Below are positions 1 through 64,000 of a stretch of 64,000 nt of DNA, piece after piece. The first letter of the stretch is position 1, and each line of letters starts with the position of its first letter. Both the position numbers and the translations under genes were made by a program. The notes under the pieces are model-generated. The model had not been told where the DNA came from, made no database searches, and saw only the letters and a list, made by a program, of their open reading frames with translations. This DNA comes from a virus. The stretch is taken from IMG/VR virus record IMGVR_UViG_3300032213_001813, positions 32,001 through 96,000 of that record; one strand, given 5' to 3'.

Positions 1-1
1 C

Positions 2-88
2 GGAGTATATATGGATGGTTCTAAAGTTTCATCTAATTTAAAAAATCAAAGTGATAAAACAAGCAGAAATAACGGTTCATTAGCTTAA
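2..88 (+). CDS. 3' end of an upstream ORF, possibly the tape measure protein C-terminus
   Basis: Open frame GVYMDGSKVSSNLKNQSDKTSRNNGSLA* ending at TAA 86-88. A V-x-x-DG-x-x-V motif is common at tape-measure C-termini, and the ORF lies just upstream of baseplate-type genes. Confidence 0.35.
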   Translation, partial: GVYMDGSKVSSNLKNQSDKTSRNNGSLA

Positions 89-99
89 AAATATTAATT

Positions 100-2016
100 A
101 TGCCAACATTATTAGAATTATTTTCGAATAAAAACTTTTTAGGTATGAATTCAAAAATGGATACATATGAAAAAGAAGTTGATGCTCAAATAAAAAAGTT
201 TAAAGATGATAATGTAGCATCCGATGGTACAAATATACCAGGTCCTATTCGATATTACAACACTGTTCAAATAAAAGGTGGTAAAACTGCGGCATTTATA
301 TATGATATTAAAAATAGACCTTTATCTAAAATAGATACATCAAATATATTTTTAAAATATACATCTTTTCCAATAGTTAATAAATTAAGAACAAATCCAA
401 CTTTAGCATCAAAAGACAGCCAAACGGTAGTAGAATCCGAAGTAACGGGATTGAGACCATTACAATTATTTTCAGAACCTGTATTATATGGTACGCAAAT
501 ACTTACTATAAATAAACAGCAAAGTAATTCTGTAAGAAAAATGAATCTTGGTACAATGTCGTTTGAAGAAGCCCAAGAAGCAAAAATATTAAACCCCAAA
601 AAATATACACCAAGTAATCTTTGGTTATTAAACGATTTTAGAACTGGAAAAATTGAAGAGTATCCTAAATTATTTTCTAAATTAAATGGCACTCCTAATT
701 TATTACTAAATTTACTAACAAAACCTGTTAGTACTGTAAAAAGTTTAGTAAGAGAAGCAATTTTACCAAAGCAAAAAGCAAGTTCACCTATACCATCTCG
801 TATTCCTGAAAATTTACCGGATGATGCATATAGTAAAAAAGTAGATAAAACAAATGCAGATGAATATAAACGTAATGACTTAGGTTCAAAATTGGTTACA
901 TTGGAAGTATTGCAAAATTTTACTCTTGGACCGGATGGATTTGTAACCGCATCACCTAAAAAGAAAGAAAAAATAAAATATTCGGATTCTAGAAACGCAA
1001 TAATAAAAAATTTACAAATTGAAGATAAAAGAGGAATTAAAGATGGAAGTGATATAATTAACTCAAAAGGTGTATATACGCCATCTGAATTTGTAAATAA
1101 TACATTAGAATTAAAAGATAAAACAATTTTAGATGATTATGATTTTATTACATTAAAATTCTTTTCCGTTCAAACAAGAAAAGCAGCTAATTTTAGAGCA
1201 ACTATAAATGGATTAAGTGAAACATTTACACCAACTTGGGAAAGTAGTAAATTTGTTGGAAATCCATTTAATTTTTATACATATAGTGGTGTTGAACGTA
1301 GCGTTACATTTAATTTTATTGTTTATTCACTAAATGATTCAGAGCATATAGCAGCTTGGCAACGATTATCATTTTTATCATCTTTGGCATATTCACAAGG
1401 ATTTATAAACAATTATTCAATTCCACCTTTTATTAAATTTACGTTAGGTGATATGTACAAAAATAAACCGGCATTTATAGAATCATTAACTTATACTGTT
1501 CCTGATGATTCTACTTGGGAAATTGGTTTAGGGCAGGAAAGCAATCGTTACGCTAATGGTACAGTATATGGGCAAACTATTGAAAATAAAAATACAAAAG
1601 ATGCAAAATTGCCAAAAGTAATAGAAGTTGCAATTACACTTAAATTAGTTGAATCTCAAGATAGTGTATATGAAGTAACAACTGTTAAGGATAGTAATGG
1701 TGCAGAATTTACCGAAGCAAAAGAAAACAAAAATTTATACGGATATAAAAGTACATTAATTCCACCCAAGCCAACAATACAAGCAAATGGAGCTGATAAA
1801 AATGTAGATACATCCAAAAATACCGATAATACTAGCAAAGCAGGTGCTCTTGGTTCATCTACAACTGATAACACAAATGGAGCTAAATTTAAACCAAAAG
1901 AAGATTCGGTACTCAAAGATTCTGTAACTGGTGAACCTTCGGATGTTCCTGCTACAAAATCTATAAAAAATGATTCGGAATTTGATACTGGTACTGCAGC
2001 TGAAAGAACACCATAA
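100..2016 (+). CDS. Tail tube initiator / baseplate-associated structural protein
   Basis: 638 aa. The central segment FRATINGLSETFTPTW...YTYSGVERSVTFNF...PPFIKFTLGDMY...IESLTYT resembles tube-fold (gp48/gp54, CIS-tube-like) proteins. Lies directly before a LysM gene. Confidence 0.5.
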   Translation: MPTLLELFSNKNFLGMNSKMDTYEKEVDAQIKKFKDDNVASDGTNIPGPIRYYNTVQIKGGKTAAFIYDIKNRPLSKIDTSNIFLKYTSFPIVNKLRTNPTLASKDSQTVVESEVTGLRPLQLFSEPVLYGTQILTINKQQSNSVRKMNLGTMSFEEAQEAKILNPKKYTPSNLWLLNDFRTGKIEEYPKLFSKLNGTPNLLLNLLTKPVSTVKSLVREAILPKQKASSPIPSRIPENLPDDAYSKKVDKTNADEYKRNDLGSKLVTLEVLQNFTLGPDGFVTASPKKKEKIKYSDSRNAIIKNLQIEDKRGIKDGSDIINSKGVYTPSEFVNNTLELKDKTILDDYDFITLKFFSVQTRKAANFRATINGLSETFTPTWESSKFVGNPFNFYTYSGVERSVTFNFIVYSLNDSEHIAAWQRLSFLSSLAYSQGFINNYSIPPFIKFTLGDMYKNKPAFIESLTYTVPDDSTWEIGLGQESNRYANGTVYGQTIENKNTKDAKLPKVIEVAITLKLVESQDSVYEVTTVKDSNGAEFTEAKENKNLYGYKSTLIPPKPTIQANGADKNVDTSKNTDNTSKAGALGSSTTDNTNGAKFKPKEDSVLKDSVTGEPSDVPATKSIKNDSEFDTGTAAERTP

Positions 2017-2045
2017 AAATATACTAAACTCTAACATTAAAAAAA

Positions 2046-2318
2046 ATGAGTAGATACCAAAATAATGAAATAAAAAAAACAAATGATGGTAGGAGTGTGT
2101 ATAGAACAACAATATACCCAAATATTCCACTATCTGATGCTGATATTTATATAGCAACTGAAACTGGTGATAGACTTGATACATTAGCTTATCAATTTTA
2201 TAATGATGCTTCTTTGTGGTGGGTAATTGCATCTGCTAATAATATACATAATGCAGTATTTGGTTTACCTGATGGAACTGTACTTAGAATACCAAAAAAT
2301 TTTAATCCAAACATATAG
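2046..2318 (+). CDS. LysM / tail-X-type baseplate protein
   Basis: 90 aa; ETGDRLDTLAYQFYNDASLWWVIASANNI...GTVLRIP is the LysM/P2 gpX pattern. Confidence 0.8.
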   Translation: MSRYQNNEIKKTNDGRSVYRTTIYPNIPLSDADIYIATETGDRLDTLAYQFYNDASLWWVIASANNIHNAVFGLPDGTVLRIPKNFNPNI

Positions 2319-2320
2319 TT

Positions 2321-5047
2321 ATGTATCCTCAATTATCCGATATTGAACCAAAAATTGCTCAAAAAATTAGAAAACGAGCAACGGATTTAAATTCATTTCC
2401 AAATACAAACGATTCTAGCAATCCATCCAATTTACAAGTATGGATAAGACTTGTGTCTGGTGCTGTAATAAAGGATGGTGATGAGGGATTGATATTAGAA
2501 TCAATACCTAATAAACAATCTGTGTTTTTTGAAACGGCTGGGCAAATGAGTAAATATGGTGGTAGTAGTTTTGATAAAAATTCACCTAGAAGTGGAACTA
2601 TTGGTAAAAATTTAAATAATGCTCTTGTAGGTACATCAACCATAGGAAGTGATACGAATACAGAAAGAAATTTAAGACCATCTCCTGTAATAACTGCATT
2701 AACTATAAAAGAAGGTAAGGACCAAATATCAAGAGAATGTACACTTAATATAACTTGTTTTACATTAGCACAGTTGGAAAAATTACAAACGTATTGTATG
2801 GAACCTGGTTATAGTTTGTACATTGAATATGGTTGGAATACCGACTCTGCATATTTTCAATCAATTCAAAATGATTCAACCGTAACGGATTCCGATAGTA
2901 CAATAAACGCAGCTTGTAAGCGTGGTTTAAATTACGAACATCTACATAAAATAAGATTGGAATCTGGTGGTGAATTTGATTGTTTTTTAGGATTTATTGT
3001 TGGGGGTACTGTTGTTACGGAAAATGAAAACTTTAACATAACCATAAATTTAAGAGGAGCACCATCACTACCAACATTTTTACAAGGACATCATAAAATT
3101 CAAAAAAAATCACCAAACGCAGCAATCGAACAGCAAATAATTGAAGTTGCAAAAACTTTAACTTATGATAACGCAACTTTAACAACCGAAACACTAACAC
3201 CAGTTCAAAGAAGATTTCGTTATATGTTTAATTCATTACCACCTCAAAGACAAACATTAGAAGTTAGAAACTTAGAATCTAAAGTAAAATATACCGATTT
3301 TGTAAATTTTGACCCATTAATTTCTAAAAAAATAGTAGAATATACAGACGTTACTGCATTTGAAGCAGTTCAAGAATTTTTAAATTGGGGACAAGGTAAT
3401 AATATAAGATTAAAACCATCGGCTGGTGTTGATATTAGTATAAGTAAAGATAAACTATTTTCACACAACAGATACATACGATTTGGACTTGCGGTAGATA
3501 TATTAAATGCAAATAATAAAATAATGGCTTTGTTAATGGGTAATGAAAAAGCTCCATTTAGAATTAATATAAACAATAGCATAATAGGTGCATTTCCTTA
3601 TATATTTTCAACTAATCCTCAAAAATTAATTATAACGGGTGGTTTGCCTGATTTTAGTACTTATTTTTTAAATCCAAGTAAAGTTGTTCAAGGATATACT
3701 TCTACAAGCGGTGGTAAAACAACTATGAACGCTGAAACTTTATTAGTAGATTCGGTACAATATCCACCTACATTAAACGCAGCTGGACCAGCTGGTAGTG
3801 ATGAAGCTATTATTTTTGTAGAATCAAACGAATTAAATGGTAATACACCAGGAAATATTAATACTAGTGGTAAGACACGATATAATGAAGATGCTAAATA
3901 TTGGGGTTATTTAAAAAATTTATATGTAAACTTTGATATGTTTATTGAAAAAATGACACAACCAAATAAACTTGTGGGTGAAGTTTTATTAGATATATTA
4001 AAATCAATGTCTACTGCTGTAAACGGATTTTGGAATTTTCAATTAGTTGAAGATAAAGATAAAGATGGAAATGTAATAATAACCGTAATTGATGAGCATT
4101 TTATAGGAAAGCCAGCAGATAAAAAAAGAGAAGAATTTGCAAATAATGGAATAACTTCACCATTTTTAGAAAATAATTTAGATATATCAATCCCAGCGGA
4201 TATGGCTAATAAAATTATTATGAATAGATTATCTTTTCTTGTAAATCCTGAAGGTTCATCGTTATCAGGAAGACCTAGTAGTTTTTTTAATTCAAAAACT
4301 GATTTATTTTTGAAAAAAGTTCAAAATGTAAATACTAAAGAAATTGAAGATAGTGAATCCAAACCAGCGGAAGAAGATGAAGATAAAAATGCTAAATTGG
4401 AAAGAACAAGAGCAGAATTTAAAGAAGCTGTAAAACAATATAACGATTTTATTGCTAAATATGGTGCTGGTAACTTTAGAGAACCAGAATATAGAGCTGT
4501 ATTGGATGAAGCTAGAAATGCATATAAAGCAGCTGGTGGAAAGACTGAAGGTACTGATATTTTTGGTATATCAAAAGGTGAAGGTGGTGCTGATAAGGAA
4601 CTTCAAGCAGAAATAGCAGCAGAGTATAAAAGTACATTTGATACAAATATGACTAAAATAGATGTACTACCAAAATGTAGTCTATTTAATATAAAAAGTG
4701 TTGAAGATTCATATGTTACTAACATAGATAAATTTAAAGAAGTGTTTCAAGTATTTGTATTAAAAGACCAAGCTTATTTTGATGTACTTAAACAAAATGC
4801 ATTTGCAGTAAGAGTTAAAAACAATTCAAATGGAGAAAAGCAGGGGTTGGGTGTACCAATGCCAATAAAATATAGTTTTAAAACAATAGGTGTTAGTGGA
4901 CTTAGAAGAGGAGATATGTTTAATATAATTGGTATTCCAAGTAAATACAAAAATAATGGTTTATTTCAAATAACTGAAATAGAGCAAACAATTTCTGATA
5001 TGAAATGGGAAACTAATGTAATTGGTGAATATAGAGCTTACGTTTAA
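2321..5047 (+). CDS. Baseplate hub-like large structural protein
   Basis: 908 aa, following the LysM gene as hub genes do in contractile-tail modules. C-terminal GLRRGDMFNIIGIP...GLFQITEIEQTI...WETNV resembles the last beta-barrel of gp27/gp44-type hubs. Confidence 0.5.
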   Translation: MYPQLSDIEPKIAQKIRKRATDLNSFPNTNDSSNPSNLQVWIRLVSGAVIKDGDEGLILESIPNKQSVFFETAGQMSKYGGSSFDKNSPRSGTIGKNLNNALVGTSTIGSDTNTERNLRPSPVITALTIKEGKDQISRECTLNITCFTLAQLEKLQTYCMEPGYSLYIEYGWNTDSAYFQSIQNDSTVTDSDSTINAACKRGLNYEHLHKIRLESGGEFDCFLGFIVGGTVVTENENFNITINLRGAPSLPTFLQGHHKIQKKSPNAAIEQQIIEVAKTLTYDNATLTTETLTPVQRRFRYMFNSLPPQRQTLEVRNLESKVKYTDFVNFDPLISKKIVEYTDVTAFEAVQEFLNWGQGNNIRLKPSAGVDISISKDKLFSHNRYIRFGLAVDILNANNKIMALLMGNEKAPFRININNSIIGAFPYIFSTNPQKLIITGGLPDFSTYFLNPSKVVQGYTSTSGGKTTMNAETLLVDSVQYPPTLNAAGPAGSDEAIIFVESNELNGNTPGNINTSGKTRYNEDAKYWGYLKNLYVNFDMFIEKMTQPNKLVGEVLLDILKSMSTAVNGFWNFQLVEDKDKDGNVIITVIDEHFIGKPADKKREEFANNGITSPFLENNLDISIPADMANKIIMNRLSFLVNPEGSSLSGRPSSFFNSKTDLFLKKVQNVNTKEIEDSESKPAEEDEDKNAKLERTRAEFKEAVKQYNDFIAKYGAGNFREPEYRAVLDEARNAYKAAGGKTEGTDIFGISKGEGGADKELQAEIAAEYKSTFDTNMTKIDVLPKCSLFNIKSVEDSYVTNIDKFKEVFQVFVLKDQAYFDVLKQNAFAVRVKNNSNGEKQGLGVPMPIKYSFKTIGVSGLRRGDMFNIIGIPSKYKNNGLFQITEIEQTISDMKWETNVIGEYRAYV

Positions 5048-5049
5048 TT

Positions 5050-5421
5050 ATGGCAATTGATATACTTACATTTGGGAGATTGTTTAAGGAAGATACTTCA
5101 ATTTATAAAAGAAGTGTAAAAACTTATTTTCCAAACCCAGAAATAAATTCATATAACAAAGGATATATTATTAGATATTTTTTACAAAAATCAAATGATT
5201 CCGATTCATATGTATATGAAGTAGAACAAACTTTATTTGATGAATTCTCAAACAATCCATTTTATAAGTGTGTTACGTTAACATGGAGATTAACGGGTAG
5301 TGTAGATGAAGTTATAGAATCTAATAGAATTTCATTACAAATTGCATGTGAACAATTACCTGCTCTAAAATTATACCTACCAAATTTTTTACAATTTCAC
5401 AAAGAATATTTGGAAAAGTAA
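5050..5421 (+). CDS. Hypothetical protein (tail module)
   Basis: 123-aa ORF tightly coupled to the previous gene; no motif recognised. Confidence 0.6.
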   Translation: MAIDILTFGRLFKEDTSIYKRSVKTYFPNPEINSYNKGYIIRYFLQKSNDSDSYVYEVEQTLFDEFSNNPFYKCVTLTWRLTGSVDEVIESNRISLQIACEQLPALKLYLPNFLQFHKEYLEK

Positions 5422-5440
5422 AAAATTTATTGTATATTTG
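5409..5440 (+). promoter_or_regulatory. Bacteroidota sigma70-type promoter for tmRNA
   Basis: TTTG (5409-5412), 20-nt spacer, TATATTTG (5433-5440): matches the -33/-7 consensus TTTG/TAnnTTTG. Confidence 0.8.
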
Positions 5441-5459
5441 TAAAAGTTCTTTAAAATAT

Positions 5460-5839
5460 GGGGATGACCGGCTTTTGACAGGTATGAAGACTGGTTGTAT
5501 TGATGCAAGTAAGGTTAGATGGAAACCTTTGAAGACCTATCAAACAATAAGTGCAGACGTAGAATTATCTACAATGACTTTCGGAGATGCTATGGCATGG
5601 ATGGAGTCTTTCGATTACGCAGTAGCTGCCTAATCAATCCCGTATCACTCATGGGATTTAAAAAGAAGTGAATGTTTAAGTTTACCGAAACTTTAAATCG
5701 GTTGGTGGAATCTGCTGAATTAACCATTCGGCCCCAATTCTTTTGGAGTGTTAGTAAGATAAAACACTATCCTAAACTTGTGAACGATTTACATTAGAAA
5801 CTTATCTGGACGCGGGTTCGAATCCCGCCATCTCCACCA
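5460..5839 (+). ncRNA. ssrA: tmRNA (transfer-messenger RNA), one-piece, 380 nt
   Basis: 5' GGGGATG pairs with 3' CATCTCC plus ACCA (encoded CCA, 5837-5839), with the G3-U70 alanine wobble. T-arm GCGGG-TTCGAAT-CCCGC at 5812-5828. pk1 (AAGGTT/AACCTT crossed by GATGG/CTATC), ATAAGT before the resume codon, and a tag ending YAVAA*. Confidence 0.97.
5553..5633 (+). other. tmRNA tag reading frame (A)ADVELSTMTFGDAMAWMESFDYAVAA*
   Basis: Resume codon GCA at 5553 after ATAAGT; 26 codons to TAA at 5631-5633; C-terminal YAVAA matches the ssrA degron pattern. Confidence 0.9.
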
Positions 5840-5840
5840 C

Positions 5841-5876
5841 TCCCACTTTTCCATTTGGATTTGTGGGATTTTTTTT
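5841..5876 (+). terminator. Probable intrinsic terminator after tmRNA
   Basis: TCCCAC...GTGGGA stem with inner TCCA/TGGA pairing, followed by T8; overlaps the next promoter. Confidence 0.6.
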
Positions 5877-5885
5877 GTATCTTTG
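5854..5885 (+). promoter_or_regulatory. Bacteroidota-type promoter for the PolA-like gene
   Basis: TTTG 5854-5857, N20, TATCTTTG 5878-5885; ATG at 5890. Confidence 0.8.
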
Positions 5886-5889
5886 TAAA

Positions 5890-7176
5890 ATGAAAGTTAT
5901 AGAATCCGTAGAGGAAGTAAATTGGTTGAAAGCTAGGCTGGAAACCGAAATATCTATATGGTATCCACTATGGGTTGATAACTCAAAGCATCCTCTTCAC
6001 ACTAATCTTTCCCTTATACTGATACGATGTTTAGATGAGTTGTATGTTTTACCAATTCAACACGCAGATGCGCTTACAATCAAAGTATCGGATGTTAAAT
6101 CAATACTAAATACCAAGGGGAAGAAGTGGGTATTTCAAAAGAAGAAAATATTGCACTCTCTCCACATTTCGGTAAATCTATATGATGTAGATTCGGAATA
6201 CTTTATAAGGACAGGTGAGGTAATCGACTATGACGGGGCTTTAAATCCTCTCTTATCAACGCTAACTCATAAAGGGTATAGAGATAACTTAATACAATCA
6301 ATTCCTCTAATGAAGATTGTGGAAGTAATAGAACCACAATTCCTAAAATATCATTCCAATAATTCAGATTCTAATACATATCAATGGTACAATGAAACAT
6401 TCATACCTACACTTTCAGAAATGGAGGGATATGGGATTCGGGTCGATAGGAAAAAATTTACTGATAGATGGAATCAAGCTATTAGACATTTGACAGATGA
6501 TAGTAAAGTGTTTACGGAATACAATCCATTTACGGTAACAGGTAGACCATCAAATCGACATGGTGGTGTAAACTATGCCGCTCTCAATAAATCGGATGGT
6601 AGTAGGGAGTGTTTCGTTTCCGATGGGATATTCCTACAAATGGATTATAACGCATACCACCCACGACTAATTGGTAAGTTGATTAAGTTTGATATGCCGG
6701 ATGGGAATGTACATGAGTGGTTAGCCAAACAATATGGTTGTGATGTGAATGAGGGTAAGGGTATTACATTCCAATTATTATATGGGGGAATTGATGATAC
6801 GTTCCGTCAAATCCCATATCTAAACGCAGTGGCTGATTACATAGATGGATTATGGATTGAAACACAACAAAACGGATACCTACAAACCAAATATCGTAGA
6901 ATACCCCTAAGTTGGATAGAGGGTTCAAATCCACAAAAAGTATTTAACTATCTCCTACAAGCCTTAGAAACTGAAATGAACATTGATAAGATGAGGAAGA
7001 TATTGGATTATATTAAGGGTAGTGAAATCCGTTTTATCTTATATACTTATGATTCGTTCCTTTTTGATGTTCCTATGGATGTGGATAAGAATAAGATTAA
7101 GGATTTGAAAGAAATGATTGAAGAGGGTGGGTTTCCAATCAAAGCAAGTTGGGGTTTGGATTATGGAAAAGTGTAG
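5890..7176 (+). CDS. polA: Short family A DNA polymerase (PolA-like)
   Basis: Motif A QMDYNAYHPR, motif B GKGITFQLLYGG, motif C YTYDSFLFD, plus TGRPS. Start moved from 5863 to 5890 because the promoter lies at 5854-5885. Confidence 0.85.
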   Translation: MKVIESVEEVNWLKARLETEISIWYPLWVDNSKHPLHTNLSLILIRCLDELYVLPIQHADALTIKVSDVKSILNTKGKKWVFQKKKILHSLHISVNLYDVDSEYFIRTGEVIDYDGALNPLLSTLTHKGYRDNLIQSIPLMKIVEVIEPQFLKYHSNNSDSNTYQWYNETFIPTLSEMEGYGIRVDRKKFTDRWNQAIRHLTDDSKVFTEYNPFTVTGRPSNRHGGVNYAALNKSDGSRECFVSDGIFLQMDYNAYHPRLIGKLIKFDMPDGNVHEWLAKQYGCDVNEGKGITFQLLYGGIDDTFRQIPYLNAVADYIDGLWIETQQNGYLQTKYRRIPLSWIEGSNPQKVFNYLLQALETEMNIDKMRKILDYIKGSEIRFILYTYDSFLFDVPMDVDKNKIKDLKEMIEEGGFPIKASWGLDYGKV

Positions 7177-7183
7177 AAAACCA

Positions 7184-7191
7184 TATTTATA
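7184..7191 (+). promoter_or_regulatory. Putative phage late-promoter motif TATTTATA
   Basis: Motif recurs in most longer intergenic gaps (7184, 12598, 14862, 19450, 36792, 40272, 41393, 61345, 63765). Confidence 0.5.
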
Positions 7192-7217
7192 GTATATACA
7201 AAACAATACTATAACAT

Positions 7218-7847
7218 ATGAAAAAATTAGGTTTATCTCTATTGTTCTTATTTACTTTAATTGTTGTAAGAGCACAAGACATTGTAGTAATAAAACATAC
7301 AAATTACACAACACACTTTAGTAAATCAAAAAGATACCCAGTATTAGTACAATGGGAAACAACAAAAGCAATGGTAGGTTGTCCAACTCCCCTAAAAAGA
7401 AAGGATAACTTTAAGCCAGACCCACAATTGGTAGATGAAACTAATATTGCATTTTATTATGTAAAGAGTGGGTACGATAGAGGACACGTAATGCCGGCAG
7501 CAGATAATCTTTGCCAAACACAAGCGGTGCAGGATGAATGTTTCTACTTTAGTAATATGGTAGCACAAACACATAGATTGAATGCCGGAGATTGGAAATC
7601 ATTAGAAACTGCAACAAGAGATTGGGCATTAATTGCTTCAAAAGTAAGAGTATGGAGTGGTTCGGTTGGAGAACAAAAGAAAATAGGATTAGTATCAGTT
7701 CCTACTCAATGTTGGAAAGTAGTTCAGGTGGCAGGAAAGTGGCATGCATATTTATTCAACAATGATTTATCTAACCCAGATGGATTTCAAAATAACGAAG
7801 TACCTTTAGCACAAATAGAAAAATTGACTGGTTTCAAATTTAAGTAA
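7218..7847 (+). CDS. Secreted DNA/RNA non-specific endonuclease (NucA/EndA family)
   Basis: Catalytic YDRGH motif, FYFSNMVAQ...LNAGDW, and an N-terminal signal peptide MKKLGLSLLFLFTLIVVRA. Confidence 0.9.
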   Translation: MKKLGLSLLFLFTLIVVRAQDIVVIKHTNYTTHFSKSKRYPVLVQWETTKAMVGCPTPLKRKDNFKPDPQLVDETNIAFYYVKSGYDRGHVMPAADNLCQTQAVQDECFYFSNMVAQTHRLNAGDWKSLETATRDWALIASKVRVWSGSVGEQKKIGLVSVPTQCWKVVQVAGKWHAYLFNNDLSNPDGFQNNEVPLAQIEKLTGFKFK

Positions 7848-7850
7848 AAT

Positions 7851-8483
7851 ATGGCATATTTAAACCACAACATACCAACTACAAGATGTTTGATTAGAAA
7901 TGAGTTTCTTTTCAATCATACAAAAGGAAAAGGTGAATATACAAATTGTGATGTTCATAGTGTAGCTAGTATGGAGGGAATGACACCCGTATTTGAGGCA
8001 TTTTTGGAGAATGGTGTGAATTGGACAAGAAGACCCATACATGCATTTTGTTGGAAAAAAGATGCACCGGTATATCCACTAACGGAACACATTTATTGGG
8101 ATTGTTTTTCTAATTATTGTGATGTACAAATCCGAAATCGATTGAGTGGGTTGAAAGCAGAATTAATAAGCCCTAGTGGTACAAAAAGAGAGGGTACATA
8201 TATGTTTACATTAGATTGGGGATTTGAAAATAAAGCAGGTATGTTAGATGTATCATTTTCAGAGACATTTGAACATAAATGTGCACACATATTTAAAATG
8301 GATGATGGAAACTTTTTTGCATATCCAAACAATAGAATTATTTGGAAAGATAAAGCTTGGACATTTAACCAAATAAAAGAAAACCCTGGTTATATTATAG
8401 ACCATAACCTATATTCGGTAGAGGGTGAGGGTAAATTTGAAACCGATGATTCATATTTTACAGAGTTTAAAAATAAAAAATAA
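7851..8483 (+). CDS. Hypothetical protein
   Basis: 210-aa well-formed ORF rich in W/H/C/D; function not recognised. Confidence 0.7.
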   Translation: MAYLNHNIPTTRCLIRNEFLFNHTKGKGEYTNCDVHSVASMEGMTPVFEAFLENGVNWTRRPIHAFCWKKDAPVYPLTEHIYWDCFSNYCDVQIRNRLSGLKAELISPSGTKREGTYMFTLDWGFENKAGMLDVSFSETFEHKCAHIFKMDDGNFFAYPNNRIIWKDKAWTFNQIKENPGYIIDHNLYSVEGEGKFETDDSYFTEFKNKK

Positions 8484-11400
8484 TGTCTTTAATTAACGAT
8501 ATAATAGAAAAGTGGGCTGATAGATTGGAAAATAGGGCGCCAAATCCCAATAATCCAACTCACATTAGCGAATTATCTTCCATACTAACCGAAATGGGAT
8601 TGAGTGAGATAAAAGATGAATTGATAGAAAACTTAACTGAAGCTGATAAACAATTCAGTAATCCTCTTTTAAATAAAGTAATTACTTATCAAAACGAAAA
8701 AGGAGAGCAAAAGAAAGCACCTATTGGAAATCTATTAAGATTAGCCGCTGACCATCCTGGTAGAAAGGCAGCTGAAGCAATGTTACCAAAAGATGGTACT
8801 CCTGAAAGAAAAGAATTAAACAAATCATTGGGTTCTGAAAAAGATGGTAGAAGTGTACCAACTGCTAATAATACTAAAAAAGGTGGTGAAGATAAACCAA
8901 AACCTACGGATGGTGGTGAAGATAAACCAAACGAAAAACCACAAACAAATCCAATGTTTACTAAAGATGCTGACCCAGCAATGGCGGCTAGAATAGATAC
9001 TGAAAAACAAACATTGGATAAACTTGCAAAAGCTGATAAGCCGGAACAATCTACGGAATTGGAACCTGTAAGTAGTGACCCTAATTCTAAAGCAAAGAAA
9101 TTTAAAGGAGAAACTTCTGGTAAAGATATTCAAACAATACCAATGGAAGGTGGTGGGCAGGTATATGGTACTGTTCATAGAAATAGAAAAATGGTTGATG
9201 ATATAATCAATCACATAAAAGCCACAATACCTGAAGAAAAATGGAAAGATATTGTATTTGTAGGTGAGGGTGGTTCAACTAATGATAGTGGAGAATTGGT
9301 ATTTTACGATGAAATGAAATATGCAGCTCCTAAATTCAAACAATTAGGTGCTGGTATTGATACTTGGGATGGTGATGAATTGGATGTGCATGATGACCAA
9401 TCTAAATTATACAAAAGACAGATAGAAAAAACAGGTTTTAACCAATCGCAGGTTAAAGCTGGAAACTGGGCAAGTATGATTGGGCAAGGTGAGGGTACTG
9501 ATACCATGTCTCCTAATGATTATTTAGATGATGAAGGTAAAAAGTTCTTACAAGATGAAGCAGTAAATGCTGGATTCCCACCAATAGAAAATTGGGATAA
9601 CCCAACGGATAAAGATATAGATACATTATATAGATTATCATTCCCAGAAGATTATGGTGATAAGGAAACAAAGATAAATGATATTCAAGTTGCTTTTAAT
9701 GAAATTAGAGATGAAAATCTTATAGAAAAAACAAAGCAATTACAATCACAAGGTAAAATACCGATTACAATAGCAGGTGAGAGTCATATTGAATTAGTGG
9801 ATAAAATGATGCAAAAATCAGAAAAACCGGATTCGGATTTCAAACCGGTAGAACCATCTGATGTAACTAAAGAAATACCAAAGGCAGATTCTGCTGCATT
9901 TAGTGGACAATCGGATATTGATAAAATAACAAAGCAGGAGAGAAAAGAAATCTCAATGAAAATCGATGAGTTAAATAAAATGACTCAAGATGCAATTGAA
10001 AAAGGTGAAAAAGCTCCAAACTATAACTTATGCCAAATAACTGTTCCTGGTACAAACTTATATTGTGATAACAATTTAGGAATACCAAGAGAGGATATGC
10101 CACAATTCAAAGGAAAACCACAACCCGGAACTCCGGCTGCGGATATGCCTGTTGATAAAAATGGTGAAGTAGATACCGAACCTCTATTCAAACAAATGTT
10201 GGCTGATAGAGGTGTTAAAGTATTAGATACTGAAATACCATCGGATTCCCTAAAAGCAACTCAATCAGAATTAGTTGGTTCGAAAGTGGCTGGAATGACG
10301 AAAGCATTAGAAAAAGACCCTAATCACCCAGCAATAACTGCACCAATTTATGTAAGTAGAGATGGGTATGTAGTAGATGGTCATCATCGTTGGGCAGCTG
10401 TAACTTCGGCAGCAATTAAAGCTGGAAAACCTACTGATATGAAAGTTAGGGTTATTGATATGGATGCAAAGGATATCATACCAATGGCTAACAAATTTGC
10501 GGAAGAGCAAGGTGTTGCTGCTAAAAAAGCAGATGCAAATCAAGAAGGACCTAAATCTGATATAGCTAGTGTACCAAAAGTAGAAGATGAAAAAGGTAAA
10601 ACCGCAAAAACTCCATCTGGTAAAAAATTATATAGTGTGGGTGGTGGTTATTATTCGGATAGACCGGATGGTGAACCTAAATTTATCAGAACTGAAGTAG
10701 TAGCTAGAAAAGCATTTTTGGAAGGCGATGAAAAGGCATATTTATTAATATTTGAAGCCGAATTTTCAGCAGATGTTGAAGGTGGTGAGTCTGGTAGATT
10801 TAAAGAAATACCTGAAAAAGATAGAAAAGATGCAGCTGAAGATTTAAAGGATACACAACCATCAACTGATACAACGGCTCAAAAACCAACCAAAAAAAGA
10901 GGTAAGAAAAATAAAGAATTAGACCAAACAAAAGATACAAAAAATGAATTTAATAATGGTAATCTATCAAAAGATGGTGTTACTGATGAACAATTTGGTG
11001 CTAATAAAAAAATAAAACCAACTCCAAATCAAATTAAAGTTGAACAAATTGAAAAATTCTTTTTAGATAAAAATGGAAATACAAAATTCCCTAAAAAATA
11101 TTTGAAAGTTTTAGCTAGAATGCTTAGTACAAAACCTGGTGGGGTAACTATATCTGATTTTACAGATGCGTCTGGAGCGGGTACATTATCATCAACAATG
11201 GGTGAACTACTTACATTGATGGCAGTTACTATTAAAGATGATAATGAGGCAAAAGAATTCTTTAATATGTTAAGACAGCATGTTAAATCAAATGGTAAAG
11301 ATTCAATTATTGATATTGGGTGGGTAAACTCAGCTGAAAAAGTTAGACAGACTCAATTTAATAGATATAATAGAAAATATGGAAAGGGTAATTGGGAATT

Positions 11401-12562
11401 AGATAATATGGCATGGGATGTTGAAAGTGAAGTTGATGCTATGGGTATGGAAAACTATAAACAAAATAAAGGATTCTCAACCGATGTTTATGCAAAAATT
11501 AAAGTTGGTGGAAAATACATATTAGATGAAATTTCACTTAAAAAAGAAATTAAAGCAAATTTATTGAATGCAACATCTGGTAGAGTTGCTGATATTATGG
11601 TGAGGGGATTGGCATCTGATGAAGATTTGGTAATATATGATGATTTAAACGCTAAAATAGACTCATTGATGGGACTAAAAGATGCCGCATCTAAAAGAGA
11701 AAAAGCAGAATTGGTAGCACAAAGAGATGCAATGGTTGAGAAATACAATGTTAATGTACCCGATGATGTTAAGGTATCTAATGTTCAAAAGAAGCAAAGA
11801 TTATTACATGAGGATTTTGTTAAAAAAGGAGTTAATGAAATTTCAGGGTTTTTAAATAAATTTTGTAATAAAACCGATAAGAAATATAGAGAAAATGCAG
11901 TAAATGTTATGACAACTACATTAAATCAAAAGCCTGATTATAAACCAAAAGTAACACAACAATTAGATACATTATGTTCGATAATGCCGACGGGTGGTTT
12001 CAAAACAGCTGAAGATTATAATAATGCATTAAAGGTAGCAAAAATTGGAGATACTTCGGATATGCAAAAATTAAATATGGCTTTTATGTCAGCAATTTCA
12101 TCAGAAAATCCACAATCTCAAGCTTCTAAATCACTTAATATGATTACTAAAAATTCTCATAATCACTCTAAGGCAGTTAGAAAATTTTTATTAGAAGACC
12201 CAGCTGCTAGAAGAGGATTGCTTGGTTCTATTAGAGAAGCATTTCCATTAAAAGCATTATTTGAGGGGGAAGAAAATATGATTTTAGGTGATGTTAGTGT
12301 TGATAGAGATGTATTAAAAGATGTTTTTGGAGTCGATTCATATGACCAATTGGAGCAAAAATTAACTGTAAGAGATACACCACCACCACCATCTATTGTT
12401 TATAGAGTTGCTGGTAATGAAGATATACCAGTTGCTGAAATAGTTTCTAGACCAGATGGTATTGGTTATGGTGGGAGTTGGAAACTTATTATGGCAGTAC
12501 ATCCTGATTTTGCTAAAAAATTAAAAGAATCAAATGAAAGATTAAACTCTAAAATTCAATAA
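8483..12562 (+). CDS. 1359-aa mosaic protein with a ParB/Srx-like domain and a possible C-terminal PD-(D/E)xK-like domain; probable virion-internal protein
   Basis: IYVSRDGYVVDGHHRWAAV is a ParB/Srx motif; STDVY...ILDEISLKK is a restriction-fold-like pattern. Domains are separated by charged low-complexity linkers. Confidence 0.6.
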   Translation: MSLINDIIEKWADRLENRAPNPNNPTHISELSSILTEMGLSEIKDELIENLTEADKQFSNPLLNKVITYQNEKGEQKKAPIGNLLRLAADHPGRKAAEAMLPKDGTPERKELNKSLGSEKDGRSVPTANNTKKGGEDKPKPTDGGEDKPNEKPQTNPMFTKDADPAMAARIDTEKQTLDKLAKADKPEQSTELEPVSSDPNSKAKKFKGETSGKDIQTIPMEGGGQVYGTVHRNRKMVDDIINHIKATIPEEKWKDIVFVGEGGSTNDSGELVFYDEMKYAAPKFKQLGAGIDTWDGDELDVHDDQSKLYKRQIEKTGFNQSQVKAGNWASMIGQGEGTDTMSPNDYLDDEGKKFLQDEAVNAGFPPIENWDNPTDKDIDTLYRLSFPEDYGDKETKINDIQVAFNEIRDENLIEKTKQLQSQGKIPITIAGESHIELVDKMMQKSEKPDSDFKPVEPSDVTKEIPKADSAAFSGQSDIDKITKQERKEISMKIDELNKMTQDAIEKGEKAPNYNLCQITVPGTNLYCDNNLGIPREDMPQFKGKPQPGTPAADMPVDKNGEVDTEPLFKQMLADRGVKVLDTEIPSDSLKATQSELVGSKVAGMTKALEKDPNHPAITAPIYVSRDGYVVDGHHRWAAVTSAAIKAGKPTDMKVRVIDMDAKDIIPMANKFAEEQGVAAKKADANQEGPKSDIASVPKVEDEKGKTAKTPSGKKLYSVGGGYYSDRPDGEPKFIRTEVVARKAFLEGDEKAYLLIFEAEFSADVEGGESGRFKEIPEKDRKDAAEDLKDTQPSTDTTAQKPTKKRGKKNKELDQTKDTKNEFNNGNLSKDGVTDEQFGANKKIKPTPNQIKVEQIEKFFLDKNGNTKFPKKYLKVLARMLSTKPGGVTISDFTDASGAGTLSSTMGELLTLMAVTIKDDNEAKEFFNMLRQHVKSNGKDSIIDIGWVNSAEKVRQTQFNRYNRKYGKGNWELDNMAWDVESEVDAMGMENYKQNKGFSTDVYAKIKVGGKYILDEISLKKEIKANLLNATSGRVADIMVRGLASDEDLVIYDDLNAKIDSLMGLKDAASKREKAELVAQRDAMVEKYNVNVPDDVKVSNVQKKQRLLHEDFVKKGVNEISGFLNKFCNKTDKKYRENAVNVMTTTLNQKPDYKPKVTQQLDTLCSIMPTGGFKTAEDYNNALKVAKIGDTSDMQKLNMAFMSAISSENPQSQASKSLNMITKNSHNHSKAVRKFLLEDPAARRGLLGSIREAFPLKALFEGEENMILGDVSVDRDVLKDVFGVDSYDQLEQKLTVRDTPPPPSIVYRVAGNEDIPVAEIVSRPDGIGYGGSWKLIMAVHPDFAKKLKESNERLNSKIQ

Positions 12563-12597
12563 AATTTCACCAAAACTATGTTTCAATCGTAATTTGA

Positions 12598-12605
12598 TAT
12601 TTATT
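12598..12605 (+). promoter_or_regulatory. Putative late-promoter motif TATTTATT
   Basis: Recurring motif in the gap before ORF 12636. Confidence 0.45.
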
Positions 12606-12635
12606 AAAAGAATACTGAATTACAACGAAAGATAG

Positions 12636-13049
12636 ATGAAGACACAGTTACTTTGTACGTTTACAACAAAAGAAGAGTTACAAAATACTCTACAACAAAT
12701 TAGAGAAATATATCACATAGTTTACAACTATATCTATATTTTACAAAATAAATCAAGTTTGGATGAGTTGTTTATAACGTACAATATAGATACTGCGTTT
12801 CAACCATCTACTCCATTAGAAAACACAATTCTTATCCATAGAAAGAAAGAATCAAATACTTTATATACAATCAATGCTCTTAACGAATTAGTTAAAGAAG
12901 AGAATGGTGGGGTTTTAAACTCCAACTTTGTAATTGATTGGCCTAAGTTCAAAAACTCAATTATACTTACAAACGCAACCGGTACAAAAAAGATACAAAC
13001 TCGGGTTTTTGAAGTAATCTCATTTGGAGATGAAAATAAAAGTGAGTAA
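12636..13049 (+). CDS. Hypothetical protein
   Basis: 137-aa ORF; no motif recognised. Confidence 0.7.
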   Translation: MKTQLLCTFTTKEELQNTLQQIREIYHIVYNYIYILQNKSSLDELFITYNIDTAFQPSTPLENTILIHRKKESNTLYTINALNELVKEENGGVLNSNFVIDWPKFKNSIILTNATGTKKIQTRVFEVISFGDENKSE

Positions 13050-13063
13050 TATTTATATCTGAT

Positions 13064-13834
13064 ATGTACAAAGTTAGGGGATACATCAAACCGGAAAATG
13101 CATTCCACACAATTGAAGAGTGGGAGATGATTTGCTACGAATTTTTGGGTTTGGAGCAAAAAGGATTTGATACAAGAGGTGGACAAATTGATTATAGTCC
13201 TCAATTGATAGATTTAATAAATAAACACTTCTCGTACCAACTATATATCGAAACTCAACAATTTCCAGACCAAACTCGTAAAAAGGTATTGGATTTTATT
13301 GAAGATTTTGTAAATCATAGAGTTTGGTCTTTAAGAAAAGAATATAAAGATTATTTAGTTAATATAGATAATGATAAAATTGCGTTCTTTTATTCAAGAG
13401 GTGCAACCGAACCATATCTATTATTAGATAAGCAATTTACGATGGATACTTATGGTACTACTGATGAAGAAGTAACAGTATTACATTGGACTTCAAAAGA
13501 AGGTTTGATTAATTTAGCGGATAGTGTTAAGAATGGATATAAATTTTCAGTATCAACATTTACAACACAAGCTAAAGACTTTTTTAGACCGGAGAGTAAT
13601 ATATTAGTAAAATTAAAAGGAACATTAGTAGCAGCATTCAAATCAGATGCTAAAACCTTTGCAACCGATAGAGGAAACAAAGCAGTTAATATGTTTAGGT
13701 TATCGTATCCTGGTAATGAAAGTAATCTTTGCCGTAACATAGAGGATTGTAAAGATAATAAAACAGCCCTATGGAATGAAATAGTTATAGTACCAAATGA
13801 AATTTTGGAATACAAAGAAATTAAAAAATATTAA
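13064..13834 (+). CDS. Hypothetical protein
   Basis: 256-aa ORF; no motif recognised. Confidence 0.7.
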   Translation: MYKVRGYIKPENAFHTIEEWEMICYEFLGLEQKGFDTRGGQIDYSPQLIDLINKHFSYQLYIETQQFPDQTRKKVLDFIEDFVNHRVWSLRKEYKDYLVNIDNDKIAFFYSRGATEPYLLLDKQFTMDTYGTTDEEVTVLHWTSKEGLINLADSVKNGYKFSVSTFTTQAKDFFRPESNILVKLKGTLVAAFKSDAKTFATDRGNKAVNMFRLSYPGNESNLCRNIEDCKDNKTALWNEIVIVPNEILEYKEIKKY

Positions 13835-13838
13835 AACT

Positions 13839-14705
13839 ATGTTATTGAAAAGAGGAGATAATAACGAAGATGTAAAAAAATTACAAACCAAATTGGGATT
13901 AGAACCAATTGGTAATTTTGGCCCGAAAACGGAAGATGCTGTAAAAGCATGGCAAGCAAAGAATGGTTTAACTGCCGATGGCATTGTTGGACCTAATACT
14001 TGGAACAAAATTATGGGAGTTACCCAAGTTCCAAAACCAGTAGCACAACCAACCGCACCTGCACCACAACCTGTTGCATCTGCACCTGTTGCAAGTGTAG
14101 CTGGATTGAATTTAGCAAAATTAAAAGGACATATTCCTGATGCAGTAATTGCAATGATACCCGATACCGCTGCAAAGTTTGGTATCAATACACCATTACG
14201 ATTGGCACACTTCTTAGCACAATGTGGACACGAAAGTGGAGGATTTAGAGCAACGCAAGAAAACCTAAACTATTCTGCGAAAGGTTTGATGGGTATATTC
14301 AAAAAGTATTTCCCAACTTCAGCATTAGCAGCAGCTTACGAAAGAAAGCCGGAAAAGATTGCAAATAGAGTATATGGTGGTAGAATGGGTAATGGAGCAG
14401 AAGCAAGTGGTGAGGGTTACAAATTCAGAGGAAGAGGATACATCCAATTGACAGGAAAAGAAAACTATACTGCATTTGGTAAATCAATAGGTGAAGATAT
14501 GACAGTGAATCAAGATAAAGTAGCAGGACCATATGCATTATTATCAGCAGCTTGGTTCTTTTCTAAAAACGGATTACATAGAATAGCAGATGAGGGAAGT
14601 TCAGATGCAGTTGTAACAAAAATTACTAAAAGAGTAAACGGGGGTACAATTGGTTTGGCAGACAGAATCAAACATTTCAAAGAGTACTATCACTTATTAG
14701 CATAA
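13839..14705 (+). CDS. Endolysin: PG-binding domain, Pro/Ala linker and GH19 catalytic domain
   Basis: N-terminal LLKRGD...VKKLQ...GNFGPKT...ADGIVGPNTW (PG_binding_1); FLAQCGHESGGF, FRGRGYIQLTG, TKRVNGG (GH19). Start placed at ATG 13839, after the upstream stop at 13834. Confidence 0.9.
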   Translation: MLLKRGDNNEDVKKLQTKLGLEPIGNFGPKTEDAVKAWQAKNGLTADGIVGPNTWNKIMGVTQVPKPVAQPTAPAPQPVASAPVASVAGLNLAKLKGHIPDAVIAMIPDTAAKFGINTPLRLAHFLAQCGHESGGFRATQENLNYSAKGLMGIFKKYFPTSALAAAYERKPEKIANRVYGGRMGNGAEASGEGYKFRGRGYIQLTGKENYTAFGKSIGEDMTVNQDKVAGPYALLSAAWFFSKNGLHRIADEGSSDAVVTKITKRVNGGTIGLADRIKHFKEYYHLLA

Positions 14706-14707
14706 AC

Positions 14708-14737
14708 AAAAGGGAGAACGAAAGTTTTCCCTTTTTT
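14708..14737 (+). terminator. Intrinsic terminator after the endolysin gene
   Basis: GGGAGAAC-GAAA-GTTTTCCC hairpin followed by T6. Confidence 0.85.
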
Positions 14738-14738
14738 A

Positions 14739-14770
14739 TTTGGAATTGTAACAAATTATTAGTATCTTTG
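14739..14770 (+). promoter_or_regulatory. Bacteroidota-type promoter 1 of the ssb-uvsX operon
   Basis: TTTG 14739-14742, N20, TATCTTTG 14763-14770. Confidence 0.75.
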
Positions 14771-14818
14771 TTACAATTATATGAAAAATATCTGCATAAA
14801 AAAAAGTTTAAAAAAACA

Positions 14819-14869
14819 TTTGGTATTATCAAATATTCTTCGTATCTTTGTAAGAACGTTATATTTATA
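14819..14869 (+). promoter_or_regulatory. Bacteroidota-type promoter 2 plus late motif of the ssb-uvsX operon
   Basis: TTTG 14819-14822, N20, TATCTTTG 14843-14850; TATTTATA at 14862-14869. Confidence 0.75.
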
Positions 14870-14936
14870 TAGGACGTCGGTGTAGGACAGACACCCAAAT
14901 AAAACCATAAAACATAAACTCTTAAAACTCAAAAAA

Positions 14937-15773
14937 ATGGCTATTAATTTAGATGCTATCAGAGGTAGACTGAACAAACTACAATCAACCACATCGAAGA
15001 AAGTAGAATTGTGGAAACCAACACCGGGCAAACATCAAATCCGTTTAGTTCCGTATAAGTTCAACGAAGAGAATCCTTTTATTGAACTTTATTTTCATTA
15101 CAACATTAACAACAAATCTTATTTATCTCCAATGTCATTTGGCAGACCGGACCCAATTGTTGAGTTCGCTGACAAATTAAAACGTATGGGTGATAAGGAA
15201 GATTGGAAAGCAGCGAAAAAGATGGAGCCGAAACTTCGTACATTCGTACCAGTATTGGTAAGGGGTGAAGAAGGAGAAGGTGTTCGTTTTTGGGGTTTCG
15301 GTAAGACTGTTTACCAAGAAATCTTAGGATATATGGCTGACCCAGACTACGGCGATATTACTGACCCAACAACTGGTAGAGATATCACTGTTGAGATTGT
15401 ATCGGCTGAAGATAGTGGTACATCATACCCTGTTACAACAATCAGAGTAAAACCAAAAGAAACACCATTGGTAGAATCAGCGGAGGAAACTAAGAAATTC
15501 CTTACAAGCCAAATGGAAATCACAGACCTTTATCAAGAATTAACTTATTCAGAGTTGAAAAGTGTGTTAGAGGGATGGTTAAACCCATCTGCAACCGGTG
15601 ATGATGAATTAGAAACATCAGTATCGGCTCAAACATTATCTTCAACGGCATCACCTGCGGAATCGGTAATTCCAACACCAACACCGAAAGTGGAGGCAGT
15701 AACGGAAGCACCAGCACCAACTAAGAAATTAGATGATGTAACATCTGCATTTGATGACCTTTTCAACAACTAA
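14937..15773 (+). CDS. T4 gp32-like single-stranded DNA-binding protein
   Basis: WKPTPGKHQIRLVP, FWGFGKTVY, DITDPTTGRDI, and an acidic tail ending AFDDLFNN. Confidence 0.85.
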   Translation: MAINLDAIRGRLNKLQSTTSKKVELWKPTPGKHQIRLVPYKFNEENPFIELYFHYNINNKSYLSPMSFGRPDPIVEFADKLKRMGDKEDWKAAKKMEPKLRTFVPVLVRGEEGEGVRFWGFGKTVYQEILGYMADPDYGDITDPTTGRDITVEIVSAEDSGTSYPVTTIRVKPKETPLVESAEETKKFLTSQMEITDLYQELTYSELKSVLEGWLNPSATGDDELETSVSAQTLSSTASPAESVIPTPTPKVEAVTEAPAPTKKLDDVTSAFDDLFNN

Positions 15774-15784
15774 AATAAGTTATT

Positions 15785-16906
15785 ATGGCAAAAAAGGAAA
15801 TTGAGTTAGCAGATATACTTGCTGAAACTCTAAACAAACAATCTAAAGACCAGAAAGTGGCATTCTTTTTGGATTCGGATGAAGCACCTACAAATGTAGA
15901 AGGTTGGGTATCAACTGGAGCATCATTGTTGGATGTGGCTATCTCAAATCGCCCTTATGGTGGATTGCCTGTTGGTAGAATTACCGAAGTTACTGGGTTG
16001 GAGCAGAGTGGTAAATCGCTCTTATCCGCCCACCTTCTTGCCGAAACGCAAAAGTTAGGTGGATTGGCAGTATTAATTGATACTGAAAATGCAGTAAGTG
16101 CGGAGTTCTTAAACGCAATTGGAGTAGATGTATCTAAAATGCTTTATGTAGCAGCTGAAACTGTGGAAGAGTGTTTTGAGTACACCGAAACAATTATCGA
16201 AAAGGTGAGAGTTGCATCGAAGGATAAGTATGTAACTATCGTAGTAGATTCAGTAGCAGCAGCATCAACTAAAAAGGAGATGGATGCTGATTACGATAAA
16301 GATGGATACGCTACCGATAAGGCAATTATTATCTCAAAAGCAATGCGTAAAATCACTAACTTAATTGGTAGACAGAAAATCACTTTGGTTTTCACAAATC
16401 AATTAAGACAGAAGATGAACGCTATGCCATTCTCTGACCCGTGGACAACTTCTGGTGGTAAGGCAATCGCTTTCCATGCTTCGGTTCGTTTACGATTGAA
16501 GGGTATGGGTACAATTAAAGCAAAAGACAAGAATGGAAATGACCAAATTGTGGGAATTAAAGTTCGTTGTCAGGTTGTAAAGAATCGTATGGGCCCACCA
16601 TTACGAACTGCAGATTTTGATATCTTCTTTGATAGAGGTATTGATAACTACGGAGCTTGGTTGGGTAGTATGAAAGACAATAACTTACTAAAAGCTGCTG
16701 GAGCATGGTACACTTATGTGGACACTGATACAGGTGAAGAAATTAAGTTCCAATCAAAGGATTTTCCTCAATTGTTGGAAACTAATCAATCAGTTAAAGA
16801 CCAAATCTACAAGCGTATTTGTGAGGCAACCATCTTACAATACAAAAAGGGTAGTACACTGGATTCAGAAGAACTATTTGTAGATTCGGAAGTTATTGGA
16901 GATTAA
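15785..16906 (+). CDS. uvsX: RecA/UvsX recombinase
   Basis: Walker A GLEQSGKS, Walker B IVVDSVAA, FTNQLR, TTSGGKAIAFHASVRL, VVKNRMGPP. Confidence 0.95.
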   Translation: MAKKEIELADILAETLNKQSKDQKVAFFLDSDEAPTNVEGWVSTGASLLDVAISNRPYGGLPVGRITEVTGLEQSGKSLLSAHLLAETQKLGGLAVLIDTENAVSAEFLNAIGVDVSKMLYVAAETVEECFEYTETIIEKVRVASKDKYVTIVVDSVAAASTKKEMDADYDKDGYATDKAIIISKAMRKITNLIGRQKITLVFTNQLRQKMNAMPFSDPWTTSGGKAIAFHASVRLRLKGMGTIKAKDKNGNDQIVGIKVRCQVVKNRMGPPLRTADFDIFFDRGIDNYGAWLGSMKDNNLLKAAGAWYTYVDTDTGEEIKFQSKDFPQLLETNQSVKDQIYKRICEATILQYKKGSTLDSEELFVDSEVIGD

Positions 16907-16929
16907 TTAACTAATATGTTACAAACAAA

Positions 16930-17973
16930 ATGAAAGAACTTTACAAAAAATTACTCAATGAAGTAGAAACGGAACACGACTCAAACTCCCAAAGAGTGAG
17001 AAATAGTAGAGTTCTTATCATTGATGGACTAAATACCTTCATCCGTAGCTGGACAACTAATCCTACAATGAATGAGGATGGTGACCATACGGGTGGAGTT
17101 ATTGGTTCATTGAAATCAATAGGGTTTGGTATTCGCCAATTTAACCCTACAAGAGTTATCCTTACTTTTGATGGTAAGGGTGGTTCTAATGGAAGAAAAA
17201 AGATTTATGAGGGATATAAATCTGAAAGAGGTAAGAATCGTTTCAGAGTCAATAGACAGTATCCCGAAATGATGACCCAAGAAGATGAGCAGGTATCTAT
17301 GAAACGCCAATTTGTATGGTTGGTAGATATATTAGATAGTTTGCCTGTTACAACAATGGTATATGATGGTATAGAAGCCGATGATGTTATCGGACACATC
17401 ACTACACAACTATTGGGTGAGGATGAAGAGTGTGTAATCGTATCTACTGATAAGGATTTCCTACAATTGGTAAATGATAAGGTCACAATCTATTCTCCAA
17501 CTAAAAAGAAAAAATATGATAGGAAAGCGGTATTTGAAGAGTATGGCTTATATCCACAAAATCTACTTCTATTCAGAACGTTGGATGGGGATAATTCGGA
17601 TAATATTCCGGGTGTAAAGGGATGTGGATTAAAGACATTACTAAAAAGATTCCCAGAGTTAAGTGAAGATAGAAAGATAGAATTTGATGAGTTTTTTGAT
17701 ATTGCGGAAACTAAAGTCAAAGAATCTAAATTATATTCTGATATCGTAGCTAACAAAGATGTTATTTTAAGAAATCAACAATTAATGCAATTAGAAGAAC
17801 CTATAATTTCCACTAACGAAAAGATGAAAATTTTAGATAGGTTTAGAGAACCAAATAAGAAGTTTGAAAAGATGGAGTTCTTTAAGGTAGGAGCTAAATA
17901 CAAAATCCTACAAAATTGGAGTGATATTAATGATTGGTTAAAATCAACATTTTCAAACATTATAGTTAAATAA
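16930..17973 (+). CDS. rnh: 5'-3' exonuclease / flap endonuclease (T4 RNase H-like)
   Basis: IIDGLN, YKSER, EADDVI, STDKD, DGDNSDNIPGVKGCG. Confidence 0.92.
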   Translation: MKELYKKLLNEVETEHDSNSQRVRNSRVLIIDGLNTFIRSWTTNPTMNEDGDHTGGVIGSLKSIGFGIRQFNPTRVILTFDGKGGSNGRKKIYEGYKSERGKNRFRVNRQYPEMMTQEDEQVSMKRQFVWLVDILDSLPVTTMVYDGIEADDVIGHITTQLLGEDEECVIVSTDKDFLQLVNDKVTIYSPTKKKKYDRKAVFEEYGLYPQNLLLFRTLDGDNSDNIPGVKGCGLKTLLKRFPELSEDRKIEFDEFFDIAETKVKESKLYSDIVANKDVILRNQQLMQLEEPIISTNEKMKILDRFREPNKKFEKMEFFKVGAKYKILQNWSDINDWLKSTFSNIIVK

Positions 17974-17979
17974 AAATAA

Positions 17980-19377
17980 ATGGCAGAAGCATTAGATACA
18001 TTATCTAAATACGGTCAATCGTTTCAATCAAAAGTAATATCTGTATTATTGACGGATGCTAAACTTTTGGATTCGTTAAGTGATATTATACATAAGAAGT
18101 TTTTTGAATCGGAAGCTAATAAATGGATAGTTGAAACAATTAAAGATTATTTTGATGAGTTTAAGAAAGAACCTACATTGGATGTATTCAAATCAGAAAT
18201 ATCCAAAGTAGATAATCCATCTTTACAAAAAACCATAATCGAGCAACTTAAAGTAGTTTATACGCAAGTTGGACAAGATGATACGGATTATGTGAAGAAG
18301 GAGTTCTCATCATTTTGTATCAATCAGAATTTAAAAGAGGTAATTATACAATCGGTAGATTTACTCAAAGCGGGTAATTACGATAGGATTAAGGATTTAG
18401 TAGATAAGGCAATGAAAGTTGGTATTGAAACCGATTTGGGACATGATTATCTATTGGATTATATAGCTCGTATTGAGGATGAGAAAAGAGATACCATTGC
18501 TACTCCGTGGGAGGTTATTACCGAATTAATGAACGGAGGTTTAGGACCGGGTGAGTTAGGGGTTGTAGTGGCACCTTCTGGGGTTGGTAAGACTTGGGTT
18601 CTTGCCGCAATCGGAGCGGCAGCTGTTAAAGCAGGTAAGAGTGTTGTTCACTACTCATTGGAACTATCTGAAAACTATGTAGGTGAGAGATATGATACAA
18701 TATTCACATCAATCCCATCAGCTGATTTGGTTGATAATAGAGATTTGGTACATAGGAAAATAAAATCATTAGCAGGTAAGTTATTGATTAAGTATTTCCC
18801 ACCAAAAGGTGTATCATCCAAAAAGATTGAAGCTCACATTGAGAAGATGACAGCAGCTGGTAATAAACCCGATTTAATAATTGTGGATTATGCTGATTTA
18901 CTACTATCACACTCAAATAAGAATGATAGTACATATGGGGAGCAAGGTGGTGTGTATATTGAATTGAGAGGAATGGGTGGTGAGTTGGGTATTCCAATTT
19001 GGACAGCATCACAAACAAATAGAAGTGGTATAGATTCAGAGGTTATTGAAGCTGATAAGATTGCAGATAGTTACGCTAAAGTAATGAATGCAGATTTTAT
19101 TATGAGTGTTAGTAGAAAATCAAAAGATAAACTAAACAATACTGCTAGAGTTCACGTTATGAAAAATCGTTTTGGTATGGATGGTATCACATTCCCAACT
19201 AAAATGGATACTAACAAAGGAATAATCGAAGTTTTTGATGCAAATTCAGCAGATGGAATATTAGCACGGAAAGAAAGTAATAGTGGAGCTGAAGAAGAAA
19301 GGCAATTATTACACAAAAAATATATGGATACTATGCCGTTAGGTGGGGCAGTAAAGCCGGTATCTGGACTAGGATAA
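17980..19377 (+). CDS. dnaB: DnaB/gp41-like replicative helicase
   Basis: Walker A APSGVGKT, YSLEL, IIVDYAD, TASQTNR, MKNRFG. Confidence 0.93.
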   Translation: MAEALDTLSKYGQSFQSKVISVLLTDAKLLDSLSDIIHKKFFESEANKWIVETIKDYFDEFKKEPTLDVFKSEISKVDNPSLQKTIIEQLKVVYTQVGQDDTDYVKKEFSSFCINQNLKEVIIQSVDLLKAGNYDRIKDLVDKAMKVGIETDLGHDYLLDYIARIEDEKRDTIATPWEVITELMNGGLGPGELGVVVAPSGVGKTWVLAAIGAAAVKAGKSVVHYSLELSENYVGERYDTIFTSIPSADLVDNRDLVHRKIKSLAGKLLIKYFPPKGVSSKKIEAHIEKMTAAGNKPDLIIVDYADLLLSHSNKNDSTYGEQGGVYIELRGMGGELGIPIWTASQTNRSGIDSEVIEADKIADSYAKVMNADFIMSVSRKSKDKLNNTARVHVMKNRFGMDGITFPTKMDTNKGIIEVFDANSADGILARKESNSGAEEERQLLHKKYMDTMPLGGAVKPVSGLG

Positions 19378-19420
19378 GATATATAAAAATATAAAAATAA
19401 AAAGTTAAAAAAACATGCAA

Positions 19421-19479
19421 TTTTTTGTATGAGAAGTTAAGATTGGTTGTATTTATTAAAACCTAAAGCATACAAAAAA
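19421..19479 (+). promoter_or_regulatory. 11-bp inverted repeat enclosing a late motif upstream of nrdB
   Basis: TTTTTTGTATG (19421-19431) and CATACAAAAAA (19469-19479) flank TATTTATT (19450-19457); ATG at 19491. Confidence 0.5.
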
Positions 19480-19490
19480 GACGATTACAT

Positions 19491-20504
19491 ATGAGCAATT
19501 TATTTACAGAAAGAATAGCGTACAAACCATTTGAATATCCAGACTATTACACCGAAGGGTGGTTGAAGCAAATGCAGGCATTTTGGTTACATACCGAAAT
19601 ACCAATGCAAGGAGATGTTAAAGACTGGAATGAAAATTTAACAAAAGAAGAAAAACATTTAGTAGGAAATATTCTATTGGGTTTTGCTCAAACTGAATGT
19701 GCGGTTTCCGATTATTGGACTGGTATGGTAACTAAATGGTTTCCAAAACACGAAATTAAACAAATGGCAATGGCGTTTGGTTCGCAAGAAACAATACATT
19801 CGGTTGCATATTCGTATTTGAATGAAACTTTAGGATTGGATGATTTTGCAGGTTTTATGCATGATGATGTTATGAAGGAAAGATTTGAATTACTAACAAA
19901 TACAACCGCAGATTGGACTCCTACTGATTTACAAACAAATCACAAAGCTAGAGTTGAGGTTGCTCGTTCACTTGCTATCTTTTCGGCATTTGCGGAGGGT
20001 GTGGCATTATACTCTTCGTTTGCAGTACTTTACTCATTCCAAATGAGAAATCTATTAAAAGGTATTGGGCAACAAATGAAGTGGAGTGTAAGAGATGAAT
20101 CCCTACATTCAAAAATGGGATGTCAATTATTCAGACATATGTGCGATGAGTTTCCTGAATTGTTAGAAGAAGCAAAATCATCTATCTACGAAGCAGCATT
20201 AATCATTAGAGATTTGGAGCATAAGTTCATTGATAGAATATTTGAAAAAGGTGATTTAGAAAATCTAAAAGCAAGTGACTTAAAAGAATTTATTACAAAA
20301 AGAGTTAATGAGAAATTAGGAGAGTTGGGATATAACCCAATACCTGGTGGTGATGATTACTTTGAATACAACGAAGAATCGGCATCGCAATTAGATTGGT
20401 TCTATCACTTAACTGGTGGAGTAACCCATACCGACTTCTTTGCAATGAGACCTACTGATTACAGTAAAGCAAACGAAGGTGAAGATTGGTCTGATATATT
20501 TTAA
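19491..20504 (+). CDS. nrdB: Class Ia ribonucleotide reductase beta subunit
   Basis: QAFWLHTE, ETIH, FAEGVALYSSF, RDESLH diiron-site motifs. Confidence 0.95.
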   Translation: MSNLFTERIAYKPFEYPDYYTEGWLKQMQAFWLHTEIPMQGDVKDWNENLTKEEKHLVGNILLGFAQTECAVSDYWTGMVTKWFPKHEIKQMAMAFGSQETIHSVAYSYLNETLGLDDFAGFMHDDVMKERFELLTNTTADWTPTDLQTNHKARVEVARSLAIFSAFAEGVALYSSFAVLYSFQMRNLLKGIGQQMKWSVRDESLHSKMGCQLFRHMCDEFPELLEEAKSSIYEAALIIRDLEHKFIDRIFEKGDLENLKASDLKEFITKRVNEKLGELGYNPIPGGDDYFEYNEESASQLDWFYHLTGGVTHTDFFAMRPTDYSKANEGEDWSDIF

Positions 20505-20514
20505 TTAAAATTTT

Positions 20515-22296
20515 ATGAAACATTACGGAGAAGAATTCGGTTGGGAAATCGATGTTGATTACCCATCGTGGGGAAATACGGAAATATACGTTAAAACAAT
20601 CTCAAAAGGTTATCTATTAGATGGTGAAAAGCCAAAAGATGCCTATTGGAGAGTTGCAACGGCAGTAGCTAGAAGATTGGGTAAACCACAACTTGCTACA
20701 AAGTTCTTTGATTACATTTGGAGAGGGTGGTTATGTTTAGCAACACCAGTATTATCAAATACAGGTACGGATAGGGGTTTACCTATTAGTTGTTTTGGTA
20801 TTGATGTTGGTGATAGTATCTATGAGATTGGATATAAGAATTTGGAGTTGATGTTATTGGCAAAACATGGTGGGGGTGTTGGTATTGGTATCAATCAAAT
20901 CAGACCTGCTGGTTCAAAGATTACAGGTAATGGTACATCGGATGGTGTAGTTCCATTTTGTAAAATTTATGATTCAACTATCCTAGCTACAAATCAGGGT
21001 TCAGTTCGTAGAGGAGCCGCTTCGGTGAATATGAACATTGAACACAAAGATTTTGAAGATTGGTTGGAGATTAGAGAACCAAAGGGTGATGTAAACCGCC
21101 AATCACTTAATATGCACCAATGTGCGGTAGTGGGTGATAAGTTTATGAGAAAGTTGCAGGAGGGGGAATCCGAAGCAAGAAGAAAGTGGGGTAAACTATT
21201 ACAAAAAAGAAAAGCAACTGGAGAACCTTATATTATGTTTAAGGGTAATGTAAACAAACAAAATCCAGACGCATATAAGAAAAATGGATTGAAGGTTTAT
21301 ATGACTAATATTTGTTCGGAGATTGTTCTACATACTGATGAATCTCACTCATTTGTATGTTGCCTTTCATCATTAAACTTAGCTAAATACGATGAGTGGA
21401 AAGATACGGATTTAGTGTACACTTCTACGATGTTTTTAGATGGTGTTTTAGAGGAGTTTATTCAAAGAGCTAAGGGATTGGTTGGATTTGATAATTCAGT
21501 TCGTTCAGCGGCAAAAGGAAGAGCATTGGGATTGGGAGTTTTGGGATGGCATACATACCTACAACAAAAAGGTGTTCCATTTGAAGGATTACAAGCACAA
21601 TTTGAAACTCGTAAAATATTCTCTCAAATTAAGATTGAATCGGAAAGAGCAAGTAGAGATATGGCATCCGAATATGGAGAACCCCTATGGTGTAGAGATA
21701 CCGGTTTTAGAAATACGCACCTAAGAGCAGTAGCACCAACGGTATCAAACTCTAAATTGAGTGGTAACGTAAGTAGTGGTATTGAACCTTGGGCAGCTAA
21801 CGTATTTACGGAGCAAACTTCTAAAGGTACGTTTATCCGTAAGAATCCTGAATTGGAAAGAGTTTTGAAAAAGATTGGAAAAAATACAAAAGAAACTTGG
21901 GATAGAATATTGGAAGATGGTGGTTCGGTGCAAGATTTGGCATTTTTAGATGAGTGGTGTTTCTTAGATAGTAAGTTAGTACAATGTAACGAAGTAACTA
22001 CGGAAGAGCATCAGAATAAATGTAATTCAGTTAAGGATGTATTCCGTACATTCAAAGAGATTAACCAATTAGATTTGGTAAAGCAGGCAGGTATAAGACA
22101 ACAATACATTGACCAGGCAGTATCTCTAAACTTAGCATTCCCATCAATTGCTGACCCGAAATGGATTAATCAAGTAACTATGGAAGCTTGGAAGCAGGGA
22201 GTAAAAACCTTATATTATATGAGAACTGAATCAGTACTAAGAGGTGATATTGCAGCAAGAGCAACTGACCCGGATTGTGTAAGTTGTGAGGGATAA
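20515..22296 (+). CDS. nrdA: Class I ribonucleotide reductase alpha subunit, apparently without an ATP cone
   Basis: PISCF, RRGA, TNICSEI active site, AVAPT, YYMR, C-terminal CVSCEG; only 593 aa. Confidence 0.95.
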   Translation: MKHYGEEFGWEIDVDYPSWGNTEIYVKTISKGYLLDGEKPKDAYWRVATAVARRLGKPQLATKFFDYIWRGWLCLATPVLSNTGTDRGLPISCFGIDVGDSIYEIGYKNLELMLLAKHGGGVGIGINQIRPAGSKITGNGTSDGVVPFCKIYDSTILATNQGSVRRGAASVNMNIEHKDFEDWLEIREPKGDVNRQSLNMHQCAVVGDKFMRKLQEGESEARRKWGKLLQKRKATGEPYIMFKGNVNKQNPDAYKKNGLKVYMTNICSEIVLHTDESHSFVCCLSSLNLAKYDEWKDTDLVYTSTMFLDGVLEEFIQRAKGLVGFDNSVRSAAKGRALGLGVLGWHTYLQQKGVPFEGLQAQFETRKIFSQIKIESERASRDMASEYGEPLWCRDTGFRNTHLRAVAPTVSNSKLSGNVSSGIEPWAANVFTEQTSKGTFIRKNPELERVLKKIGKNTKETWDRILEDGGSVQDLAFLDEWCFLDSKLVQCNEVTTEEHQNKCNSVKDVFRTFKEINQLDLVKQAGIRQQYIDQAVSLNLAFPSIADPKWINQVTMEAWKQGVKTLYYMRTESVLRGDIAARATDPDCVSCEG

Positions 22297-22316
22297 ACAA
22301 ATAAACAAATAAAATT

Positions 22317-22580
22317 ATGTTAGAAGTTAAGAAATTTTCAGCAAGTTGGTGTGGACCATGCAAAACATTGGCACCAACATTTAATGAGGTAAAAAATTCA
22401 TTTAGTGGAGTATCCTTCAACGAATACGATATTGATGATAGTTCAGATATTGCATCTCAATTTGGAATCCGTTCAGTACCAACTGTATTATTAGTTAAAG
22501 ATGGTAAGGAAGTGAAAAGAATTGTAGGAGCACAATCTAAAATGGTATATGAAAACGCCATAAATGAAAATTTAGGATAA
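22317..22580 (+). CDS. trxA: Thioredoxin
   Basis: WCGPC motif and IRSVPT. Confidence 0.95.
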   Translation: MLEVKKFSASWCGPCKTLAPTFNEVKNSFSGVSFNEYDIDDSSDIASQFGIRSVPTVLLVKDGKEVKRIVGAQSKMVYENAINENLG

Positions 22581-22584
22581 AAAA

Positions 22585-22616
22585 TTAGGAAAATCCAAAT
22601 AAAAGTGTTATATTTG
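22585..22616 (+). promoter_or_regulatory. Bacteroidota-type promoter, Mom cassette 1
   Basis: TTAG 22585-22588, N20, TATATTTG 22609-22616; ATG at 22621. Confidence 0.65.
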
Positions 22617-22620
22617 TTAC

Positions 22621-22824
22621 ATGGGAATATTAAGGGGTCAAACGCACCCATCTGCCAAACTTACGGATGAGCAGGTGTTACAAATTAGAAGACTATGGCA
22701 AATGGGTCATAGGAATATTAAAGTGATTGCCCGAAACAATAAGGTATCGCCATCAAATGTGTTAAAAATTATCCAACGTAAAACTTGGACTCATCTAAAC
22801 GAATTTTGGTCTGGTAGTTTATGA
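22621..22824 (+). CDS. Small basic helix-turn-helix protein (stand-alone HNH-associated DNA-binding domain)
   Basis: RGQTHPSAKLTDEQVLQIR...IARNNKVSPSNVLKIIQRKTWTHL matches the HTH found C-terminal to HNH endonucleases; no nuclease domain is present. Confidence 0.7.
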   Translation: MGILRGQTHPSAKLTDEQVLQIRRLWQMGHRNIKVIARNNKVSPSNVLKIIQRKTWTHLNEFWSGSL

Positions 22825-23594
22825 AAATAGAAGGTAAACAATATTGCGATATCTCTAAATTTTCAATTAGAGAGATTAACAAAAACATAGCAAAGGATAT
22901 CATTGTCAATAACCATTATAGTGGGATATGGACGAAGGTATCCTATGCTTTGGGATTGTTCTACATATCCGAAGATGAGCACAATTTCTTTAGTGGGGTG
23001 AATGAACAATTAGTTGGAGTTGCCTGTTATGGTGACCCAGTTGGTAGAAACGCAGGAGCATCTATTTCGGAGTTACTTCCAAGAGATGGTGTGTTAGAAT
23101 TGACCCGATTATTTGTATTTGATGGATATGGTTCTAACATTGAGAGTTGGTTTGTTGGACAATCGTTTGAATGGTTACGAAAGAATGTACCTCGTATCAA
23201 AGCCCTAATATCATATTCAGACCCAAATGCTGGACATTTAGGAACGGTATATCAAGCTACTAATTGGATATATCAGGGTAACAAAATCAGATGGAGTGAT
23301 AGTTGGAGTTTTAAATGGAGTGAGGAAGATGAATGGCATCATAGTAGAACATCCTATGTGAAATATGGAACGAATGACCCTAAGATAATTCAGACAATGG
23401 TAACATCTCCATTTTGGATTAAAAGAGAACCTCGTAAGCATAGATATGTGTATATTCTAACCAAAGATAAGAAAGAAAGAAAATCATTTATAAATTCACT
23501 AAAACATGAAGTGTTTCCATATCCCAAAGTGGAGTTGGATATTATTGATGAGGTTCATAAAATGGACCCGATAAATTTGGAAATATCAAATTAA
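22821..23594 (+). CDS. Mom-like GNAT-fold DNA-modifying acetyltransferase, copy 1
   Basis: IVNNHYS, LVGVACYG, VLELTRL, KALISYSDPNAGHLGTVYQATNWIYQG, KHRYVY are Mu Mom family patterns. Confidence 0.8.
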   Translation: MKIEGKQYCDISKFSIREINKNIAKDIIVNNHYSGIWTKVSYALGLFYISEDEHNFFSGVNEQLVGVACYGDPVGRNAGASISELLPRDGVLELTRLFVFDGYGSNIESWFVGQSFEWLRKNVPRIKALISYSDPNAGHLGTVYQATNWIYQGNKIRWSDSWSFKWSEEDEWHHSRTSYVKYGTNDPKIIQTMVTSPFWIKREPRKHRYVYILTKDKKERKSFINSLKHEVFPYPKVELDIIDEVHKMDPINLEISN

Positions 23595-23607
23595 TTTCGT
23601 AACTTTG
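23576..23607 (+). promoter_or_regulatory. Bacteroidota-type promoter, Mom cassette 2
   Basis: TTTG 23576-23579, N20, TAACTTTG 23600-23607; ATG at 23612. Confidence 0.75.
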
Positions 23608-23611
23608 TATT

Positions 23612-23920
23612 ATGGCTAAAAAACTAATAGAAGTACCAAACGCAACTCAATTCGAAAAAGTTTATAAAGATGAGGATTGTACAATGGTTTGGAAGTATGA
23701 TACTAACAAATTCACAAATGGACCTGTATCGGTTGAAATCAAATGGAGTGCTGAATATCTGAAAGAAAACAAATCACCAAGAAAACCAAAAGCAGAAGGT
23801 AAATTAGGTGAGTTGCATGATGCGTTCGCTAAGTTAGATGCTAAACGGAAGAAAAAGAAAAAGCCGGTAGCTAAAAAAAAAATGACAATAAAGAAGAAGA
23901 TGGTTTCTGGTAAGATATGA
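23612..23920 (+). CDS. Small protein with a very Lys-rich C-terminal tail
   Basis: 102 aa ending AKRKKKKKPVAKKKMTIKKKMVSGKI; overlaps the next gene by ATGA. Confidence 0.7.
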   Translation: MAKKLIEVPNATQFEKVYKDEDCTMVWKYDTNKFTNGPVSVEIKWSAEYLKENKSPRKPKAEGKLGELHDAFAKLDAKRKKKKKPVAKKKMTIKKKMVSGKI

Positions 23921-24717
23921 AAGTAGAAGGAAAAGATTATTGTGATGTTAGTAAGGTGTATGTTCATCCAATAGCTAAAAACATTGCAAAAGATATTATT
24001 GTAAAGAAACACTATACTCACGCTTGGACAGCTTGTAGATATGCATTAGGAATTTATTACAAATCCGATGATGCTAATACATTTGATGGAGATAGATTGA
24101 TAGGTTGTGTGATTTACGGATTCCCAGTAGGTGCAAAGGCATCAACATCAATTTGTGAGGGATTAACCAAAGATAACATTTTAGAACTAACTCGTCTATA
24201 TTGTGATGATGGGTATGGTTCTAACATTGAATCATTTGCATTAGGACAGACATTCAAATGGTTAAAAGAAAACGATAAAGCAATCAAAGTACTCCTATCA
24301 TATGCGGATAACGGACAGGCACATTTAGGTGGTATCTATCAAGCTACAAATTGGATTTATCAAGGATTATCATCAGATATAGCACTAATGCCAAATTGGG
24401 GTATCTCATTAAGTAAAGACCCTTACAAATGGATTCATAGTAGAACTGTATTCTCCCTATGGGGTAGTGGTAATTTGGCACACTTACAAAACGAAATTGG
24501 TAAAGAGGGATATAAAGAATTTTGGAGAAGAGAAGAACCACCAAAACATAGGTACGTTCAGATAATTGCGCAAGATAAAAGAGAGAAGAAGGATTTGATG
24601 GGTAGGTTGAAGCATGAAATTAAACCCTACCCAAAAGATACTGCATCTTATAATACAGAAGTAGTACATCATTTAACAACATACGAAGTACCAGAAGGAA
24701 CTGAAAACTTTTGGTAA
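23917..24717 (+). CDS. Mom-like GNAT-fold DNA-modifying acetyltransferase, copy 2
   Basis: IVKKHYT, ILELTRL, KVLLSYADNGQAHLGGIYQATNWIYQG, KHRYVQ; N-terminus MKVEGKDYCDVSK is near-identical to copy 1 (MKIEGKQYCDISK). Confidence 0.8.
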   Translation: MKVEGKDYCDVSKVYVHPIAKNIAKDIIVKKHYTHAWTACRYALGIYYKSDDANTFDGDRLIGCVIYGFPVGAKASTSICEGLTKDNILELTRLYCDDGYGSNIESFALGQTFKWLKENDKAIKVLLSYADNGQAHLGGIYQATNWIYQGLSSDIALMPNWGISLSKDPYKWIHSRTVFSLWGSGNLAHLQNEIGKEGYKEFWRREEPPKHRYVQIIAQDKREKKDLMGRLKHEIKPYPKDTASYNTEVVHHLTTYEVPEGTENFW

Positions 24718-24721
24718 AATA

Positions 24722-24753
24722 TTTGGAAATATCAAAATTATTTATTACCTTTA
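24722..24753 (+). promoter_or_regulatory. Bacteroidota-type promoter (TAnnTTTA variant)
   Basis: TTTG 24722-24725, N20, TACCTTTA 24746-24753. Confidence 0.6.
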
Positions 24754-24777
24754 TAAAACACATAAACCCATAACAAA

Positions 24778-26622
24778 ATGACAAAAGAATTAAAAAATGA
24801 GTTAATTGATTTTCTAACATCAAATGAAAATAAACGTATTTTTATTTCAACATTAAAGGATATACGTCCTATATACAGAGCACACCAACCATTTGGTAGT
24901 TTAGTTGCTCATATATTTAATTCTGGTTGGAATCGTAAACCAAAATTTGATAACTCTGATGTTATACAAAATAAACTTGGTTATGTGTTTCGTTTGGGGT
25001 CTGGACTTGCTTCAATTAATCAAATTCCTATATCATTATTAACAGACACTGCATCTCCTATACAAAACTTTTTGTTAAAGGATAGGGGTCATATATTAGA
25101 AATTACTTGTAAATTGTATGATATTAAAAATTGGAGTGTTCTTGATTTAATAAAAACTGTTGATTCTGAAATAAAAGAATTAGTTGAAAATACAATACAT
25201 CAAAGTTCTGATAGAAAAAATGCATTAATTATATTAAATTCTATAAAAGAATTTATAAATACAAAGCATGGTGAATTTTTATCAAATGGTATAACGGAAC
25301 AATGTGAAATGAAAATATCAATTAGAGATATTGCAGATGCTGTTCCTGAATTTGAAAAAAACTTAAATGATACCGAATTATCAGTTGAAGTTAAGCGTGA
25401 AAGTGTACCTACTCATATAAAAGAAATTTTATGGTTAAATAACCACAATAACAAATGGTCTGATACTCAATTAGCATGGTTATCGTTTTGGGCATATTGC
25501 TTTGAAAAAGATAATAATTCTGATTATATTGATACTGTTCTAAAATATGATAATCTTATTTCCATATTAGATAAAAGCAGTACATTTAATGGTACTCTTA
25601 ATTCGGAAAATGAGTATCCTTTATTATCAAATTGTATTGAAAAACATCGCAAAAAATTCACAGAAGGTTCTATTATAATTCCAATAAGATTAGTAGCAGC
25701 TGATTGTGGTATTTCCGATTTCTCTGAAATAGCTAAAACTTTGGAAAAAGAAAAACAAACAACATTTGAAAGTTTGTATAAATTTTTACATAAGAATAAA
25801 GTTTCTAAAGATGATTTTTTAAACTATACAAACTTATATGAAAAGATAATGAATCAGCCGGCTTGGGCTAAATTTGTTAAAAAAGTTAAAGCATTTAAAA
25901 AAACAAACTATAATAGCAAATCAAGTGTTATAGATACTACTAATTTAGAACATACTAATATTCTACACTCATCATATGGTGGACCTGCTCTTATAGCTTG
26001 TGCTAGAATTATTAATGAAGTTTGTGATAGTAGAACATCAGAATCTCAAATTAAAAAAATAGTTGATGATTTTTGTAATAGACTTTACAATAAAGTTGAA
26101 GAGGTTTGTAATGATGGTACATACTTTTCCGCTTCAAGCAAATCATCAATGCGTGTAATTTTAACTATTTTGCCTGTATTTACGGATATGATGAATGGAG
26201 CTGCATCAAAGGATAAAACTTTAACTAAACAGCAAGTATATGAAACTTTGTTGAATGAAGTAAAAGGATATCTTGATGGACAAGTTAAATTTAAAGTTGT
26301 AAAATTAACAACATCTAATTATAGTGGAAATCCCGATGTAACGGAAATTGATTTTTCGGAGTACGAAAGAGCTAAAGCTGGATTTGATTTGGGACAAAAG
26401 GAGCAAACTATGGGATACTCTTTAGATAATTGTATTGTTCAACAAAAACACCACAACCGCTCAGCACATAATGTTGACCATAATATTGGTAATGTTGATT
26501 ATTGGAAATGGTACTCTGAAGCGAATTTACAAATTGTAAACTCCAATAAGCAGTATTTCTTTGATAATGATATGGTTGAAGTTATATCTGATGCTAAAAA
26601 ACTAAATGAAAGATTTAATTAA
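24778..26622 (+). CDS. Hypothetical 614-aa protein with a possible degenerate HNH-like C-terminus
   Basis: Long ORF; GFDLGQKEQTMGYSLDNCIVQQKHHNRS loosely resembles a beta-beta-alpha-metal motif lacking the catalytic His. Confidence 0.55.
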   Translation: MTKELKNELIDFLTSNENKRIFISTLKDIRPIYRAHQPFGSLVAHIFNSGWNRKPKFDNSDVIQNKLGYVFRLGSGLASINQIPISLLTDTASPIQNFLLKDRGHILEITCKLYDIKNWSVLDLIKTVDSEIKELVENTIHQSSDRKNALIILNSIKEFINTKHGEFLSNGITEQCEMKISIRDIADAVPEFEKNLNDTELSVEVKRESVPTHIKEILWLNNHNNKWSDTQLAWLSFWAYCFEKDNNSDYIDTVLKYDNLISILDKSSTFNGTLNSENEYPLLSNCIEKHRKKFTEGSIIIPIRLVAADCGISDFSEIAKTLEKEKQTTFESLYKFLHKNKVSKDDFLNYTNLYEKIMNQPAWAKFVKKVKAFKKTNYNSKSSVIDTTNLEHTNILHSSYGGPALIACARIINEVCDSRTSESQIKKIVDDFCNRLYNKVEEVCNDGTYFSASSKSSMRVILTILPVFTDMMNGAASKDKTLTKQQVYETLLNEVKGYLDGQVKFKVVKLTTSNYSGNPDVTEIDFSEYERAKAGFDLGQKEQTMGYSLDNCIVQQKHHNRSAHNVDHNIGNVDYWKWYSEANLQIVNSNKQYFFDNDMVEVISDAKKLNERFN

Positions 26623-26921
26623 TGAAATTTGATAAAACTAAAAATGAAATAGTACATCACACATCATCTTTTAAAGATGGACATATTATTGTTGCTGCTG
26701 AAATATGTAAACTAAAACAAAACAGGTTGGTATTAATTGTACCAACCTGTAAACGTTATTCATTTCATATATTACGTGCCTTTGAATTATTAGGTGATGA
26801 TTTGTTGGTATATGAAATAACAATGGGTATGGGTGTGGTATTGGAAGCCCGTGCAAAAAAATATATAGAATACCATCCAAATAGTAAATTATATGAAAAA
26901 AATCCATTTTTTAAGTATTGA
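26622..26921 (+). CDS. Small protein resembling one domain of a fold-type II PLP (PALP) enzyme
   Basis: IVHHTSS...GHIIVAAEICK...LVLIVP...ELLGDDL...ARAKKY fits the PALP small-domain pattern; only 99 aa. Confidence 0.3.
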   Translation: MKFDKTKNEIVHHTSSFKDGHIIVAAEICKLKQNRLVLIVPTCKRYSFHILRAFELLGDDLLVYEITMGMGVVLEARAKKYIEYHPNSKLYEKNPFFKY

Positions 26922-27681
26922 GACTGAAACTCAATCTAATATTGAAAAGAATTTAATTGAAAGTTCAAGAATAAATAATATTGATTTGCATATAATTGGT
27001 AGAGGTGTAAAGTGGGAAGGGTTTATTACTAAATTTCAAATACTTAAAGAATATCTACCAACAATTAGTGAAGATATTGTATGCTTAACAGATTCGCGTG
27101 ATGTATTGTATATGTCAGATTCTAAAAAAATATATAATACGTTTATTAAAAACTTTTCAAAAGATTGTATTGTATTCAATGGAGAAACAAATTGTTTTCC
27201 TGAAAAGAGTTTTGCTGAACTACATCCAAACCAAAGTAAAAAATACAAATATTTAAATTCTGGATGCGTAATCGGTAGTAGAATTTTACTTATTGAAATT
27301 ATTGATAAGTGTTTAGAATTATATGATAGTTGTAAGATAAATGATGACCAATATTTACTTCAAAAAATATTTTTAGATGGTGAGTATGGTGATGCATTTA
27401 CAATAGATTATGATTGCAAAATATTTCAATGTATTTGGGATGAGGATTATGGTAGAAGTAATAACTTTGATTTGGTATATACGCAAAACGAAATTTACAA
27501 TAGATTAACAGATACATATCCGTTAATATTTCACTACCCCGGACCTACTTGTACTGGTTCTCAGGTTTGGAAAATACTAAATAAAAAGTATTATAAAATA
27601 CCAAACACAAAATACTATAAAGAAAAGAAAAAAAAATATGAAAGTATTAGTGATTCCGAATTACACAAACTTTGGCTCTAA
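26893..27681 (+). CDS. PLOD/LH3-like GT-A glycosyltransferase
   Basis: KFQILKEYL, DIVCLTDSRDV, IVFNGETNCFP, YKYLNSGCVIG, DDQ, IDYDCKIFQ resemble the lysyl-hydroxylase-3 glycosyltransferase domain. Confidence 0.75.
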   Translation: MKKIHFLSIETETQSNIEKNLIESSRINNIDLHIIGRGVKWEGFITKFQILKEYLPTISEDIVCLTDSRDVLYMSDSKKIYNTFIKNFSKDCIVFNGETNCFPEKSFAELHPNQSKKYKYLNSGCVIGSRILLIEIIDKCLELYDSCKINDDQYLLQKIFLDGEYGDAFTIDYDCKIFQCIWDEDYGRSNNFDLVYTQNEIYNRLTDTYPLIFHYPGPTCTGSQVWKILNKKYYKIPNTKYYKEKKKKYESISDSELHKLWL

Positions 27682-28750
27682 CAAAGATATAAATAGAGAT
27701 TCATTTTTGCTGGTATTTAAGGCATTTTTGGATAACACAAAAATAGGTAAGGAGTGGGAGTTTGTACTACCATACCCTGATATGGATAACCATCCTGGCA
27801 TTATTAATACATTCGAATATCCAAACGTATCACTTCGTAGAATGGATGGGTTAGATTGCTTTCCTCCAAAGATGAGAGTAAACTATCCATATAAGTTTTT
27901 CCAACGATTAATTGATAAGGAAAACTTTAATCTAATTTGGTCACATTTACCTGAATGGACTCACGAATACAAAATTACTCGTATCTACAATAAAACACAA
28001 CCTATTATCGGATACTGCCATTGGTGGGAAATCAAAGATAATGGTGCTAGAGATGATAACTCTTTTTGGAAAAACGTAAAGGGTATGTTGGATATGAAAG
28101 TATGTGGTGTAAACTCCCAATGGGTTAAAGATTTGGTAATTAAAAGAGCATCTGAAGATTTTCAACCACACATCATTGAAAAGTTGGATAGGATTATTCA
28201 GCCTTGGTATTTGGGTACGGATGAATTTGTAGAACCAAAAGAATATAAACCAAAAACTATTGTCTTTAATCATAGGGAAGGTGTATATACAGGTTCCGAA
28301 TGGTTCTTCGAAGCTATGGATAATTTATGGAAAGAAAGACAGGATTTTGAAGTATGGACTAGTTTGAAAGATATGAAAAAACCATACACAAAATACATTG
28401 GGCATGCCGATAGAAATGTATATATGAATCAACTATCACAGGCTCATTTTGGAGTTGGTTGTTTCCAAACATATTCAGCATGGAGTATGAGTACAACGGA
28501 TGGATTGAGTAGAGGTGTTCCCTATGTACTACCAAACGGATTATGTTACCCTGAAATGGTTGGTAATGATTATCCATTACTATACAATTCGAAGGAGCAT
28601 TTTAAAGAAGTGGTTGTTGGGTTATTAGATGGAACAATTGAAAGACCTGATGTAAGTGCAATATCAAAAGCCTTATTATGGGAAAACTCATTGAAAAGTT
28701 GGGATATTGAAACCAATTTTGAAAAAACCGCTAGAATATTTGAAGATTAA
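27638..28750 (+). CDS. GT-B glycosyltransferase, possibly DNA-modifying
   Basis: LIWSHLPEW, IIGYCHW, IVFNHR, WSMSTTDGLSRGVPYVLP (GT-B nucleotide-binding region); immediately upstream of polB. Confidence 0.7.
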   Translation: MKVLVIPNYTNFGSNKDINRDSFLLVFKAFLDNTKIGKEWEFVLPYPDMDNHPGIINTFEYPNVSLRRMDGLDCFPPKMRVNYPYKFFQRLIDKENFNLIWSHLPEWTHEYKITRIYNKTQPIIGYCHWWEIKDNGARDDNSFWKNVKGMLDMKVCGVNSQWVKDLVIKRASEDFQPHIIEKLDRIIQPWYLGTDEFVEPKEYKPKTIVFNHREGVYTGSEWFFEAMDNLWKERQDFEVWTSLKDMKKPYTKYIGHADRNVYMNQLSQAHFGVGCFQTYSAWSMSTTDGLSRGVPYVLPNGLCYPEMVGNDYPLLYNSKEHFKEVVVGLLDGTIERPDVSAISKALLWENSLKSWDIETNFEKTARIFED

Positions 28751-28763
28751 TTAAAAAGACACG

Positions 28764-31283
28764 ATGTACCAGAACGCATATTACCAAAGAGAAAAGAATT
28801 TAGTGCACATTTGGGATGATAAACAAGGATATAGAAGTTTTCCTTACACTCGTTATGCGTATGAAAAAGCCGAAAGAGGTGATTATACATCCCTATATGG
28901 TGATAAACTAACAAAGATATACAAATTCAAAAAAGATGACCCGAACTTATTTGAATCCGATGTACCTGAAACAACTCGTATATTGGTGGACACTTATACG
29001 GATTCGGATGTTCCATCGGAGGGGCACGTTATCTTAACATACGATATTGAGTGTGAGATGGAGACCGGATTGCCGGATACTGAAAAAGCTGAAAATGAAT
29101 TAACTGCAATTGGTTTACATGATTCGGCAGCTGACCAATACTATGTTTTGATTATGGATAAGGCTGGAAAGATGGTTGAAAAAACTATTGGGAAAGCAAT
29201 TGTAATTCCGTTTAGAGATGAAAGGGATATGATACTTAAATACTTGGATTTGTATGAGTATATCAATCCCTCAATCGTTACAGGATGGAACATTGATTAC
29301 TTTGATACACCTTACCTATACAATCGTATTAAAAGGGTGTTAGGAGCAAAGCATGCTAATCGTTTATCACCGATTGGAGAATGTTTCTGGTCACCATATC
29401 GTAAGAGATTCTTTATGGCAGGTGTATCTTATTTGGATTACATTGGGTTGTACAAATCATATACCTATGTTGAGTTAGATAACTATCGTTTGGATACGGT
29501 AGCAACAAAAGAATTGGGTAGGGGTAAGATTGAGTACAAGGGTAATTTGGATAACTTATTCAGAGATGATATTGAAAAGTTTATTGAGTATAACTTAGTG
29601 GATGTTCAGTTGGTTGTGGATATGGAACGTAAGTTACAATTCATAGATTTATGTAGAGGTATCTGCCACGCTGGACACGTACCTTATGAGGATTTTGTAT
29701 ATTCATCCAAATTTTTAGAGGGAGCACTTCTAACTTATCTAAAGAGAAAGAACATTGTAGCACCTAACAAACCTGCGGATAGACAGGAGATGATGCAGGC
29801 ATTGAGAGATAATGAACAAGAGAAGTTTATCGGAGCATATGTTAAAGCACCTATTGTTGGTAAGTATGATTGGATATATGACTTAGACTTAACATCTCTA
29901 TATCCATCCATCATTATGACCTTAAATATCTCACCGGAAACAAAGGTAGCTAAGATTGATAATTGGGATGCTCAAAAGTATATGAAGGGTGAGATTGATG
30001 AGTTTAATATTGGCAATCGAACTATTTCAAAGGAGAATTTAGAAAAGTTATTTAAGGAAACCAATTATTCAGTATCATCAAATGGTGTAATGTATAGAAC
30101 CGATAAGCCAGGCTGTATTCCTGATATTTTGGATTTGTGGTTTGACCAAAGGGTTGAATTCCGTAAGTTGGAAAAGAAATTTGGTGAAGCTGGTGATAAA
30201 GAAAAATATGCATTCTATAAGAAAAGGCAGTTAGTTCAGAAAATTCTACTTAACTCACTATACGGAGTATTGGGATTACCTGCATTCCGTTTTTATGATG
30301 TGGATAATGCTGAAGCTGTAACAACATCAGGTCAAACTGTAATTAAATCCACAGCTGATATGGCTAATATTAAATACAATAAAGAATTAGGAACTAAAGG
30401 AGAGGATTTCAATATCTACATTGATACGGATTCGGTATTCTTTTCAGCAGTACCAATTCTAAACCATAGATATGAGGATTGGAAATCAGAAAACGATACT
30501 GAAATTGCATTAAAAGTGGATGCTATTGCTGGTGAAACGCAAGATTTCTTAAATAACTTCTATGATATATTATCCGAAAAGGTATTCAAAGTAGATAAAA
30601 CCAAACATCGTTTCCAAATCAAAAAGGAGTTTGTATCTAAATCAGGTATTTGGATTGCTAAAAAGAGATATGCACAATGGATTATTGCGGAAAATGGTAT
30701 TCCGTGTGATAGATTGGATGTTAAAGGATTGGACGTAGTTCGTTCATCATATCCTGCCCAATTCCGTAAGTTTATGAGTGAGGTTTTGATTGATATTCTA
30801 AGAGGTGTAGGTGAAGATGAAATGACGGATAAGATATATGATTTTAAGAAAGCATTATCGGAAATGGAAGTAGTATCTATCGCTAAGAATTCAGCAGTTA
30901 AAGAGTTATCTAAATACATACCAAAGAAAAAGGATAATAGGGCAATGTTCCAATTCAATAGTGGAACTCCTGCACACGTTAAGGCAGCAATTGCACATAA
31001 CCAACTAATTGCTCACTTTAATATTCAAAAGTGTGAACCAATGAGAGATGGTGATAAAATTAAATGGGTGTATCTAAAACAAAATCCATATGGTTTAGAT
31101 GGGCTTGGATTTAAAGGTTACGAAGACCCAGACGAAATTATGGATTTGGTAAAAACTTACATTGATTACGATAAAATCTTTGAAAGGGAACTACTAAAGA
31201 AGTTAGAAGATTTCTATGGAGCATTGGGTTGGGGTGAAGTTCTTTCTTCACAAAAAACAGCTGAAAAGTTTTTCTCTTTTTAG
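28764..31283 (+). CDS. Family B DNA polymerase (T4 gp43-like)
   Basis: Exo motifs YDIECE, GWNIDYFD, YNLVDV; polymerase motifs DLTSLYPS, KILLNSLYG, YIDTDS, KKRYA. Confidence 0.97.
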   Translation: MYQNAYYQREKNLVHIWDDKQGYRSFPYTRYAYEKAERGDYTSLYGDKLTKIYKFKKDDPNLFESDVPETTRILVDTYTDSDVPSEGHVILTYDIECEMETGLPDTEKAENELTAIGLHDSAADQYYVLIMDKAGKMVEKTIGKAIVIPFRDERDMILKYLDLYEYINPSIVTGWNIDYFDTPYLYNRIKRVLGAKHANRLSPIGECFWSPYRKRFFMAGVSYLDYIGLYKSYTYVELDNYRLDTVATKELGRGKIEYKGNLDNLFRDDIEKFIEYNLVDVQLVVDMERKLQFIDLCRGICHAGHVPYEDFVYSSKFLEGALLTYLKRKNIVAPNKPADRQEMMQALRDNEQEKFIGAYVKAPIVGKYDWIYDLDLTSLYPSIIMTLNISPETKVAKIDNWDAQKYMKGEIDEFNIGNRTISKENLEKLFKETNYSVSSNGVMYRTDKPGCIPDILDLWFDQRVEFRKLEKKFGEAGDKEKYAFYKKRQLVQKILLNSLYGVLGLPAFRFYDVDNAEAVTTSGQTVIKSTADMANIKYNKELGTKGEDFNIYIDTDSVFFSAVPILNHRYEDWKSENDTEIALKVDAIAGETQDFLNNFYDILSEKVFKVDKTKHRFQIKKEFVSKSGIWIAKKRYAQWIIAENGIPCDRLDVKGLDVVRSSYPAQFRKFMSEVLIDILRGVGEDEMTDKIYDFKKALSEMEVVSIAKNSAVKELSKYIPKKKDNRAMFQFNSGTPAHVKAAIAHNQLIAHFNIQKCEPMRDGDKIKWVYLKQNPYGLDGLGFKGYEDPDEIMDLVKTYIDYDKIFERELLKKLEDFYGALGWGEVLSSQKTAEKFFSF

Positions 31284-31314
31284 TTGGAATATTCGGAAAA
31301 TATTCGTATCTTTG
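31283..31314 (+). promoter_or_regulatory. Bacteroidota-type promoter before the clamp gene
   Basis: GTTG 31283-31286, N20, TATCTTTG 31307-31314. Confidence 0.65.
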
Positions 31315-31354
31315 TAAACGAATATAAAATAAATAAAACAATAAATAAACAATT

Positions 31355-32050
31355 ATGAACAGAAGCAAATTTGATGGTTTCGTTGGTCGTTACAACTTAG
31401 GTGGTGAGATTGAATCCGTTATGGTAAAATCCGATGATAATACATTATCGGTAAGAATGATTTCAGATGATAAAACTCTATTAGGTGATGTAAGTGTTGC
31501 AGAATCGGATTTTCCAAATGGTGAGTTTGGCATTTATACAACATCACAATTAAAAGGTTTGTTATCAGTATTAGGTGATGCTATCACTATTGAAGAAGTG
31601 ACTGGAGCATTAAAGTTTTCGGATAAGAAAACTAAAGTACAATATATGTTAGCTGCACCATCAGTTATCCCTGCGGTACCTGATTTGAAAGCACTTCCTC
31701 CATTTGATGCAGAAATTACATTAGATGATGATTTTGTAAATACATTTATCAAATCAAAAGGTGTGTTATCGGATGCGGATACATTTACATTTATTCACAA
31801 AGGTGGTAAGGGTGAGATTATTTTAGGATACTCTTCAATCAACTCCAACCGAATTTCATTGGATGTGGATTCAACTGCAACTAATGATATCGAACCAATT
31901 GCATTCTCTGCAAAGTATTTGAAAGCTATCTTAATGGCTAACAAAGGTTCTAAAACATCTTCATTGAAAATCTCTTCAAAAGGATTATCGCACGTATCAT
32001 TTACGGATGGAGATTATGTATCAAACTATTATCTTGTAGAGATTAAATAA
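31355..32050 (+). CDS. Sliding clamp (gp45/PCNA-like)
   Basis: 231 aa, FGIYTTSQLKGLL pattern, alternating beta/alpha character, located between polB and the clamp loaders. Confidence 0.8.
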   Translation: MNRSKFDGFVGRYNLGGEIESVMVKSDDNTLSVRMISDDKTLLGDVSVAESDFPNGEFGIYTTSQLKGLLSVLGDAITIEEVTGALKFSDKKTKVQYMLAAPSVIPAVPDLKALPPFDAEITLDDDFVNTFIKSKGVLSDADTFTFIHKGGKGEIILGYSSINSNRISLDVDSTATNDIEPIAFSAKYLKAILMANKGSKTSSLKISSKGLSHVSFTDGDYVSNYYLVEIK

Positions 32051-32051
32051 G

Positions 32052-32231
32052 ATGGCAAATCAGCACTATACTGTACTTGAAGAACCACAAATACTAATAG
32101 ATGATTATCTTTATGTTTGTGAGGAATGGGATATGAACTTGAAAGAGTTCCTTGTAAAGAATGCTGGTAAAGAACTTTATATCTACGGACCATCAATAGT
32201 AACTAATAAAATTGTAGCAATCGTAAAATAA
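32052..32231 (+). CDS. Small hypothetical protein (59 aa, below the ORF-track cutoff)
   Basis: MANQHYTVLEEPQILIDDYLYVCEEWDMNLKEFLVKNAGKELYIYGPSIVTNKIVAIVK* exactly fills the gap between the clamp and ORF 32238. Confidence 0.6.
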   Translation: MANQHYTVLEEPQILIDDYLYVCEEWDMNLKEFLVKNAGKELYIYGPSIVTNKIVAIVK

Positions 32232-32237
32232 TATAAT

Positions 32238-33452
32238 ATGAGCTTTTGGGATAGTGAACCGGAGAAACCTGTATTTGACTTTGATAGAGAGAAGGCAAAT
32301 CTAATAGAAAATATGGATTACCTACTTACTATGAGTGTGGAGGAACAAACTCTATACAAAAAATGGGTAGAATTACAGGGAGATACAATGATTAAGGATA
32401 AATCTCTCATAGCTTCATATTACGATTCTCAATGGAAACCAACTGATATCAACAATAAGGAGCTAACGATAAAAGAAATTGAATCGTTAGACCCTTACGT
32501 TGAGATTGTAGATGATAATCCAAAAGAATCTACTAAATGGGCACAAATCCGTAGGATGATTCACACAATGGATTTTACAGCAAACCCTGGCAGAAATGTT
32601 AAGATTAATGTGAAAGATAGAGTGAGTGGAAAGTTGTTGGGACAGATTTCATTGGCATCTGATGTTACTTCAATGGGTGTTAGAGATAAATTCATTGGTT
32701 GGAGTAAAGATAATAAATTTGTGGATGGTAAGTTAAACCATACTACAATCGCATCTACTATCGTATGTACACAACCATTAGGATATAATTTCTTAGGTGG
32801 TAAGTTGGTTGCTATGATGACTACTGTTCCGGAGGTTAGAAATCATTGGAAAACAAAATATGGTCAAACTCTTATAGCAGTTGGTACAACATCACTTTAT
32901 GGTATTCACTCACAATATAATGGTATTCCACTTTTTAAAACATTAGGAGAATCAGCTGGTAAGATTAGTTTGAAGCCAGAGGATAAGTTTTATGACCCGT
33001 GGCATCATTGGTTAAAGGAGAACAGAGCAGAATGGTATAAGCAAAATATATCAGATGAAAGAGCTCGTAATGGTGCTAATATGGGTTATGAAGCTAATGG
33101 ACCTGTAAGTGGTATTAAACAAAAGATATTAGGTCAAATCTTCAAAGAGTGTGGTATCAAAGCAAACGAATACCATCACGGATTTAAGAGGGGTGTATAT
33201 CTTGCTATGATGTATGAGAACGGAAGAGAGTTTTTATGTAAGCAAATTGAAGAGGATGCGTTGATATTAAAACCTAAATTTGAGCAAGGTATCGATTACA
33301 TTAACAAATGGTGGAAGAAGCATGCTATTAGTAGATACTCTAAGTTGTATGATGAAGGTAGAATTAAACCCGAACATTTATTCTATATTGAAGGTATCGG
33401 AATGGGTTGGGATGAATTCAAAGCAAAATATTTAAAAGAAGTAGGAAGATAA
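32238..33452 (+). CDS. DUF4338 (DruA-like / Mom-related) protein
   Basis: PGRNVK...KLLGQISLASD...RDKFIGW, QPLGYNFLGGKLVA, GTTSLYG..SQY. Confidence 0.7.
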   Translation: MSFWDSEPEKPVFDFDREKANLIENMDYLLTMSVEEQTLYKKWVELQGDTMIKDKSLIASYYDSQWKPTDINNKELTIKEIESLDPYVEIVDDNPKESTKWAQIRRMIHTMDFTANPGRNVKINVKDRVSGKLLGQISLASDVTSMGVRDKFIGWSKDNKFVDGKLNHTTIASTIVCTQPLGYNFLGGKLVAMMTTVPEVRNHWKTKYGQTLIAVGTTSLYGIHSQYNGIPLFKTLGESAGKISLKPEDKFYDPWHHWLKENRAEWYKQNISDERARNGANMGYEANGPVSGIKQKILGQIFKECGIKANEYHHGFKRGVYLAMMYENGREFLCKQIEEDALILKPKFEQGIDYINKWWKKHAISRYSKLYDEGRIKPEHLFYIEGIGMGWDEFKAKYLKEVGR

Positions 33453-33775
33453 TGGGAAAACAATTAGAGTTATTTGAGGATATTGAATATTCTCCAAAAC
33501 AATCAATCAATATAAAACAACCAAATAAATACGAAGAGTGTGAGTGGTGTTTTCAATTTGATGATAACCAACCACAAGTATTTGCATGGACTGATGAAAA
33601 TATGGGTGATGATGAACCACAAGTTCAATTCACTATATCTAATAATGAACATTCAAATATAACATTTACCCATAATGATGGGAAGGTGTTTAAGATATTT
33701 GCAAGAGAGATGACAGAGAAAGGTAGAGAAATGCAACAAAAACAAAAATTATTTACACATGAAAGTAAAAATTAA
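33452..33775 (+). CDS. Hypothetical protein
   Basis: 107-aa coupled ORF. Confidence 0.6.
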   Translation: MGKQLELFEDIEYSPKQSINIKQPNKYEECEWCFQFDDNQPQVFAWTDENMGDDEPQVQFTISNNEHSNITFTHNDGKVFKIFAREMTEKGREMQQKQKLFTHESKN

Positions 33776-34184
33776 AAAAGTACATCCTGATGCGGTAAAA
33801 CCAAAATACGCAAAAGAAAGTGATGCTGGGATGGATTTGGTAGCAACATCTATTATAGAAAATACATCATTTCAAATAACATATGGGTTGGGTATTGCAA
33901 TGGAGATACCTGATGGAATGGTTGGATTAGTTTTTCCTCGTTCATCTATACGAAACACCGAATTGATATTAAGTAATTCAGTTGGCGTTATTGATGCTGG
34001 ATATAGGGGAGAATTACAAGCAACTTTTAATAAGTTGAATGGGTTGGATTCTATTGCATATAATGTGGGAGATAGAATTGCACAAATAATAATCGTACCA
34101 CACCCAATTGTTCAGATTGTAGAGGTAGATGAATTAAGTGAAAGTAAGAGAGGTATCGGTGGATTTGGTAGTACAGGTAAATAA
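33759..34184 (+). CDS. dut: Trimeric dUTPase
   Basis: Five motifs: AGMDL, PRSS, GVIDAGYRGE, RIAQ, RGIGGFGSTG. Confidence 0.97.
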   Translation: MKVKIKKVHPDAVKPKYAKESDAGMDLVATSIIENTSFQITYGLGIAMEIPDGMVGLVFPRSSIRNTELILSNSVGVIDAGYRGELQATFNKLNGLDSIAYNVGDRIAQIIIVPHPIVQIVEVDELSESKRGIGGFGSTGK

Positions 34185-34190
34185 AATAAT

Positions 34191-35135
34191 ATGTCTTTTA
34201 TAGAACAAACAAAAGAAAAAGTAAACAATAGCTTATGGGTAGAAAAATATCGCCCATCTAAGTTATCGGAGTATGTAGGTAATGACCACCTAAAAGCCAA
34301 AGTAGAAGGTTATTTAGAAAGTGGAGATGTACCACATTTGTTATTGTATGGTAGAGCTGGTACTGGTAAAACCACATTAGCAAAGTTAATCGTAAATTCA
34401 ATTGAATGTGATTATATGATTATCAACGCATCATCGGAGAACAACGTAGATACAGTCCGTAACAAAGTAACCAACTTTGCATCTTCTATGGGATTCAAAC
34501 CATTTAAGATTATCATTTTGGATGAGTTTGATTATATGACTCACAACGCACAGGCAATCTTGCGTAATTTAATGGAAACATTCTCAGCACACTGCCGATT
34601 CATTCTAACGTGTAACTATGTGGAGAAGGTAATTGAACCTATCCAAAGTAGATGCCAAACATTCCAAATCATCCCACCTACAAAGAAAGATGTGGCAATC
34701 CAAATCAGTAACATCTTAAAAGCTGAAGAGATTGAGTTTGATATTAAGGATTTAGTACCTATCATAGATGCTGCATATCCTGATATTCGTAAGGTTATCA
34801 ATACTTGCCAACTTAACTCTAACAAAGGAAAGTTGAAAGTAGATGTTCAGAATCTATTAGAAAACGATTACAAAATCAAAGTATTGGATATCTTAAAATC
34901 TAATGATGATAAGAGAAACAAATATATGAATGTGAGACAGGCATTAATTGATTCAAAGGTATCTGATTTTACGGAACTATACACTTTACTATATGATAAA
35001 GTGGAAGAATATGCTGGAGAAAATACCGCTAATGTAATTCTTTTATTAGGAGATGGTGCTTATAAATCAGCATTGGTAATTGATAAAGAAATAACTGCGG
35101 CAGCAACACTTATACAAATATTAAACGCAATTTAA
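34191..35135 (+). CDS. Clamp loader large subunit (gp44/RFC)
   Basis: WVEKYRP, GRAGTGKT, ILDEFD, SRC, PDIRKVIN. Confidence 0.95.
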   Translation: MSFIEQTKEKVNNSLWVEKYRPSKLSEYVGNDHLKAKVEGYLESGDVPHLLLYGRAGTGKTTLAKLIVNSIECDYMIINASSENNVDTVRNKVTNFASSMGFKPFKIIILDEFDYMTHNAQAILRNLMETFSAHCRFILTCNYVEKVIEPIQSRCQTFQIIPPTKKDVAIQISNILKAEEIEFDIKDLVPIIDAAYPDIRKVINTCQLNSNKGKLKVDVQNLLENDYKIKVLDILKSNDDKRNKYMNVRQALIDSKVSDFTELYTLLYDKVEEYAGENTANVILLLGDGAYKSALVIDKEITAAATLIQILNAI

Positions 35136-35136
35136 A

Positions 35137-35397
35137 ATGGCAGGAATTATAGGAGCAGATGGTAAAGCATTAACACCACAAGAAGATGCACCATTGGATT
35201 TAACAAAAACAAACCCAATCGAATGTAAAGGTTGTGGTGGTGAGGTTTTTGTACAAGGGTTTTCATTTCGTAAAACATCTAAATTATTGACAGGTGGTAC
35301 TGAAGATGAGGTTATTCCAATCGAAGTATTTTTATGTGGAGATTGTGGTGAGTTGTTAAATGAATTATTACCAAAAGGATTAAAGGTAGAAGAATAA
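35137..35397 (+). CDS. Small zinc-ribbon protein
   Basis: CKGC...CGDC. Confidence 0.7.
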   Translation: MAGIIGADGKALTPQEDAPLDLTKTNPIECKGCGGEVFVQGFSFRKTSKLLTGGTEDEVIPIEVFLCGDCGELLNELLPKGLKVEE

Positions 35398-35846
35398 TGG
35401 CAAAAGGATTGTTTGATTACATTAAGGCAATTACTAATGAACAAGACCCTAACTTTTGGGATACATTGGATGAATCGGATAAAAAAGGATGGAGTACCTA
35501 TATGGTAATTCGTTATATGACAATGAATCCCCAATGGGTAGAGTTAATAGCTGATGTACAGCCATATCTTCAGGAAGCACCACCAAAAGCAGTTTATAAA
35601 GCATTGATTGGATTACTACCAAAGAGTAGAACTTTCTTAAAATATATGAAAGCAGCTTCTTCGGAGAAGTATGAGGATTGGTTGGTTAAGTTAGTAATGC
35701 GAAAGTACGAAGTATCTGATACGGAAGCGGAAGAGTATCTTAAAATACTATATTCAACCAAAACAGGCAAAGAGCATATAAAAGAGATTGCAGAAATGTA
35801 TGGAACTGACCCTAAAATTATAACAAAATTAAAATTAGGGATTTAG
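35397..35846 (+). CDS. Clamp loader small subunit (gp62-like)
   Basis: LFDYIKAIT...YMVIRYMTM...FLKYMK...EAEEYLKIL pattern, downstream of the gp44-like gene. Confidence 0.75.
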   Translation: MAKGLFDYIKAITNEQDPNFWDTLDESDKKGWSTYMVIRYMTMNPQWVELIADVQPYLQEAPPKAVYKALIGLLPKSRTFLKYMKAASSEKYEDWLVKLVMRKYEVSDTEAEEYLKILYSTKTGKEHIKEIAEMYGTDPKIITKLKLGI

Positions 35847-35877
35847 TAGGAATTATCAACATTTTTACATATCTTTG
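35846..35877 (+). promoter_or_regulatory. Bacteroidota-type promoter (weak -33)
   Basis: TATCTTTG at 35870-35877; the -33 position reads GTAG. Confidence 0.55.
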
Positions 35878-35893
35878 TATATAAATAAAAAAT

Positions 35894-36760
35894 ATGGCTA
35901 GAGTTAGTTTTTCTCAATATGGTATGTGGAGTTCTTGCCCACAACAATACAAATTGAATTACATAGACAAGTTAGGAGAGAGTTCATCTAACATTCACAC
36001 AATTTTCGGCAGCAGCATGCACGAAACAATCCAACACTACCTTTCGGTGATGTATGGTGTTTCTAAAAAGCAAGCAGATGAAATCAATGTGGATAAACTC
36101 TTATTGGAGAGAATGAGAGAAAACTACAAAGTAGAGGTAGAGAAGATGAGTGAGGGAACACCTTGTTCGCAGGAGGAGTTGGAAGAGTTTTTTGGTGATG
36201 GTAGACGTATTTTAGAATGGTTTATGAAACATATCGGAAAGTTCTACTCTAAATCAGGATATGAATTAGTTGGTATTGAGATTCCATTAAATAAAGAGAT
36301 TAAGAAGGGTGTACATTTCATTGGTTATATTGATATTGTATTAAAAGATATTGCGGAGAACGCAATCGTAATCATTGACTTAAAGACCTCTACAATGGGG
36401 TGGAATAAGTATCAAAAGGAAGATAGATTAAAGAACTCACAAATTCTATTATATAAGAAATACTATTCTGAATTGTTTAATATACCATTAACAAAAATCA
36501 GAGTAGAGTTCCAAATCATGCGTAGGAAACTTCCTGAAGATTCACCATATCCTGTCCCTCGTATTTCAAAACACATTCCACCAAATGGTTCTCCATCGGT
36601 AAACAAAGTGTATGATGAATTTATGAGTTTCATTGATATTGTGTTTGATGATGAAGGTAACTTTAGAGATATTCCGTATCCAAAAGTACCAGGCAACGCT
36701 AAAAAGAATTGCAAATGGTGTGAGTTCTCTGTTAGGGGATTGTGTGATGGTAAACCTTAA
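35894..36760 (+). CDS. Cas4-like / RecB-type PD-(D/E)xK exonuclease
   Basis: N-terminal CPQQY, GYIDIV...IIDLKT, QILLY, and C-terminal CKWCEF...C (four-Cys Fe-S staple). Confidence 0.85.
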   Translation: MARVSFSQYGMWSSCPQQYKLNYIDKLGESSSNIHTIFGSSMHETIQHYLSVMYGVSKKQADEINVDKLLLERMRENYKVEVEKMSEGTPCSQEELEEFFGDGRRILEWFMKHIGKFYSKSGYELVGIEIPLNKEIKKGVHFIGYIDIVLKDIAENAIVIIDLKTSTMGWNKYQKEDRLKNSQILLYKKYYSELFNIPLTKIRVEFQIMRRKLPEDSPYPVPRISKHIPPNGSPSVNKVYDEFMSFIDIVFDDEGNFRDIPYPKVPGNAKKNCKWCEFSVRGLCDGKP

Positions 36761-36769
36761 TCCATAATT

Positions 36770-36821
36770 TTTCGTTTTTTTAAAATGTTTATATTTATAT
36801 ATACAAATATATAAAACGAAA
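36770..36821 (+). promoter_or_regulatory. Late motif enclosed by a 9-bp inverted repeat
   Basis: TTTCGTTTT (36770-36778) and AAAACGAAA (36813-36821) flank TATTTATA (36792-36799); ATG at 36827. Confidence 0.5.
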
Positions 36822-36826
36822 TAACT

Positions 36827-37030
36827 ATGGGTCAAAATGAAAACACAAAACTGACAACCGTAAAAATTTTGAAAGATGTGTATTCAAGTTTCAAAAAAGT
36901 ATCATTTGATTCCGATGTAACACTACAAAAGCTAGTTAATAGAACTGTGGAAAGATATGTTAGAGATGATGATTTCAGAAACGAAATGAATGAGTACTTA
37001 CAACTTCAAATAAGCGGTTCACAATTTTAA
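36827..37030 (+). CDS. Small ribbon-helix-helix-like DNA-binding protein
   Basis: LTTVKI (strand) LKDVYSSFKKVS (helix) VTLQKLVNRTVERY (helix). Confidence 0.55.
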   Translation: MGQNENTKLTTVKILKDVYSSFKKVSFDSDVTLQKLVNRTVERYVRDDDFRNEMNEYLQLQISGSQF

Positions 37031-37047
37031 AAATTATTAAATAAGTT

Positions 37048-38433
37048 ATGGCAAAAAAGAAAAAGATTTTATTACTATCCGATGACTTAAGAATGGCAAG
37101 TGGTATTGCTACAATGTCAAAAGAGTTAGTATTAGGAACGGTAGATAAATACGATTGGTTTCAGGTAGGAGCCGCAATCAATCACCCCGATGCTGGGAAA
37201 ATATTAGATGTAAGTGAAGATATTCGTAAAAACTATGGTGTAGCGGATGCCAATGTTAAGATTCTTCCTTGGAATGGTTATGGTAATGCGGATTTAATCC
37301 GTCAACTGATTAACACCGAACAACCCGATGCTATTCTACACTTTACTGACCCTCGTTATTGGACTTGGTTGTATGATATAGAGCATGAGATTAGACAGAA
37401 TGTTCCACTTTTATTCTACGCAATTTGGGATGATTTACCTGACCCATTATACAATCGTAACTTCTATGAAAGTTCAGATTGGATTGGTTGCATCTCTCGT
37501 CAAACTTATGGTATTATCAAACGTTTATCTGCATTAGATGATAAACCAACTTGGAAACCTAAAGCAGATTGGCAGGTAGGTTATGTACCACATGGTATTA
37601 ACTCAAACATTTACAAACCTGCGGATGTACCTGATGAGTTCCGTAATAAAATCTTAAAAGGTAAGGAGTACGATTTTGTATTATATTGGTCAAATCGTAA
37701 CATCAGAAGAAAACAACCAGCAGATGTAATCCATGCATTCAAAGTATTTTGTGATAAGATTGGTAAAGAGAAAGCTGAAAGGGTTTGTTTACTAATGCAT
37801 ACACAACCTGTGGATGAAAACGGAACTGATTTACCAGCAGTAGTTGATGCAATTGCACCTGAATACAACATTGTATTTTCAGATAGTAGATTATCGGTAG
37901 AAGAACTTAATCTTCTTTACAATATGGCAGATTGTACTATTAACATAGCAAACAACGAAGGATTCGGATTAGCAACTGCAGAATCGGTAGTAGCTGGAAC
38001 ACCAATCATTGTAAACGTAACTGGTGGATTGCAGGACCAATGTGGATTTAAATTAGATGGTAAATATCTAACGCATGAAGATTATATTAAGATTGGTTCA
38101 CTTCACCAATGGAGAGAGTGGGAAGGTAAGTTAGAGCATGGTGATTGGGCATATCCAATTTGGAGTAGAGCATTGGCATTAGCTGGTTCAGTACCAACTC
38201 CATACATTTGGGATGATAGAGTTGATAACTACGAAGTTGCGGAAGTAATTGAGAAAGTTTACAACACACCAAAACCTGAACGGAAAGCTGCCGGTTTAAG
38301 AGGTAGAGAAGAATTTTTAGGAAATATGGGATTATCTCATACAAATATGTGTGATACATTAGTAGAAGGTATAGAAACTACATTCGAAAATTGGAAACCA
38401 AGAGAAAGATTTGAAGTATTTAAAATTAAATAA
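37048..38433 (+). CDS. GT4-like (GT-B) glycosyltransferase
   Basis: SDDLRMASGIA, NRNIRRKQ, NNEGFGLATAESVVAGTPII. Confidence 0.9.
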   Translation: MAKKKKILLLSDDLRMASGIATMSKELVLGTVDKYDWFQVGAAINHPDAGKILDVSEDIRKNYGVADANVKILPWNGYGNADLIRQLINTEQPDAILHFTDPRYWTWLYDIEHEIRQNVPLLFYAIWDDLPDPLYNRNFYESSDWIGCISRQTYGIIKRLSALDDKPTWKPKADWQVGYVPHGINSNIYKPADVPDEFRNKILKGKEYDFVLYWSNRNIRRKQPADVIHAFKVFCDKIGKEKAERVCLLMHTQPVDENGTDLPAVVDAIAPEYNIVFSDSRLSVEELNLLYNMADCTINIANNEGFGLATAESVVAGTPIIVNVTGGLQDQCGFKLDGKYLTHEDYIKIGSLHQWREWEGKLEHGDWAYPIWSRALALAGSVPTPYIWDDRVDNYEVAEVIEKVYNTPKPERKAAGLRGREEFLGNMGLSHTNMCDTLVEGIETTFENWKPRERFEVFKIK

Positions 38434-38436
38434 GTT

Positions 38437-39729
38437 ATGAACAAACCTACATTAGTATTTCAAGGACCTATATTCACTCGTAGTGGATATGGTGACCATT
38501 GTAGAGATTTAATGAAATCCCTACGAAAAATGGATAAATACGATATTAAAATTATACCTTTAAGATGGGGAAGTACTCCACAAAACCAAGTAGACCCATC
38601 AACTGAATTTGGAAAATGGATGTTAGAAAGAGTCATTGGTGAAATTGGTGATAAACCCGATGTATTCTTCCAAGTTTCAGTAGCAAATGAGTTTGAACCA
38701 AAGGGGCACTATAACATTGGTGTAACTGCTGGTGTTGAAACTACAATAGCACCAAAAGATTTTATCGATGGTATGAATAAGATGGATTTAATATTAGTTC
38801 CATCGGAGTTTACAAAGCAAGTTATGGCTGGTACTGTTTATCAGCATCAAGACCAAGCTTCTGGGCAGGTTGTTGGAGAGACTAGATTAACTAAACCTTG
38901 TGAAGTCCTTTTTGAAGGAGTTGATGTTGATGTGTTTTTAAATCCATTTGGTAAAGATGTATTGGCAAATGTAAAAGAGGATTTCAACTTCTTAATTGTA
39001 GGACATTGGTTAAAAGGAGATTTGGGACAGGATAGAAAAGATATTGGTATGGCAATTAAAACATTTGCTACCGTATTCCAATATCTACCAAAGGAGAAAC
39101 GACCAGGTCTTATTGTTAAAACATCGCACGCTGGGTTTAGTGTAATTGATAGAGAAGTAACTAGAGAAAAATTAGAAGCTGTATTAAAACCATTAGGAGA
39201 TAAGTGTCCATCTGTGTATCTATTACATGGAGATATGGAAGAAAGTGATATGGCTAATCTATACCATCATCCTAAAGTTAAAGCAATGATTTCATTTGCA
39301 AAAGGTGAAGGATATGGTAGACCTATGGCTGAATTTACTTTGACAGGAAAACCAATTATAGCAAGTGGTTGGAGTGGACAGGTAGATTTTTTACCAAAAG
39401 ATAATGCAGTTCTATTGGAAGGTTCTCTAACACAGGTACATGAATCAGCAGCTGACCAATTTTGTATGAAAGAATCACAATGGTTTAGTGTAAATTATAG
39501 TTTGGCTGCAAATAAAATATATGATGTATTTAACAAATATGATATTTATATAGAGAAATCCAAAGGGTTAAAAGATAATACTCTTAAAAACTTTACATTG
39601 GATAAAATGCATGAGAAGTTTACTCAAATTATGGATGGTAATGTGAAAGCAGCTCCAAAGGTTGTACCATTTAATCTTCCAAAATTAAACAAATCACCAA
39701 TGCAGATACCAAAATTAAATAAAGTGTAA
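38437..39729 (+). CDS. GT4-like (GT-B) glycosyltransferase
   Basis: TRSGYG, GVETT, RKDIG, KGEGYGRPMAEFTLTGKPIIASGWSG. Confidence 0.9.
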   Translation: MNKPTLVFQGPIFTRSGYGDHCRDLMKSLRKMDKYDIKIIPLRWGSTPQNQVDPSTEFGKWMLERVIGEIGDKPDVFFQVSVANEFEPKGHYNIGVTAGVETTIAPKDFIDGMNKMDLILVPSEFTKQVMAGTVYQHQDQASGQVVGETRLTKPCEVLFEGVDVDVFLNPFGKDVLANVKEDFNFLIVGHWLKGDLGQDRKDIGMAIKTFATVFQYLPKEKRPGLIVKTSHAGFSVIDREVTREKLEAVLKPLGDKCPSVYLLHGDMEESDMANLYHHPKVKAMISFAKGEGYGRPMAEFTLTGKPIIASGWSGQVDFLPKDNAVLLEGSLTQVHESAADQFCMKESQWFSVNYSLAANKIYDVFNKYDIYIEKSKGLKDNTLKNFTLDKMHEKFTQIMDGNVKAAPKVVPFNLPKLNKSPMQIPKLNKV

Positions 39730-39730
39730 A

Positions 39731-40249
39731 ATGTCATATTCAAGACAGTATTTAAAATTTGTTGAAAGTGAATACAAAGTAGGTAAGGGAATGGTAAAAC
39801 CAAGAAATATCTATAAAATACAGTCTTACGAATATGCGGATGGTAGTACAAAAACACTAACAGGTCCAAATTCAAATTATATTTTTGTATTTGGTATTTT
39901 TAATAAAAAATTATTGGGAATAAAATTTACGGAAGTATCCCCTGATAGATTTAAAGTTTGGTTTAAGACTTTATTTAGAGGCGGCTTAACGGAAAGTGAT
40001 ATTGATAATGCTAAAGAGTTATCGGAATTAATTAAAAAAAGTGGACGAGATGGTAGTGAAATGTTCAGTTCTCATATAAAAGGAAAACCTATATATGAGG
40101 GAAAGATTGAAACTTATAGAACATATAATATTGAAAGTATAAAACAAATTAAAATTGTTAATCTTAATAAAGATTACATTAAATTAATAAATAATATAAC
40201 ACCAACTCCGTTGTCTGATAAACCCAACGAAGATACTAATACTAAATAA
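39731..40249 (+). CDS. Hypothetical protein
   Basis: 172-aa coupled ORF. Confidence 0.65.
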   Translation: MSYSRQYLKFVESEYKVGKGMVKPRNIYKIQSYEYADGSTKTLTGPNSNYIFVFGIFNKKLLGIKFTEVSPDRFKVWFKTLFRGGLTESDIDNAKELSELIKKSGRDGSEMFSSHIKGKPIYEGKIETYRTYNIESIKQIKIVNLNKDYIKLINNITPTPLSDKPNEDTNTK

Positions 40250-40271
40250 TTACTAATTTAAGGTTTGTTTA

Positions 40272-40279
40272 TATTTATC
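40272..40279 (+). promoter_or_regulatory. Putative late motif before the repeat protein
   Basis: TTTATATTTATC context in the 40250-40311 gap. Confidence 0.45.
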
Positions 40280-40311
40280 TATATAAGAATTGATTTTTAT
40301 AGAATAACGAT

Positions 40312-41316
40312 ATGGCATTAGTTAAAAGATTAGAAAAAGGAGCTCCATTGACCGCTTTGGAAATGGATGATAACCTAGATTATTTATATGGATTAATAGG
40401 TGTTGGTACATCTGGTACTGGTGGTACATCTGGTACAACCGGTTCATCTGGTACAACCGGTAGTTCTGGAAAAGATGGTACTTCTGGTACATCCGGAACA
40501 AGCGGAACAAACGGAACTGCTGGAAGTGGTGGAACAAACGGAACTGCTGGGAGTGGTGGTACTTCTGGAACATCTGGAACATCTGGTGCAAACGGAATTA
40601 ATGGTACTAACTTTGGAACTGCTGGTACATCTGGGACGAGTGGTAGTAGTGGAACATCTGCGGTAGGTTCATCTGGTTCAGCAGGAACATCTGGTACTTC
40701 TGGGACATCTGGTTCATCGGGTTCATCTGGTGTATCTGGATTTAATGGATTACCCGGTTCGTCTGGTTCGTCCGGTTTAACTGGAACATCTGGTACATCT
40801 GGTGTAAATGGTGGAAGTGGCTCAAATGGCACATCTGGTACATCTGGTTTAAACGGAACATCTGGAAAGGATGGGAGTGGTACTTCTGGTTCGTCTGGTA
40901 TAAGTGGTACATCTGGGAATGGTACTAATGGAACAGCTGGTACGTCTGGTACATCTGGATTAAGTGGAACAAATGGTGTAGCCGCAGTAGCTTCAACAAG
41001 TGGTACTTCTGGTACATCTGGTATAGCCGTTGCCGGTTCAGCTGGTTCAAGTGGAGTATCTGGAACTTCTGGTTCATCTGGTAGTTCGGTTACAATAGCC
41101 GGTTCTCCAACAAATGATGGTATTGCAACTTATGATTCAACTGCAGGTACTATTTTAATTGAAAGCGGATTTTTATTTACCGATAGTGTACTTCAAATGC
41201 CAATAAGAACATCCAATCCAGCAATACCTGTAAATGGTATGATTATGGTATCTGGTAGTGGTGCTACTGCAAAACCATATTATTATAATGGTAGTGTATG
41301 GAACGCATTCTACTAA
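40312..41316 (+). CDS. Gly-Ser/Thr triplet-repeat fibre-like (probable virion) protein
   Basis: N-terminus RLEKGAPLTALEMDDNLDYL resembles phage fibre anchor motifs; about 228 aa of G-X-X triplets (GTS, GSS, GTN); small globular C-terminus ending YYYNGSVWNAFY. Confidence 0.75.
   Translation: MALVKRLEKGAPLTALEMDDNLDYLYGLIGVGTSGTGGTSGTTGSSGTTGSSGKDGTSGTSGTSGTNGTAGSGGTNGTAGSGGTSGTSGTSGANGINGTNFGTAGTSGTSGSSGTSAVGSSGSAGTSGTSGTSGSSGSSGVSGFNGLPGSSGSSGLTGTSGTSGVNGGSGSNGTSGTSGLNGTSGKDGSGTSGSSGISGTSGNGTNGTAGTSGTSGLSGTNGVAAVASTSGTSGTSGIAVAGSAGSSGVSGTSGSSGSSVTIAGSPTNDGIATYDSTAGTILIESGFLFTDSVLQMPIRTSNPAIPVNGMIMVSGSGATAKPYYYNGSVWNAFY
40405..41088 (+). repeat. Degenerate 9-bp (Gly-Thr/Ser-Ser) coding repeat
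   Basis: ggtacatct / ggttcatct / ggaacatct units with occasional register breaks. Confidence 0.9.
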
Positions 41317-41337
41317 AATAAAATAAATAAAAATAAG

Positions 41338-41371
41338 ATGGGTAATTTTGAAAAAAGTTACCCATTTTTTT
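41338..41371 (+). terminator. Intrinsic terminator
   Basis: ATGGGTAATTTT-GAAA-AAAGTTACCCAT 12-bp stem followed by a T-tract. Confidence 0.85.
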
Positions 41372-41392
41372 ATGTTTTATTTAAAAACTTTA

Positions 41393-41458
41393 TATTTATA
41401 TATACATATATAAAGAACGAAATATGTTTGGATAATTAAAAAATTATTCGTATCTTTG
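41393..41458 (+). promoter_or_regulatory. Tandem late motif and Bacteroidota-type promoter heading the glycan operon
   Basis: TATTTATA 41393-41400; TTTG 41427-41430, N20, TATCTTTG 41451-41458. Confidence 0.75.
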
Positions 41459-41476
41459 TAAAATATAAAATAAGTT

Positions 41477-42109
41477 ATGATAAATATTACCTATGCGGTT
41501 ACGGTTTGTAATGAGTTGGAAGAAATTACAAAACTAATAAATTTCCTACATCCAAGAATCAAATCAGAGGATGAAATATTAATACAATATGATTCGGATT
41601 CAACTACTGATGCTGTAAAACAATATCTACTGATTATATCTCAATTACACAACACAAATATTAGGGTTATATCATACCCACTTAACAACGATTTTGCTGC
41701 ATTCAAAAATAACTTAAAGGATAATGCAAATGGAATATTCATTTTTCAAATTGATGCAGATGAAATTCCATCCGAATATTTGGTAGAAAACCTTTCGGAT
41801 TTCATAGAATACAATAAAGATGTAGACCTTTTCTTTGTTCCTCGTATTAATACTGTTAGTGGATTAACACCAACGCATGTTAAGAAATGGGGATGGAATG
41901 TATCTCAAAATGGTTGGGTAAATTTTCCTGACTATCAAACTAGAATATATCGTAGAACATCTGAAATTGAATGGGTTGGTAACGTACATGAAAGAATAGT
42001 TGGTTATAATACACTTTCAGTATTACCCGCTGAAGAGGATTATTGTCTATATCATCCTAAACAAATCGAAAGACAGGAAAGACAAAACGCATATTACGAT
42101 ACACTATGA
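41477..42109 (+). CDS. GT2-family glycosyltransferase
   Basis: ITYAVTVCNE, IFQIDADE (DxD), FPDYQTRIY, VHE. Confidence 0.88.
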   Translation: MINITYAVTVCNELEEITKLINFLHPRIKSEDEILIQYDSDSTTDAVKQYLLIISQLHNTNIRVISYPLNNDFAAFKNNLKDNANGIFIFQIDADEIPSEYLVENLSDFIEYNKDVDLFFVPRINTVSGLTPTHVKKWGWNVSQNGWVNFPDYQTRIYRRTSEIEWVGNVHERIVGYNTLSVLPAEEDYCLYHPKQIERQERQNAYYDTL

Positions 42110-43086
42110 GAATAGCATTCTTAACTGAAATGGGATTTGTTGGTAAAATTCCAGCCAATCACCCAAATATGAGAACGGAGTTTGCTTGGATGCATGCGTT
42201 AGATGCTGACCACTATAACATTAGAAATATTGAAAATGTTAGGGATTATGAGCATGTGTTTGTTATATTCCCAAAAGGTAAATTATTTTTAAGTGCAGAG
42301 GGTAGTACGATACAAAATGGAGTAAACCCAATTTCAGATTTATTACAATTTCCGTTAATACAAACTCTAAAACAAAACAACTCAAAGGTACATTATGTGC
42401 AAGAAGGACCTCATTGGTGGTGGAATGATTATGAAATTTCAGACCAAATTGGATTCTATAATATGTTATCCGAATGTGATAGTATATTTGCCCATAACGA
42501 ATCCGATGTTCCCTATTATAAGGGGTTATTTCCTACCAAAGAAGTACAAAGTATCTATTCACTAATGATAGATGATTACGTCAAAGATATAGTACCAACT
42601 AAAGAGGATAAAGTAATCATTGGAGGTAACTTTGCAAGATGGTATGGTGGGTTTGAAAGTTATATGGTAGCTCAAAAGTTTGATGTACCAATTTGGGTGC
42701 AAGATTCGCATGCTAAAAGAGAGAACGAAGAGTATATGGATGGATTAAATCATCTACCAAGACTTATATGGAATGATTGGATGAGGGAATTATCAACTTA
42801 CAAATATGCAGTACATCTAATGCCAACGGTAGCAGCTGGTACATTCTCACTTAATTGTGCATACTTTGGAATTCCTTGTATTGGTAACATAGAAGTTGAT
42901 ACCCAACGATTATGTCATTCAGTACTATCGATTGATGTTAAGAATATAGATAAGGCTAAATCAATGGCTGGTTTATTGGCAAAAGATAAAGATTTTTATA
43001 ATAGTTGTAGTAGTTTGGCAAAAAGAAACTATGAAGAAAACTATTCATTAAAAGTTTGGACAGAAAGAATAAAAAAACACTTATGA
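42106..43086 (+). CDS. GT-B glycosyltransferase-like protein
   Basis: YAVHLMPTVAAGTFSLNCAYFGIPCIG resembles the GT-B nucleotide-binding region; sits among glycosyltransferase genes. Confidence 0.65.
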   Translation: MRIAFLTEMGFVGKIPANHPNMRTEFAWMHALDADHYNIRNIENVRDYEHVFVIFPKGKLFLSAEGSTIQNGVNPISDLLQFPLIQTLKQNNSKVHYVQEGPHWWWNDYEISDQIGFYNMLSECDSIFAHNESDVPYYKGLFPTKEVQSIYSLMIDDYVKDIVPTKEDKVIIGGNFARWYGGFESYMVAQKFDVPIWVQDSHAKRENEEYMDGLNHLPRLIWNDWMRELSTYKYAVHLMPTVAAGTFSLNCAYFGIPCIGNIEVDTQRLCHSVLSIDVKNIDKAKSMAGLLAKDKDFYNSCSSLAKRNYEENYSLKVWTERIKKHL

Positions 43087-43853
43087 TAACAGTTATATTA
43101 AATGGTTACAAAAGAGGGGAGAATCTAAATGAACAAATGGAAGCTCTCAAAAATCAAACACTACCACCCGATGAGATATTAGTATGGTATAACAATCCCG
43201 GTGATAATGATTTGATTAACTACGATATCGGTACGGAAGTTCCTGTTGCCTATTGTAATTACAACTTTGGAGTTTGGGCAAGATTTGGTTTTGCTATAAA
43301 TGCAAGAAATCCTTATGTATGTGTGTTTGATGATGATACCATTCCCGGTAAAAAATGGTTGGAGAATTGTATGAACACAATGAAAGAAGAGGAAGGATTG
43401 ATGGGAACTGTTGGATTATTATATCCAAATCCATTACCACCCGAACATTCATCTTACTACGAACACTACTTACGTTTTGGTTGGCCTGATTTGGGTAACA
43501 ATGATAAGAAAGTAGAAGTTGATTTAGTGGGGCATAGTTGGTTCTTTAAGAAAGAGTGGTTATCTCATTTCTTCAGAGAGTTACCTGACCCAAAATATAA
43601 TACTTGTGGTGAGGATATGCACTTTTCTTATATGCTACAAAAGTATGCTGGTATTAAAACATTTGTACCACCACACCCTCGTTCAGATATAGAATTATGG
43701 GGTAGCACTAAAGGTCCAACTTATGGGGGTGATGCTAACTCATTGTGGGAATCAAATCAAAGAAGTATAGATGGAATACCATTCAAAGAATTAATGAATG
43801 AGTATTTTCACAATCAACGTAAAAAAGGCTGGAAATTAGTAAATGAAAAATAA
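43083..43853 (+). CDS. GT-A (GT2-like) glycosyltransferase
   Basis: ITVILNGYKR, CVFDDDTIPG, VDLVGHSW, GED; start set at the ATGA overlap (43083). Confidence 0.8.
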   Translation: MITVILNGYKRGENLNEQMEALKNQTLPPDEILVWYNNPGDNDLINYDIGTEVPVAYCNYNFGVWARFGFAINARNPYVCVFDDDTIPGKKWLENCMNTMKEEEGLMGTVGLLYPNPLPPEHSSYYEHYLRFGWPDLGNNDKKVEVDLVGHSWFFKKEWLSHFFRELPDPKYNTCGEDMHFSYMLQKYAGIKTFVPPHPRSDIELWGSTKGPTYGGDANSLWESNQRSIDGIPFKELMNEYFHNQRKKGWKLVNEK

Positions 43854-44841
43854 ACCAATTTTAATATGTTTTGGTACTAGACCCGAATGGTTAAAAGTAA
43901 AACCACTAATTGATTTGATGCATAAAAACGAATATCGTTTATTATTTACAGGTCAACATATGGACTTACTTAAAGATGTACAAGTAGATTATCGAATAAA
44001 GATATCCGATAATTCAAATCGTTTAGATAGTGTAGTAAGTGATTGCTTATTACAATTTCCAAACGGAGATTTTAAAGGTGTTTTGGTGCAAGGTGATACT
44101 GCATCTGCTTTTGCGTGTGCATTGGCAGCATTTAATAGAGAACTCAAAATTTATTATATGGAAGCTGGATTGCGAAGCCACAACTTAAAACACCCATATC
44201 CTGAAGAAGCATATCGTCAAATGATTGCACGGATTTCCGATGTAAACTTTGCACCAACCAAACGTTCAGAAATGAATCTAAGAGATGAAAGTGTGAATGG
44301 TGCAATTTATGTGACAGGAAATACGGTATTGGATAACTTAACTAAATATGAAGCACCAACATATGGTAAGAAGATATTAGTTACATTACATCGTAGAGAG
44401 AATCATCACATAATGAAGGAGTGGTTTGAAGAGATTGATAAGTTAGCAACTGAATATTCAGATTACGAATTTATCTTACCAATACATCCAAATCCAAATG
44501 TACAAAAGCACAAAAACTTACTTAAAAATGTAAGTGTAGTTGAACCATTATCGCATGATGAAACTATGAAAATATTAAGAGAGTGTAGTTTGGTAATAAG
44601 TGATAGTGGTGGGTTACAAGAGGAAGGTACATTCTTTAATAAAAAGGTTATTGTATGTAGATTAACTACCGAAAGACCGGAAGGAATTGAAACAGGTCAC
44701 TTACATTTATGTGCCGAACCAAATAAATTAGAGGTTTTATTTGGAAATTTGATAAAAAAACCTTATCTTTACACAACCTGTCCCTATGGTGATGGTAAAG
44801 CTGCACAAAAAATTAAAAAAATATTAGATGAAGAACTTTAG
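43843..44841 (+). CDS. wecB: UDP-N-acetylglucosamine 2-epimerase (non-hydrolysing type)
   Basis: FGTRPE, TGQH, VQGDT, EAGLRS, TLHRRE, SDSGGLQEE, TERPE, YGDG. Confidence 0.95.
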   Translation: MKNKPILICFGTRPEWLKVKPLIDLMHKNEYRLLFTGQHMDLLKDVQVDYRIKISDNSNRLDSVVSDCLLQFPNGDFKGVLVQGDTASAFACALAAFNRELKIYYMEAGLRSHNLKHPYPEEAYRQMIARISDVNFAPTKRSEMNLRDESVNGAIYVTGNTVLDNLTKYEAPTYGKKILVTLHRRENHHIMKEWFEEIDKLATEYSDYEFILPIHPNPNVQKHKNLLKNVSVVEPLSHDETMKILRECSLVISDSGGLQEEGTFFNKKVIVCRLTTERPEGIETGHLHLCAEPNKLEVLFGNLIKKPYLYTTCPYGDGKAAQKIKKILDEEL

Positions 44842-45604
44842 AGAGCATTTTTCCAAATTCACCGAAATGATAAGAAACGATGAGCATTTTGCTTTCGCTA
44901 GATATTCGGATGGTGAATTATATATTTTACAAAATAAAGAGCTGGTATTAGACTCAAATCTAATTCAGATTGGAGACCAAAAGCAAGGTGGAGTTTATCA
45001 AGCTCCTGATTTCAAACACTATGACCCAAAAGAACATGGATTCTATCAACAAAAGTTAGTAGAAGCATATCAGTATAGACAACCAAATTACTACAAAGGT
45101 ATTAGTTGTAGTTGTTGCGTTGGTAAAGAAGCATTTGATTGGCAGATTGATTTACATGGTGGAGATGATGAGAGTTTAAGTTGGGCAAATCTATGGGTAA
45201 ACGGAAACTATCCTCAATTTATATTTCAGACCCTACCTATTTTTTATAGTAAGAATGTGGTAATGGTATGTAATGAAAATGCTAACTTAGATAAACTACC
45301 ATTTGTTATAAAAGATTTCAGAGTTGGGTATAACGCAATGATTAACGATTATGGCAAGATTGAAGACATCAAAAGCTGGATAAGAGATAATAACATAAAA
45401 AACCACCTATTCTTATTTTCAGCTTCAACATTCTCAAATTTGGCAATCTATGAATTGTTCAAAGAATTTCCTGAAAACTCTTATGTTGATATTGGAACTT
45501 GTTTGACACCAATGATGGATATGCCAACTGAAAGAGGTTACTTACAAGCATTTTGGAATTATAGAGGTGGGCAGGATATTCAAAAAGTATGTGTATGGAA
45601 TTAG
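44828..45604 (+). CDS. GT-D fold (DUF1792-like) glycosyltransferase
   Basis: FARYSDGE (DxE motif) and C-terminal LFLFSASTFSNLAIYEL...YVDIGT parallel the DUF1792 pattern. Confidence 0.6.
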   Translation: MKNFREHFSKFTEMIRNDEHFAFARYSDGELYILQNKELVLDSNLIQIGDQKQGGVYQAPDFKHYDPKEHGFYQQKLVEAYQYRQPNYYKGISCSCCVGKEAFDWQIDLHGGDDESLSWANLWVNGNYPQFIFQTLPIFYSKNVVMVCNENANLDKLPFVIKDFRVGYNAMINDYGKIEDIKSWIRDNNIKNHLFLFSASTFSNLAIYELFKEFPENSYVDIGTCLTPMMDMPTERGYLQAFWNYRGGQDIQKVCVWN

Positions 45605-45975
45605 TAGATTGTACAAAAAAGTATTGGGAGTTTGTTAGAAATCTCCGTAATGATGAAAGAGTTAAGGATGGTTTTATTAAATCAACTTACATCACCGAAG
45701 ATATGCAGGAAGCGTATATGACTGTTCACTACAAATATTATAGAATCGCATTGATTGATAATGCACCTGTTGGATATATTGGTGTGATTGATGATGATAT
45801 TCGTATATGTGTACATCCTGCGTTCCAAAAAAGAGGAGTTGGAAAGTTTATGATTGAGGAAGGTATGAAAATATGGCCTAATGCGGAGGGCAAAGTTAAG
45901 TTAGGTAATGAAGCAAGTATGAATCTTTTTAAATCTTGTGGATTCAAAGAAGCATATGTAATATTCAAAAAATGA
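45595..45975 (+). CDS. GNAT N-acetyltransferase (sugar N-acetylase-like)
   Basis: FVRNLRND, VGYIG, VHPAFQKRGVG, NEASMNLFKSCGF. Confidence 0.85.
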   Translation: MELVDCTKKYWEFVRNLRNDERVKDGFIKSTYITEDMQEAYMTVHYKYYRIALIDNAPVGYIGVIDDDIRICVHPAFQKRGVGKFMIEEGMKIWPNAEGKVKLGNEASMNLFKSCGFKEAYVIFKK

Positions 45976-46187
45976 TGACAAACTTAAAGAGTTCAATTAC
46001 AAAAAAAGGAAAATATGTTTCTCAAATACTACACTTTGTGGGAGGTGAGAAACGGACATTCAATAACGTAGATACAGAATCCATTAAGCAAGGACAGTTT
46101 ACTAAATTTGAAACAAAGGATGGTAGATTGGTAATGGTAAATGATAAAAATATACTTTGCATTGAAATAATTAAAGAAGAAGAATAA
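45972..46187 (+). CDS. Small hypothetical protein
   Basis: About 71 aa from the ATGA-overlap start. Confidence 0.55.
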   Translation: MMTNLKSSITKKGKYVSQILHFVGGEKRTFNNVDTESIKQGQFTKFETKDGRLVMVNDKNILCIEIIKEEE

Positions 46188-46188
46188 T

Positions 46189-46815
46189 ATGTTACACAAT
46201 CCATATAAAGTAGTAAGAATGTTTGAGGAGGAAATAGCTGCATATACCGGCGCTCCTTACGCTATTTCAATTGATAGTTGTACTAATGCATTGTTTCTAA
46301 TGTGTAAGTACAATGAAGTTAAAGAAGTAACCATCCCATCCAAAACGTATCTATCAGTACCACAATCAATTATACACGCTGGTGGTGAAGTTATCTTTGA
46401 TAAGAGACCTGAAACGAATCATTGGGTAGGTGCATACCAATTAAAACCATATCCAATTTGGGATGCGGCTAAGAGATTAACAAAGGATATGTACATGCCC
46501 GGAACATTTATGGGATTATCATTTCACATCAAAAAGATTCTTCCAATTTGGAAAGGTGGTATGATTCTAACTGATAACGCTGACGCAGCTGATTGGTTTA
46601 AGAAAGCTCGTTACGAAGGTAGAAGTGAAAAATATTACAAAGAAGATGATATCACATTCAATGGTTGGAATATGTATATGACTCCACAACAGGCAGCACA
46701 TGGATTGGCAATGTTTCAAAACCTACCACTACATAATTCGGACCAGGGTGAATTAAATGGTTATAGAGATTTAACCGAATTTACTGTATTCAAAAATAAT
46801 AAAGTTATAGAATAA
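46189..46815 (+). CDS. Shortened DegT/DnrJ/EryC1/StrS PLP aminotransferase
   Basis: FEEEIAAYTG, SCTNAL, WDAA, SFHIKKILPIWKGGMI (PLP Lys region), GWNMYM; only 208 aa. Confidence 0.8.
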   Translation: MLHNPYKVVRMFEEEIAAYTGAPYAISIDSCTNALFLMCKYNEVKEVTIPSKTYLSVPQSIIHAGGEVIFDKRPETNHWVGAYQLKPYPIWDAAKRLTKDMYMPGTFMGLSFHIKKILPIWKGGMILTDNADAADWFKKARYEGRSEKYYKEDDITFNGWNMYMTPQQAAHGLAMFQNLPLHNSDQGELNGYRDLTEFTVFKNNKVIE

Positions 46816-47795
46816 TGAAGGTAGTTAAACACTTTGGTGGAGATGCACCCTATGGTATTATACCATATATACAAACAATATTTGATAAATTATCAGATGA
46901 AAACTCAAACGATTTATTCTTTAATGGAGTTCAGTTTATAGATGCCCCATATATGTTAGGTCAATATGAGGAAACTGGTAGAAGAGCATTATTAGCACAT
47001 TGGTCTCCTTGTGAGTTTTTAGTAACTCCAAATTATTACTATTTGGATGCATATGAACACTTTACTGAAGTATATTGTGTTTGTCCATTTACTTGTGATT
47101 TTATGAACAAATACTATGGTTACGAAAAGTTTATATACGTTCCATATCCATATACAAATCATACATTAAAATCATTTGGAGAATATGATTCAGTATCTTC
47201 TTGGTTTGGTTCTATAAATGGAGATGAGCATGCTGGGGCAATTGATGTTATTAGTAAATTTCCTTACAAATATATTACATCACAGCAAAATACTTGGTTA
47301 CATCATCCATATGAATATAACAAATGTACGCATGTTAATATTTCAACGGAAGATAAATTGAAAGAAGTAAGTAAGTGCAAAAGTTCACTTACATTTAATA
47401 AATTGTACAAATCACCCAATAGTCAATACAATCCTGGTATTGAGGGTAACAAACTTAAAATTTGGGAGCATAAATCGGAGGAGATATTACCTCAATTTAA
47501 AGTAAGAACACATGAAATTGCAACTTGTAAATCATTAATACTATGTAAAAAAGACCCTTGGAATTTGATTGAGGATTTTTACGAACCTGATAAGGATTTC
47601 ATCTACTTTGATAACTTATCAGAATTAGAAGACATTTTACATGATGTGGATACTAACTTTGAAAAATATGTACCAATAATAGAAAGTGCATATCAGACGG
47701 TACAAAAATATTCAGTAGAGAATTTTTTTGAATTCGTAAAAACAAAAGACAAAAACTTAATAAATTGGAAAAATAAAAATTATGGCATACTTTAA
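46815..47795 (+). CDS. CgeB-like / GT-B glycosyltransferase
   Basis: QFKVRTHEIATCKSLIL...FYEPDKDFIYFDNLSEL resembles the Glyco_trans_1_2 C-terminal domain. Confidence 0.65.
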   Translation: MKVVKHFGGDAPYGIIPYIQTIFDKLSDENSNDLFFNGVQFIDAPYMLGQYEETGRRALLAHWSPCEFLVTPNYYYLDAYEHFTEVYCVCPFTCDFMNKYYGYEKFIYVPYPYTNHTLKSFGEYDSVSSWFGSINGDEHAGAIDVISKFPYKYITSQQNTWLHHPYEYNKCTHVNISTEDKLKEVSKCKSSLTFNKLYKSPNSQYNPGIEGNKLKIWEHKSEEILPQFKVRTHEIATCKSLILCKKDPWNLIEDFYEPDKDFIYFDNLSELEDILHDVDTNFEKYVPIIESAYQTVQKYSVENFFEFVKTKDKNLINWKNKNYGIL

Positions 47796-48789
47796 AGAAA
47801 AAAATGTATTAGTAACCGGCGGTACTGGACTTGTTGGTAGAGAATTAGTAGAACTATTGGTAAAAGATGGTGCAAAAGTTACATCAATATCATTGGATGA
47901 TAATAACTTTGAATCGGATTGGGATGTAAACTACATCAAAGGAGATATTAGAGATTTCCAAACTTGCGTAGATGTAGTTAAAGGACAACAATATGTATTC
48001 CACATTGCTGGTATCAAAGGTTCTCCTGTATTGGTAAAAGAATTACCTTATGTATTCTTTACTAACTTTATTCAAATGAACACATCTATGATTGCAGCTA
48101 TGAACGCATCTGAAGATATGGAGTGGGGATTGTACACATCAACGGTTGGAACTTATGGACCGGCTGATGTATTCTATGAAGATAAATTGTGGGACCAAAT
48201 GCCATCTCGTAATGATTGGTTCGCTGGTTGGTCAAAAAGAATGGGTGAGGTTATGATTGATGCATATCAACAACAAACTGGAAAGAGAAACATTTCAATT
48301 ATCAAACCTGTAAACATTTATGGTAAGTTTGATAACTTTGATTTAAGAACTTCAACTTTAATTCCATCATTGGTAAGAAAGATTTCAGAGGCAACTGATA
48401 CGGTTGATGTGTGGGGAACTGGGTTATCTAAAAGAGATATCATTCACGCTAGAGATGTTGCTAGAGCAGCAATGCATATGGTAGAACATAAAGTTGATTA
48501 TTCAGTAAACATTGGTAAAGGTGAAGGTATTACAATTAGAGAGGTTGTAGAAACTGCAATTAAAGTATCTGGAAAGAGTTTAGATGTTGTATTGGATTCT
48601 ACTAAACCAACTGGTGATGATGCTAGAGTTGCTAACATTGATAAATTAAATGGAACTGGTTTTGTTCCAACTGTATCATTGGAAGATGGGATTAGAGAAA
48701 CTTATGAATGGTATCAACAAAACAAAAATTACAATGGAAGATATGATGCTTTCCACACAAACGATTACACAAATAAAATAGAAGAATAA
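47782..48789 (+). CDS. NAD-dependent epimerase/reductase (extended SDR, Fcl/GME-like) 1
   Basis: VTGGTGLVG, HIAGIKG, AGWSKRMGE, NIYG, VWGTG. Confidence 0.9.
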   Translation: MAYFKEKNVLVTGGTGLVGRELVELLVKDGAKVTSISLDDNNFESDWDVNYIKGDIRDFQTCVDVVKGQQYVFHIAGIKGSPVLVKELPYVFFTNFIQMNTSMIAAMNASEDMEWGLYTSTVGTYGPADVFYEDKLWDQMPSRNDWFAGWSKRMGEVMIDAYQQQTGKRNISIIKPVNIYGKFDNFDLRTSTLIPSLVRKISEATDTVDVWGTGLSKRDIIHARDVARAAMHMVEHKVDYSVNIGKGEGITIREVVETAIKVSGKSLDVVLDSTKPTGDDARVANIDKLNGTGFVPTVSLEDGIRETYEWYQQNKNYNGRYDAFHTNDYTNKIEE

Positions 48790-49475
48790 TGGCATATTAC
48801 AATTGGTTTAATGAGTATTTTAAGGAGAAGCACAAAAACTCAACAACGGAAGAAATATTAGATGATGTATTTTTGATGTTAGAAAAAAGAGGTGGTGAAT
48901 ATTTGAAACACAACTATGAGAGTTATAAACAACTTTGGATTGACCCGCAAGAAGATATTGTGAATAGTAAACCACAAGTAATTCAGCAGATTAGAGAAGA
49001 GTTATATGATTTTCTTAAATTGTTAATTGAAAACAATGTTAAGAAGGTATTACAAATTGGATTGGGACACTTTGGTTCAACTCAATTTTGTTTAAGTTTG
49101 ATTTGTGATGAGATTGTTACTGTTGAGTATGATATTAAAAACATAGCAAATTACGCAAATAGAGAGTTATTATATAACCAAAACAAAGAGCATTTTATCT
49201 ATGGTGATTCTGCTGATGTTAATGTAATATCACAAGCTGCTAACTATGGTAGATTTGATGCAGTATTCATTGATGGTAATCATAGTTACGAATATGTTAA
49301 AAGTGATTACCAACACTATTCACCATTTGTAAAGCAAGGTGGTATTGTTGCATTTCACGATGCTTGTTTGGATGCAGATAGATATGGTACTCCAAAAGTT
49401 ATTTCAGAGTTACAAAGAGAGGTAACACTTATTAAACATTCAAACGAAGTTGGTATAGCTTATTACATTAATTAA
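48789..49475 (+). CDS. Class I SAM methyltransferase (Methyltransf_24-like)
   Basis: LQIGLGHFGS, FIDGNHSYEYVKSDY, GGIVAFHD. Confidence 0.85.
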   Translation: MAYYNWFNEYFKEKHKNSTTEEILDDVFLMLEKRGGEYLKHNYESYKQLWIDPQEDIVNSKPQVIQQIREELYDFLKLLIENNVKKVLQIGLGHFGSTQFCLSLICDEIVTVEYDIKNIANYANRELLYNQNKEHFIYGDSADVNVISQAANYGRFDAVFIDGNHSYEYVKSDYQHYSPFVKQGGIVAFHDACLDADRYGTPKVISELQREVTLIKHSNEVGIAYYIN

Positions 49476-49476
49476 T

Positions 49477-50442
49477 ATGAAAAATTTACTAATATGTGGA
49501 GGTAGTGGGTTCATTGGGAGAAATTGCGTTGAGCATTTCTCCAAAGACCCAAACTATAAAATAACTGCTACTTATTTCTCCGAACAAAAATACGAACCAA
49601 TTGATGGTGTTGAATTTGTTAAGGTTGATTTAAGAGATGAAGCAGCTGTAAAAGAGTTGATGAAAGGTATGGATATTGTTATTCAGGCAGCAGCAACTAC
49701 AACTGGTGCAAAGGATGTAATCAACAGTCCATATTTGCATGTTACTGATAATGCGGTGATGAACTCTTGGATTTTTAGAGAAGCTGTATTAAATAAAGTA
49801 GAACATCTAATTTTCTTTAGTTGTACAGTTATGTATCAATCGAAAGATGTAGCTCAATCGGAAAATGATTGGTCAGCATCTGATAGAATCTATAAGAACT
49901 ATTTTGGAGTTGGTAATACTAAAGTATATTTGGAGAATATGTGTGATTTCTATTCTCAAATCGGAGATACTAAATTTACTGCAATCAGACACTCAAATGT
50001 ATTTGGACCATATGATAAGTATGATTTAGATAAATGCCATGTAGTACCTGCATTTGTTAATAAGATTATCAATTCTGAAAAAACATTAGAGGTGTGGGGT
50101 AATGGTGAAGCTAAGAGAGATGTTGTTTATATTGATGATTTAGTTGATATGGTTCAGAAAGTAATAGATAAGCAAGATAACAAATACGAACTATTCAATT
50201 GCGGTGTAGGTAGAGCATATTCAATTAGAGAATTGGCTGATGTATTGATGGAAGTTAATAATAAAGAATTGAAAATGCAATATGATGCATCTAAACCAAA
50301 CATACCAACAACTGTAATATTAGATTGCCAAAAAGCAAAAGATGTATTAGGTTGGACACCAACTACTTCAATTACTGATGGTATGCGGAAGACAAGTGAA
50401 TGGTATAAAGCAAATTACAAAGGAAGTACATTTATAAAATAA
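49477..50442 (+). CDS. Extended SDR (Fcl-like) 2
   Basis: CGGSGFIG, YFGVGNTK, HSNVFGPYD, VWGNGEAKRD. Confidence 0.9.
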   Translation: MKNLLICGGSGFIGRNCVEHFSKDPNYKITATYFSEQKYEPIDGVEFVKVDLRDEAAVKELMKGMDIVIQAAATTTGAKDVINSPYLHVTDNAVMNSWIFREAVLNKVEHLIFFSCTVMYQSKDVAQSENDWSASDRIYKNYFGVGNTKVYLENMCDFYSQIGDTKFTAIRHSNVFGPYDKYDLDKCHVVPAFVNKIINSEKTLEVWGNGEAKRDVVYIDDLVDMVQKVIDKQDNKYELFNCGVGRAYSIRELADVLMEVNNKELKMQYDASKPNIPTTVILDCQKAKDVLGWTPTTSITDGMRKTSEWYKANYKGSTFIK

Positions 50443-50446
50443 AATT

Positions 50447-51067
50447 ATGATAACGAATCATACAGAAAAAACACTTATTAAGTTTGAAGAGAGAGTATGT
50501 GATACTTTTATGAACAAAGAGATATTAGCTCCTGTTCACTTATATAGTGGTAATGAAAAACAAATGATTGATATATTTCAGAACATCAAAGAAGAAGATT
50601 GGCTTTTTTGTTCTTGGAGAAGTCATTATCAATGTTTACTAAAAGGAGTATCTGAAGAATTGTTGATGGATGAAATTAAAAAAGGACATTCAATCTCATT
50701 AAACTTCAAAGATTACAAAATATTCTCAACTGCAATTGTAACGGGAAATATTCCAATCGCAACTGGTGTTGCTTTATCTAACAAATTAAAAGATAATGGT
50801 GAGCATGTATATTGTTTTGTTGGAGATATGACATCTGAAACTGGATGTTTTTCTGAAAACTACAAATATGCATTGAACTACGATTTACCAATTACATTTG
50901 TGATAGAAGATAATAGTAAATCAGTATGTACGGATACTTTAAAAACGTGGAAGCAGGATAAACTTACATATGAATCTGAAAGTGGAACGGAGTTTGATAA
51001 AATTATTTATTACAAATACGAAAATAAATATCCTCACGCTGGAACTGGTGTAAGAATACAATTTTAA
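50447..51067 (+). CDS. ThDP-dependent enzyme, PDH E1-alpha-like subunit (short)
   Basis: HLYSGNE, SWRSH, IPIATGVA, VGDMTSETG...FVIEDN ThDP-binding motif. Confidence 0.88.
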   Translation: MITNHTEKTLIKFEERVCDTFMNKEILAPVHLYSGNEKQMIDIFQNIKEEDWLFCSWRSHYQCLLKGVSEELLMDEIKKGHSISLNFKDYKIFSTAIVTGNIPIATGVALSNKLKDNGEHVYCFVGDMTSETGCFSENYKYALNYDLPITFVIEDNSKSVCTDTLKTWKQDKLTYESESGTEFDKIIYYKYENKYPHAGTGVRIQF

Positions 51068-51078
51068 AAATTAGAAAG

Positions 51079-51609
51079 ATGAAATATTTTGATGAATTAA
51101 AAAGGTCAATGGAGTGGTTAGGTGAACAACCGAATACTATTTTTTTAGGACAAGCGGTTGAATACGCTGGAACTGCAATGACTAATACATTAAAGGATGT
51201 GAATCCTAACAAATTAATGGAAATGCCTGTTACTGAAGATATGCAAATGGGTATTACTAATGGGTTATCTATAAGTGGTTATGTACCAATTTCAATATAT
51301 CCTAGATGGAACTTTTTGTTGTTAGCTGTAAATCAATTGGTTAATCATTTAGATAAACTACCATTGATATCGGATTACAATACAAAGGTAATCATTAGAA
51401 CGGGTATTGGTTCGGAAAGACCGTTACATCCACAATTTCAACACATAGGTGATTATACTGAAGCATTTCAAAAAATGTTACCTAATGTTGAAGTTATTAG
51501 ATTGGATGAACCTGAACAAATTTTTGAAGCATATCAAAAGGCTTATAATAGAACGGATGGTAAATCAACTATTTTGGTTGAGTGGGGAGATTTTTACAAC
51601 GAAAAATAA
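51079..51609 (+). CDS. ThDP-dependent enzyme, E1-beta/transketolase pyrimidine-binding subunit lacking the C-terminal domain
   Basis: FLGQAV, EMPVTEDMQMG, NQLVN, PQFQH; 176 aa. Confidence 0.85.
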   Translation: MKYFDELKRSMEWLGEQPNTIFLGQAVEYAGTAMTNTLKDVNPNKLMEMPVTEDMQMGITNGLSISGYVPISIYPRWNFLLLAVNQLVNHLDKLPLISDYNTKVIIRTGIGSERPLHPQFQHIGDYTEAFQKMLPNVEVIRLDEPEQIFEAYQKAYNRTDGKSTILVEWGDFYNEK

Positions 51610-51612
51610 ATT

Positions 51613-52800
51613 ATGGAAAACAATTTTAAAATGCCTTTGATGACCGATAATATCTTTAGAGATGATATCAATAATCTAATAGAGTTTCTTCAACAAGACC
51701 CAATTCCAAGACTTACTAATGGTCCGAAGATTTTCGAATTTGAACAAAAATGGAATGAGTGGTTGGGTACAAAGTATAGTGTGATGGTAAATTCAGGAGC
51801 ATCTGCAAATGAATTAACTATGTTAGCATTAAGTTATATACATGGTAACGATGGAGAAATTATTGTACCACCATTGACTTGGATTTCTGATATATCATCT
51901 GTTGTATTTAGTGGATTCAAACCTGTGTTTTGTGATATCAATATGAAAAATCTTTCATTTGATATGGATAAGTTAATGGGTGTGATTACTGATAAAACAA
52001 AAGCAATATTTGTAACTCACGTTTTGGGATTAAATGCATTAACTGATGAGTTAATTGAATTATGTAATGAAAGGGGTATATTACTAATTGAAGATTGCTG
52101 TGAATCGCATGGAGCAACATTCAAAGGACAGAAAGTTGGTTCAATTGGATATGCTAGTAATTTTAGTTTTTACTTTGCACATCATATGAGTACTATTGAG
52201 GGTGGTATTATTAGTACAAATGATTACGAGTTTTATCAGATTCTTAGAGCATTACGTTCGCATGGAATGGCTAGGGAAATGAGTGATGAAACAATGAGAC
52301 AAAAGTATATTGATGATAACCCAATGTTATCCAAAGATTTTATTTTCATAACACCATCTCACAATTTTAGAACAACCGAAATAAATGCAGTATTGGGATT
52401 AAGTCAATTACCTAAGTTAGATATTCAAAATCTAAATCGTGTTAGGAATTTTAATCACTTTATTGGTAATATAGATTCTGATAAATTTATAACTGATTTG
52501 GATATCGAAGGACAATCCAATTACGCATTTATTTTGATTATGAAAGATAAATCATTTGAATTAAGAGATAAGATTGAAAATACTTTATCAGAGCATGGTA
52601 TTGAATTTAGAAGAGGATTATCTGGTGGTGGTAATCAATTATTACAACCATATATAAGAAAGAATTTTGATATCAATCACGTAGATTTTCCTAATATGGA
52701 ACATATACATAACTTTAGTTGGTATATTGGAAATCACCCACATTTAGAAATGGAAAAAATTGATTCATTGGTAAACCTATTAAACGAAACAGTAAAATAA
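51613..52800 (+). CDS. colD: ColD-like GDP-4-keto-6-deoxymannose 3-dehydratase (DegT fold, His instead of Lys)
   Basis: VNSGASANE, EDCCESHG, FSFYFAHHMSTIEGG: His occupies the Schiff-base Lys position, as in ColD and RfbH. The 395-aa length fits ColD better than RfbH. Confidence 0.75.
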   Translation: MENNFKMPLMTDNIFRDDINNLIEFLQQDPIPRLTNGPKIFEFEQKWNEWLGTKYSVMVNSGASANELTMLALSYIHGNDGEIIVPPLTWISDISSVVFSGFKPVFCDINMKNLSFDMDKLMGVITDKTKAIFVTHVLGLNALTDELIELCNERGILLIEDCCESHGATFKGQKVGSIGYASNFSFYFAHHMSTIEGGIISTNDYEFYQILRALRSHGMAREMSDETMRQKYIDDNPMLSKDFIFITPSHNFRTTEINAVLGLSQLPKLDIQNLNRVRNFNHFIGNIDSDKFITDLDIEGQSNYAFILIMKDKSFELRDKIENTLSEHGIEFRRGLSGGGNQLLQPYIRKNFDINHVDFPNMEHIHNFSWYIGNHPHLEMEKIDSLVNLLNETVK

Positions 52801-53660
52801 TGATAACTTTTCACAAATTAGGGGAATTGGGTAGGTTAGGTAATCAGTTATTTCAATATGCTGCATTAAAAGGATTGGGTTTACGGAACGGATATGAGGT
52901 AGTAATACCAAATCCACAAACAATGAATTGGCATGGGCAGACTTGTTTATTAGACCAATTTAACATTGAAGCTGGGTATTTGGATGACCAGAATATGTCC
53001 CAAATCCAATATATGTATTCAGAACCAAATTGGAATAAATATGACCCTACCTTTTTTGAAATACCCGATGGCAGTACAATCGAAGGTTTCTTTCAGAGTA
53101 CTTTTTATTTTGAAGGATTTGAAGAGCAAATTAAGAAAGAGCTAACGCCTAAATCGGAATTAGTTGAACAAAATAGAGAGTTCATAAATAAGATTAAATC
53201 TGAAAATGAAGGTTATGAAATAGTAAGTGTGCATGTTAGGAGAGGAGATAATATGACTAATGGTCAGACTGGTTTGATACAAGCATTTGAACCGGGTGGG
53301 ATGTATGAACAATACTTTAACAATGCTAAAAAAGTTTTTGATGGTAAGAATGTAAAGTTTTTAGTGTTTACTGGAGGACAGAGATTCAACGAAGATAATT
53401 CAACTGATGTAGAGTGGTGTAAAAACTTCTTCAAAGGAGATGAGTTTTTGTTTTCGGAAGGTCAGCCACAAATAGATGATTTTTGTAGAATTATGTTATG
53501 TGACCACAATATACTTTCGCACGCTAGTAGTTTTGGTTGGTGGGCAGCATATGTAAATCCAAATCCAAATAAAATAGTAGTAGCTCCTGAATACTACCAT
53601 CCAGATGAACCTGGTTTGAAAAGGGATAAGTTTTATCCAACGGAGTTTGTACAAGTTTAA
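52800..53660 (+). CDS. GT11 alpha-1,2-fucosyl/colitosyltransferase
   Basis: GRLGNQLFQYA, EGFFQS, VHVRRGD, SSFGWWAAY. Confidence 0.92.
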   Translation: MITFHKLGELGRLGNQLFQYAALKGLGLRNGYEVVIPNPQTMNWHGQTCLLDQFNIEAGYLDDQNMSQIQYMYSEPNWNKYDPTFFEIPDGSTIEGFFQSTFYFEGFEEQIKKELTPKSELVEQNREFINKIKSENEGYEIVSVHVRRGDNMTNGQTGLIQAFEPGGMYEQYFNNAKKVFDGKNVKFLVFTGGQRFNEDNSTDVEWCKNFFKGDEFLFSEGQPQIDDFCRIMLCDHNILSHASSFGWWAAYVNPNPNKIVVAPEYYHPDEPGLKRDKFYPTEFVQV

Positions 53661-53671
53661 CAAAATAAATT

Positions 53672-54373
53672 ATGAATTTAATATTTGATATAGGTTACAA
53701 TGAAGGAGAATTTACTGAAGTTTGTTTTAGTAAATATCCAAACGCAAGTGTGATAGCGGTAGAAGCTAATCCAAATTTATGTAGTATGTTGAAAAGAGAA
53801 TTTTCGGTAAATTACAACTTTTTATTACTAAACAATTTAGTATCCAATGTTGTAGGTGAAGAAATTGATTTTTATATATCTCACGAATCAACCGGAGTAT
53901 CTACGGCATCTACCGAATTTATGAATAATTCCCGATTTACAAAGGGTAGTAAAAATGTAGGAGCTAATTCGGTAAATTGGGCACCTCCTGTTAAAATAGA
54001 ATCCATAACAATTGATTCTATGATTGAAACATATGGTATACCTGATTTAATTAAAATTGATGTTGAGGGGTATGAATATACTGTGTTAAGTGGATTAACT
54101 CAAAAAGCTAGTGATATTTGCTTTGAGTGGCATGAGGAAGAAAAGGATAGTTTATACAAAATATTAGACCATTTACAAAGTATAGGTTACACACAATTTG
54201 GTGTAATTGGGTGGTTTGATGAAGGTGATGTATTTCCAAAAGCAACATTTTCTGATAAGGGAGACCCTTATTTAGAATACCCAAAAAACTTCTATACTTT
54301 GGAAGAATTAGAATTAGATAAATTAATACAACCAGAAAGAAGAGTAAATTACGGAATGTTTTTTGCACGATAA
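53672..54373 (+). CDS. FkbM-family methyltransferase
   Basis: IFDIGYNEG, AVEANP, IKIDVEGYE, FEW. Confidence 0.9.
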   Translation: MNLIFDIGYNEGEFTEVCFSKYPNASVIAVEANPNLCSMLKREFSVNYNFLLLNNLVSNVVGEEIDFYISHESTGVSTASTEFMNNSRFTKGSKNVGANSVNWAPPVKIESITIDSMIETYGIPDLIKIDVEGYEYTVLSGLTQKASDICFEWHEEEKDSLYKILDHLQSIGYTQFGVIGWFDEGDVFPKATFSDKGDPYLEYPKNFYTLEELELDKLIQPERRVNYGMFFAR

Positions 54374-54386
54374 ATAAAAACAAATT

Positions 54387-55340
54387 ATGAATATAGAACA
54401 ATTTAAAAACAAAAAGATTTTAATTACTGGAGCAGGTGGGTTTGTTGGCAGTAATTTAGTTACTGAATTAAAAACTCAAGGATTTACAAACCTATTAACA
54501 CCAGCAACATCCGAACTTAATTTAATTAACCAATCGGAAGTTGAAAAATATTTTGAAGAAAATAAACCCGAAGTTGTATTACACATTGCTGGTTTGGTTG
54601 GTGGTATTGCGGCTAACAAAGCTAGACCAGGTGAGTTCTTCTACAACAATGCAATGGTTGGTATTAACATAACCCATTTTGCTTATAAATACGGAGCAGA
54701 AAAAGTGGTATCCTTAGCAGCGGGTTGTGGTTATCCAAAAGAAATACCCGTACCATTTTCGGAAGATGATTTTTGGAATGGATTACCTGATATGAATTCT
54801 TATGGATATTCATTGGCTAAGAAAAACTTAATAGTACAGGGTTGGGCATATAAACAACAATATGGATTTAATACAACGGTATTGATTCCTGCTAACTTAT
54901 ACGGACCTTATGATAACTTCCATTTAGAAAATTCGCATGTTGTACCAGCGTTGATTAGAAAGTTTTTGGCAGCTAAAGAATCCAACTCACCAACTGTTGA
55001 AGTTTGGGGAACTGGTAAAGCAACTAGAGAATTCCTTTTTGTAGATGATACGGTTAGAGCAATCATAGATGCTATGGCTTGTGATGAAGTAGGTCCTTTT
55101 AATTTGGGAACTGGTGTTGAGACATCTATCAAAGAATTAAACGAAACCATAGCTAAATTAATAGGTTATGAAGGTGAGATTGTTTGGGATACAACTAGAC
55201 CGGATGGACAACCTAAGAGATTCTATGATATGAGTAAATTTAAAGAAACATTTGGTTATGTACCATCAACTCCATTAGAGGATGGATTGAAAAAAACAAT
55301 TGATTGGTATTTGAACAATAAAGAAACCGCTAGATTATAA
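54387..55340 (+). CDS. fcl: GDP-L-fucose synthase-like epimerase/reductase (Fcl/ColC)
   Basis: TGAGGFVG, AGLVGGIAAN, YGYSLAK, NLYGPYDNF...SHVVPALIRKF, WGTGKATREF, DGQP. Confidence 0.9.
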   Translation: MNIEQFKNKKILITGAGGFVGSNLVTELKTQGFTNLLTPATSELNLINQSEVEKYFEENKPEVVLHIAGLVGGIAANKARPGEFFYNNAMVGINITHFAYKYGAEKVVSLAAGCGYPKEIPVPFSEDDFWNGLPDMNSYGYSLAKKNLIVQGWAYKQQYGFNTTVLIPANLYGPYDNFHLENSHVVPALIRKFLAAKESNSPTVEVWGTGKATREFLFVDDTVRAIIDAMACDEVGPFNLGTGVETSIKELNETIAKLIGYEGEIVWDTTRPDGQPKRFYDMSKFKETFGYVPSTPLEDGLKKTIDWYLNNKETARL

Positions 55341-56131
55341 TGAAAGAAATTAATTTAAAATATGAGATACCACAAAATGTAACCAAAGCTAGAATAGATG
55401 TGGGCATGTGTATGACATCCCCACATGCGGCTTTATGGTTTCATAAATATGATAATATATGTGTTATTGGTGTAGAACCAAATCCATATAATTACGAAAG
55501 ATTATTTGATGGTGAAAACGGAATAAATGATTACAAAGTGGTAGTAAACGAAAATGCAGTAAAAATAAATAATGAAACTGTATGTAATTATGTTGAAAAG
55601 GGTAATTACTTTTTTCCAATTGAAGCCGCAATTGATAATGTGGATGAGGTTTGTACAAAAACATTCTATTGTACATCAATGTTAAATACAGGATGTTCAT
55701 CTTTGCATAAACCAATAGATGGTTCAGCTGGATTGAATGGTGTTACTACTGAAAGTGAGGTTGATGTAAATGTTATTTCATTGAAAATGGTATTAGATAA
55801 TTTTCCTTGGGATAGAATACCTGCAATAGAATTATTAAAAACCGATACTCAATCAAACGATTTGAATGTAATCAAAAGTTGTAAAGAGTATTTAAGTAAA
55901 ATATGTTTTATACATTCTGAATATTATGCACATTCTTCATACGATGGTGAAAAATCACAAAATGAATGCTTTGTAGAGTTTGACAATTATATGAAAGAAA
56001 ATAATTTTAGATGTTATTATAATAGTGCTACTGATGCTAGTTATATAAACAACGATTTATTAGAATACATATTTGCAAACAGCGTACTCAATGATGTGTT
56101 TGAATTTCAAAATGGTTATAATTTTATATAA
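55340..56131 (+). CDS. FkbM-like methyltransferase 2
   Basis: RIDVGM, GVEPNP, GCSSL, LLKTDTQSND, SEY. Confidence 0.75.
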   Translation: MKEINLKYEIPQNVTKARIDVGMCMTSPHAALWFHKYDNICVIGVEPNPYNYERLFDGENGINDYKVVVNENAVKINNETVCNYVEKGNYFFPIEAAIDNVDEVCTKTFYCTSMLNTGCSSLHKPIDGSAGLNGVTTESEVDVNVISLKMVLDNFPWDRIPAIELLKTDTQSNDLNVIKSCKEYLSKICFIHSEYYAHSSYDGEKSQNECFVEFDNYMKENNFRCYYNSATDASYINNDLLEYIFANSVLNDVFEFQNGYNFI

Positions 56132-56134
56132 AAT

Positions 56135-57112
56135 ATGAAGAGAGTTTTAATTACAGGTGGAGCTGGTTTTATTGGTTCGCATCTTACAAAAAGATTAGTT
56201 AAAGAAGGTTACAATATTACGGTAATCGATAATTTGGAAAGAGGTAAGGCTGAATTTATATCAGATGTAATAAATGATATTAAATTTGTTCAAGCTGATT
56301 TAAGAGTTTGGGATGATGTAAAGGATTTGTTTTTAGATAAGGATATAATAATCCACTTAGCTTCTAAAGTTGGTGGTATTGGTACTTACTTATCTAAACC
56401 ATATGATGTGATGAACGCTAATATGGAAATGGACAGTAACGTATTAAGGGGTATCATTGAAAATAAAATCACTAAATACTTTTACGCATCATCAGCACAC
56501 ATTTATCCAAAGGAATTGCAAACGATAGCCGATTCTCCAATGATTAAAGAATCAGATGCATATCCAGCCAATCCAGAACTAACATATGGTTGGGCAAAGT
56601 TAATTGGTGAAAAGGCAATTGAATCTGCGGTAGTTGAGTATGATTGGATGAATGTAGCAATTGCAAGATTCATTGGTATCTACGGACCAAATCAAGATTT
56701 CCAATTAGAGACAGGTTCGGTTATTCCGGTGTTTTCACATAGAGGTGTGAAGTATCCCGAAGTACCATTTAGAATTTGGGGAACTGGAACTGAAACCCGT
56801 TCGTATTGTTTCATTGAAGATGCATTGGATTGTATTCAAAAAATGGTTGAAGCATTGGATACTAAGCAATTGGTTGGACCTTACAATGTTGGAAAGGGTG
56901 AGAGATGTACCATATCAGATATAGCAGAGACTGTTGTTGATATTAGTGGTAAATACATCCAAATAGAATACGATACAACAAAGAACACAGTAATTTGGGG
57001 ACAGTGGTGTGATTGTAGTTTAGTAAAAGAAGAGTTGGGATGGGAAGCAAAGACTTCGTTGAGAGAGGGATTGGAAGTAGTATATAACGATATAAAAAAT
57101 AGATTAGTATGA
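56135..57112 (+). CDS. GDP-mannose 3,5-epimerase-like SDR
   Basis: TGGAGFIG, HLASKVGG, YASSA, DAYPANPELTYGWAK, WGTGTETRSY. Confidence 0.8.
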   Translation: MKRVLITGGAGFIGSHLTKRLVKEGYNITVIDNLERGKAEFISDVINDIKFVQADLRVWDDVKDLFLDKDIIIHLASKVGGIGTYLSKPYDVMNANMEMDSNVLRGIIENKITKYFYASSAHIYPKELQTIADSPMIKESDAYPANPELTYGWAKLIGEKAIESAVVEYDWMNVAIARFIGIYGPNQDFQLETGSVIPVFSHRGVKYPEVPFRIWGTGTETRSYCFIEDALDCIQKMVEALDTKQLVGPYNVGKGERCTISDIAETVVDISGKYIQIEYDTTKNTVIWGQWCDCSLVKEELGWEAKTSLREGLEVVYNDIKNRLV

Positions 57113-58053
57113 GCAAAGAAAAAGTTTTAATTACCGGCGGTGCTGGGTATTTAGGTTCTACATTAACGGAGCACCTATTAAATGAAGGTTATTCAGTAAC
57201 GGTATTGGATAATCTATCTTACAAACAATTATCACTATTACACCTTTTCAAAAGAGAAGGTTTTAAATTTGAGATGGGTGATGTAAGAAACAAAGAATTA
57301 CTACAAAAGTTAGTAGGGGAGCATGATGTGATTATTCCATTAGCTGCAATCGTTGGAATGCCGGCATGTAAAGCAAACCCTGATTTGACAATAGCAGTAA
57401 ATTATCAGCAGGTAGTTGATGTGATTGAAGTCCTAAGAGATAACCAAAAGTTAATCTTACCAAATACTAATTCACAATATGGTTCATCTGATTCAATCAT
57501 TACCGAAGACTCACCATTTAATCCATTATCATTATACGCAGAAACAAAATGTAATGCGGAGAATGCTTTATTAGCAAATGGAAATGGTGTATCATTGAGA
57601 TTGGCAACGGTGTTTGGTGTATCACCTCGAATGAGACAGGATTTGTTGGTAAATGATTTCGTTTATAAAAGTGCAGTAGATGGTTACTTAGTGTTGTTTG
57701 AAGGACACTTTAAGAGAAACTACATTCACGTTCAGGACATAGCTAGAACATTCCAATTCATCATTGAGAATTATGATGCTTGTAAGGGCGAGGCATTCAA
57801 CGTAGGATTATCAACTGCTAACTTATCAAAGTTGGAATTGGCAGAAAAGATTAAATCACATATACCATCTTTGGTTATTAAGGAAGATGATTTCAAAGAA
57901 GATTTTGATAAAAGAAACTATATCGTATCAAATGATAAGTTAGAGAGTAGAGGTTGGAAACCTATTTACGATTTAGATTATGGTATCAAACAATTGTTAG
58001 AAGCATACAAAGTAATTATTAAATATAACAACAAAAACTTTACAAATTTATAA
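57109..58053 (+). CDS. NAD-dependent epimerase/dehydratase (extended SDR) 5
   Basis: TGGAGYLG, PLAAIVG, YAETK, LRLATVFG. Confidence 0.9.
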   Translation: MSKEKVLITGGAGYLGSTLTEHLLNEGYSVTVLDNLSYKQLSLLHLFKREGFKFEMGDVRNKELLQKLVGEHDVIIPLAAIVGMPACKANPDLTIAVNYQQVVDVIEVLRDNQKLILPNTNSQYGSSDSIITEDSPFNPLSLYAETKCNAENALLANGNGVSLRLATVFGVSPRMRQDLLVNDFVYKSAVDGYLVLFEGHFKRNYIHVQDIARTFQFIIENYDACKGEAFNVGLSTANLSKLELAEKIKSHIPSLVIKEDDFKEDFDKRNYIVSNDKLESRGWKPIYDLDYGIKQLLEAYKVIIKYNNKNFTNL

Positions 58054-58054
58054 T

Positions 58055-58459
58055 ATGGAAGAGAGAAAATATTTACCAACATTAAGTGAATTGATTGATA
58101 GATTATCTATTGTTCAATTAAAAGAAGTATTCATTACAGACCACAAAGCAGAATATGCTGAAGAGATTGCAGCAATTGTGCATGATATTCAATTGTATTT
58201 GGATGAGAGTACGGAAGCTGTAACTGCCGAAACTATTAGAGCAGTTGTAGTTCTTTCACAAATGAACTTACATATTTGGCATAATGAATCCAACTATCGT
58301 AAAGGAATCAGAGATGGTAACAACTTGGAATTAACACATGGATTAAATGGTATTCGTAACGTAGCTAAGAACAAAATCCAAGAGGTGAATGGTGGTAGAA
58401 AAGATTACAAAATTGATTGCTTAGCAGCAGAATTTAAAGATTGGGAAATTAGTTGGTAA
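58055..58459 (+). CDS. All-helical hypothetical protein within the sugar operon
   Basis: 134 aa; TLSELIDRLSI...IWHNE...RN pattern. Confidence 0.6.
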   Translation: MEERKYLPTLSELIDRLSIVQLKEVFITDHKAEYAEEIAAIVHDIQLYLDESTEAVTAETIRAVVVLSQMNLHIWHNESNYRKGIRDGNNLELTHGLNGIRNVAKNKIQEVNGGRKDYKIDCLAAEFKDWEISW

Positions 58460-58460
58460 T

Positions 58461-59213
58461 ATGAATATATTAGTTATAGGAGATAGTTGTATTGATGTTT
58501 ATGTTTATGGTAAAGCAGATAGACTTTGCCCTGAAGCACCCGTTCCTGTGTTTATCCCTAAAAGGGAGACACGGACGGGTGGTATGGCAGCTAATGTATT
58601 TGAAAACATAGAATCATTGGAAGTGGACGTTCATTTAGTTACCAATGAGAATCCGGTAACTAAAACCCGATATGTGGAAGAAAAGACAAATCACCAAATC
58701 ATACGAATAGATTCCGAAACATCCGCTATCCCAAGAATTAAAAATTTGGATAAGATTAAGTTTGAGGATTATGATGCAGTTATTATATCGGACTACAATA
58801 AAGGGTTATTAACATATGAAGATATTCAGTTCATTTGTAAATCACATCCATCGGTTTTCATAGATACTAAAAAGATTGTCAATGAATATATGTTAGATGC
58901 CAAATTCATTAAGATAAACGAATACGAATATGCAAACAACATAGCAGCTGGACAGTATTTCAAAGAGTTCTATGATAAGTTAATTGTAACTATGAGTGGA
59001 AAGGGATGTAAGTATATGGAAACCGAATACAATGTAGATGAGGTGGAGGTTAGAGATAATAGTGGAGCTGGTGATACATTCATATCAGGTTTAGTAGTTG
59101 AGTGGTGTAGGAGTGGTGATATTGGTAAAGCAATATTATACGCAAACGAATGTGCTACGATAGTGGTACAACACAAAGGAGTAACAAAAGTAGGAAATTA
59201 TATTAAGAAATGA
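58461..59213 (+). CDS. HldE/RfaE-type heptose-7-phosphate kinase domain (PfkB family), stand-alone
   Basis: VIGDSCID, RLCPEAPVPV, GGMAANV, SDYNKG, DNSGAGDTF; no nucleotidyltransferase domain. Confidence 0.88.
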   Translation: MNILVIGDSCIDVYVYGKADRLCPEAPVPVFIPKRETRTGGMAANVFENIESLEVDVHLVTNENPVTKTRYVEEKTNHQIIRIDSETSAIPRIKNLDKIKFEDYDAVIISDYNKGLLTYEDIQFICKSHPSVFIDTKKIVNEYMLDAKFIKINEYEYANNIAAGQYFKEFYDKLIVTMSGKGCKYMETEYNVDEVEVRDNSGAGDTFISGLVVEWCRSGDIGKAILYANECATIVVQHKGVTKVGNYIKK

Positions 59214-60442
59214 CAAAGAACCAACCAATAAGTTTTATTATACCCTGCCGAAATAACTTACCTTATTTAAAGCAGGCAGTTAGTAGTATTGAAAAACACT
59301 ATGGAACATATCACCACATCATTATATTAGATGATGCATCAACCGATGGTACTTGGGAGTGGATAAACTCGTTAGAGGGAGAACACTATACAAAATATCG
59401 TAATGAATCATCAGATAGAGTTGGACATACAGTTTTATATGATGTTGGTATTAAATTGGCAACAACACCGATTGTTACAATTTTACATTCGGATATGGTA
59501 GTTACTGAAAACTATGTTGGTAATATGTTAAAGCACCTAAAACCGATGACGGTAGTGAGTGCTACTCGTATAGAACCACCACTACACCCACCGGGACCCG
59601 AAAAGTATGTAATGAACTTTGGATTGGAAGTTGATGAATTTTTTGCAAAAGAAGATGCATTTACACACTTTGTTGCTACATTGGAAACTCAAAATGAAGG
59701 GTTGGTAACATATGGTATATTTGCACCTTGGATGTTATACAAAGAAGATTTTACATCAATAGGTGGACATGATTTATTGTTTGCACCTATGGAGTTGGAA
59801 GATTCGGATATATTCAATAGAATGGATTTAGCTGAATATAAGTTGGTACAAAGTAGAGATGCATTTGTATATCATATGACTTGTAGAGGTAGTAGATTCA
59901 AAGATGGTATTGAAATTGAAAGAGAGATACCACTACCGGATGGAACAATTTGGTACAAACCCAAAGATTCGGTAGAATATACAAAATTAAGAGAGAATAA
60001 GTTCAGAGAGTGGTGGAGAAAATGGCATACAAATGTGTTGCACGATGATAATATGCTACCAATAGTACCAAATAGATATGATACTACGTTTGTAATTATA
60101 AATTGTACACCACAATTACTTTCTGTATTAGAACCTTGGTGTGATAGAATATATGTAGATTGTGAATATAATTCCTATATTGAAAGTGAAAGTAAAGAAA
60201 CTATGTTTGATATATCTAAAAAAGTTTATTCGGTAAATGATGAATTGTTTGGAGATGTGGTAGTTAAATTTGATGGTTCTAAATTAACGCAAGAACATTA
60301 TCAGCAATTTATTATGAATCTGCCATTTGTAATTCAACAAAACGATTCAGTTGGTACATTTGATTGGGATATATTTGAAATAGAGATATATAAATTAACA
60401 ACAAAAGATATGATTAAGCCATTCTTTAAAAACGTATTTTAA
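59210..60442 (+). CDS. GT2-family glycosyltransferase
   Basis: SFIIPCRN, ILDDASTDGT, LHSDM, IGGHD, EDSD. Confidence 0.9.
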   Translation: MTKNQPISFIIPCRNNLPYLKQAVSSIEKHYGTYHHIIILDDASTDGTWEWINSLEGEHYTKYRNESSDRVGHTVLYDVGIKLATTPIVTILHSDMVVTENYVGNMLKHLKPMTVVSATRIEPPLHPPGPEKYVMNFGLEVDEFFAKEDAFTHFVATLETQNEGLVTYGIFAPWMLYKEDFTSIGGHDLLFAPMELEDSDIFNRMDLAEYKLVQSRDAFVYHMTCRGSRFKDGIEIEREIPLPDGTIWYKPKDSVEYTKLRENKFREWWRKWHTNVLHDDNMLPIVPNRYDTTFVIINCTPQLLSVLEPWCDRIYVDCEYNSYIESESKETMFDISKKVYSVNDELFGDVVVKFDGSKLTQEHYQQFIMNLPFVIQQNDSVGTFDWDIFEIEIYKLTTKDMIKPFFKNVF

Positions 60443-60443
60443 A

Positions 60444-61337
60444 ATGAAAAAAAGAACATTAGTTTGCATACACGTAATGCCATCCGAATTAGAGATGTTT
60501 GAACGATTTATGCAACAATATCATAAAGCATTTCAATATTTGGATGAGAACGATGATGTGACACTTAAAGTAACACTTAACTTAAATCCAGAACTAACTG
60601 ATTGGGATAACAGTGAATTTAAGCAAGGATATTTTGTTGCAAGATTTGGTGTATTATTCAATGGTGTTAAAAATATAAATGAGGTAATATTAGATACATC
60701 ATGTTGGGGAACTACACAACAAAAAAGAGAAAGTTATAAGTTAGATTATGACCAATTTATATTTGTGGATACTGATATTTTGATGCATGAGCATATGTTA
60801 AAATATCAATTAAATGTATCTTATCAATTGGATGGTATTTACATATTATCACCATCATTACCAAAATGGTGGGATGATAGTTGGGAGGATTTATGCCATT
60901 CTGATTACAAAGATAAGCCATATGGTTATGCTATGGATGATAAAGGGGTTGCTGATAACACATTGGTTCAAGAAATAAAAGCTGTAACTGCAAGAGAAAT
61001 CGCAACTATTAAATTTGGATGTGGTATGCATACTCTATACTCTAAATCATTTTGGGAATTGGTTGGTATACCTGAATCATTTAAAGGTTATGGACCTGAA
61101 GATACATACGGAATGGCGGCATCAACGGTAGGTAATAAGTTGGGAGCTGGTATTAGACAATTTGTGTTAGATGGGGTGTATATTACCGAAGATTATTTTA
61201 ATAGAACTCCATCATATTCGGATAAAATTAAACCAATTGATAAAAAGAAAGAGTTTTATGATGCCGCACATGAATTGGGACAGGAAGAGGTAAAGAAATT
61301 TGTAGCAAAACTTATCGAAAATCAATCGAATAATTAA
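60444..61337 (+). CDS. GT-A-like glycosyltransferase
   Basis: FIFVDTDI (DxD) and GYGPED. Confidence 0.6.
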   Translation: MKKRTLVCIHVMPSELEMFERFMQQYHKAFQYLDENDDVTLKVTLNLNPELTDWDNSEFKQGYFVARFGVLFNGVKNINEVILDTSCWGTTQQKRESYKLDYDQFIFVDTDILMHEHMLKYQLNVSYQLDGIYILSPSLPKWWDDSWEDLCHSDYKDKPYGYAMDDKGVADNTLVQEIKAVTAREIATIKFGCGMHTLYSKSFWELVGIPESFKGYGPEDTYGMAASTVGNKLGAGIRQFVLDGVYITEDYFNRTPSYSDKIKPIDKKKEFYDAAHELGQEEVKKFVAKLIENQSNN

Positions 61338-61344
61338 ATTTTTA

Positions 61345-61352
61345 TATTTATA
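61345..61352 (+). promoter_or_regulatory. Putative late motif
   Basis: TTTATATTTATA in the gap after the glycan operon. Confidence 0.5.
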
Positions 61353-61379
61353 TCTATAAAATTAGGTAAAATAAGTAGA

Positions 61380-62846
61380 ATGGGACAAAAGATATCAGAA
61401 AAACAAATGAAGGAGGAAATCCGTTCAGTAGTTAGACAAAATATAAAAGAAGTAACTACAAATGATTGGCACTACAAAGCAATCATGTCAATATGGGATA
61501 AGGGTGGTTCATTCACTCGTAAAAAAATTGGAGCAGTAATATGTGCTGACCCAAAAGCAGATAGAAGAGATGTTGAAGATGCATTAAGAAACTCTGGATA
61601 TGATGAAGTTACCAATGTTACTGATAGATTAAGAATTGAAGGTGTGATTAAAGAAGAAGATTCAATTCCCGGTGGTTTAGCAAAAGGAATGACTCTTAAT
61701 GATATTGCAGAGAAGCACGGAATGAGTGTTGATATGTTAGTAGCAGAATTTAAGAAAGGTATCCAAACCGAAATGGAACACACAACGGATAGAGAGATGG
61801 CTAAGGAAATCACAATGGACCACCTATTCGAAGACCCACAATATTATACAAAGTTAGCAACGGTAGAGGAATATGTTGATGATAAAGGTGTAGAACACGT
61901 TGCAGCAGCATTACCACAAACTGAAGAAGAGCCAATCAAAGAAGGAGAAGATTCCGAAGAAACACTAAGAGGTTTGAAAGAAATGGCAATGGGTGATTTG
62001 GAAAGAATTGCCGATTATGCAAATATGATTTTGGAAAGAATGGGAGAAGGACAGAACTTAGATTCTTGGATGTATTCTCAAATCACATTAGCAGTAGACC
62101 AATTAAATTCAGTACACGATACAATGGATGGTACTGATGGTAAGAAAGAAGAAGTGAAGGAAGGTAAGATAAACGAACTAACTGGAAACGAAAGGCAAAT
62201 TAAAAACGGAAATCCTAATAATATATTTTATATATTCTATAAAGGGCAATTTGCAGCAGAATATTGGGCAATGAATCCCAGTAATTTGTTTAGAATATAT
62301 TGGGATAAATTCAAAGTAAGAAGACCAGCTGGTTCTCAATTCAAATTAAATCCAGAATTTATAATTGTCCCTAAAAAAGAGTATGATAATAGTACATCAA
62401 ATCGTTACGCAAAATTAAAACCATATGTAGATGAGTTTTGGGATAAATTACAAAACGAATCGGTAAACGAAAACTTAGATAACTATTCTAAAGATGCAAT
62501 AACTGATATGATTGTAAACCTTAGTAGATATGAGGGTAATGAGAAATTAATTGCAGATTTAAAAAAAATACTAAAACAAAGAAGTTTAGGTAAACTAAAA
62601 AAAGAACAATCGGTAAATGAAGGAACTGAATCTGATATCATAGCTCAAATCAAAAATATTGCAAAGACTCATCAAAACAATATAGTAATAGACCCGAAGA
62701 GTGGTAAGAAAATGAGAGTAGATGCATTTTCAGCATCCGCAATCGCAACGGTATATGATGCATTAAGTGATTCTAATAAAGAAAAGTTCTTAGCATCTGG
62801 GTTATTGGGAATGCAACAAATGGCAATGAAATTACTAAAAAAATAA
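61380..62846 (+). CDS. Modular probable head-internal protein with a DUF5661-like domain
   Basis: GGLAKG...KGIQTEMEHT...AKEITMDHLFEDPQYYTKL (DUF5661-like); modules separated by IKE/VKE/VNE motifs. Confidence 0.6.
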   Translation: MGQKISEKQMKEEIRSVVRQNIKEVTTNDWHYKAIMSIWDKGGSFTRKKIGAVICADPKADRRDVEDALRNSGYDEVTNVTDRLRIEGVIKEEDSIPGGLAKGMTLNDIAEKHGMSVDMLVAEFKKGIQTEMEHTTDREMAKEITMDHLFEDPQYYTKLATVEEYVDDKGVEHVAAALPQTEEEPIKEGEDSEETLRGLKEMAMGDLERIADYANMILERMGEGQNLDSWMYSQITLAVDQLNSVHDTMDGTDGKKEEVKEGKINELTGNERQIKNGNPNNIFYIFYKGQFAAEYWAMNPSNLFRIYWDKFKVRRPAGSQFKLNPEFIIVPKKEYDNSTSNRYAKLKPYVDEFWDKLQNESVNENLDNYSKDAITDMIVNLSRYEGNEKLIADLKKILKQRSLGKLKKEQSVNEGTESDIIAQIKNIAKTHQNNIVIDPKSGKKMRVDAFSASAIATVYDALSDSNKEKFLASGLLGMQQMAMKLLKK

Positions 62847-63157
62847 TGGATAATAATATATACTCGGTATTAATTACAGCAATCACAGTCTTAGGTGGAG
62901 CATCGGCTTGGAGATTCTACGAAAGAAAAGCAGATAATAGACAAAAAGATGAAGATTTTATCAGACACGATTGTAGAGATAGAATTTCAAAGTTAGAAGC
63001 ATTATTATCATCATCATCAGCTGAAAAAGATGAACTTCGTAAAATGATTATTGAGATGACTGCACAGGTTGCAGAGTTGAGAGTTAAGGTTGAGTTCTTA
63101 ACTGCGGAGAATCAAAAGTTATCTAAGCCTGCTAGTAAAAAAATATTAAACGGTTAA
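62846..63157 (+). CDS. Small membrane-anchored coiled-coil protein
   Basis: Hydrophobic N-terminus (IYSVLITAITVLGGASAW) followed by heptad repeats. Confidence 0.65.
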   Translation: MDNNIYSVLITAITVLGGASAWRFYERKADNRQKDEDFIRHDCRDRISKLEALLSSSSAEKDELRKMIIEMTAQVAELRVKVEFLTAENQKLSKPASKKILNG

Positions 63158-63174
63158 AAATAATCGATAAAATA

Positions 63175-63206
63175 TTTGGTAATGTAAAATAAATTACTTA
63201 CCTTTA
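63175..63206 (+). promoter_or_regulatory. Bacteroidota-type promoter (TAnnTTTA variant)
   Basis: TTTG 63175-63178, N20, TACCTTTA 63199-63206; ATG at 63211. Confidence 0.65.
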
Positions 63207-63210
63207 GTAT

Positions 63211-63744
63211 ATGATAAGTAGAACCCTATTTTTAGAAAGCAAGAAACTTCGAGTGTACGATTTTGATGATACTTTAGTATTTACAAACTCATTTATTTAC
63301 ATTACACACTCAAACGGAGGTAAATCCAAACTAACACCCGCACAATACGCAACTTATAATGCTAAGCCGGGTGATGTATATGACTTCTCTGATTTTGAGA
63401 AAGTTAAAAATCCAAAAATTATTAAGGGAGTATTTGAACTCCTAAAGAGAATGACTGAAAAGGATAGGGGTGATAGAGGTGTTTACATCTTAACCGCCCG
63501 AAGTGCTTACAAACCTGTCTACGATTTCATTCGCCAAAGTGGTATTAGAGGTGTTAATGTAATTGCATTGGGTGATAACAATCCTGAAAAGAAAGCAGAT
63601 TGGATAGAACAACAAATTAGAGATGAGGGATACGATGATGTGTTCTTTATCGATGATTCACTCAAAAACATTCATGCAGTACGAAACCGATTAAAGAAGT
63701 ATCCAAACGTAAAGCAAAAGATTCAGCACATAAAGCACGACTAG
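63211..63744 (+). CDS. HAD-superfamily phosphatase
   Basis: VYDFDDTL (motif I), ILTAR (II), K (III), FIDDSLKN (IV). Confidence 0.88.
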   Translation: MISRTLFLESKKLRVYDFDDTLVFTNSFIYITHSNGGKSKLTPAQYATYNAKPGDVYDFSDFEKVKNPKIIKGVFELLKRMTEKDRGDRGVYILTARSAYKPVYDFIRQSGIRGVNVIALGDNNPEKKADWIEQQIRDEGYDDVFFIDDSLKNIHAVRNRLKKYPNVKQKIQHIKHD

Positions 63745-63764
63745 TAGTTAAATTAAAAAGTTTA

Positions 63765-63772
63765 TATTTATA
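63765..63772 (+). promoter_or_regulatory. Putative late motif
   Basis: TTTATATTTATA before ORF 63787. Confidence 0.5.
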
Positions 63773-63786
63773 TTATATAACCAAAG

Positions 63787-64000
63787 ATGATGATAAAATT
63801 AACTCAAATATTAACTGAAGCAACCGATTTCAAAGTATATCACAAATCTTATACGGAAGCAATCCAAACCGCTAAAGAATACGCTTTGAAAAAAGGGTAT
63901 ATGGTAGATGATGATGATTCCTTTAGAAAGATTGGAATGGGTCCTCGTAAACCATCTGAAGGTAAGAGTGTTAGAGTTTCGGTAGAGTTGACAAAAGGTG
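63787..64000 (+). CDS. 5' part of a probable head-associated protein (runs off the window)
   Basis: MMIKLTQILTEATDFKVYHKSYTEAIQTAKEY...; open to the window end. Confidence 0.65.
   Translation, partial: MMIKLTQILTEATDFKVYHKSYTEAIQTAKEYALKKGYMVDDDDSFRKIGMGPRKPSEGKSVRVSVELTKG

Follow-up and report, generated by a model that had tools for sequence, protein, structure and literature searches.

A phage glycan-synthesis locus without export genes: a candidate system for virion, probably fibre, glycosylation

Exactly 25 same-strand ORFs span positions 41477–61337 of the window (the 64,000-nt stretch analysed, from virus record IMGVR_UViG_3300032213_001813), with 13 junctions overlapping by 1–40 nt, and the terminator and two tandem promoter-like elements that the first-pass annotation had placed ahead of these contiguous ORFs are present (Table 1). 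The locus is larger than first noted: a further transcription unit, starting at 36790, belongs to it, and it has about 30 sugar-making or sugar-transferring genes in all; we infer a unit 1 (36790–41368) and a unit 2 (41391–61337). A 34-nt late-type box heads each, the copies at 36790 and 41391–41424 being near-identical and the only two in the genome. There are 18 copies of the TATATTTATA core on the + strand and none on the − strand, and TATTTATA lies ahead of the genes for tail sheath, tube and fibres (in the form of the full TATATTTATA core for sheath and fibre) as well as of both locus units; no TATTTATA box was found before the replication genes at 15785–36760. Upstream of the first GT2 gene of unit 2 the late-type box is kept in 15 of 15 relatives amid diverging sequence, and a −7-type GTATATTTGTA element is kept in nearly all. 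From its position the box may act as a promoter. It is followed in unit 2 by a Bacteroidota sigma-A-type element (TTTGG-N18-GTATCTTTGTA, 41427–41460), presumably an early promoter, a pattern that gave 4 matches in the window versus 0 in shuffles. The locus sits at the end of the replication module, adjoining a PD-(D/E)XK nuclease.

Table 1. Features of the locus and one gene outside it (window coordinates)
Position	Strand	Feature	Evidence or remark
26893..27681	+	PLOD-type collagen glycosyltransferase domain protein, outside locus	PF25342 E 1e-29
36790..36823	+	Late-type promoter-like box (TATATTTATATATAC...)	Head of unit 1
36827..37030	+	67-aa ORF, first gene of unit 1	No Pfam or PHROG match
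37048..38433	+	GT-B (GT4-like) glycosyltransferase, 461 aa, lineage core	phrog_2170
38437..39729	+	Second GT-B glycosyltransferase, 430 aa, lineage core	GT-B fold, AF2 pLDDT 95
39731..40249	+	172-aa conserved ORF between GT pair and fibre	No family match
40312..41316	+	334-aa proline-free collagen-like protein, Gly-(Thr/Ser)-Ser triplets	Pfam Collagen E 3e-22; tail-fibre PHROGs
41335..41368	+	Intrinsic-terminator-like hairpin, end of unit 1	15-pair stem, then T run
41391..41460	+	Tandem promoter-like elements of 25-gene operon	Late-type box, then Bacteroidota sigma-A-type
41477..42109	+	GT2 glycosyltransferase, 210 aa, lineage core	PF00535 E 2e-8
42106..43086	+	326-aa putative GT1-like transferase	Language-model neighbours only
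43056..43853	+	GT2 glycosyltransferase, 265 aa	PF00535 E 5e-8
43843..44841	+	WecB, non-hydrolysing UDP-GlcNAc 2-epimerase (makes UDP-ManNAc)	TIGR00236 239 bits; PF02350 E 2e-66
44828..45604	+	GT-D (DUF1792-like) glycosyltransferase, 258 aa	AF2 model pLDDT 86
45589..45975	+	GNAT acetyltransferase, 128 aa	PF13508, PF00583, E 2e-9 to 5e-9
45936..46187	+	83-aa ORF	Highly conserved, 84–100% identity in relatives
46189..46815	+	Short DegT-like protein, 208 aa	PF01041 E 3e-20; phrog_3139
46815..47795	+	GT-B-like transferase (Glyco_trans_1_2), first gene of swapped module	PF13524 E 1e-7
47782..48789	+	Extended SDR (NDP-sugar epimerase/reductase/dehydratase)	PF01370 E 2e-37
48789..49475	+	Methyltransferase (Methyltransf_24/CmcI-like)	PF13578 E 4e-12; PF04989 E 2e-6
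49477..50442	+	Extended SDR	PF01370 E 5e-38
50447..51067	+	ThDP pair, E1-alpha-like	PF00676 E 5e-15
51079..51609	+	ThDP pair, Transket_pyr	PF02779 E 1e-9
51613..52800	+	Full-length DegT-family PLP enzyme (RfbH/PseC-like), last gene of swapped module	PF01041 E 5e-69
52800..53660	+	GT11 (alpha-1,2-fucosyltransferase family)	PF01531 E 1e-24
53672..54373	+	FkbM methyltransferase	TIGR01444 80 bits, above cut-off
54387..55340	+	GDP-L-fucose-synthase-like SDR	NF047922 299 bits, full length
55340..56131	+	FkbM methyltransferase	PF05050 E 4e-9
56135..57112	+	Extended SDR	PF01370 E 7e-46
57109..58053	+	Extended SDR	PF01370 E 2e-36
58055..58459	+	134-aa ORF	No match in Pfam, NCBIfam, PDB, PHROGs
58461..59213	+	PfkB-family sugar(-phosphate) kinase, HldE-domain-I-like	PF00294 E 7e-18; TIGR02198 133 bits
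59210..60442	+	GT2 with ~200-aa C-terminal extension, lineage core	PF00535 E 6e-17
60444..61337	+	297-aa ORF, possibly transferase, last gene	Neighbours only viral hypothetical clusters

The genome (188 kb, 97% complete) encodes tail sheath, tube and fibres, PolB, clamp loader, UvsX and RNR and is therefore that of a phage, as first annotated; the lytic lifestyle and Bacteroidota host given with that annotation also held up. A search of the 97%-complete genome found no integrase, and the phage looks strictly lytic. The host is probably a Flavobacterium-like member of the Bacteroidota: promoters of the −33 TTTG/−7 TAnnTTTG type (consensus from PMC7641319) occur 14 times on the coding strand, and those relatives with a recorded Bacteroidota host are Flavobacterium phages. 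Synteny in more than 17 contigs and in the genomes of two cultured phages, together with uniform GC and skew, rules out misassembly of a bacterial contig into the phage.

The HMM annotation proposed at first pass was run as Pfam and NCBIfam profile searches of the operon ORFs, and gave the enzyme families in Table 1. WecB was borne out above its TIGR00236 cut-off (239 bits versus 210), and the GNAT, the ThDP pair, the five extended SDRs (47782, 49477, 54387, 56135 and 57109) and the three methyltransferases (48789, 53672 and 55340) were likewise recovered, although the fucose-synthase-like SDR lies below the NF047922 cut-off of 500. Two assignments stood in part. Of the two DegT-fold enzymes, that at 51613 is full length (RfbH 183 bits and PseC 174 bits, both under cut-offs), but that at 46189 (91–99% identical in relatives; 214 aa in Flavobacterium phage immuto) is short and DegT-like, matching PF01041 profile positions 23–90, the N-terminal part of the aminotransferase fold only. 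The ‘heptose kinase’ is a PfkB-family kinase in which ‘heptose’ denotes likeness to HldE, the score falling below the TIGR02198 cut-off of 345. The ThDP pair is predicted to be a two-carbon branch-adding enzyme, by analogy with AviB1/AviB2-type sugar-branching enzymes, which we take to be the model for its role. For the ORF at 45936 Pfam and PHROG searches gave no family match; a homologue of the last ORF (60444), 30% identical, lies next to the GT pair of L132, a contig from a distant phage. Every sugar pathway of the locus is a prediction from these assignments.

About eight glycosyltransferases had been counted in the operon; six are supported by Pfam or fold and the remaining one or two are putative. 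At 42106 there was no match in Pfam, PDB or PHROG, its atlas neighbours being viral ‘glycosyl transferase family 1’ clusters (score 0.99–1.0), and identity is 64–70% within the 80%-identity clade. The GT2 at 41477 weakly resembles the SunS peptide S-glycosyltransferase (E 2e-4). The GT-D claim was confirmed for 44828 by predicted fold and an invariant S-D-G-E motif (DXE-type): the top three PDB matches in Foldseek (4phr, 4pfx and 5v4a) are all DUF1792 structures (Z 15.3–15.6, about 202 residues aligned, rmsd 3.2–3.4). The GT-D enzymes that have been characterised lengthen the O-glycan carried by the serine-rich adhesin Fap1 (PMC5063993, PMC5207161), and 44828 resembles them in predicted fold. 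Among the locus transferases there were no matches to GtfA/GtfB, TibC/BAHT or GT9, and none belongs to the families proven for protein Ser/Thr priming, which counts against protein glycosylation.

Two more GT-B enzymes lie directly upstream of the 25 ORFs, and for both the best PDB relative is a chlorovirus enzyme: B736L (3oy2) is the best sequence match of 37048 (E 2e-10), which retains the EX7E motif, and the AF2 model of 38437, a protein with a strictly conserved E291 and an almost invariant E299, matches 3oy2 first and then retaining GT4 enzymes. The former has 277 related IMG/VR stretches, and the latter 414 clusters (50% identity level) at E≤1e-30. The 67-aa ORF is found upstream of the pair in every relative examined, and the 172-aa ORF, with no family match in profile searches (Pfam, NCBIfam, PHROGs), has counterparts of 139–194 aa (34–64% identity) in the same place in all relatives, that of immuto being 152 aa. 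In the 334-aa fibre, 180 residues are Gly-X-Y, X being mostly T/S and Y mostly S. The unit 1 order (GT-B pair, 172-aa ORF, collagen-like gene) recurs in 17 of the 17 related contigs long enough for judging gene order, always with a collagen-like ORF (332–961 aa) placed after the GT pair and ahead of the GT2 operon.

Four transferases are kept as far as the cultured phage immuto, which has a syntenic annotated 11-kb locus, and Microcystis phage Mel-JY01, and appear to be the old core of the locus. The conserved core (GT pair, small ORF, GT2 and closing GT2) is present in immuto and also in L132, there with no collagen-like gene nearby. Identities in relatives G003 and G004 and in Mel-JY01 are 49–60% for 37048 and 38–47% for the 41477 GT2; the closing ‘bookend’ GT2 (59210) shows 37% identity in G003/G004 and 45% to the GT that ends the immuto locus, and 38437 is 42% identical to its immuto counterpart. 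The sugar-nucleotide middle is variable, a module from 46815 to the DegT gene at 51613 having been exchanged between phages whose flanks are 96–100% identical; in relative G001 the 46815 protein shows just 31% identity, the 47782 SDR is missing and a different FkbM methyltransferase occupies the 55340 position. The synteny of relatives thus confirmed the variable cassette between conserved flanks that had been set beforehand as a test. Such exchange of the sugar-supply middle between strains would create phage ‘glycotypes’.

No operon ORF has a 19-residue Kyte–Doolittle window of ≥1.6, such segments number at most four in any protein of the 97%-complete genome, and the same genome gave no match to a Bac_transf-type initiating transferase or to Wzx. 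The lack of polytopic membrane proteins and of an initiating phosphoglycosyl transferase noted at first pass therefore extends beyond the operon, and export partners are absent elsewhere too; all of the approximately 30 locus proteins are predicted to be soluble, and nowhere in the genome is a gene for export or lipid-carrier initiation recognisable. This bears on an unlikely but appreciable alternative, host-envelope remodelling, in which phage enzymes would build on host-primed undecaprenyl-phosphate-linked intermediates, exported by a host flippase, polymerase or ABC system, to alter LPS, capsule or the Bacteroidota general O-glycan and so, for example, prevent superinfection or grazing; a role of this kind has been proposed for cyanomyovirus ‘LPS’ islands. 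WecB, GT2, GT4-like, GT11, DegT, SDRs and FkbM are typical of O-antigen and capsule loci, soluble GT2, GT4 and GT11 with WecB are equally typical of lipid-linked assembly, a host-type promoter lies directly before the operon, and the islands of S-SCSM2R and P-SSM2 are read in print as host surface modification (PMC12801897). The 44828 fold is also related to TagA/TarA, which have lipid-linked acceptors (Z 10; background Z about 4), but it fits GT-D far better (Z 15.5). Moreover, the 188 kb encode no membrane or lipid-carrier step, the phage lacks an integrase and looks strictly lytic, and the locus carries the tail-gene box and encloses a fibre gene.

Judged by its sequence, the 334-aa collagen-like protein is a candidate glycan acceptor. 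Two giant fibres (3225 and 2086 aa) built from the same kind of repeat are encoded in the tail module and together contain about 1,590 Gly-X-Y residues, and Mel-JY01 also has such a collagen-like fibre. The PLOD-type protein outside the locus (26893; 104 bits versus a PF25342 cut-off of 27), whose best PDB match is the Mimivirus R699 collagen glucosyltransferase (E 6e-17), followed by human LH3, possibly shares the function of the locus. No collagen-like protein was found in immuto, and because the core occurs there and in L132 without a collagen-like gene, such a fibre cannot, on gene content, be the universal acceptor. Another cytoplasmic acceptor, namely a virion protein other than a fibre (capsid, sheath or decoration protein), a host protein that glycosylation inactivates, or a free oligosaccharide or glycolipid freed at lysis, is a rather doubtful explanation. 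The transferase core appears older than the embedded fibre and is found without it, immuto has other Ser/Thr-rich structural-looking proteins, and mycobacteriophages are described (Freeman 2023, as cited in PMC12619734) as glycosylating capsid and tail-tube C-termini and not fibres; however, this explanation has no specific candidate protein, and strict linkage of the collagen-like gene in the 80–100%-identity clade would need a separate one.

Glycosylation of a modified phage base, evading restriction, is very improbable. The locus lies at the replication module's end beside the nuclease, and phage DNA can bear oligosaccharides (e.g. poly-arabinosyl-5hoC of RB69), but known hydroxymethyl- and hydroxy-pyrimidine routes require a thymidylate synthase homologue (bioRxiv 10.1101/2025.06.16.659550) and none is present in the genome. 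A TET/JBP search was without match, its control being equally silent, and no known DNA glycosylation system comes near some 30 genes with several rare-sugar pathways. DNA glycosylation is unlikely because virion DNA of immuto, with its syntenic locus, contains by LC-MS only canonical dA, dC and dT plus fdPreQ1 (PMC10516641), and no glycosylated base.

Virion glycosylation, probably of fibres, is our best reading, to which we give about an even chance. It is favoured by the Ser/Thr-rich collagen-like gene within the locus, the promoter box common to locus and tail genes, the GT-D fold of enzymes that extend O-glycans on serine-rich protein, the PLOD-type collagen GT elsewhere in the window, the chlorovirus relative of the GT-B pair, the module swap, and some 30 soluble proteins with neither export genes nor integrase. 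The first-pass proposal of a glycan on the phage's own particles thus gains from the soluble enzymes, missing export genes, fibre gene and shared box, and loses from the core in fibre-less immuto and the host-type promoter; its ‘O-antigen-like’ glycan is a guess. A cytoplasmic phage-encoded system would decorate the phage's own virion proteins, with proline-free Gly-(Thr/Ser)-Ser collagen-like fibres as leading acceptors. Unit 1, via the tail-gene box, would co-express the two GT-B transferases, the 172-aa protein and the 334-aa fibre; unit 2, driven by the same box and the host-type promoter, would make unusual nucleotide sugars. WecB would supply UDP-ManNAc; the other products would be a GDP-fucose-like 6-deoxyhexose, a sugar that DegT, the ThDP pair and SDRs aminate, deoxygenate or branch at carbon, and possibly a phosphorylated heptose-type sugar. 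The GT2, GT-D, GT11 and GT1-like transferases would then lengthen the glycan, and N-acetylation and methylation would tailor it. Its biological role, like the acceptor, is suggested by gene content and may be shielding, stability or adhesion.

The first-pass statement that this pathway combination is not known to have been described in a phage was too strong, given the 11-kb immuto locus and the cyanomyovirus islands, which in S-SCSM2R and P-SSM2 comprise 13 GTs and 22 cell-wall genes (PMC12801897). Known kin are these LPS islands, mycobacteriophage virion glycosylation, which is a precedent for the candidate system described here, and the fibril glycosylation clusters of Megavirinae, which are clade-specific and flanked by conserved genes (PMC10117803), much as the module swapped here lies between conserved flanks.

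The first-pass annotation had described 25 co-directional, often overlapping ORFs as one operon, and this was borne out by the ORF listing; Pfam and NCBIfam place nucleotide-sugar synthesis genes and several glycosyltransferases together within it (unit 2). The locus also extends upstream of the operon and there comprises a 67-aa ORF, the transferases 37048 and 38437 (bare numbers are ORF start positions in the window), a 172-aa ORF, a 334-aa fibre protein and a terminator-like hairpin (unit 1), giving approximately 9–11 transferases and approximately 15 sugar-synthesis and tailoring genes for the locus as a whole. The enzyme families named initially were recovered by Pfam and NCBIfam with qualifications. 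WecB is the sole operon enzyme above an NCBIfam equivalog cut-off; the 'heptose kinase' is a PfkB kinase with likeness to HldE domain I but scores below the HldE cut-off; and the second DegT protein is DegT-like but a conserved short form of 208 aa. The predicted GT-D enzyme is 44828, whose fold is evident from its structural model (pLDDT 86) though Pfam gave no DUF1792 match: three DUF1792 structures (5v4a, 4pfx and 4phr) matched at Z 15.3–15.6, with TagA/TarA at Z 10 and a background of about Z 4, and S-D-G-E (a DXE-type motif) is invariant in the family. PDB sequence searches returned nothing for 42106, 58055 or 44828 (the last by both single sequence and profile), 42106 being GT1-like by its Atlas neighbours only. 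No family was assigned to 45936, 58055 or 60444 by the searches made, and PHROGs gave none for 42106, 44828, 45936, 58055, 60444, 39731 or 36827.

Table. Features of the locus and of the source genome (window positions unless another sequence is named)
Feature	Coordinates	Family or description
Unit 1	36790-41368	
34-nt box of unit 1	36790-36823	
Two GT-B transferases	37048, 38437	phrog_2170
334-aa fibre protein	40312-41316	
Strong terminator-like hairpin	41335-41368	
34-nt box of unit 2	41391-41424	
Unit 2 (operon)	41477-61337	25 ORFs
TATATTTATA box of downstream flank	61343	
488-aa downstream flank protein	61380-62846	DUF5661, E 1e-14
Stand-alone PLOD-type collagen glycosyltransferase domain	26893-27681	PF25342, E 1e-29, 103.7 bits (Pfam cut-off 27)
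Second tandem promoter pair	14819-14869	
2086-aa fibre protein	G000:C1:18133-24393 (whole genome)	
Four 'tryptophan halogenase' genes	G000:C1:133378-143758 (L032:378-10758)	phrog_2928, each match E<=1e-99
Protein with four hydrophobic segments	genome 185085-186320	
Subtilase of a related contig	L108:11993-13591	Peptidase_S8, PF00082, E 9e-34

The 334-aa protein is built of Gly-(Thr/Ser)-Ser triplets, so a Ser/Thr-rich repeat is encoded inside the locus. Three proteins of this type (3225, 2086 and 334 aa) occur in the genome and together hold approximately 1,590 repeat residues, of which Ser and Thr make up two thirds. By eye, the last ~130 residues of the 2086-aa fibre look like the self-cleaving intramolecular chaperone domain found in phage tail spikes and fibres. 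A PLOD-type domain with no lysyl hydroxylase domain attached is also encoded in the window; its best PDB matches are Mimivirus R699 (a collagen glucosyltransferase) and then human LH3, making it a predicted collagen glycosyltransferase of the PLOD/LH3 type. As for 37048 and 38437, both keep the EX7E motif and their closest structure is chlorovirus B736L; beyond B736L they look like generic retaining GT4 enzymes and are uninformative as to the acceptor. An analogy with GtfA/GtfB, in which one partner is inactive, was rejected because EX7E is kept in both and neither matched NCBIfam GtfA/GtfB at E ≤ 1e-3; nor was there a GtfA entry among the listed fold matches of 38437. Three homologues in the 38437 family (P0143, P0145 and P0154, 809–900 aa) are of double length and match in two stretches, and fused double-GT-B forms therefore exist. 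Neither TibC/BAHT (TIGR04414) nor the GT9 heptosyltransferase family (PF01075) had a match in the genome.

A 34-nt box beginning TATATTTATATATAC occurs in just two, near-identical, copies in the genome, heading units 1 and 2 (Table), which suggests shared control of the units that is more specific than the general TATATTTATA motif. The core TATATTTATA is present 18 times on the coding strand of the genome and 0 times on the other; the distance from the full core to the sheath gene is 66 nt and to the giant fibre gene 47 nt, and TATTTATA lies 25–35 nt 5′ of the tail tube start codon and of those of several further genes in the tail module. No late-type box was found in the intergenic regions of the replication genes (15785–36760), and from position we read TATATTTATA/TATTTATA as a phage-specific late-type promoter. 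The stretch separating this box from the operon start codon contains TTTGG-N18-GTATCTTTGTA. The genome has 14 copies of this element on its coding strand, with 0 in the tail module and four in the window (0 in 100 shuffles), and as a sequence the element fits the Flavobacterium/Bacteroides promoter (−33 TTTG/−7 TAnnTTTG; PMC7641319). The operon thus appears to have a host-type and a late-type promoter, and the GT pair and fibre the late-type box only. All 15 related contigs compared carry the late-type box 5′ of the GT2 gene and nearly all carry the −7-type element, amid surrounding sequence, and sometimes an upstream gene, that differs between them. The motifs are therefore conserved in diverged surroundings and the earlier description of a terminator and tandem promoters was correct. 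The two promoter types recur in tandem, in reverse order, before a 278-aa ORF at 14937.

The source record is an IMG/VR virus of 188,016 bp (CheckV completeness 97%). Its first 32 kb carry tail genes (a 1780-aa fibre, sheath, tube and hub-like protein) and the window, with a GC content of 0.34 and uniform GC and skew along its length, carries a T4-like replication module (UvsX, DnaB-type helicase, RNR, family-B polymerase, clamp loader and exonucleases). A tyrosine integrase was looked for in the genome and not found; the phage looks lytic. The Bacteroidota host proposed previously is supported by the promoter type, the 34% GC and the matches of the GT-B and closing GT2 proteins to Flavobacterium phage vB_FspM_immuto (hereafter immuto; 42–45%). 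A cyanobacterial host, considered because the best PolB match among cultured phages is Microcystis phage Mel-JY01 (51%), was rejected on the promoter type and the Flavobacterium phage relatives. Mel-JY01 (PP395634) itself has core GT proteins akin to those of Flavobacterium phages and the same GTATATTTGTA element (−7 TAnnTTTG type) approximately 40–60 nt 5′ of position 30244 of its locus (L002), before the GT cluster. Its recorded Microcystis host may be worth checking, for example for a Bacteroidota associate in a xenic culture; no paper mentioning this phage was found in the literature. The operon had no Megablast match among cultured phages, and a search with WecB for a donor or host genome returned one, an Actinomycetota MAG at 38% identity, which is uninformative. 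Outside the window the genome also carries four paralogous genes of the flavin-dependent halogenase family (499–525 aa), arranged as two adjacent pairs, which are unusual phage cargo.

In agreement with the initial view that the operon encodes no polytopic membrane protein, a Kyte–Doolittle hydropathy scan (a crude method) found 0 transmembrane-grade hydrophobic windows in it. By the same scan no protein in the whole genome has more than four hydrophobic segments, and the one with four, a coiled-coil protein with an acidic tail, is unlike Wzx or Wzy; no polytopic protein fit for the role of a WecA/MraY-type initiator was seen. The initiating transferase Bac_transf (PF02397) and Wzx (PF01943) had no match in the genome, control genomes being positive for both. 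The locus thus shares with Wzx/Wzy- or ABC-dependent O-antigen and capsule loci the combination of sugar-nucleotide genes and transferases in a single operon, but by these searches the genome has no initiating phosphoglycosyl transferase and no flippase, polymerase, ligase or ABC-2 permease. Wzx, Wzy or Gtr partners encoded elsewhere, which had been named as an argument against virion glycosylation, were thus not found, and with no polytopic membrane protein and no tyrosine integrase the genome does not have the features of Gtr serotype conversion (GtrA/GtrB/GtrC membrane proteins and a temperate lifestyle). A host-type promoter stands before the operon, and soluble transferases usually have lipid-linked acceptors; both would suit remodelling of the host envelope, with the phage enzymes acting on acceptors primed by the host and exported by a host flippase. 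We nevertheless think this rather unlikely, though a serious rival to virion glycosylation, given that no membrane step is encoded in 188 kb, the lifestyle looks lytic, the promoter box is common with the tail genes and a fibre gene is enclosed in the locus.

Comparison with related phages, proposed as a check in the first pass, supported a variable cassette between conserved flanks. The order nuclease, small ORF, GT-B, GT-B, small ORF, GT2 ... closing GT2 is common to all relatives, both the near-identical (G001, a complete 207-kb genome, and G002) and the distant (G003, G004, Mel-JY01 and immuto); between GT2 (41477) and the closing GT2 (59210) the number of genes ranges from 2–3 in G003 (GT2, FkbM) to approximately 20 in the source phage, and the interval from the nuclease to the DUF5661 protein is 6.2–24.6 kb in relatives. 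G001 lacks 46815–52800 (GT-B-like, SDR, methyltransferase, SDR, ThDP pair and DegT) and 55340, and has instead a hexapeptide acyltransferase, a GT1, a GT-B-like protein and a different FkbM. The flanks of this swapped module are 96–100% identical and thus the locus behaves like a serotype cassette. The DUF5661 protein of the conserved downstream flank, which has its own TATATTTATA box, is much more variable between near-identical phages (63–75%) than its neighbours. A search with the first GT-B protein gave 277 related IMG/VR stretches; 17 of them extend far enough downstream, and every one of these has a collagen-like Ser/Thr-rich ORF (332–961 aa) after the small ORF and before the GT2 gene. 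In six of the 17 (L108, L095, L106, L084, L085 and L114) an ORF of S8 subtilase size (~530 aa) follows the collagen-like gene before the GT2 operon; the one of these scanned, from L108, is a Peptidase_S8, which may be a fibre-maturation protease. No collagen-like gene is embedded in the locus of the distant relatives: the genome of Mel-JY01 starts with a 1016-aa fibre gene of the Gly-(Thr/Ser)-Ser repeat type, and in immuto no collagen-like protein was found, other large Ser/Thr-rich proteins being present. A search among distant members of the GT-B family for independent fibre linkage gave little: P0268 is absent from IMG/VR, and P0209 led to a single, more distant contig, which keeps the GT pair and a 60444 homologue and has no collagen-like gene within 10 kb.

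We infer all of the sugar-pathway steps. WecB would supply UDP-ManNAc, and 54387 (Fcl-like) with GT11 a fucose-type 6-deoxyhexose; no clear Gmd is encoded, so the 4-keto intermediate would come from an operon SDR or from the host. The module swapped in G001 (two SDRs, a CmcI-like methyltransferase, the ThDP pair and an RfbH/PseC-like DegT) could make a sugar that is aminated, 3-deoxygenated or branched by two carbons. The PfkB kinase and adjoining SDRs may provide a heptose-type or other phosphosugar branch, and the GNAT and two FkbM enzymes would tailor the product. Pfam and NCBIfam gave no nucleotidyltransferase match among the operon and flanking proteins scanned.

The reading that fits most observations is glycosylation of virion proteins, to which we give an even chance and which we favour because of this fit, of the close functional precedent in Megavirinae and of the precedent in mycobacteriophages. 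Its fibre-specific form takes a share of that estimate and is by itself possible rather than probable. Its weakness is that the conserved transferase core occurs in phages that lack collagen-like proteins. The fibre may be just one of several acceptors, or may have been added later. Some other cytoplasmic acceptor is doubtful. DNA glycosylation is very unlikely: known phage routes require a thymidylate-synthase homologue (bioRxiv 10.1101/2025.06.16.659550), for which (PF00303) there was no match in the genome, the control genomes being positive, and by LC-MS the virion DNA of immuto, which has a syntenic locus, contains canonical dA, dC and dT with dG replaced by fdPreQ1 (PMC10516641). The TET/JBP dioxygenase family (PF12851) had no match in the genome, although the control genomes were silent too. 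Returning to virion glycosylation, we tentatively envisage an extremely abundant clade of aquatic Bacteroidota myoviruses that build strain-variable, bacterial-type heteroglycans wholly in the cytoplasm and attach them to proline-free, collagen-like Gly-Thr/Ser-Ser virion fibres. This could conceivably amount to a phage 'glycotype' system with cassette swapping, the phage counterpart of Megavirinae fibril glycosylation, and the triple helix may owe to the sugars a stability that hydroxyproline would otherwise give it.

The concept has precedent, as was conceded at the outset: cyanomyovirus islands have been published (PMC12801897), and one cultured Flavobacterium phage already has an annotated syntenic locus. 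What is distinctive here is the size (about 30 genes in 24.5 kb), the architecture, in which a conserved core of four transferases, with bookends, surrounds a sugar module that can be swapped, the fibre gene enclosed in the locus, the lack of a TibC-type enzyme, and the abundance of the lineage. Public metagenomes contain at least 7,987 clusters (90% identity) of the GT-B family alone; the lineage is therefore ecologically important. Should the glycan be on the virion, then tailed phages of environmental bacteria would, like giant viruses and mycobacteriophages, be makers of their own surface glycans, with a toolbox far beyond that of any phage known and serotype-like variation among near-identical strains. 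The consequences would reach host recognition, the stability of particles, grazing and how 'auxiliary metabolic' sugar genes in viromes are read. The two cultured relatives, immuto and Mel-JY01, hold the conserved core, and the question is therefore open to direct bench work.

Among comparable systems, the immuto locus shares the PD-(D/E)XK nuclease, small ORF, two GT-B genes, small ORF, GT2, variable sugar module and closing GT2 at 42–45% identity, but is smaller (~11 kb, 13 genes), has no collagen-like protein and carries a different sugar module (WecE, mannosyltransferase and acetyltransferase); no paper assigning it a function was found. Mycobacteriophages reportedly employ 2–3 transferases that use host sugar nucleotides and act on the C-termini of capsid and tail-tube proteins, as against the ~9–11 transferases and ~15 sugar-synthesis and tailoring genes here. 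As here proposed, these soluble phage-encoded enzymes modify the phage's own structural proteins in the cytoplasm (Freeman et al., 2023, PMC10527164, cited in PMC12619734), and 'moraphages' have four core GT orthogroups (PMC12619734). The 'LPS' or cell-wall islands of the cyanomyoviruses P-SSM2, S-SCSM1 and S-SCSM2R are likewise T4-like, with many GT2, GT11 and GT1 enzymes and NDP-sugar epimerases in one island; they differ in having cyanobacterial hosts and in including KdsA/KdsB and the export protein PgaA, and are interpreted as modifying the host surface (PMC12801897). An embedded fibre gene, present here, is not reported for them. Glycosylation of the streptococcal serine-rich-repeat adhesin Fap1 is similar in being stepwise and cytoplasmic, on a Ser-rich protein of the same locus, and in pairing GT-B enzymes with a GT-D enzyme (GtfA/GtfB, Gtf3 and the DUF1792 enzyme dGT1; PMC5063993, PMC5207161), but our GT-B pair has no GtfA/GtfB signature and keeps EX7E in both members, there is no accessory Sec system and the candidate substrate is a Gly-X-Y repeat. 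The fibril glycosylation clusters of Megavirinae (Mimivirus, Moumouvirus and Tupanvirus) have 6–33 genes (PMC10117803; PMC9614988) and belong to eukaryotic giant viruses whose glycans are chemically characterised; the source is a tailed phage of a bacterium. Like them, the source locus groups rare bacterial-type nucleotide-sugar pathways with several transferases, a DUF1792-like one included, and methyl and acyl tailoring enzymes, with no membrane export genes (by Pfam, NCBIfam and hydropathy), and its content varies among related viruses at a conserved genomic site, as the Megavirinae clusters vary by clade between conserved flanking genes (PMC10117803). The Megavirinae product coats the particle fibrils (PMC10117803; PMC9614988); the candidate acceptor in the source phage is a proline-free Gly-Thr/Ser-Ser collagen-like fibre.
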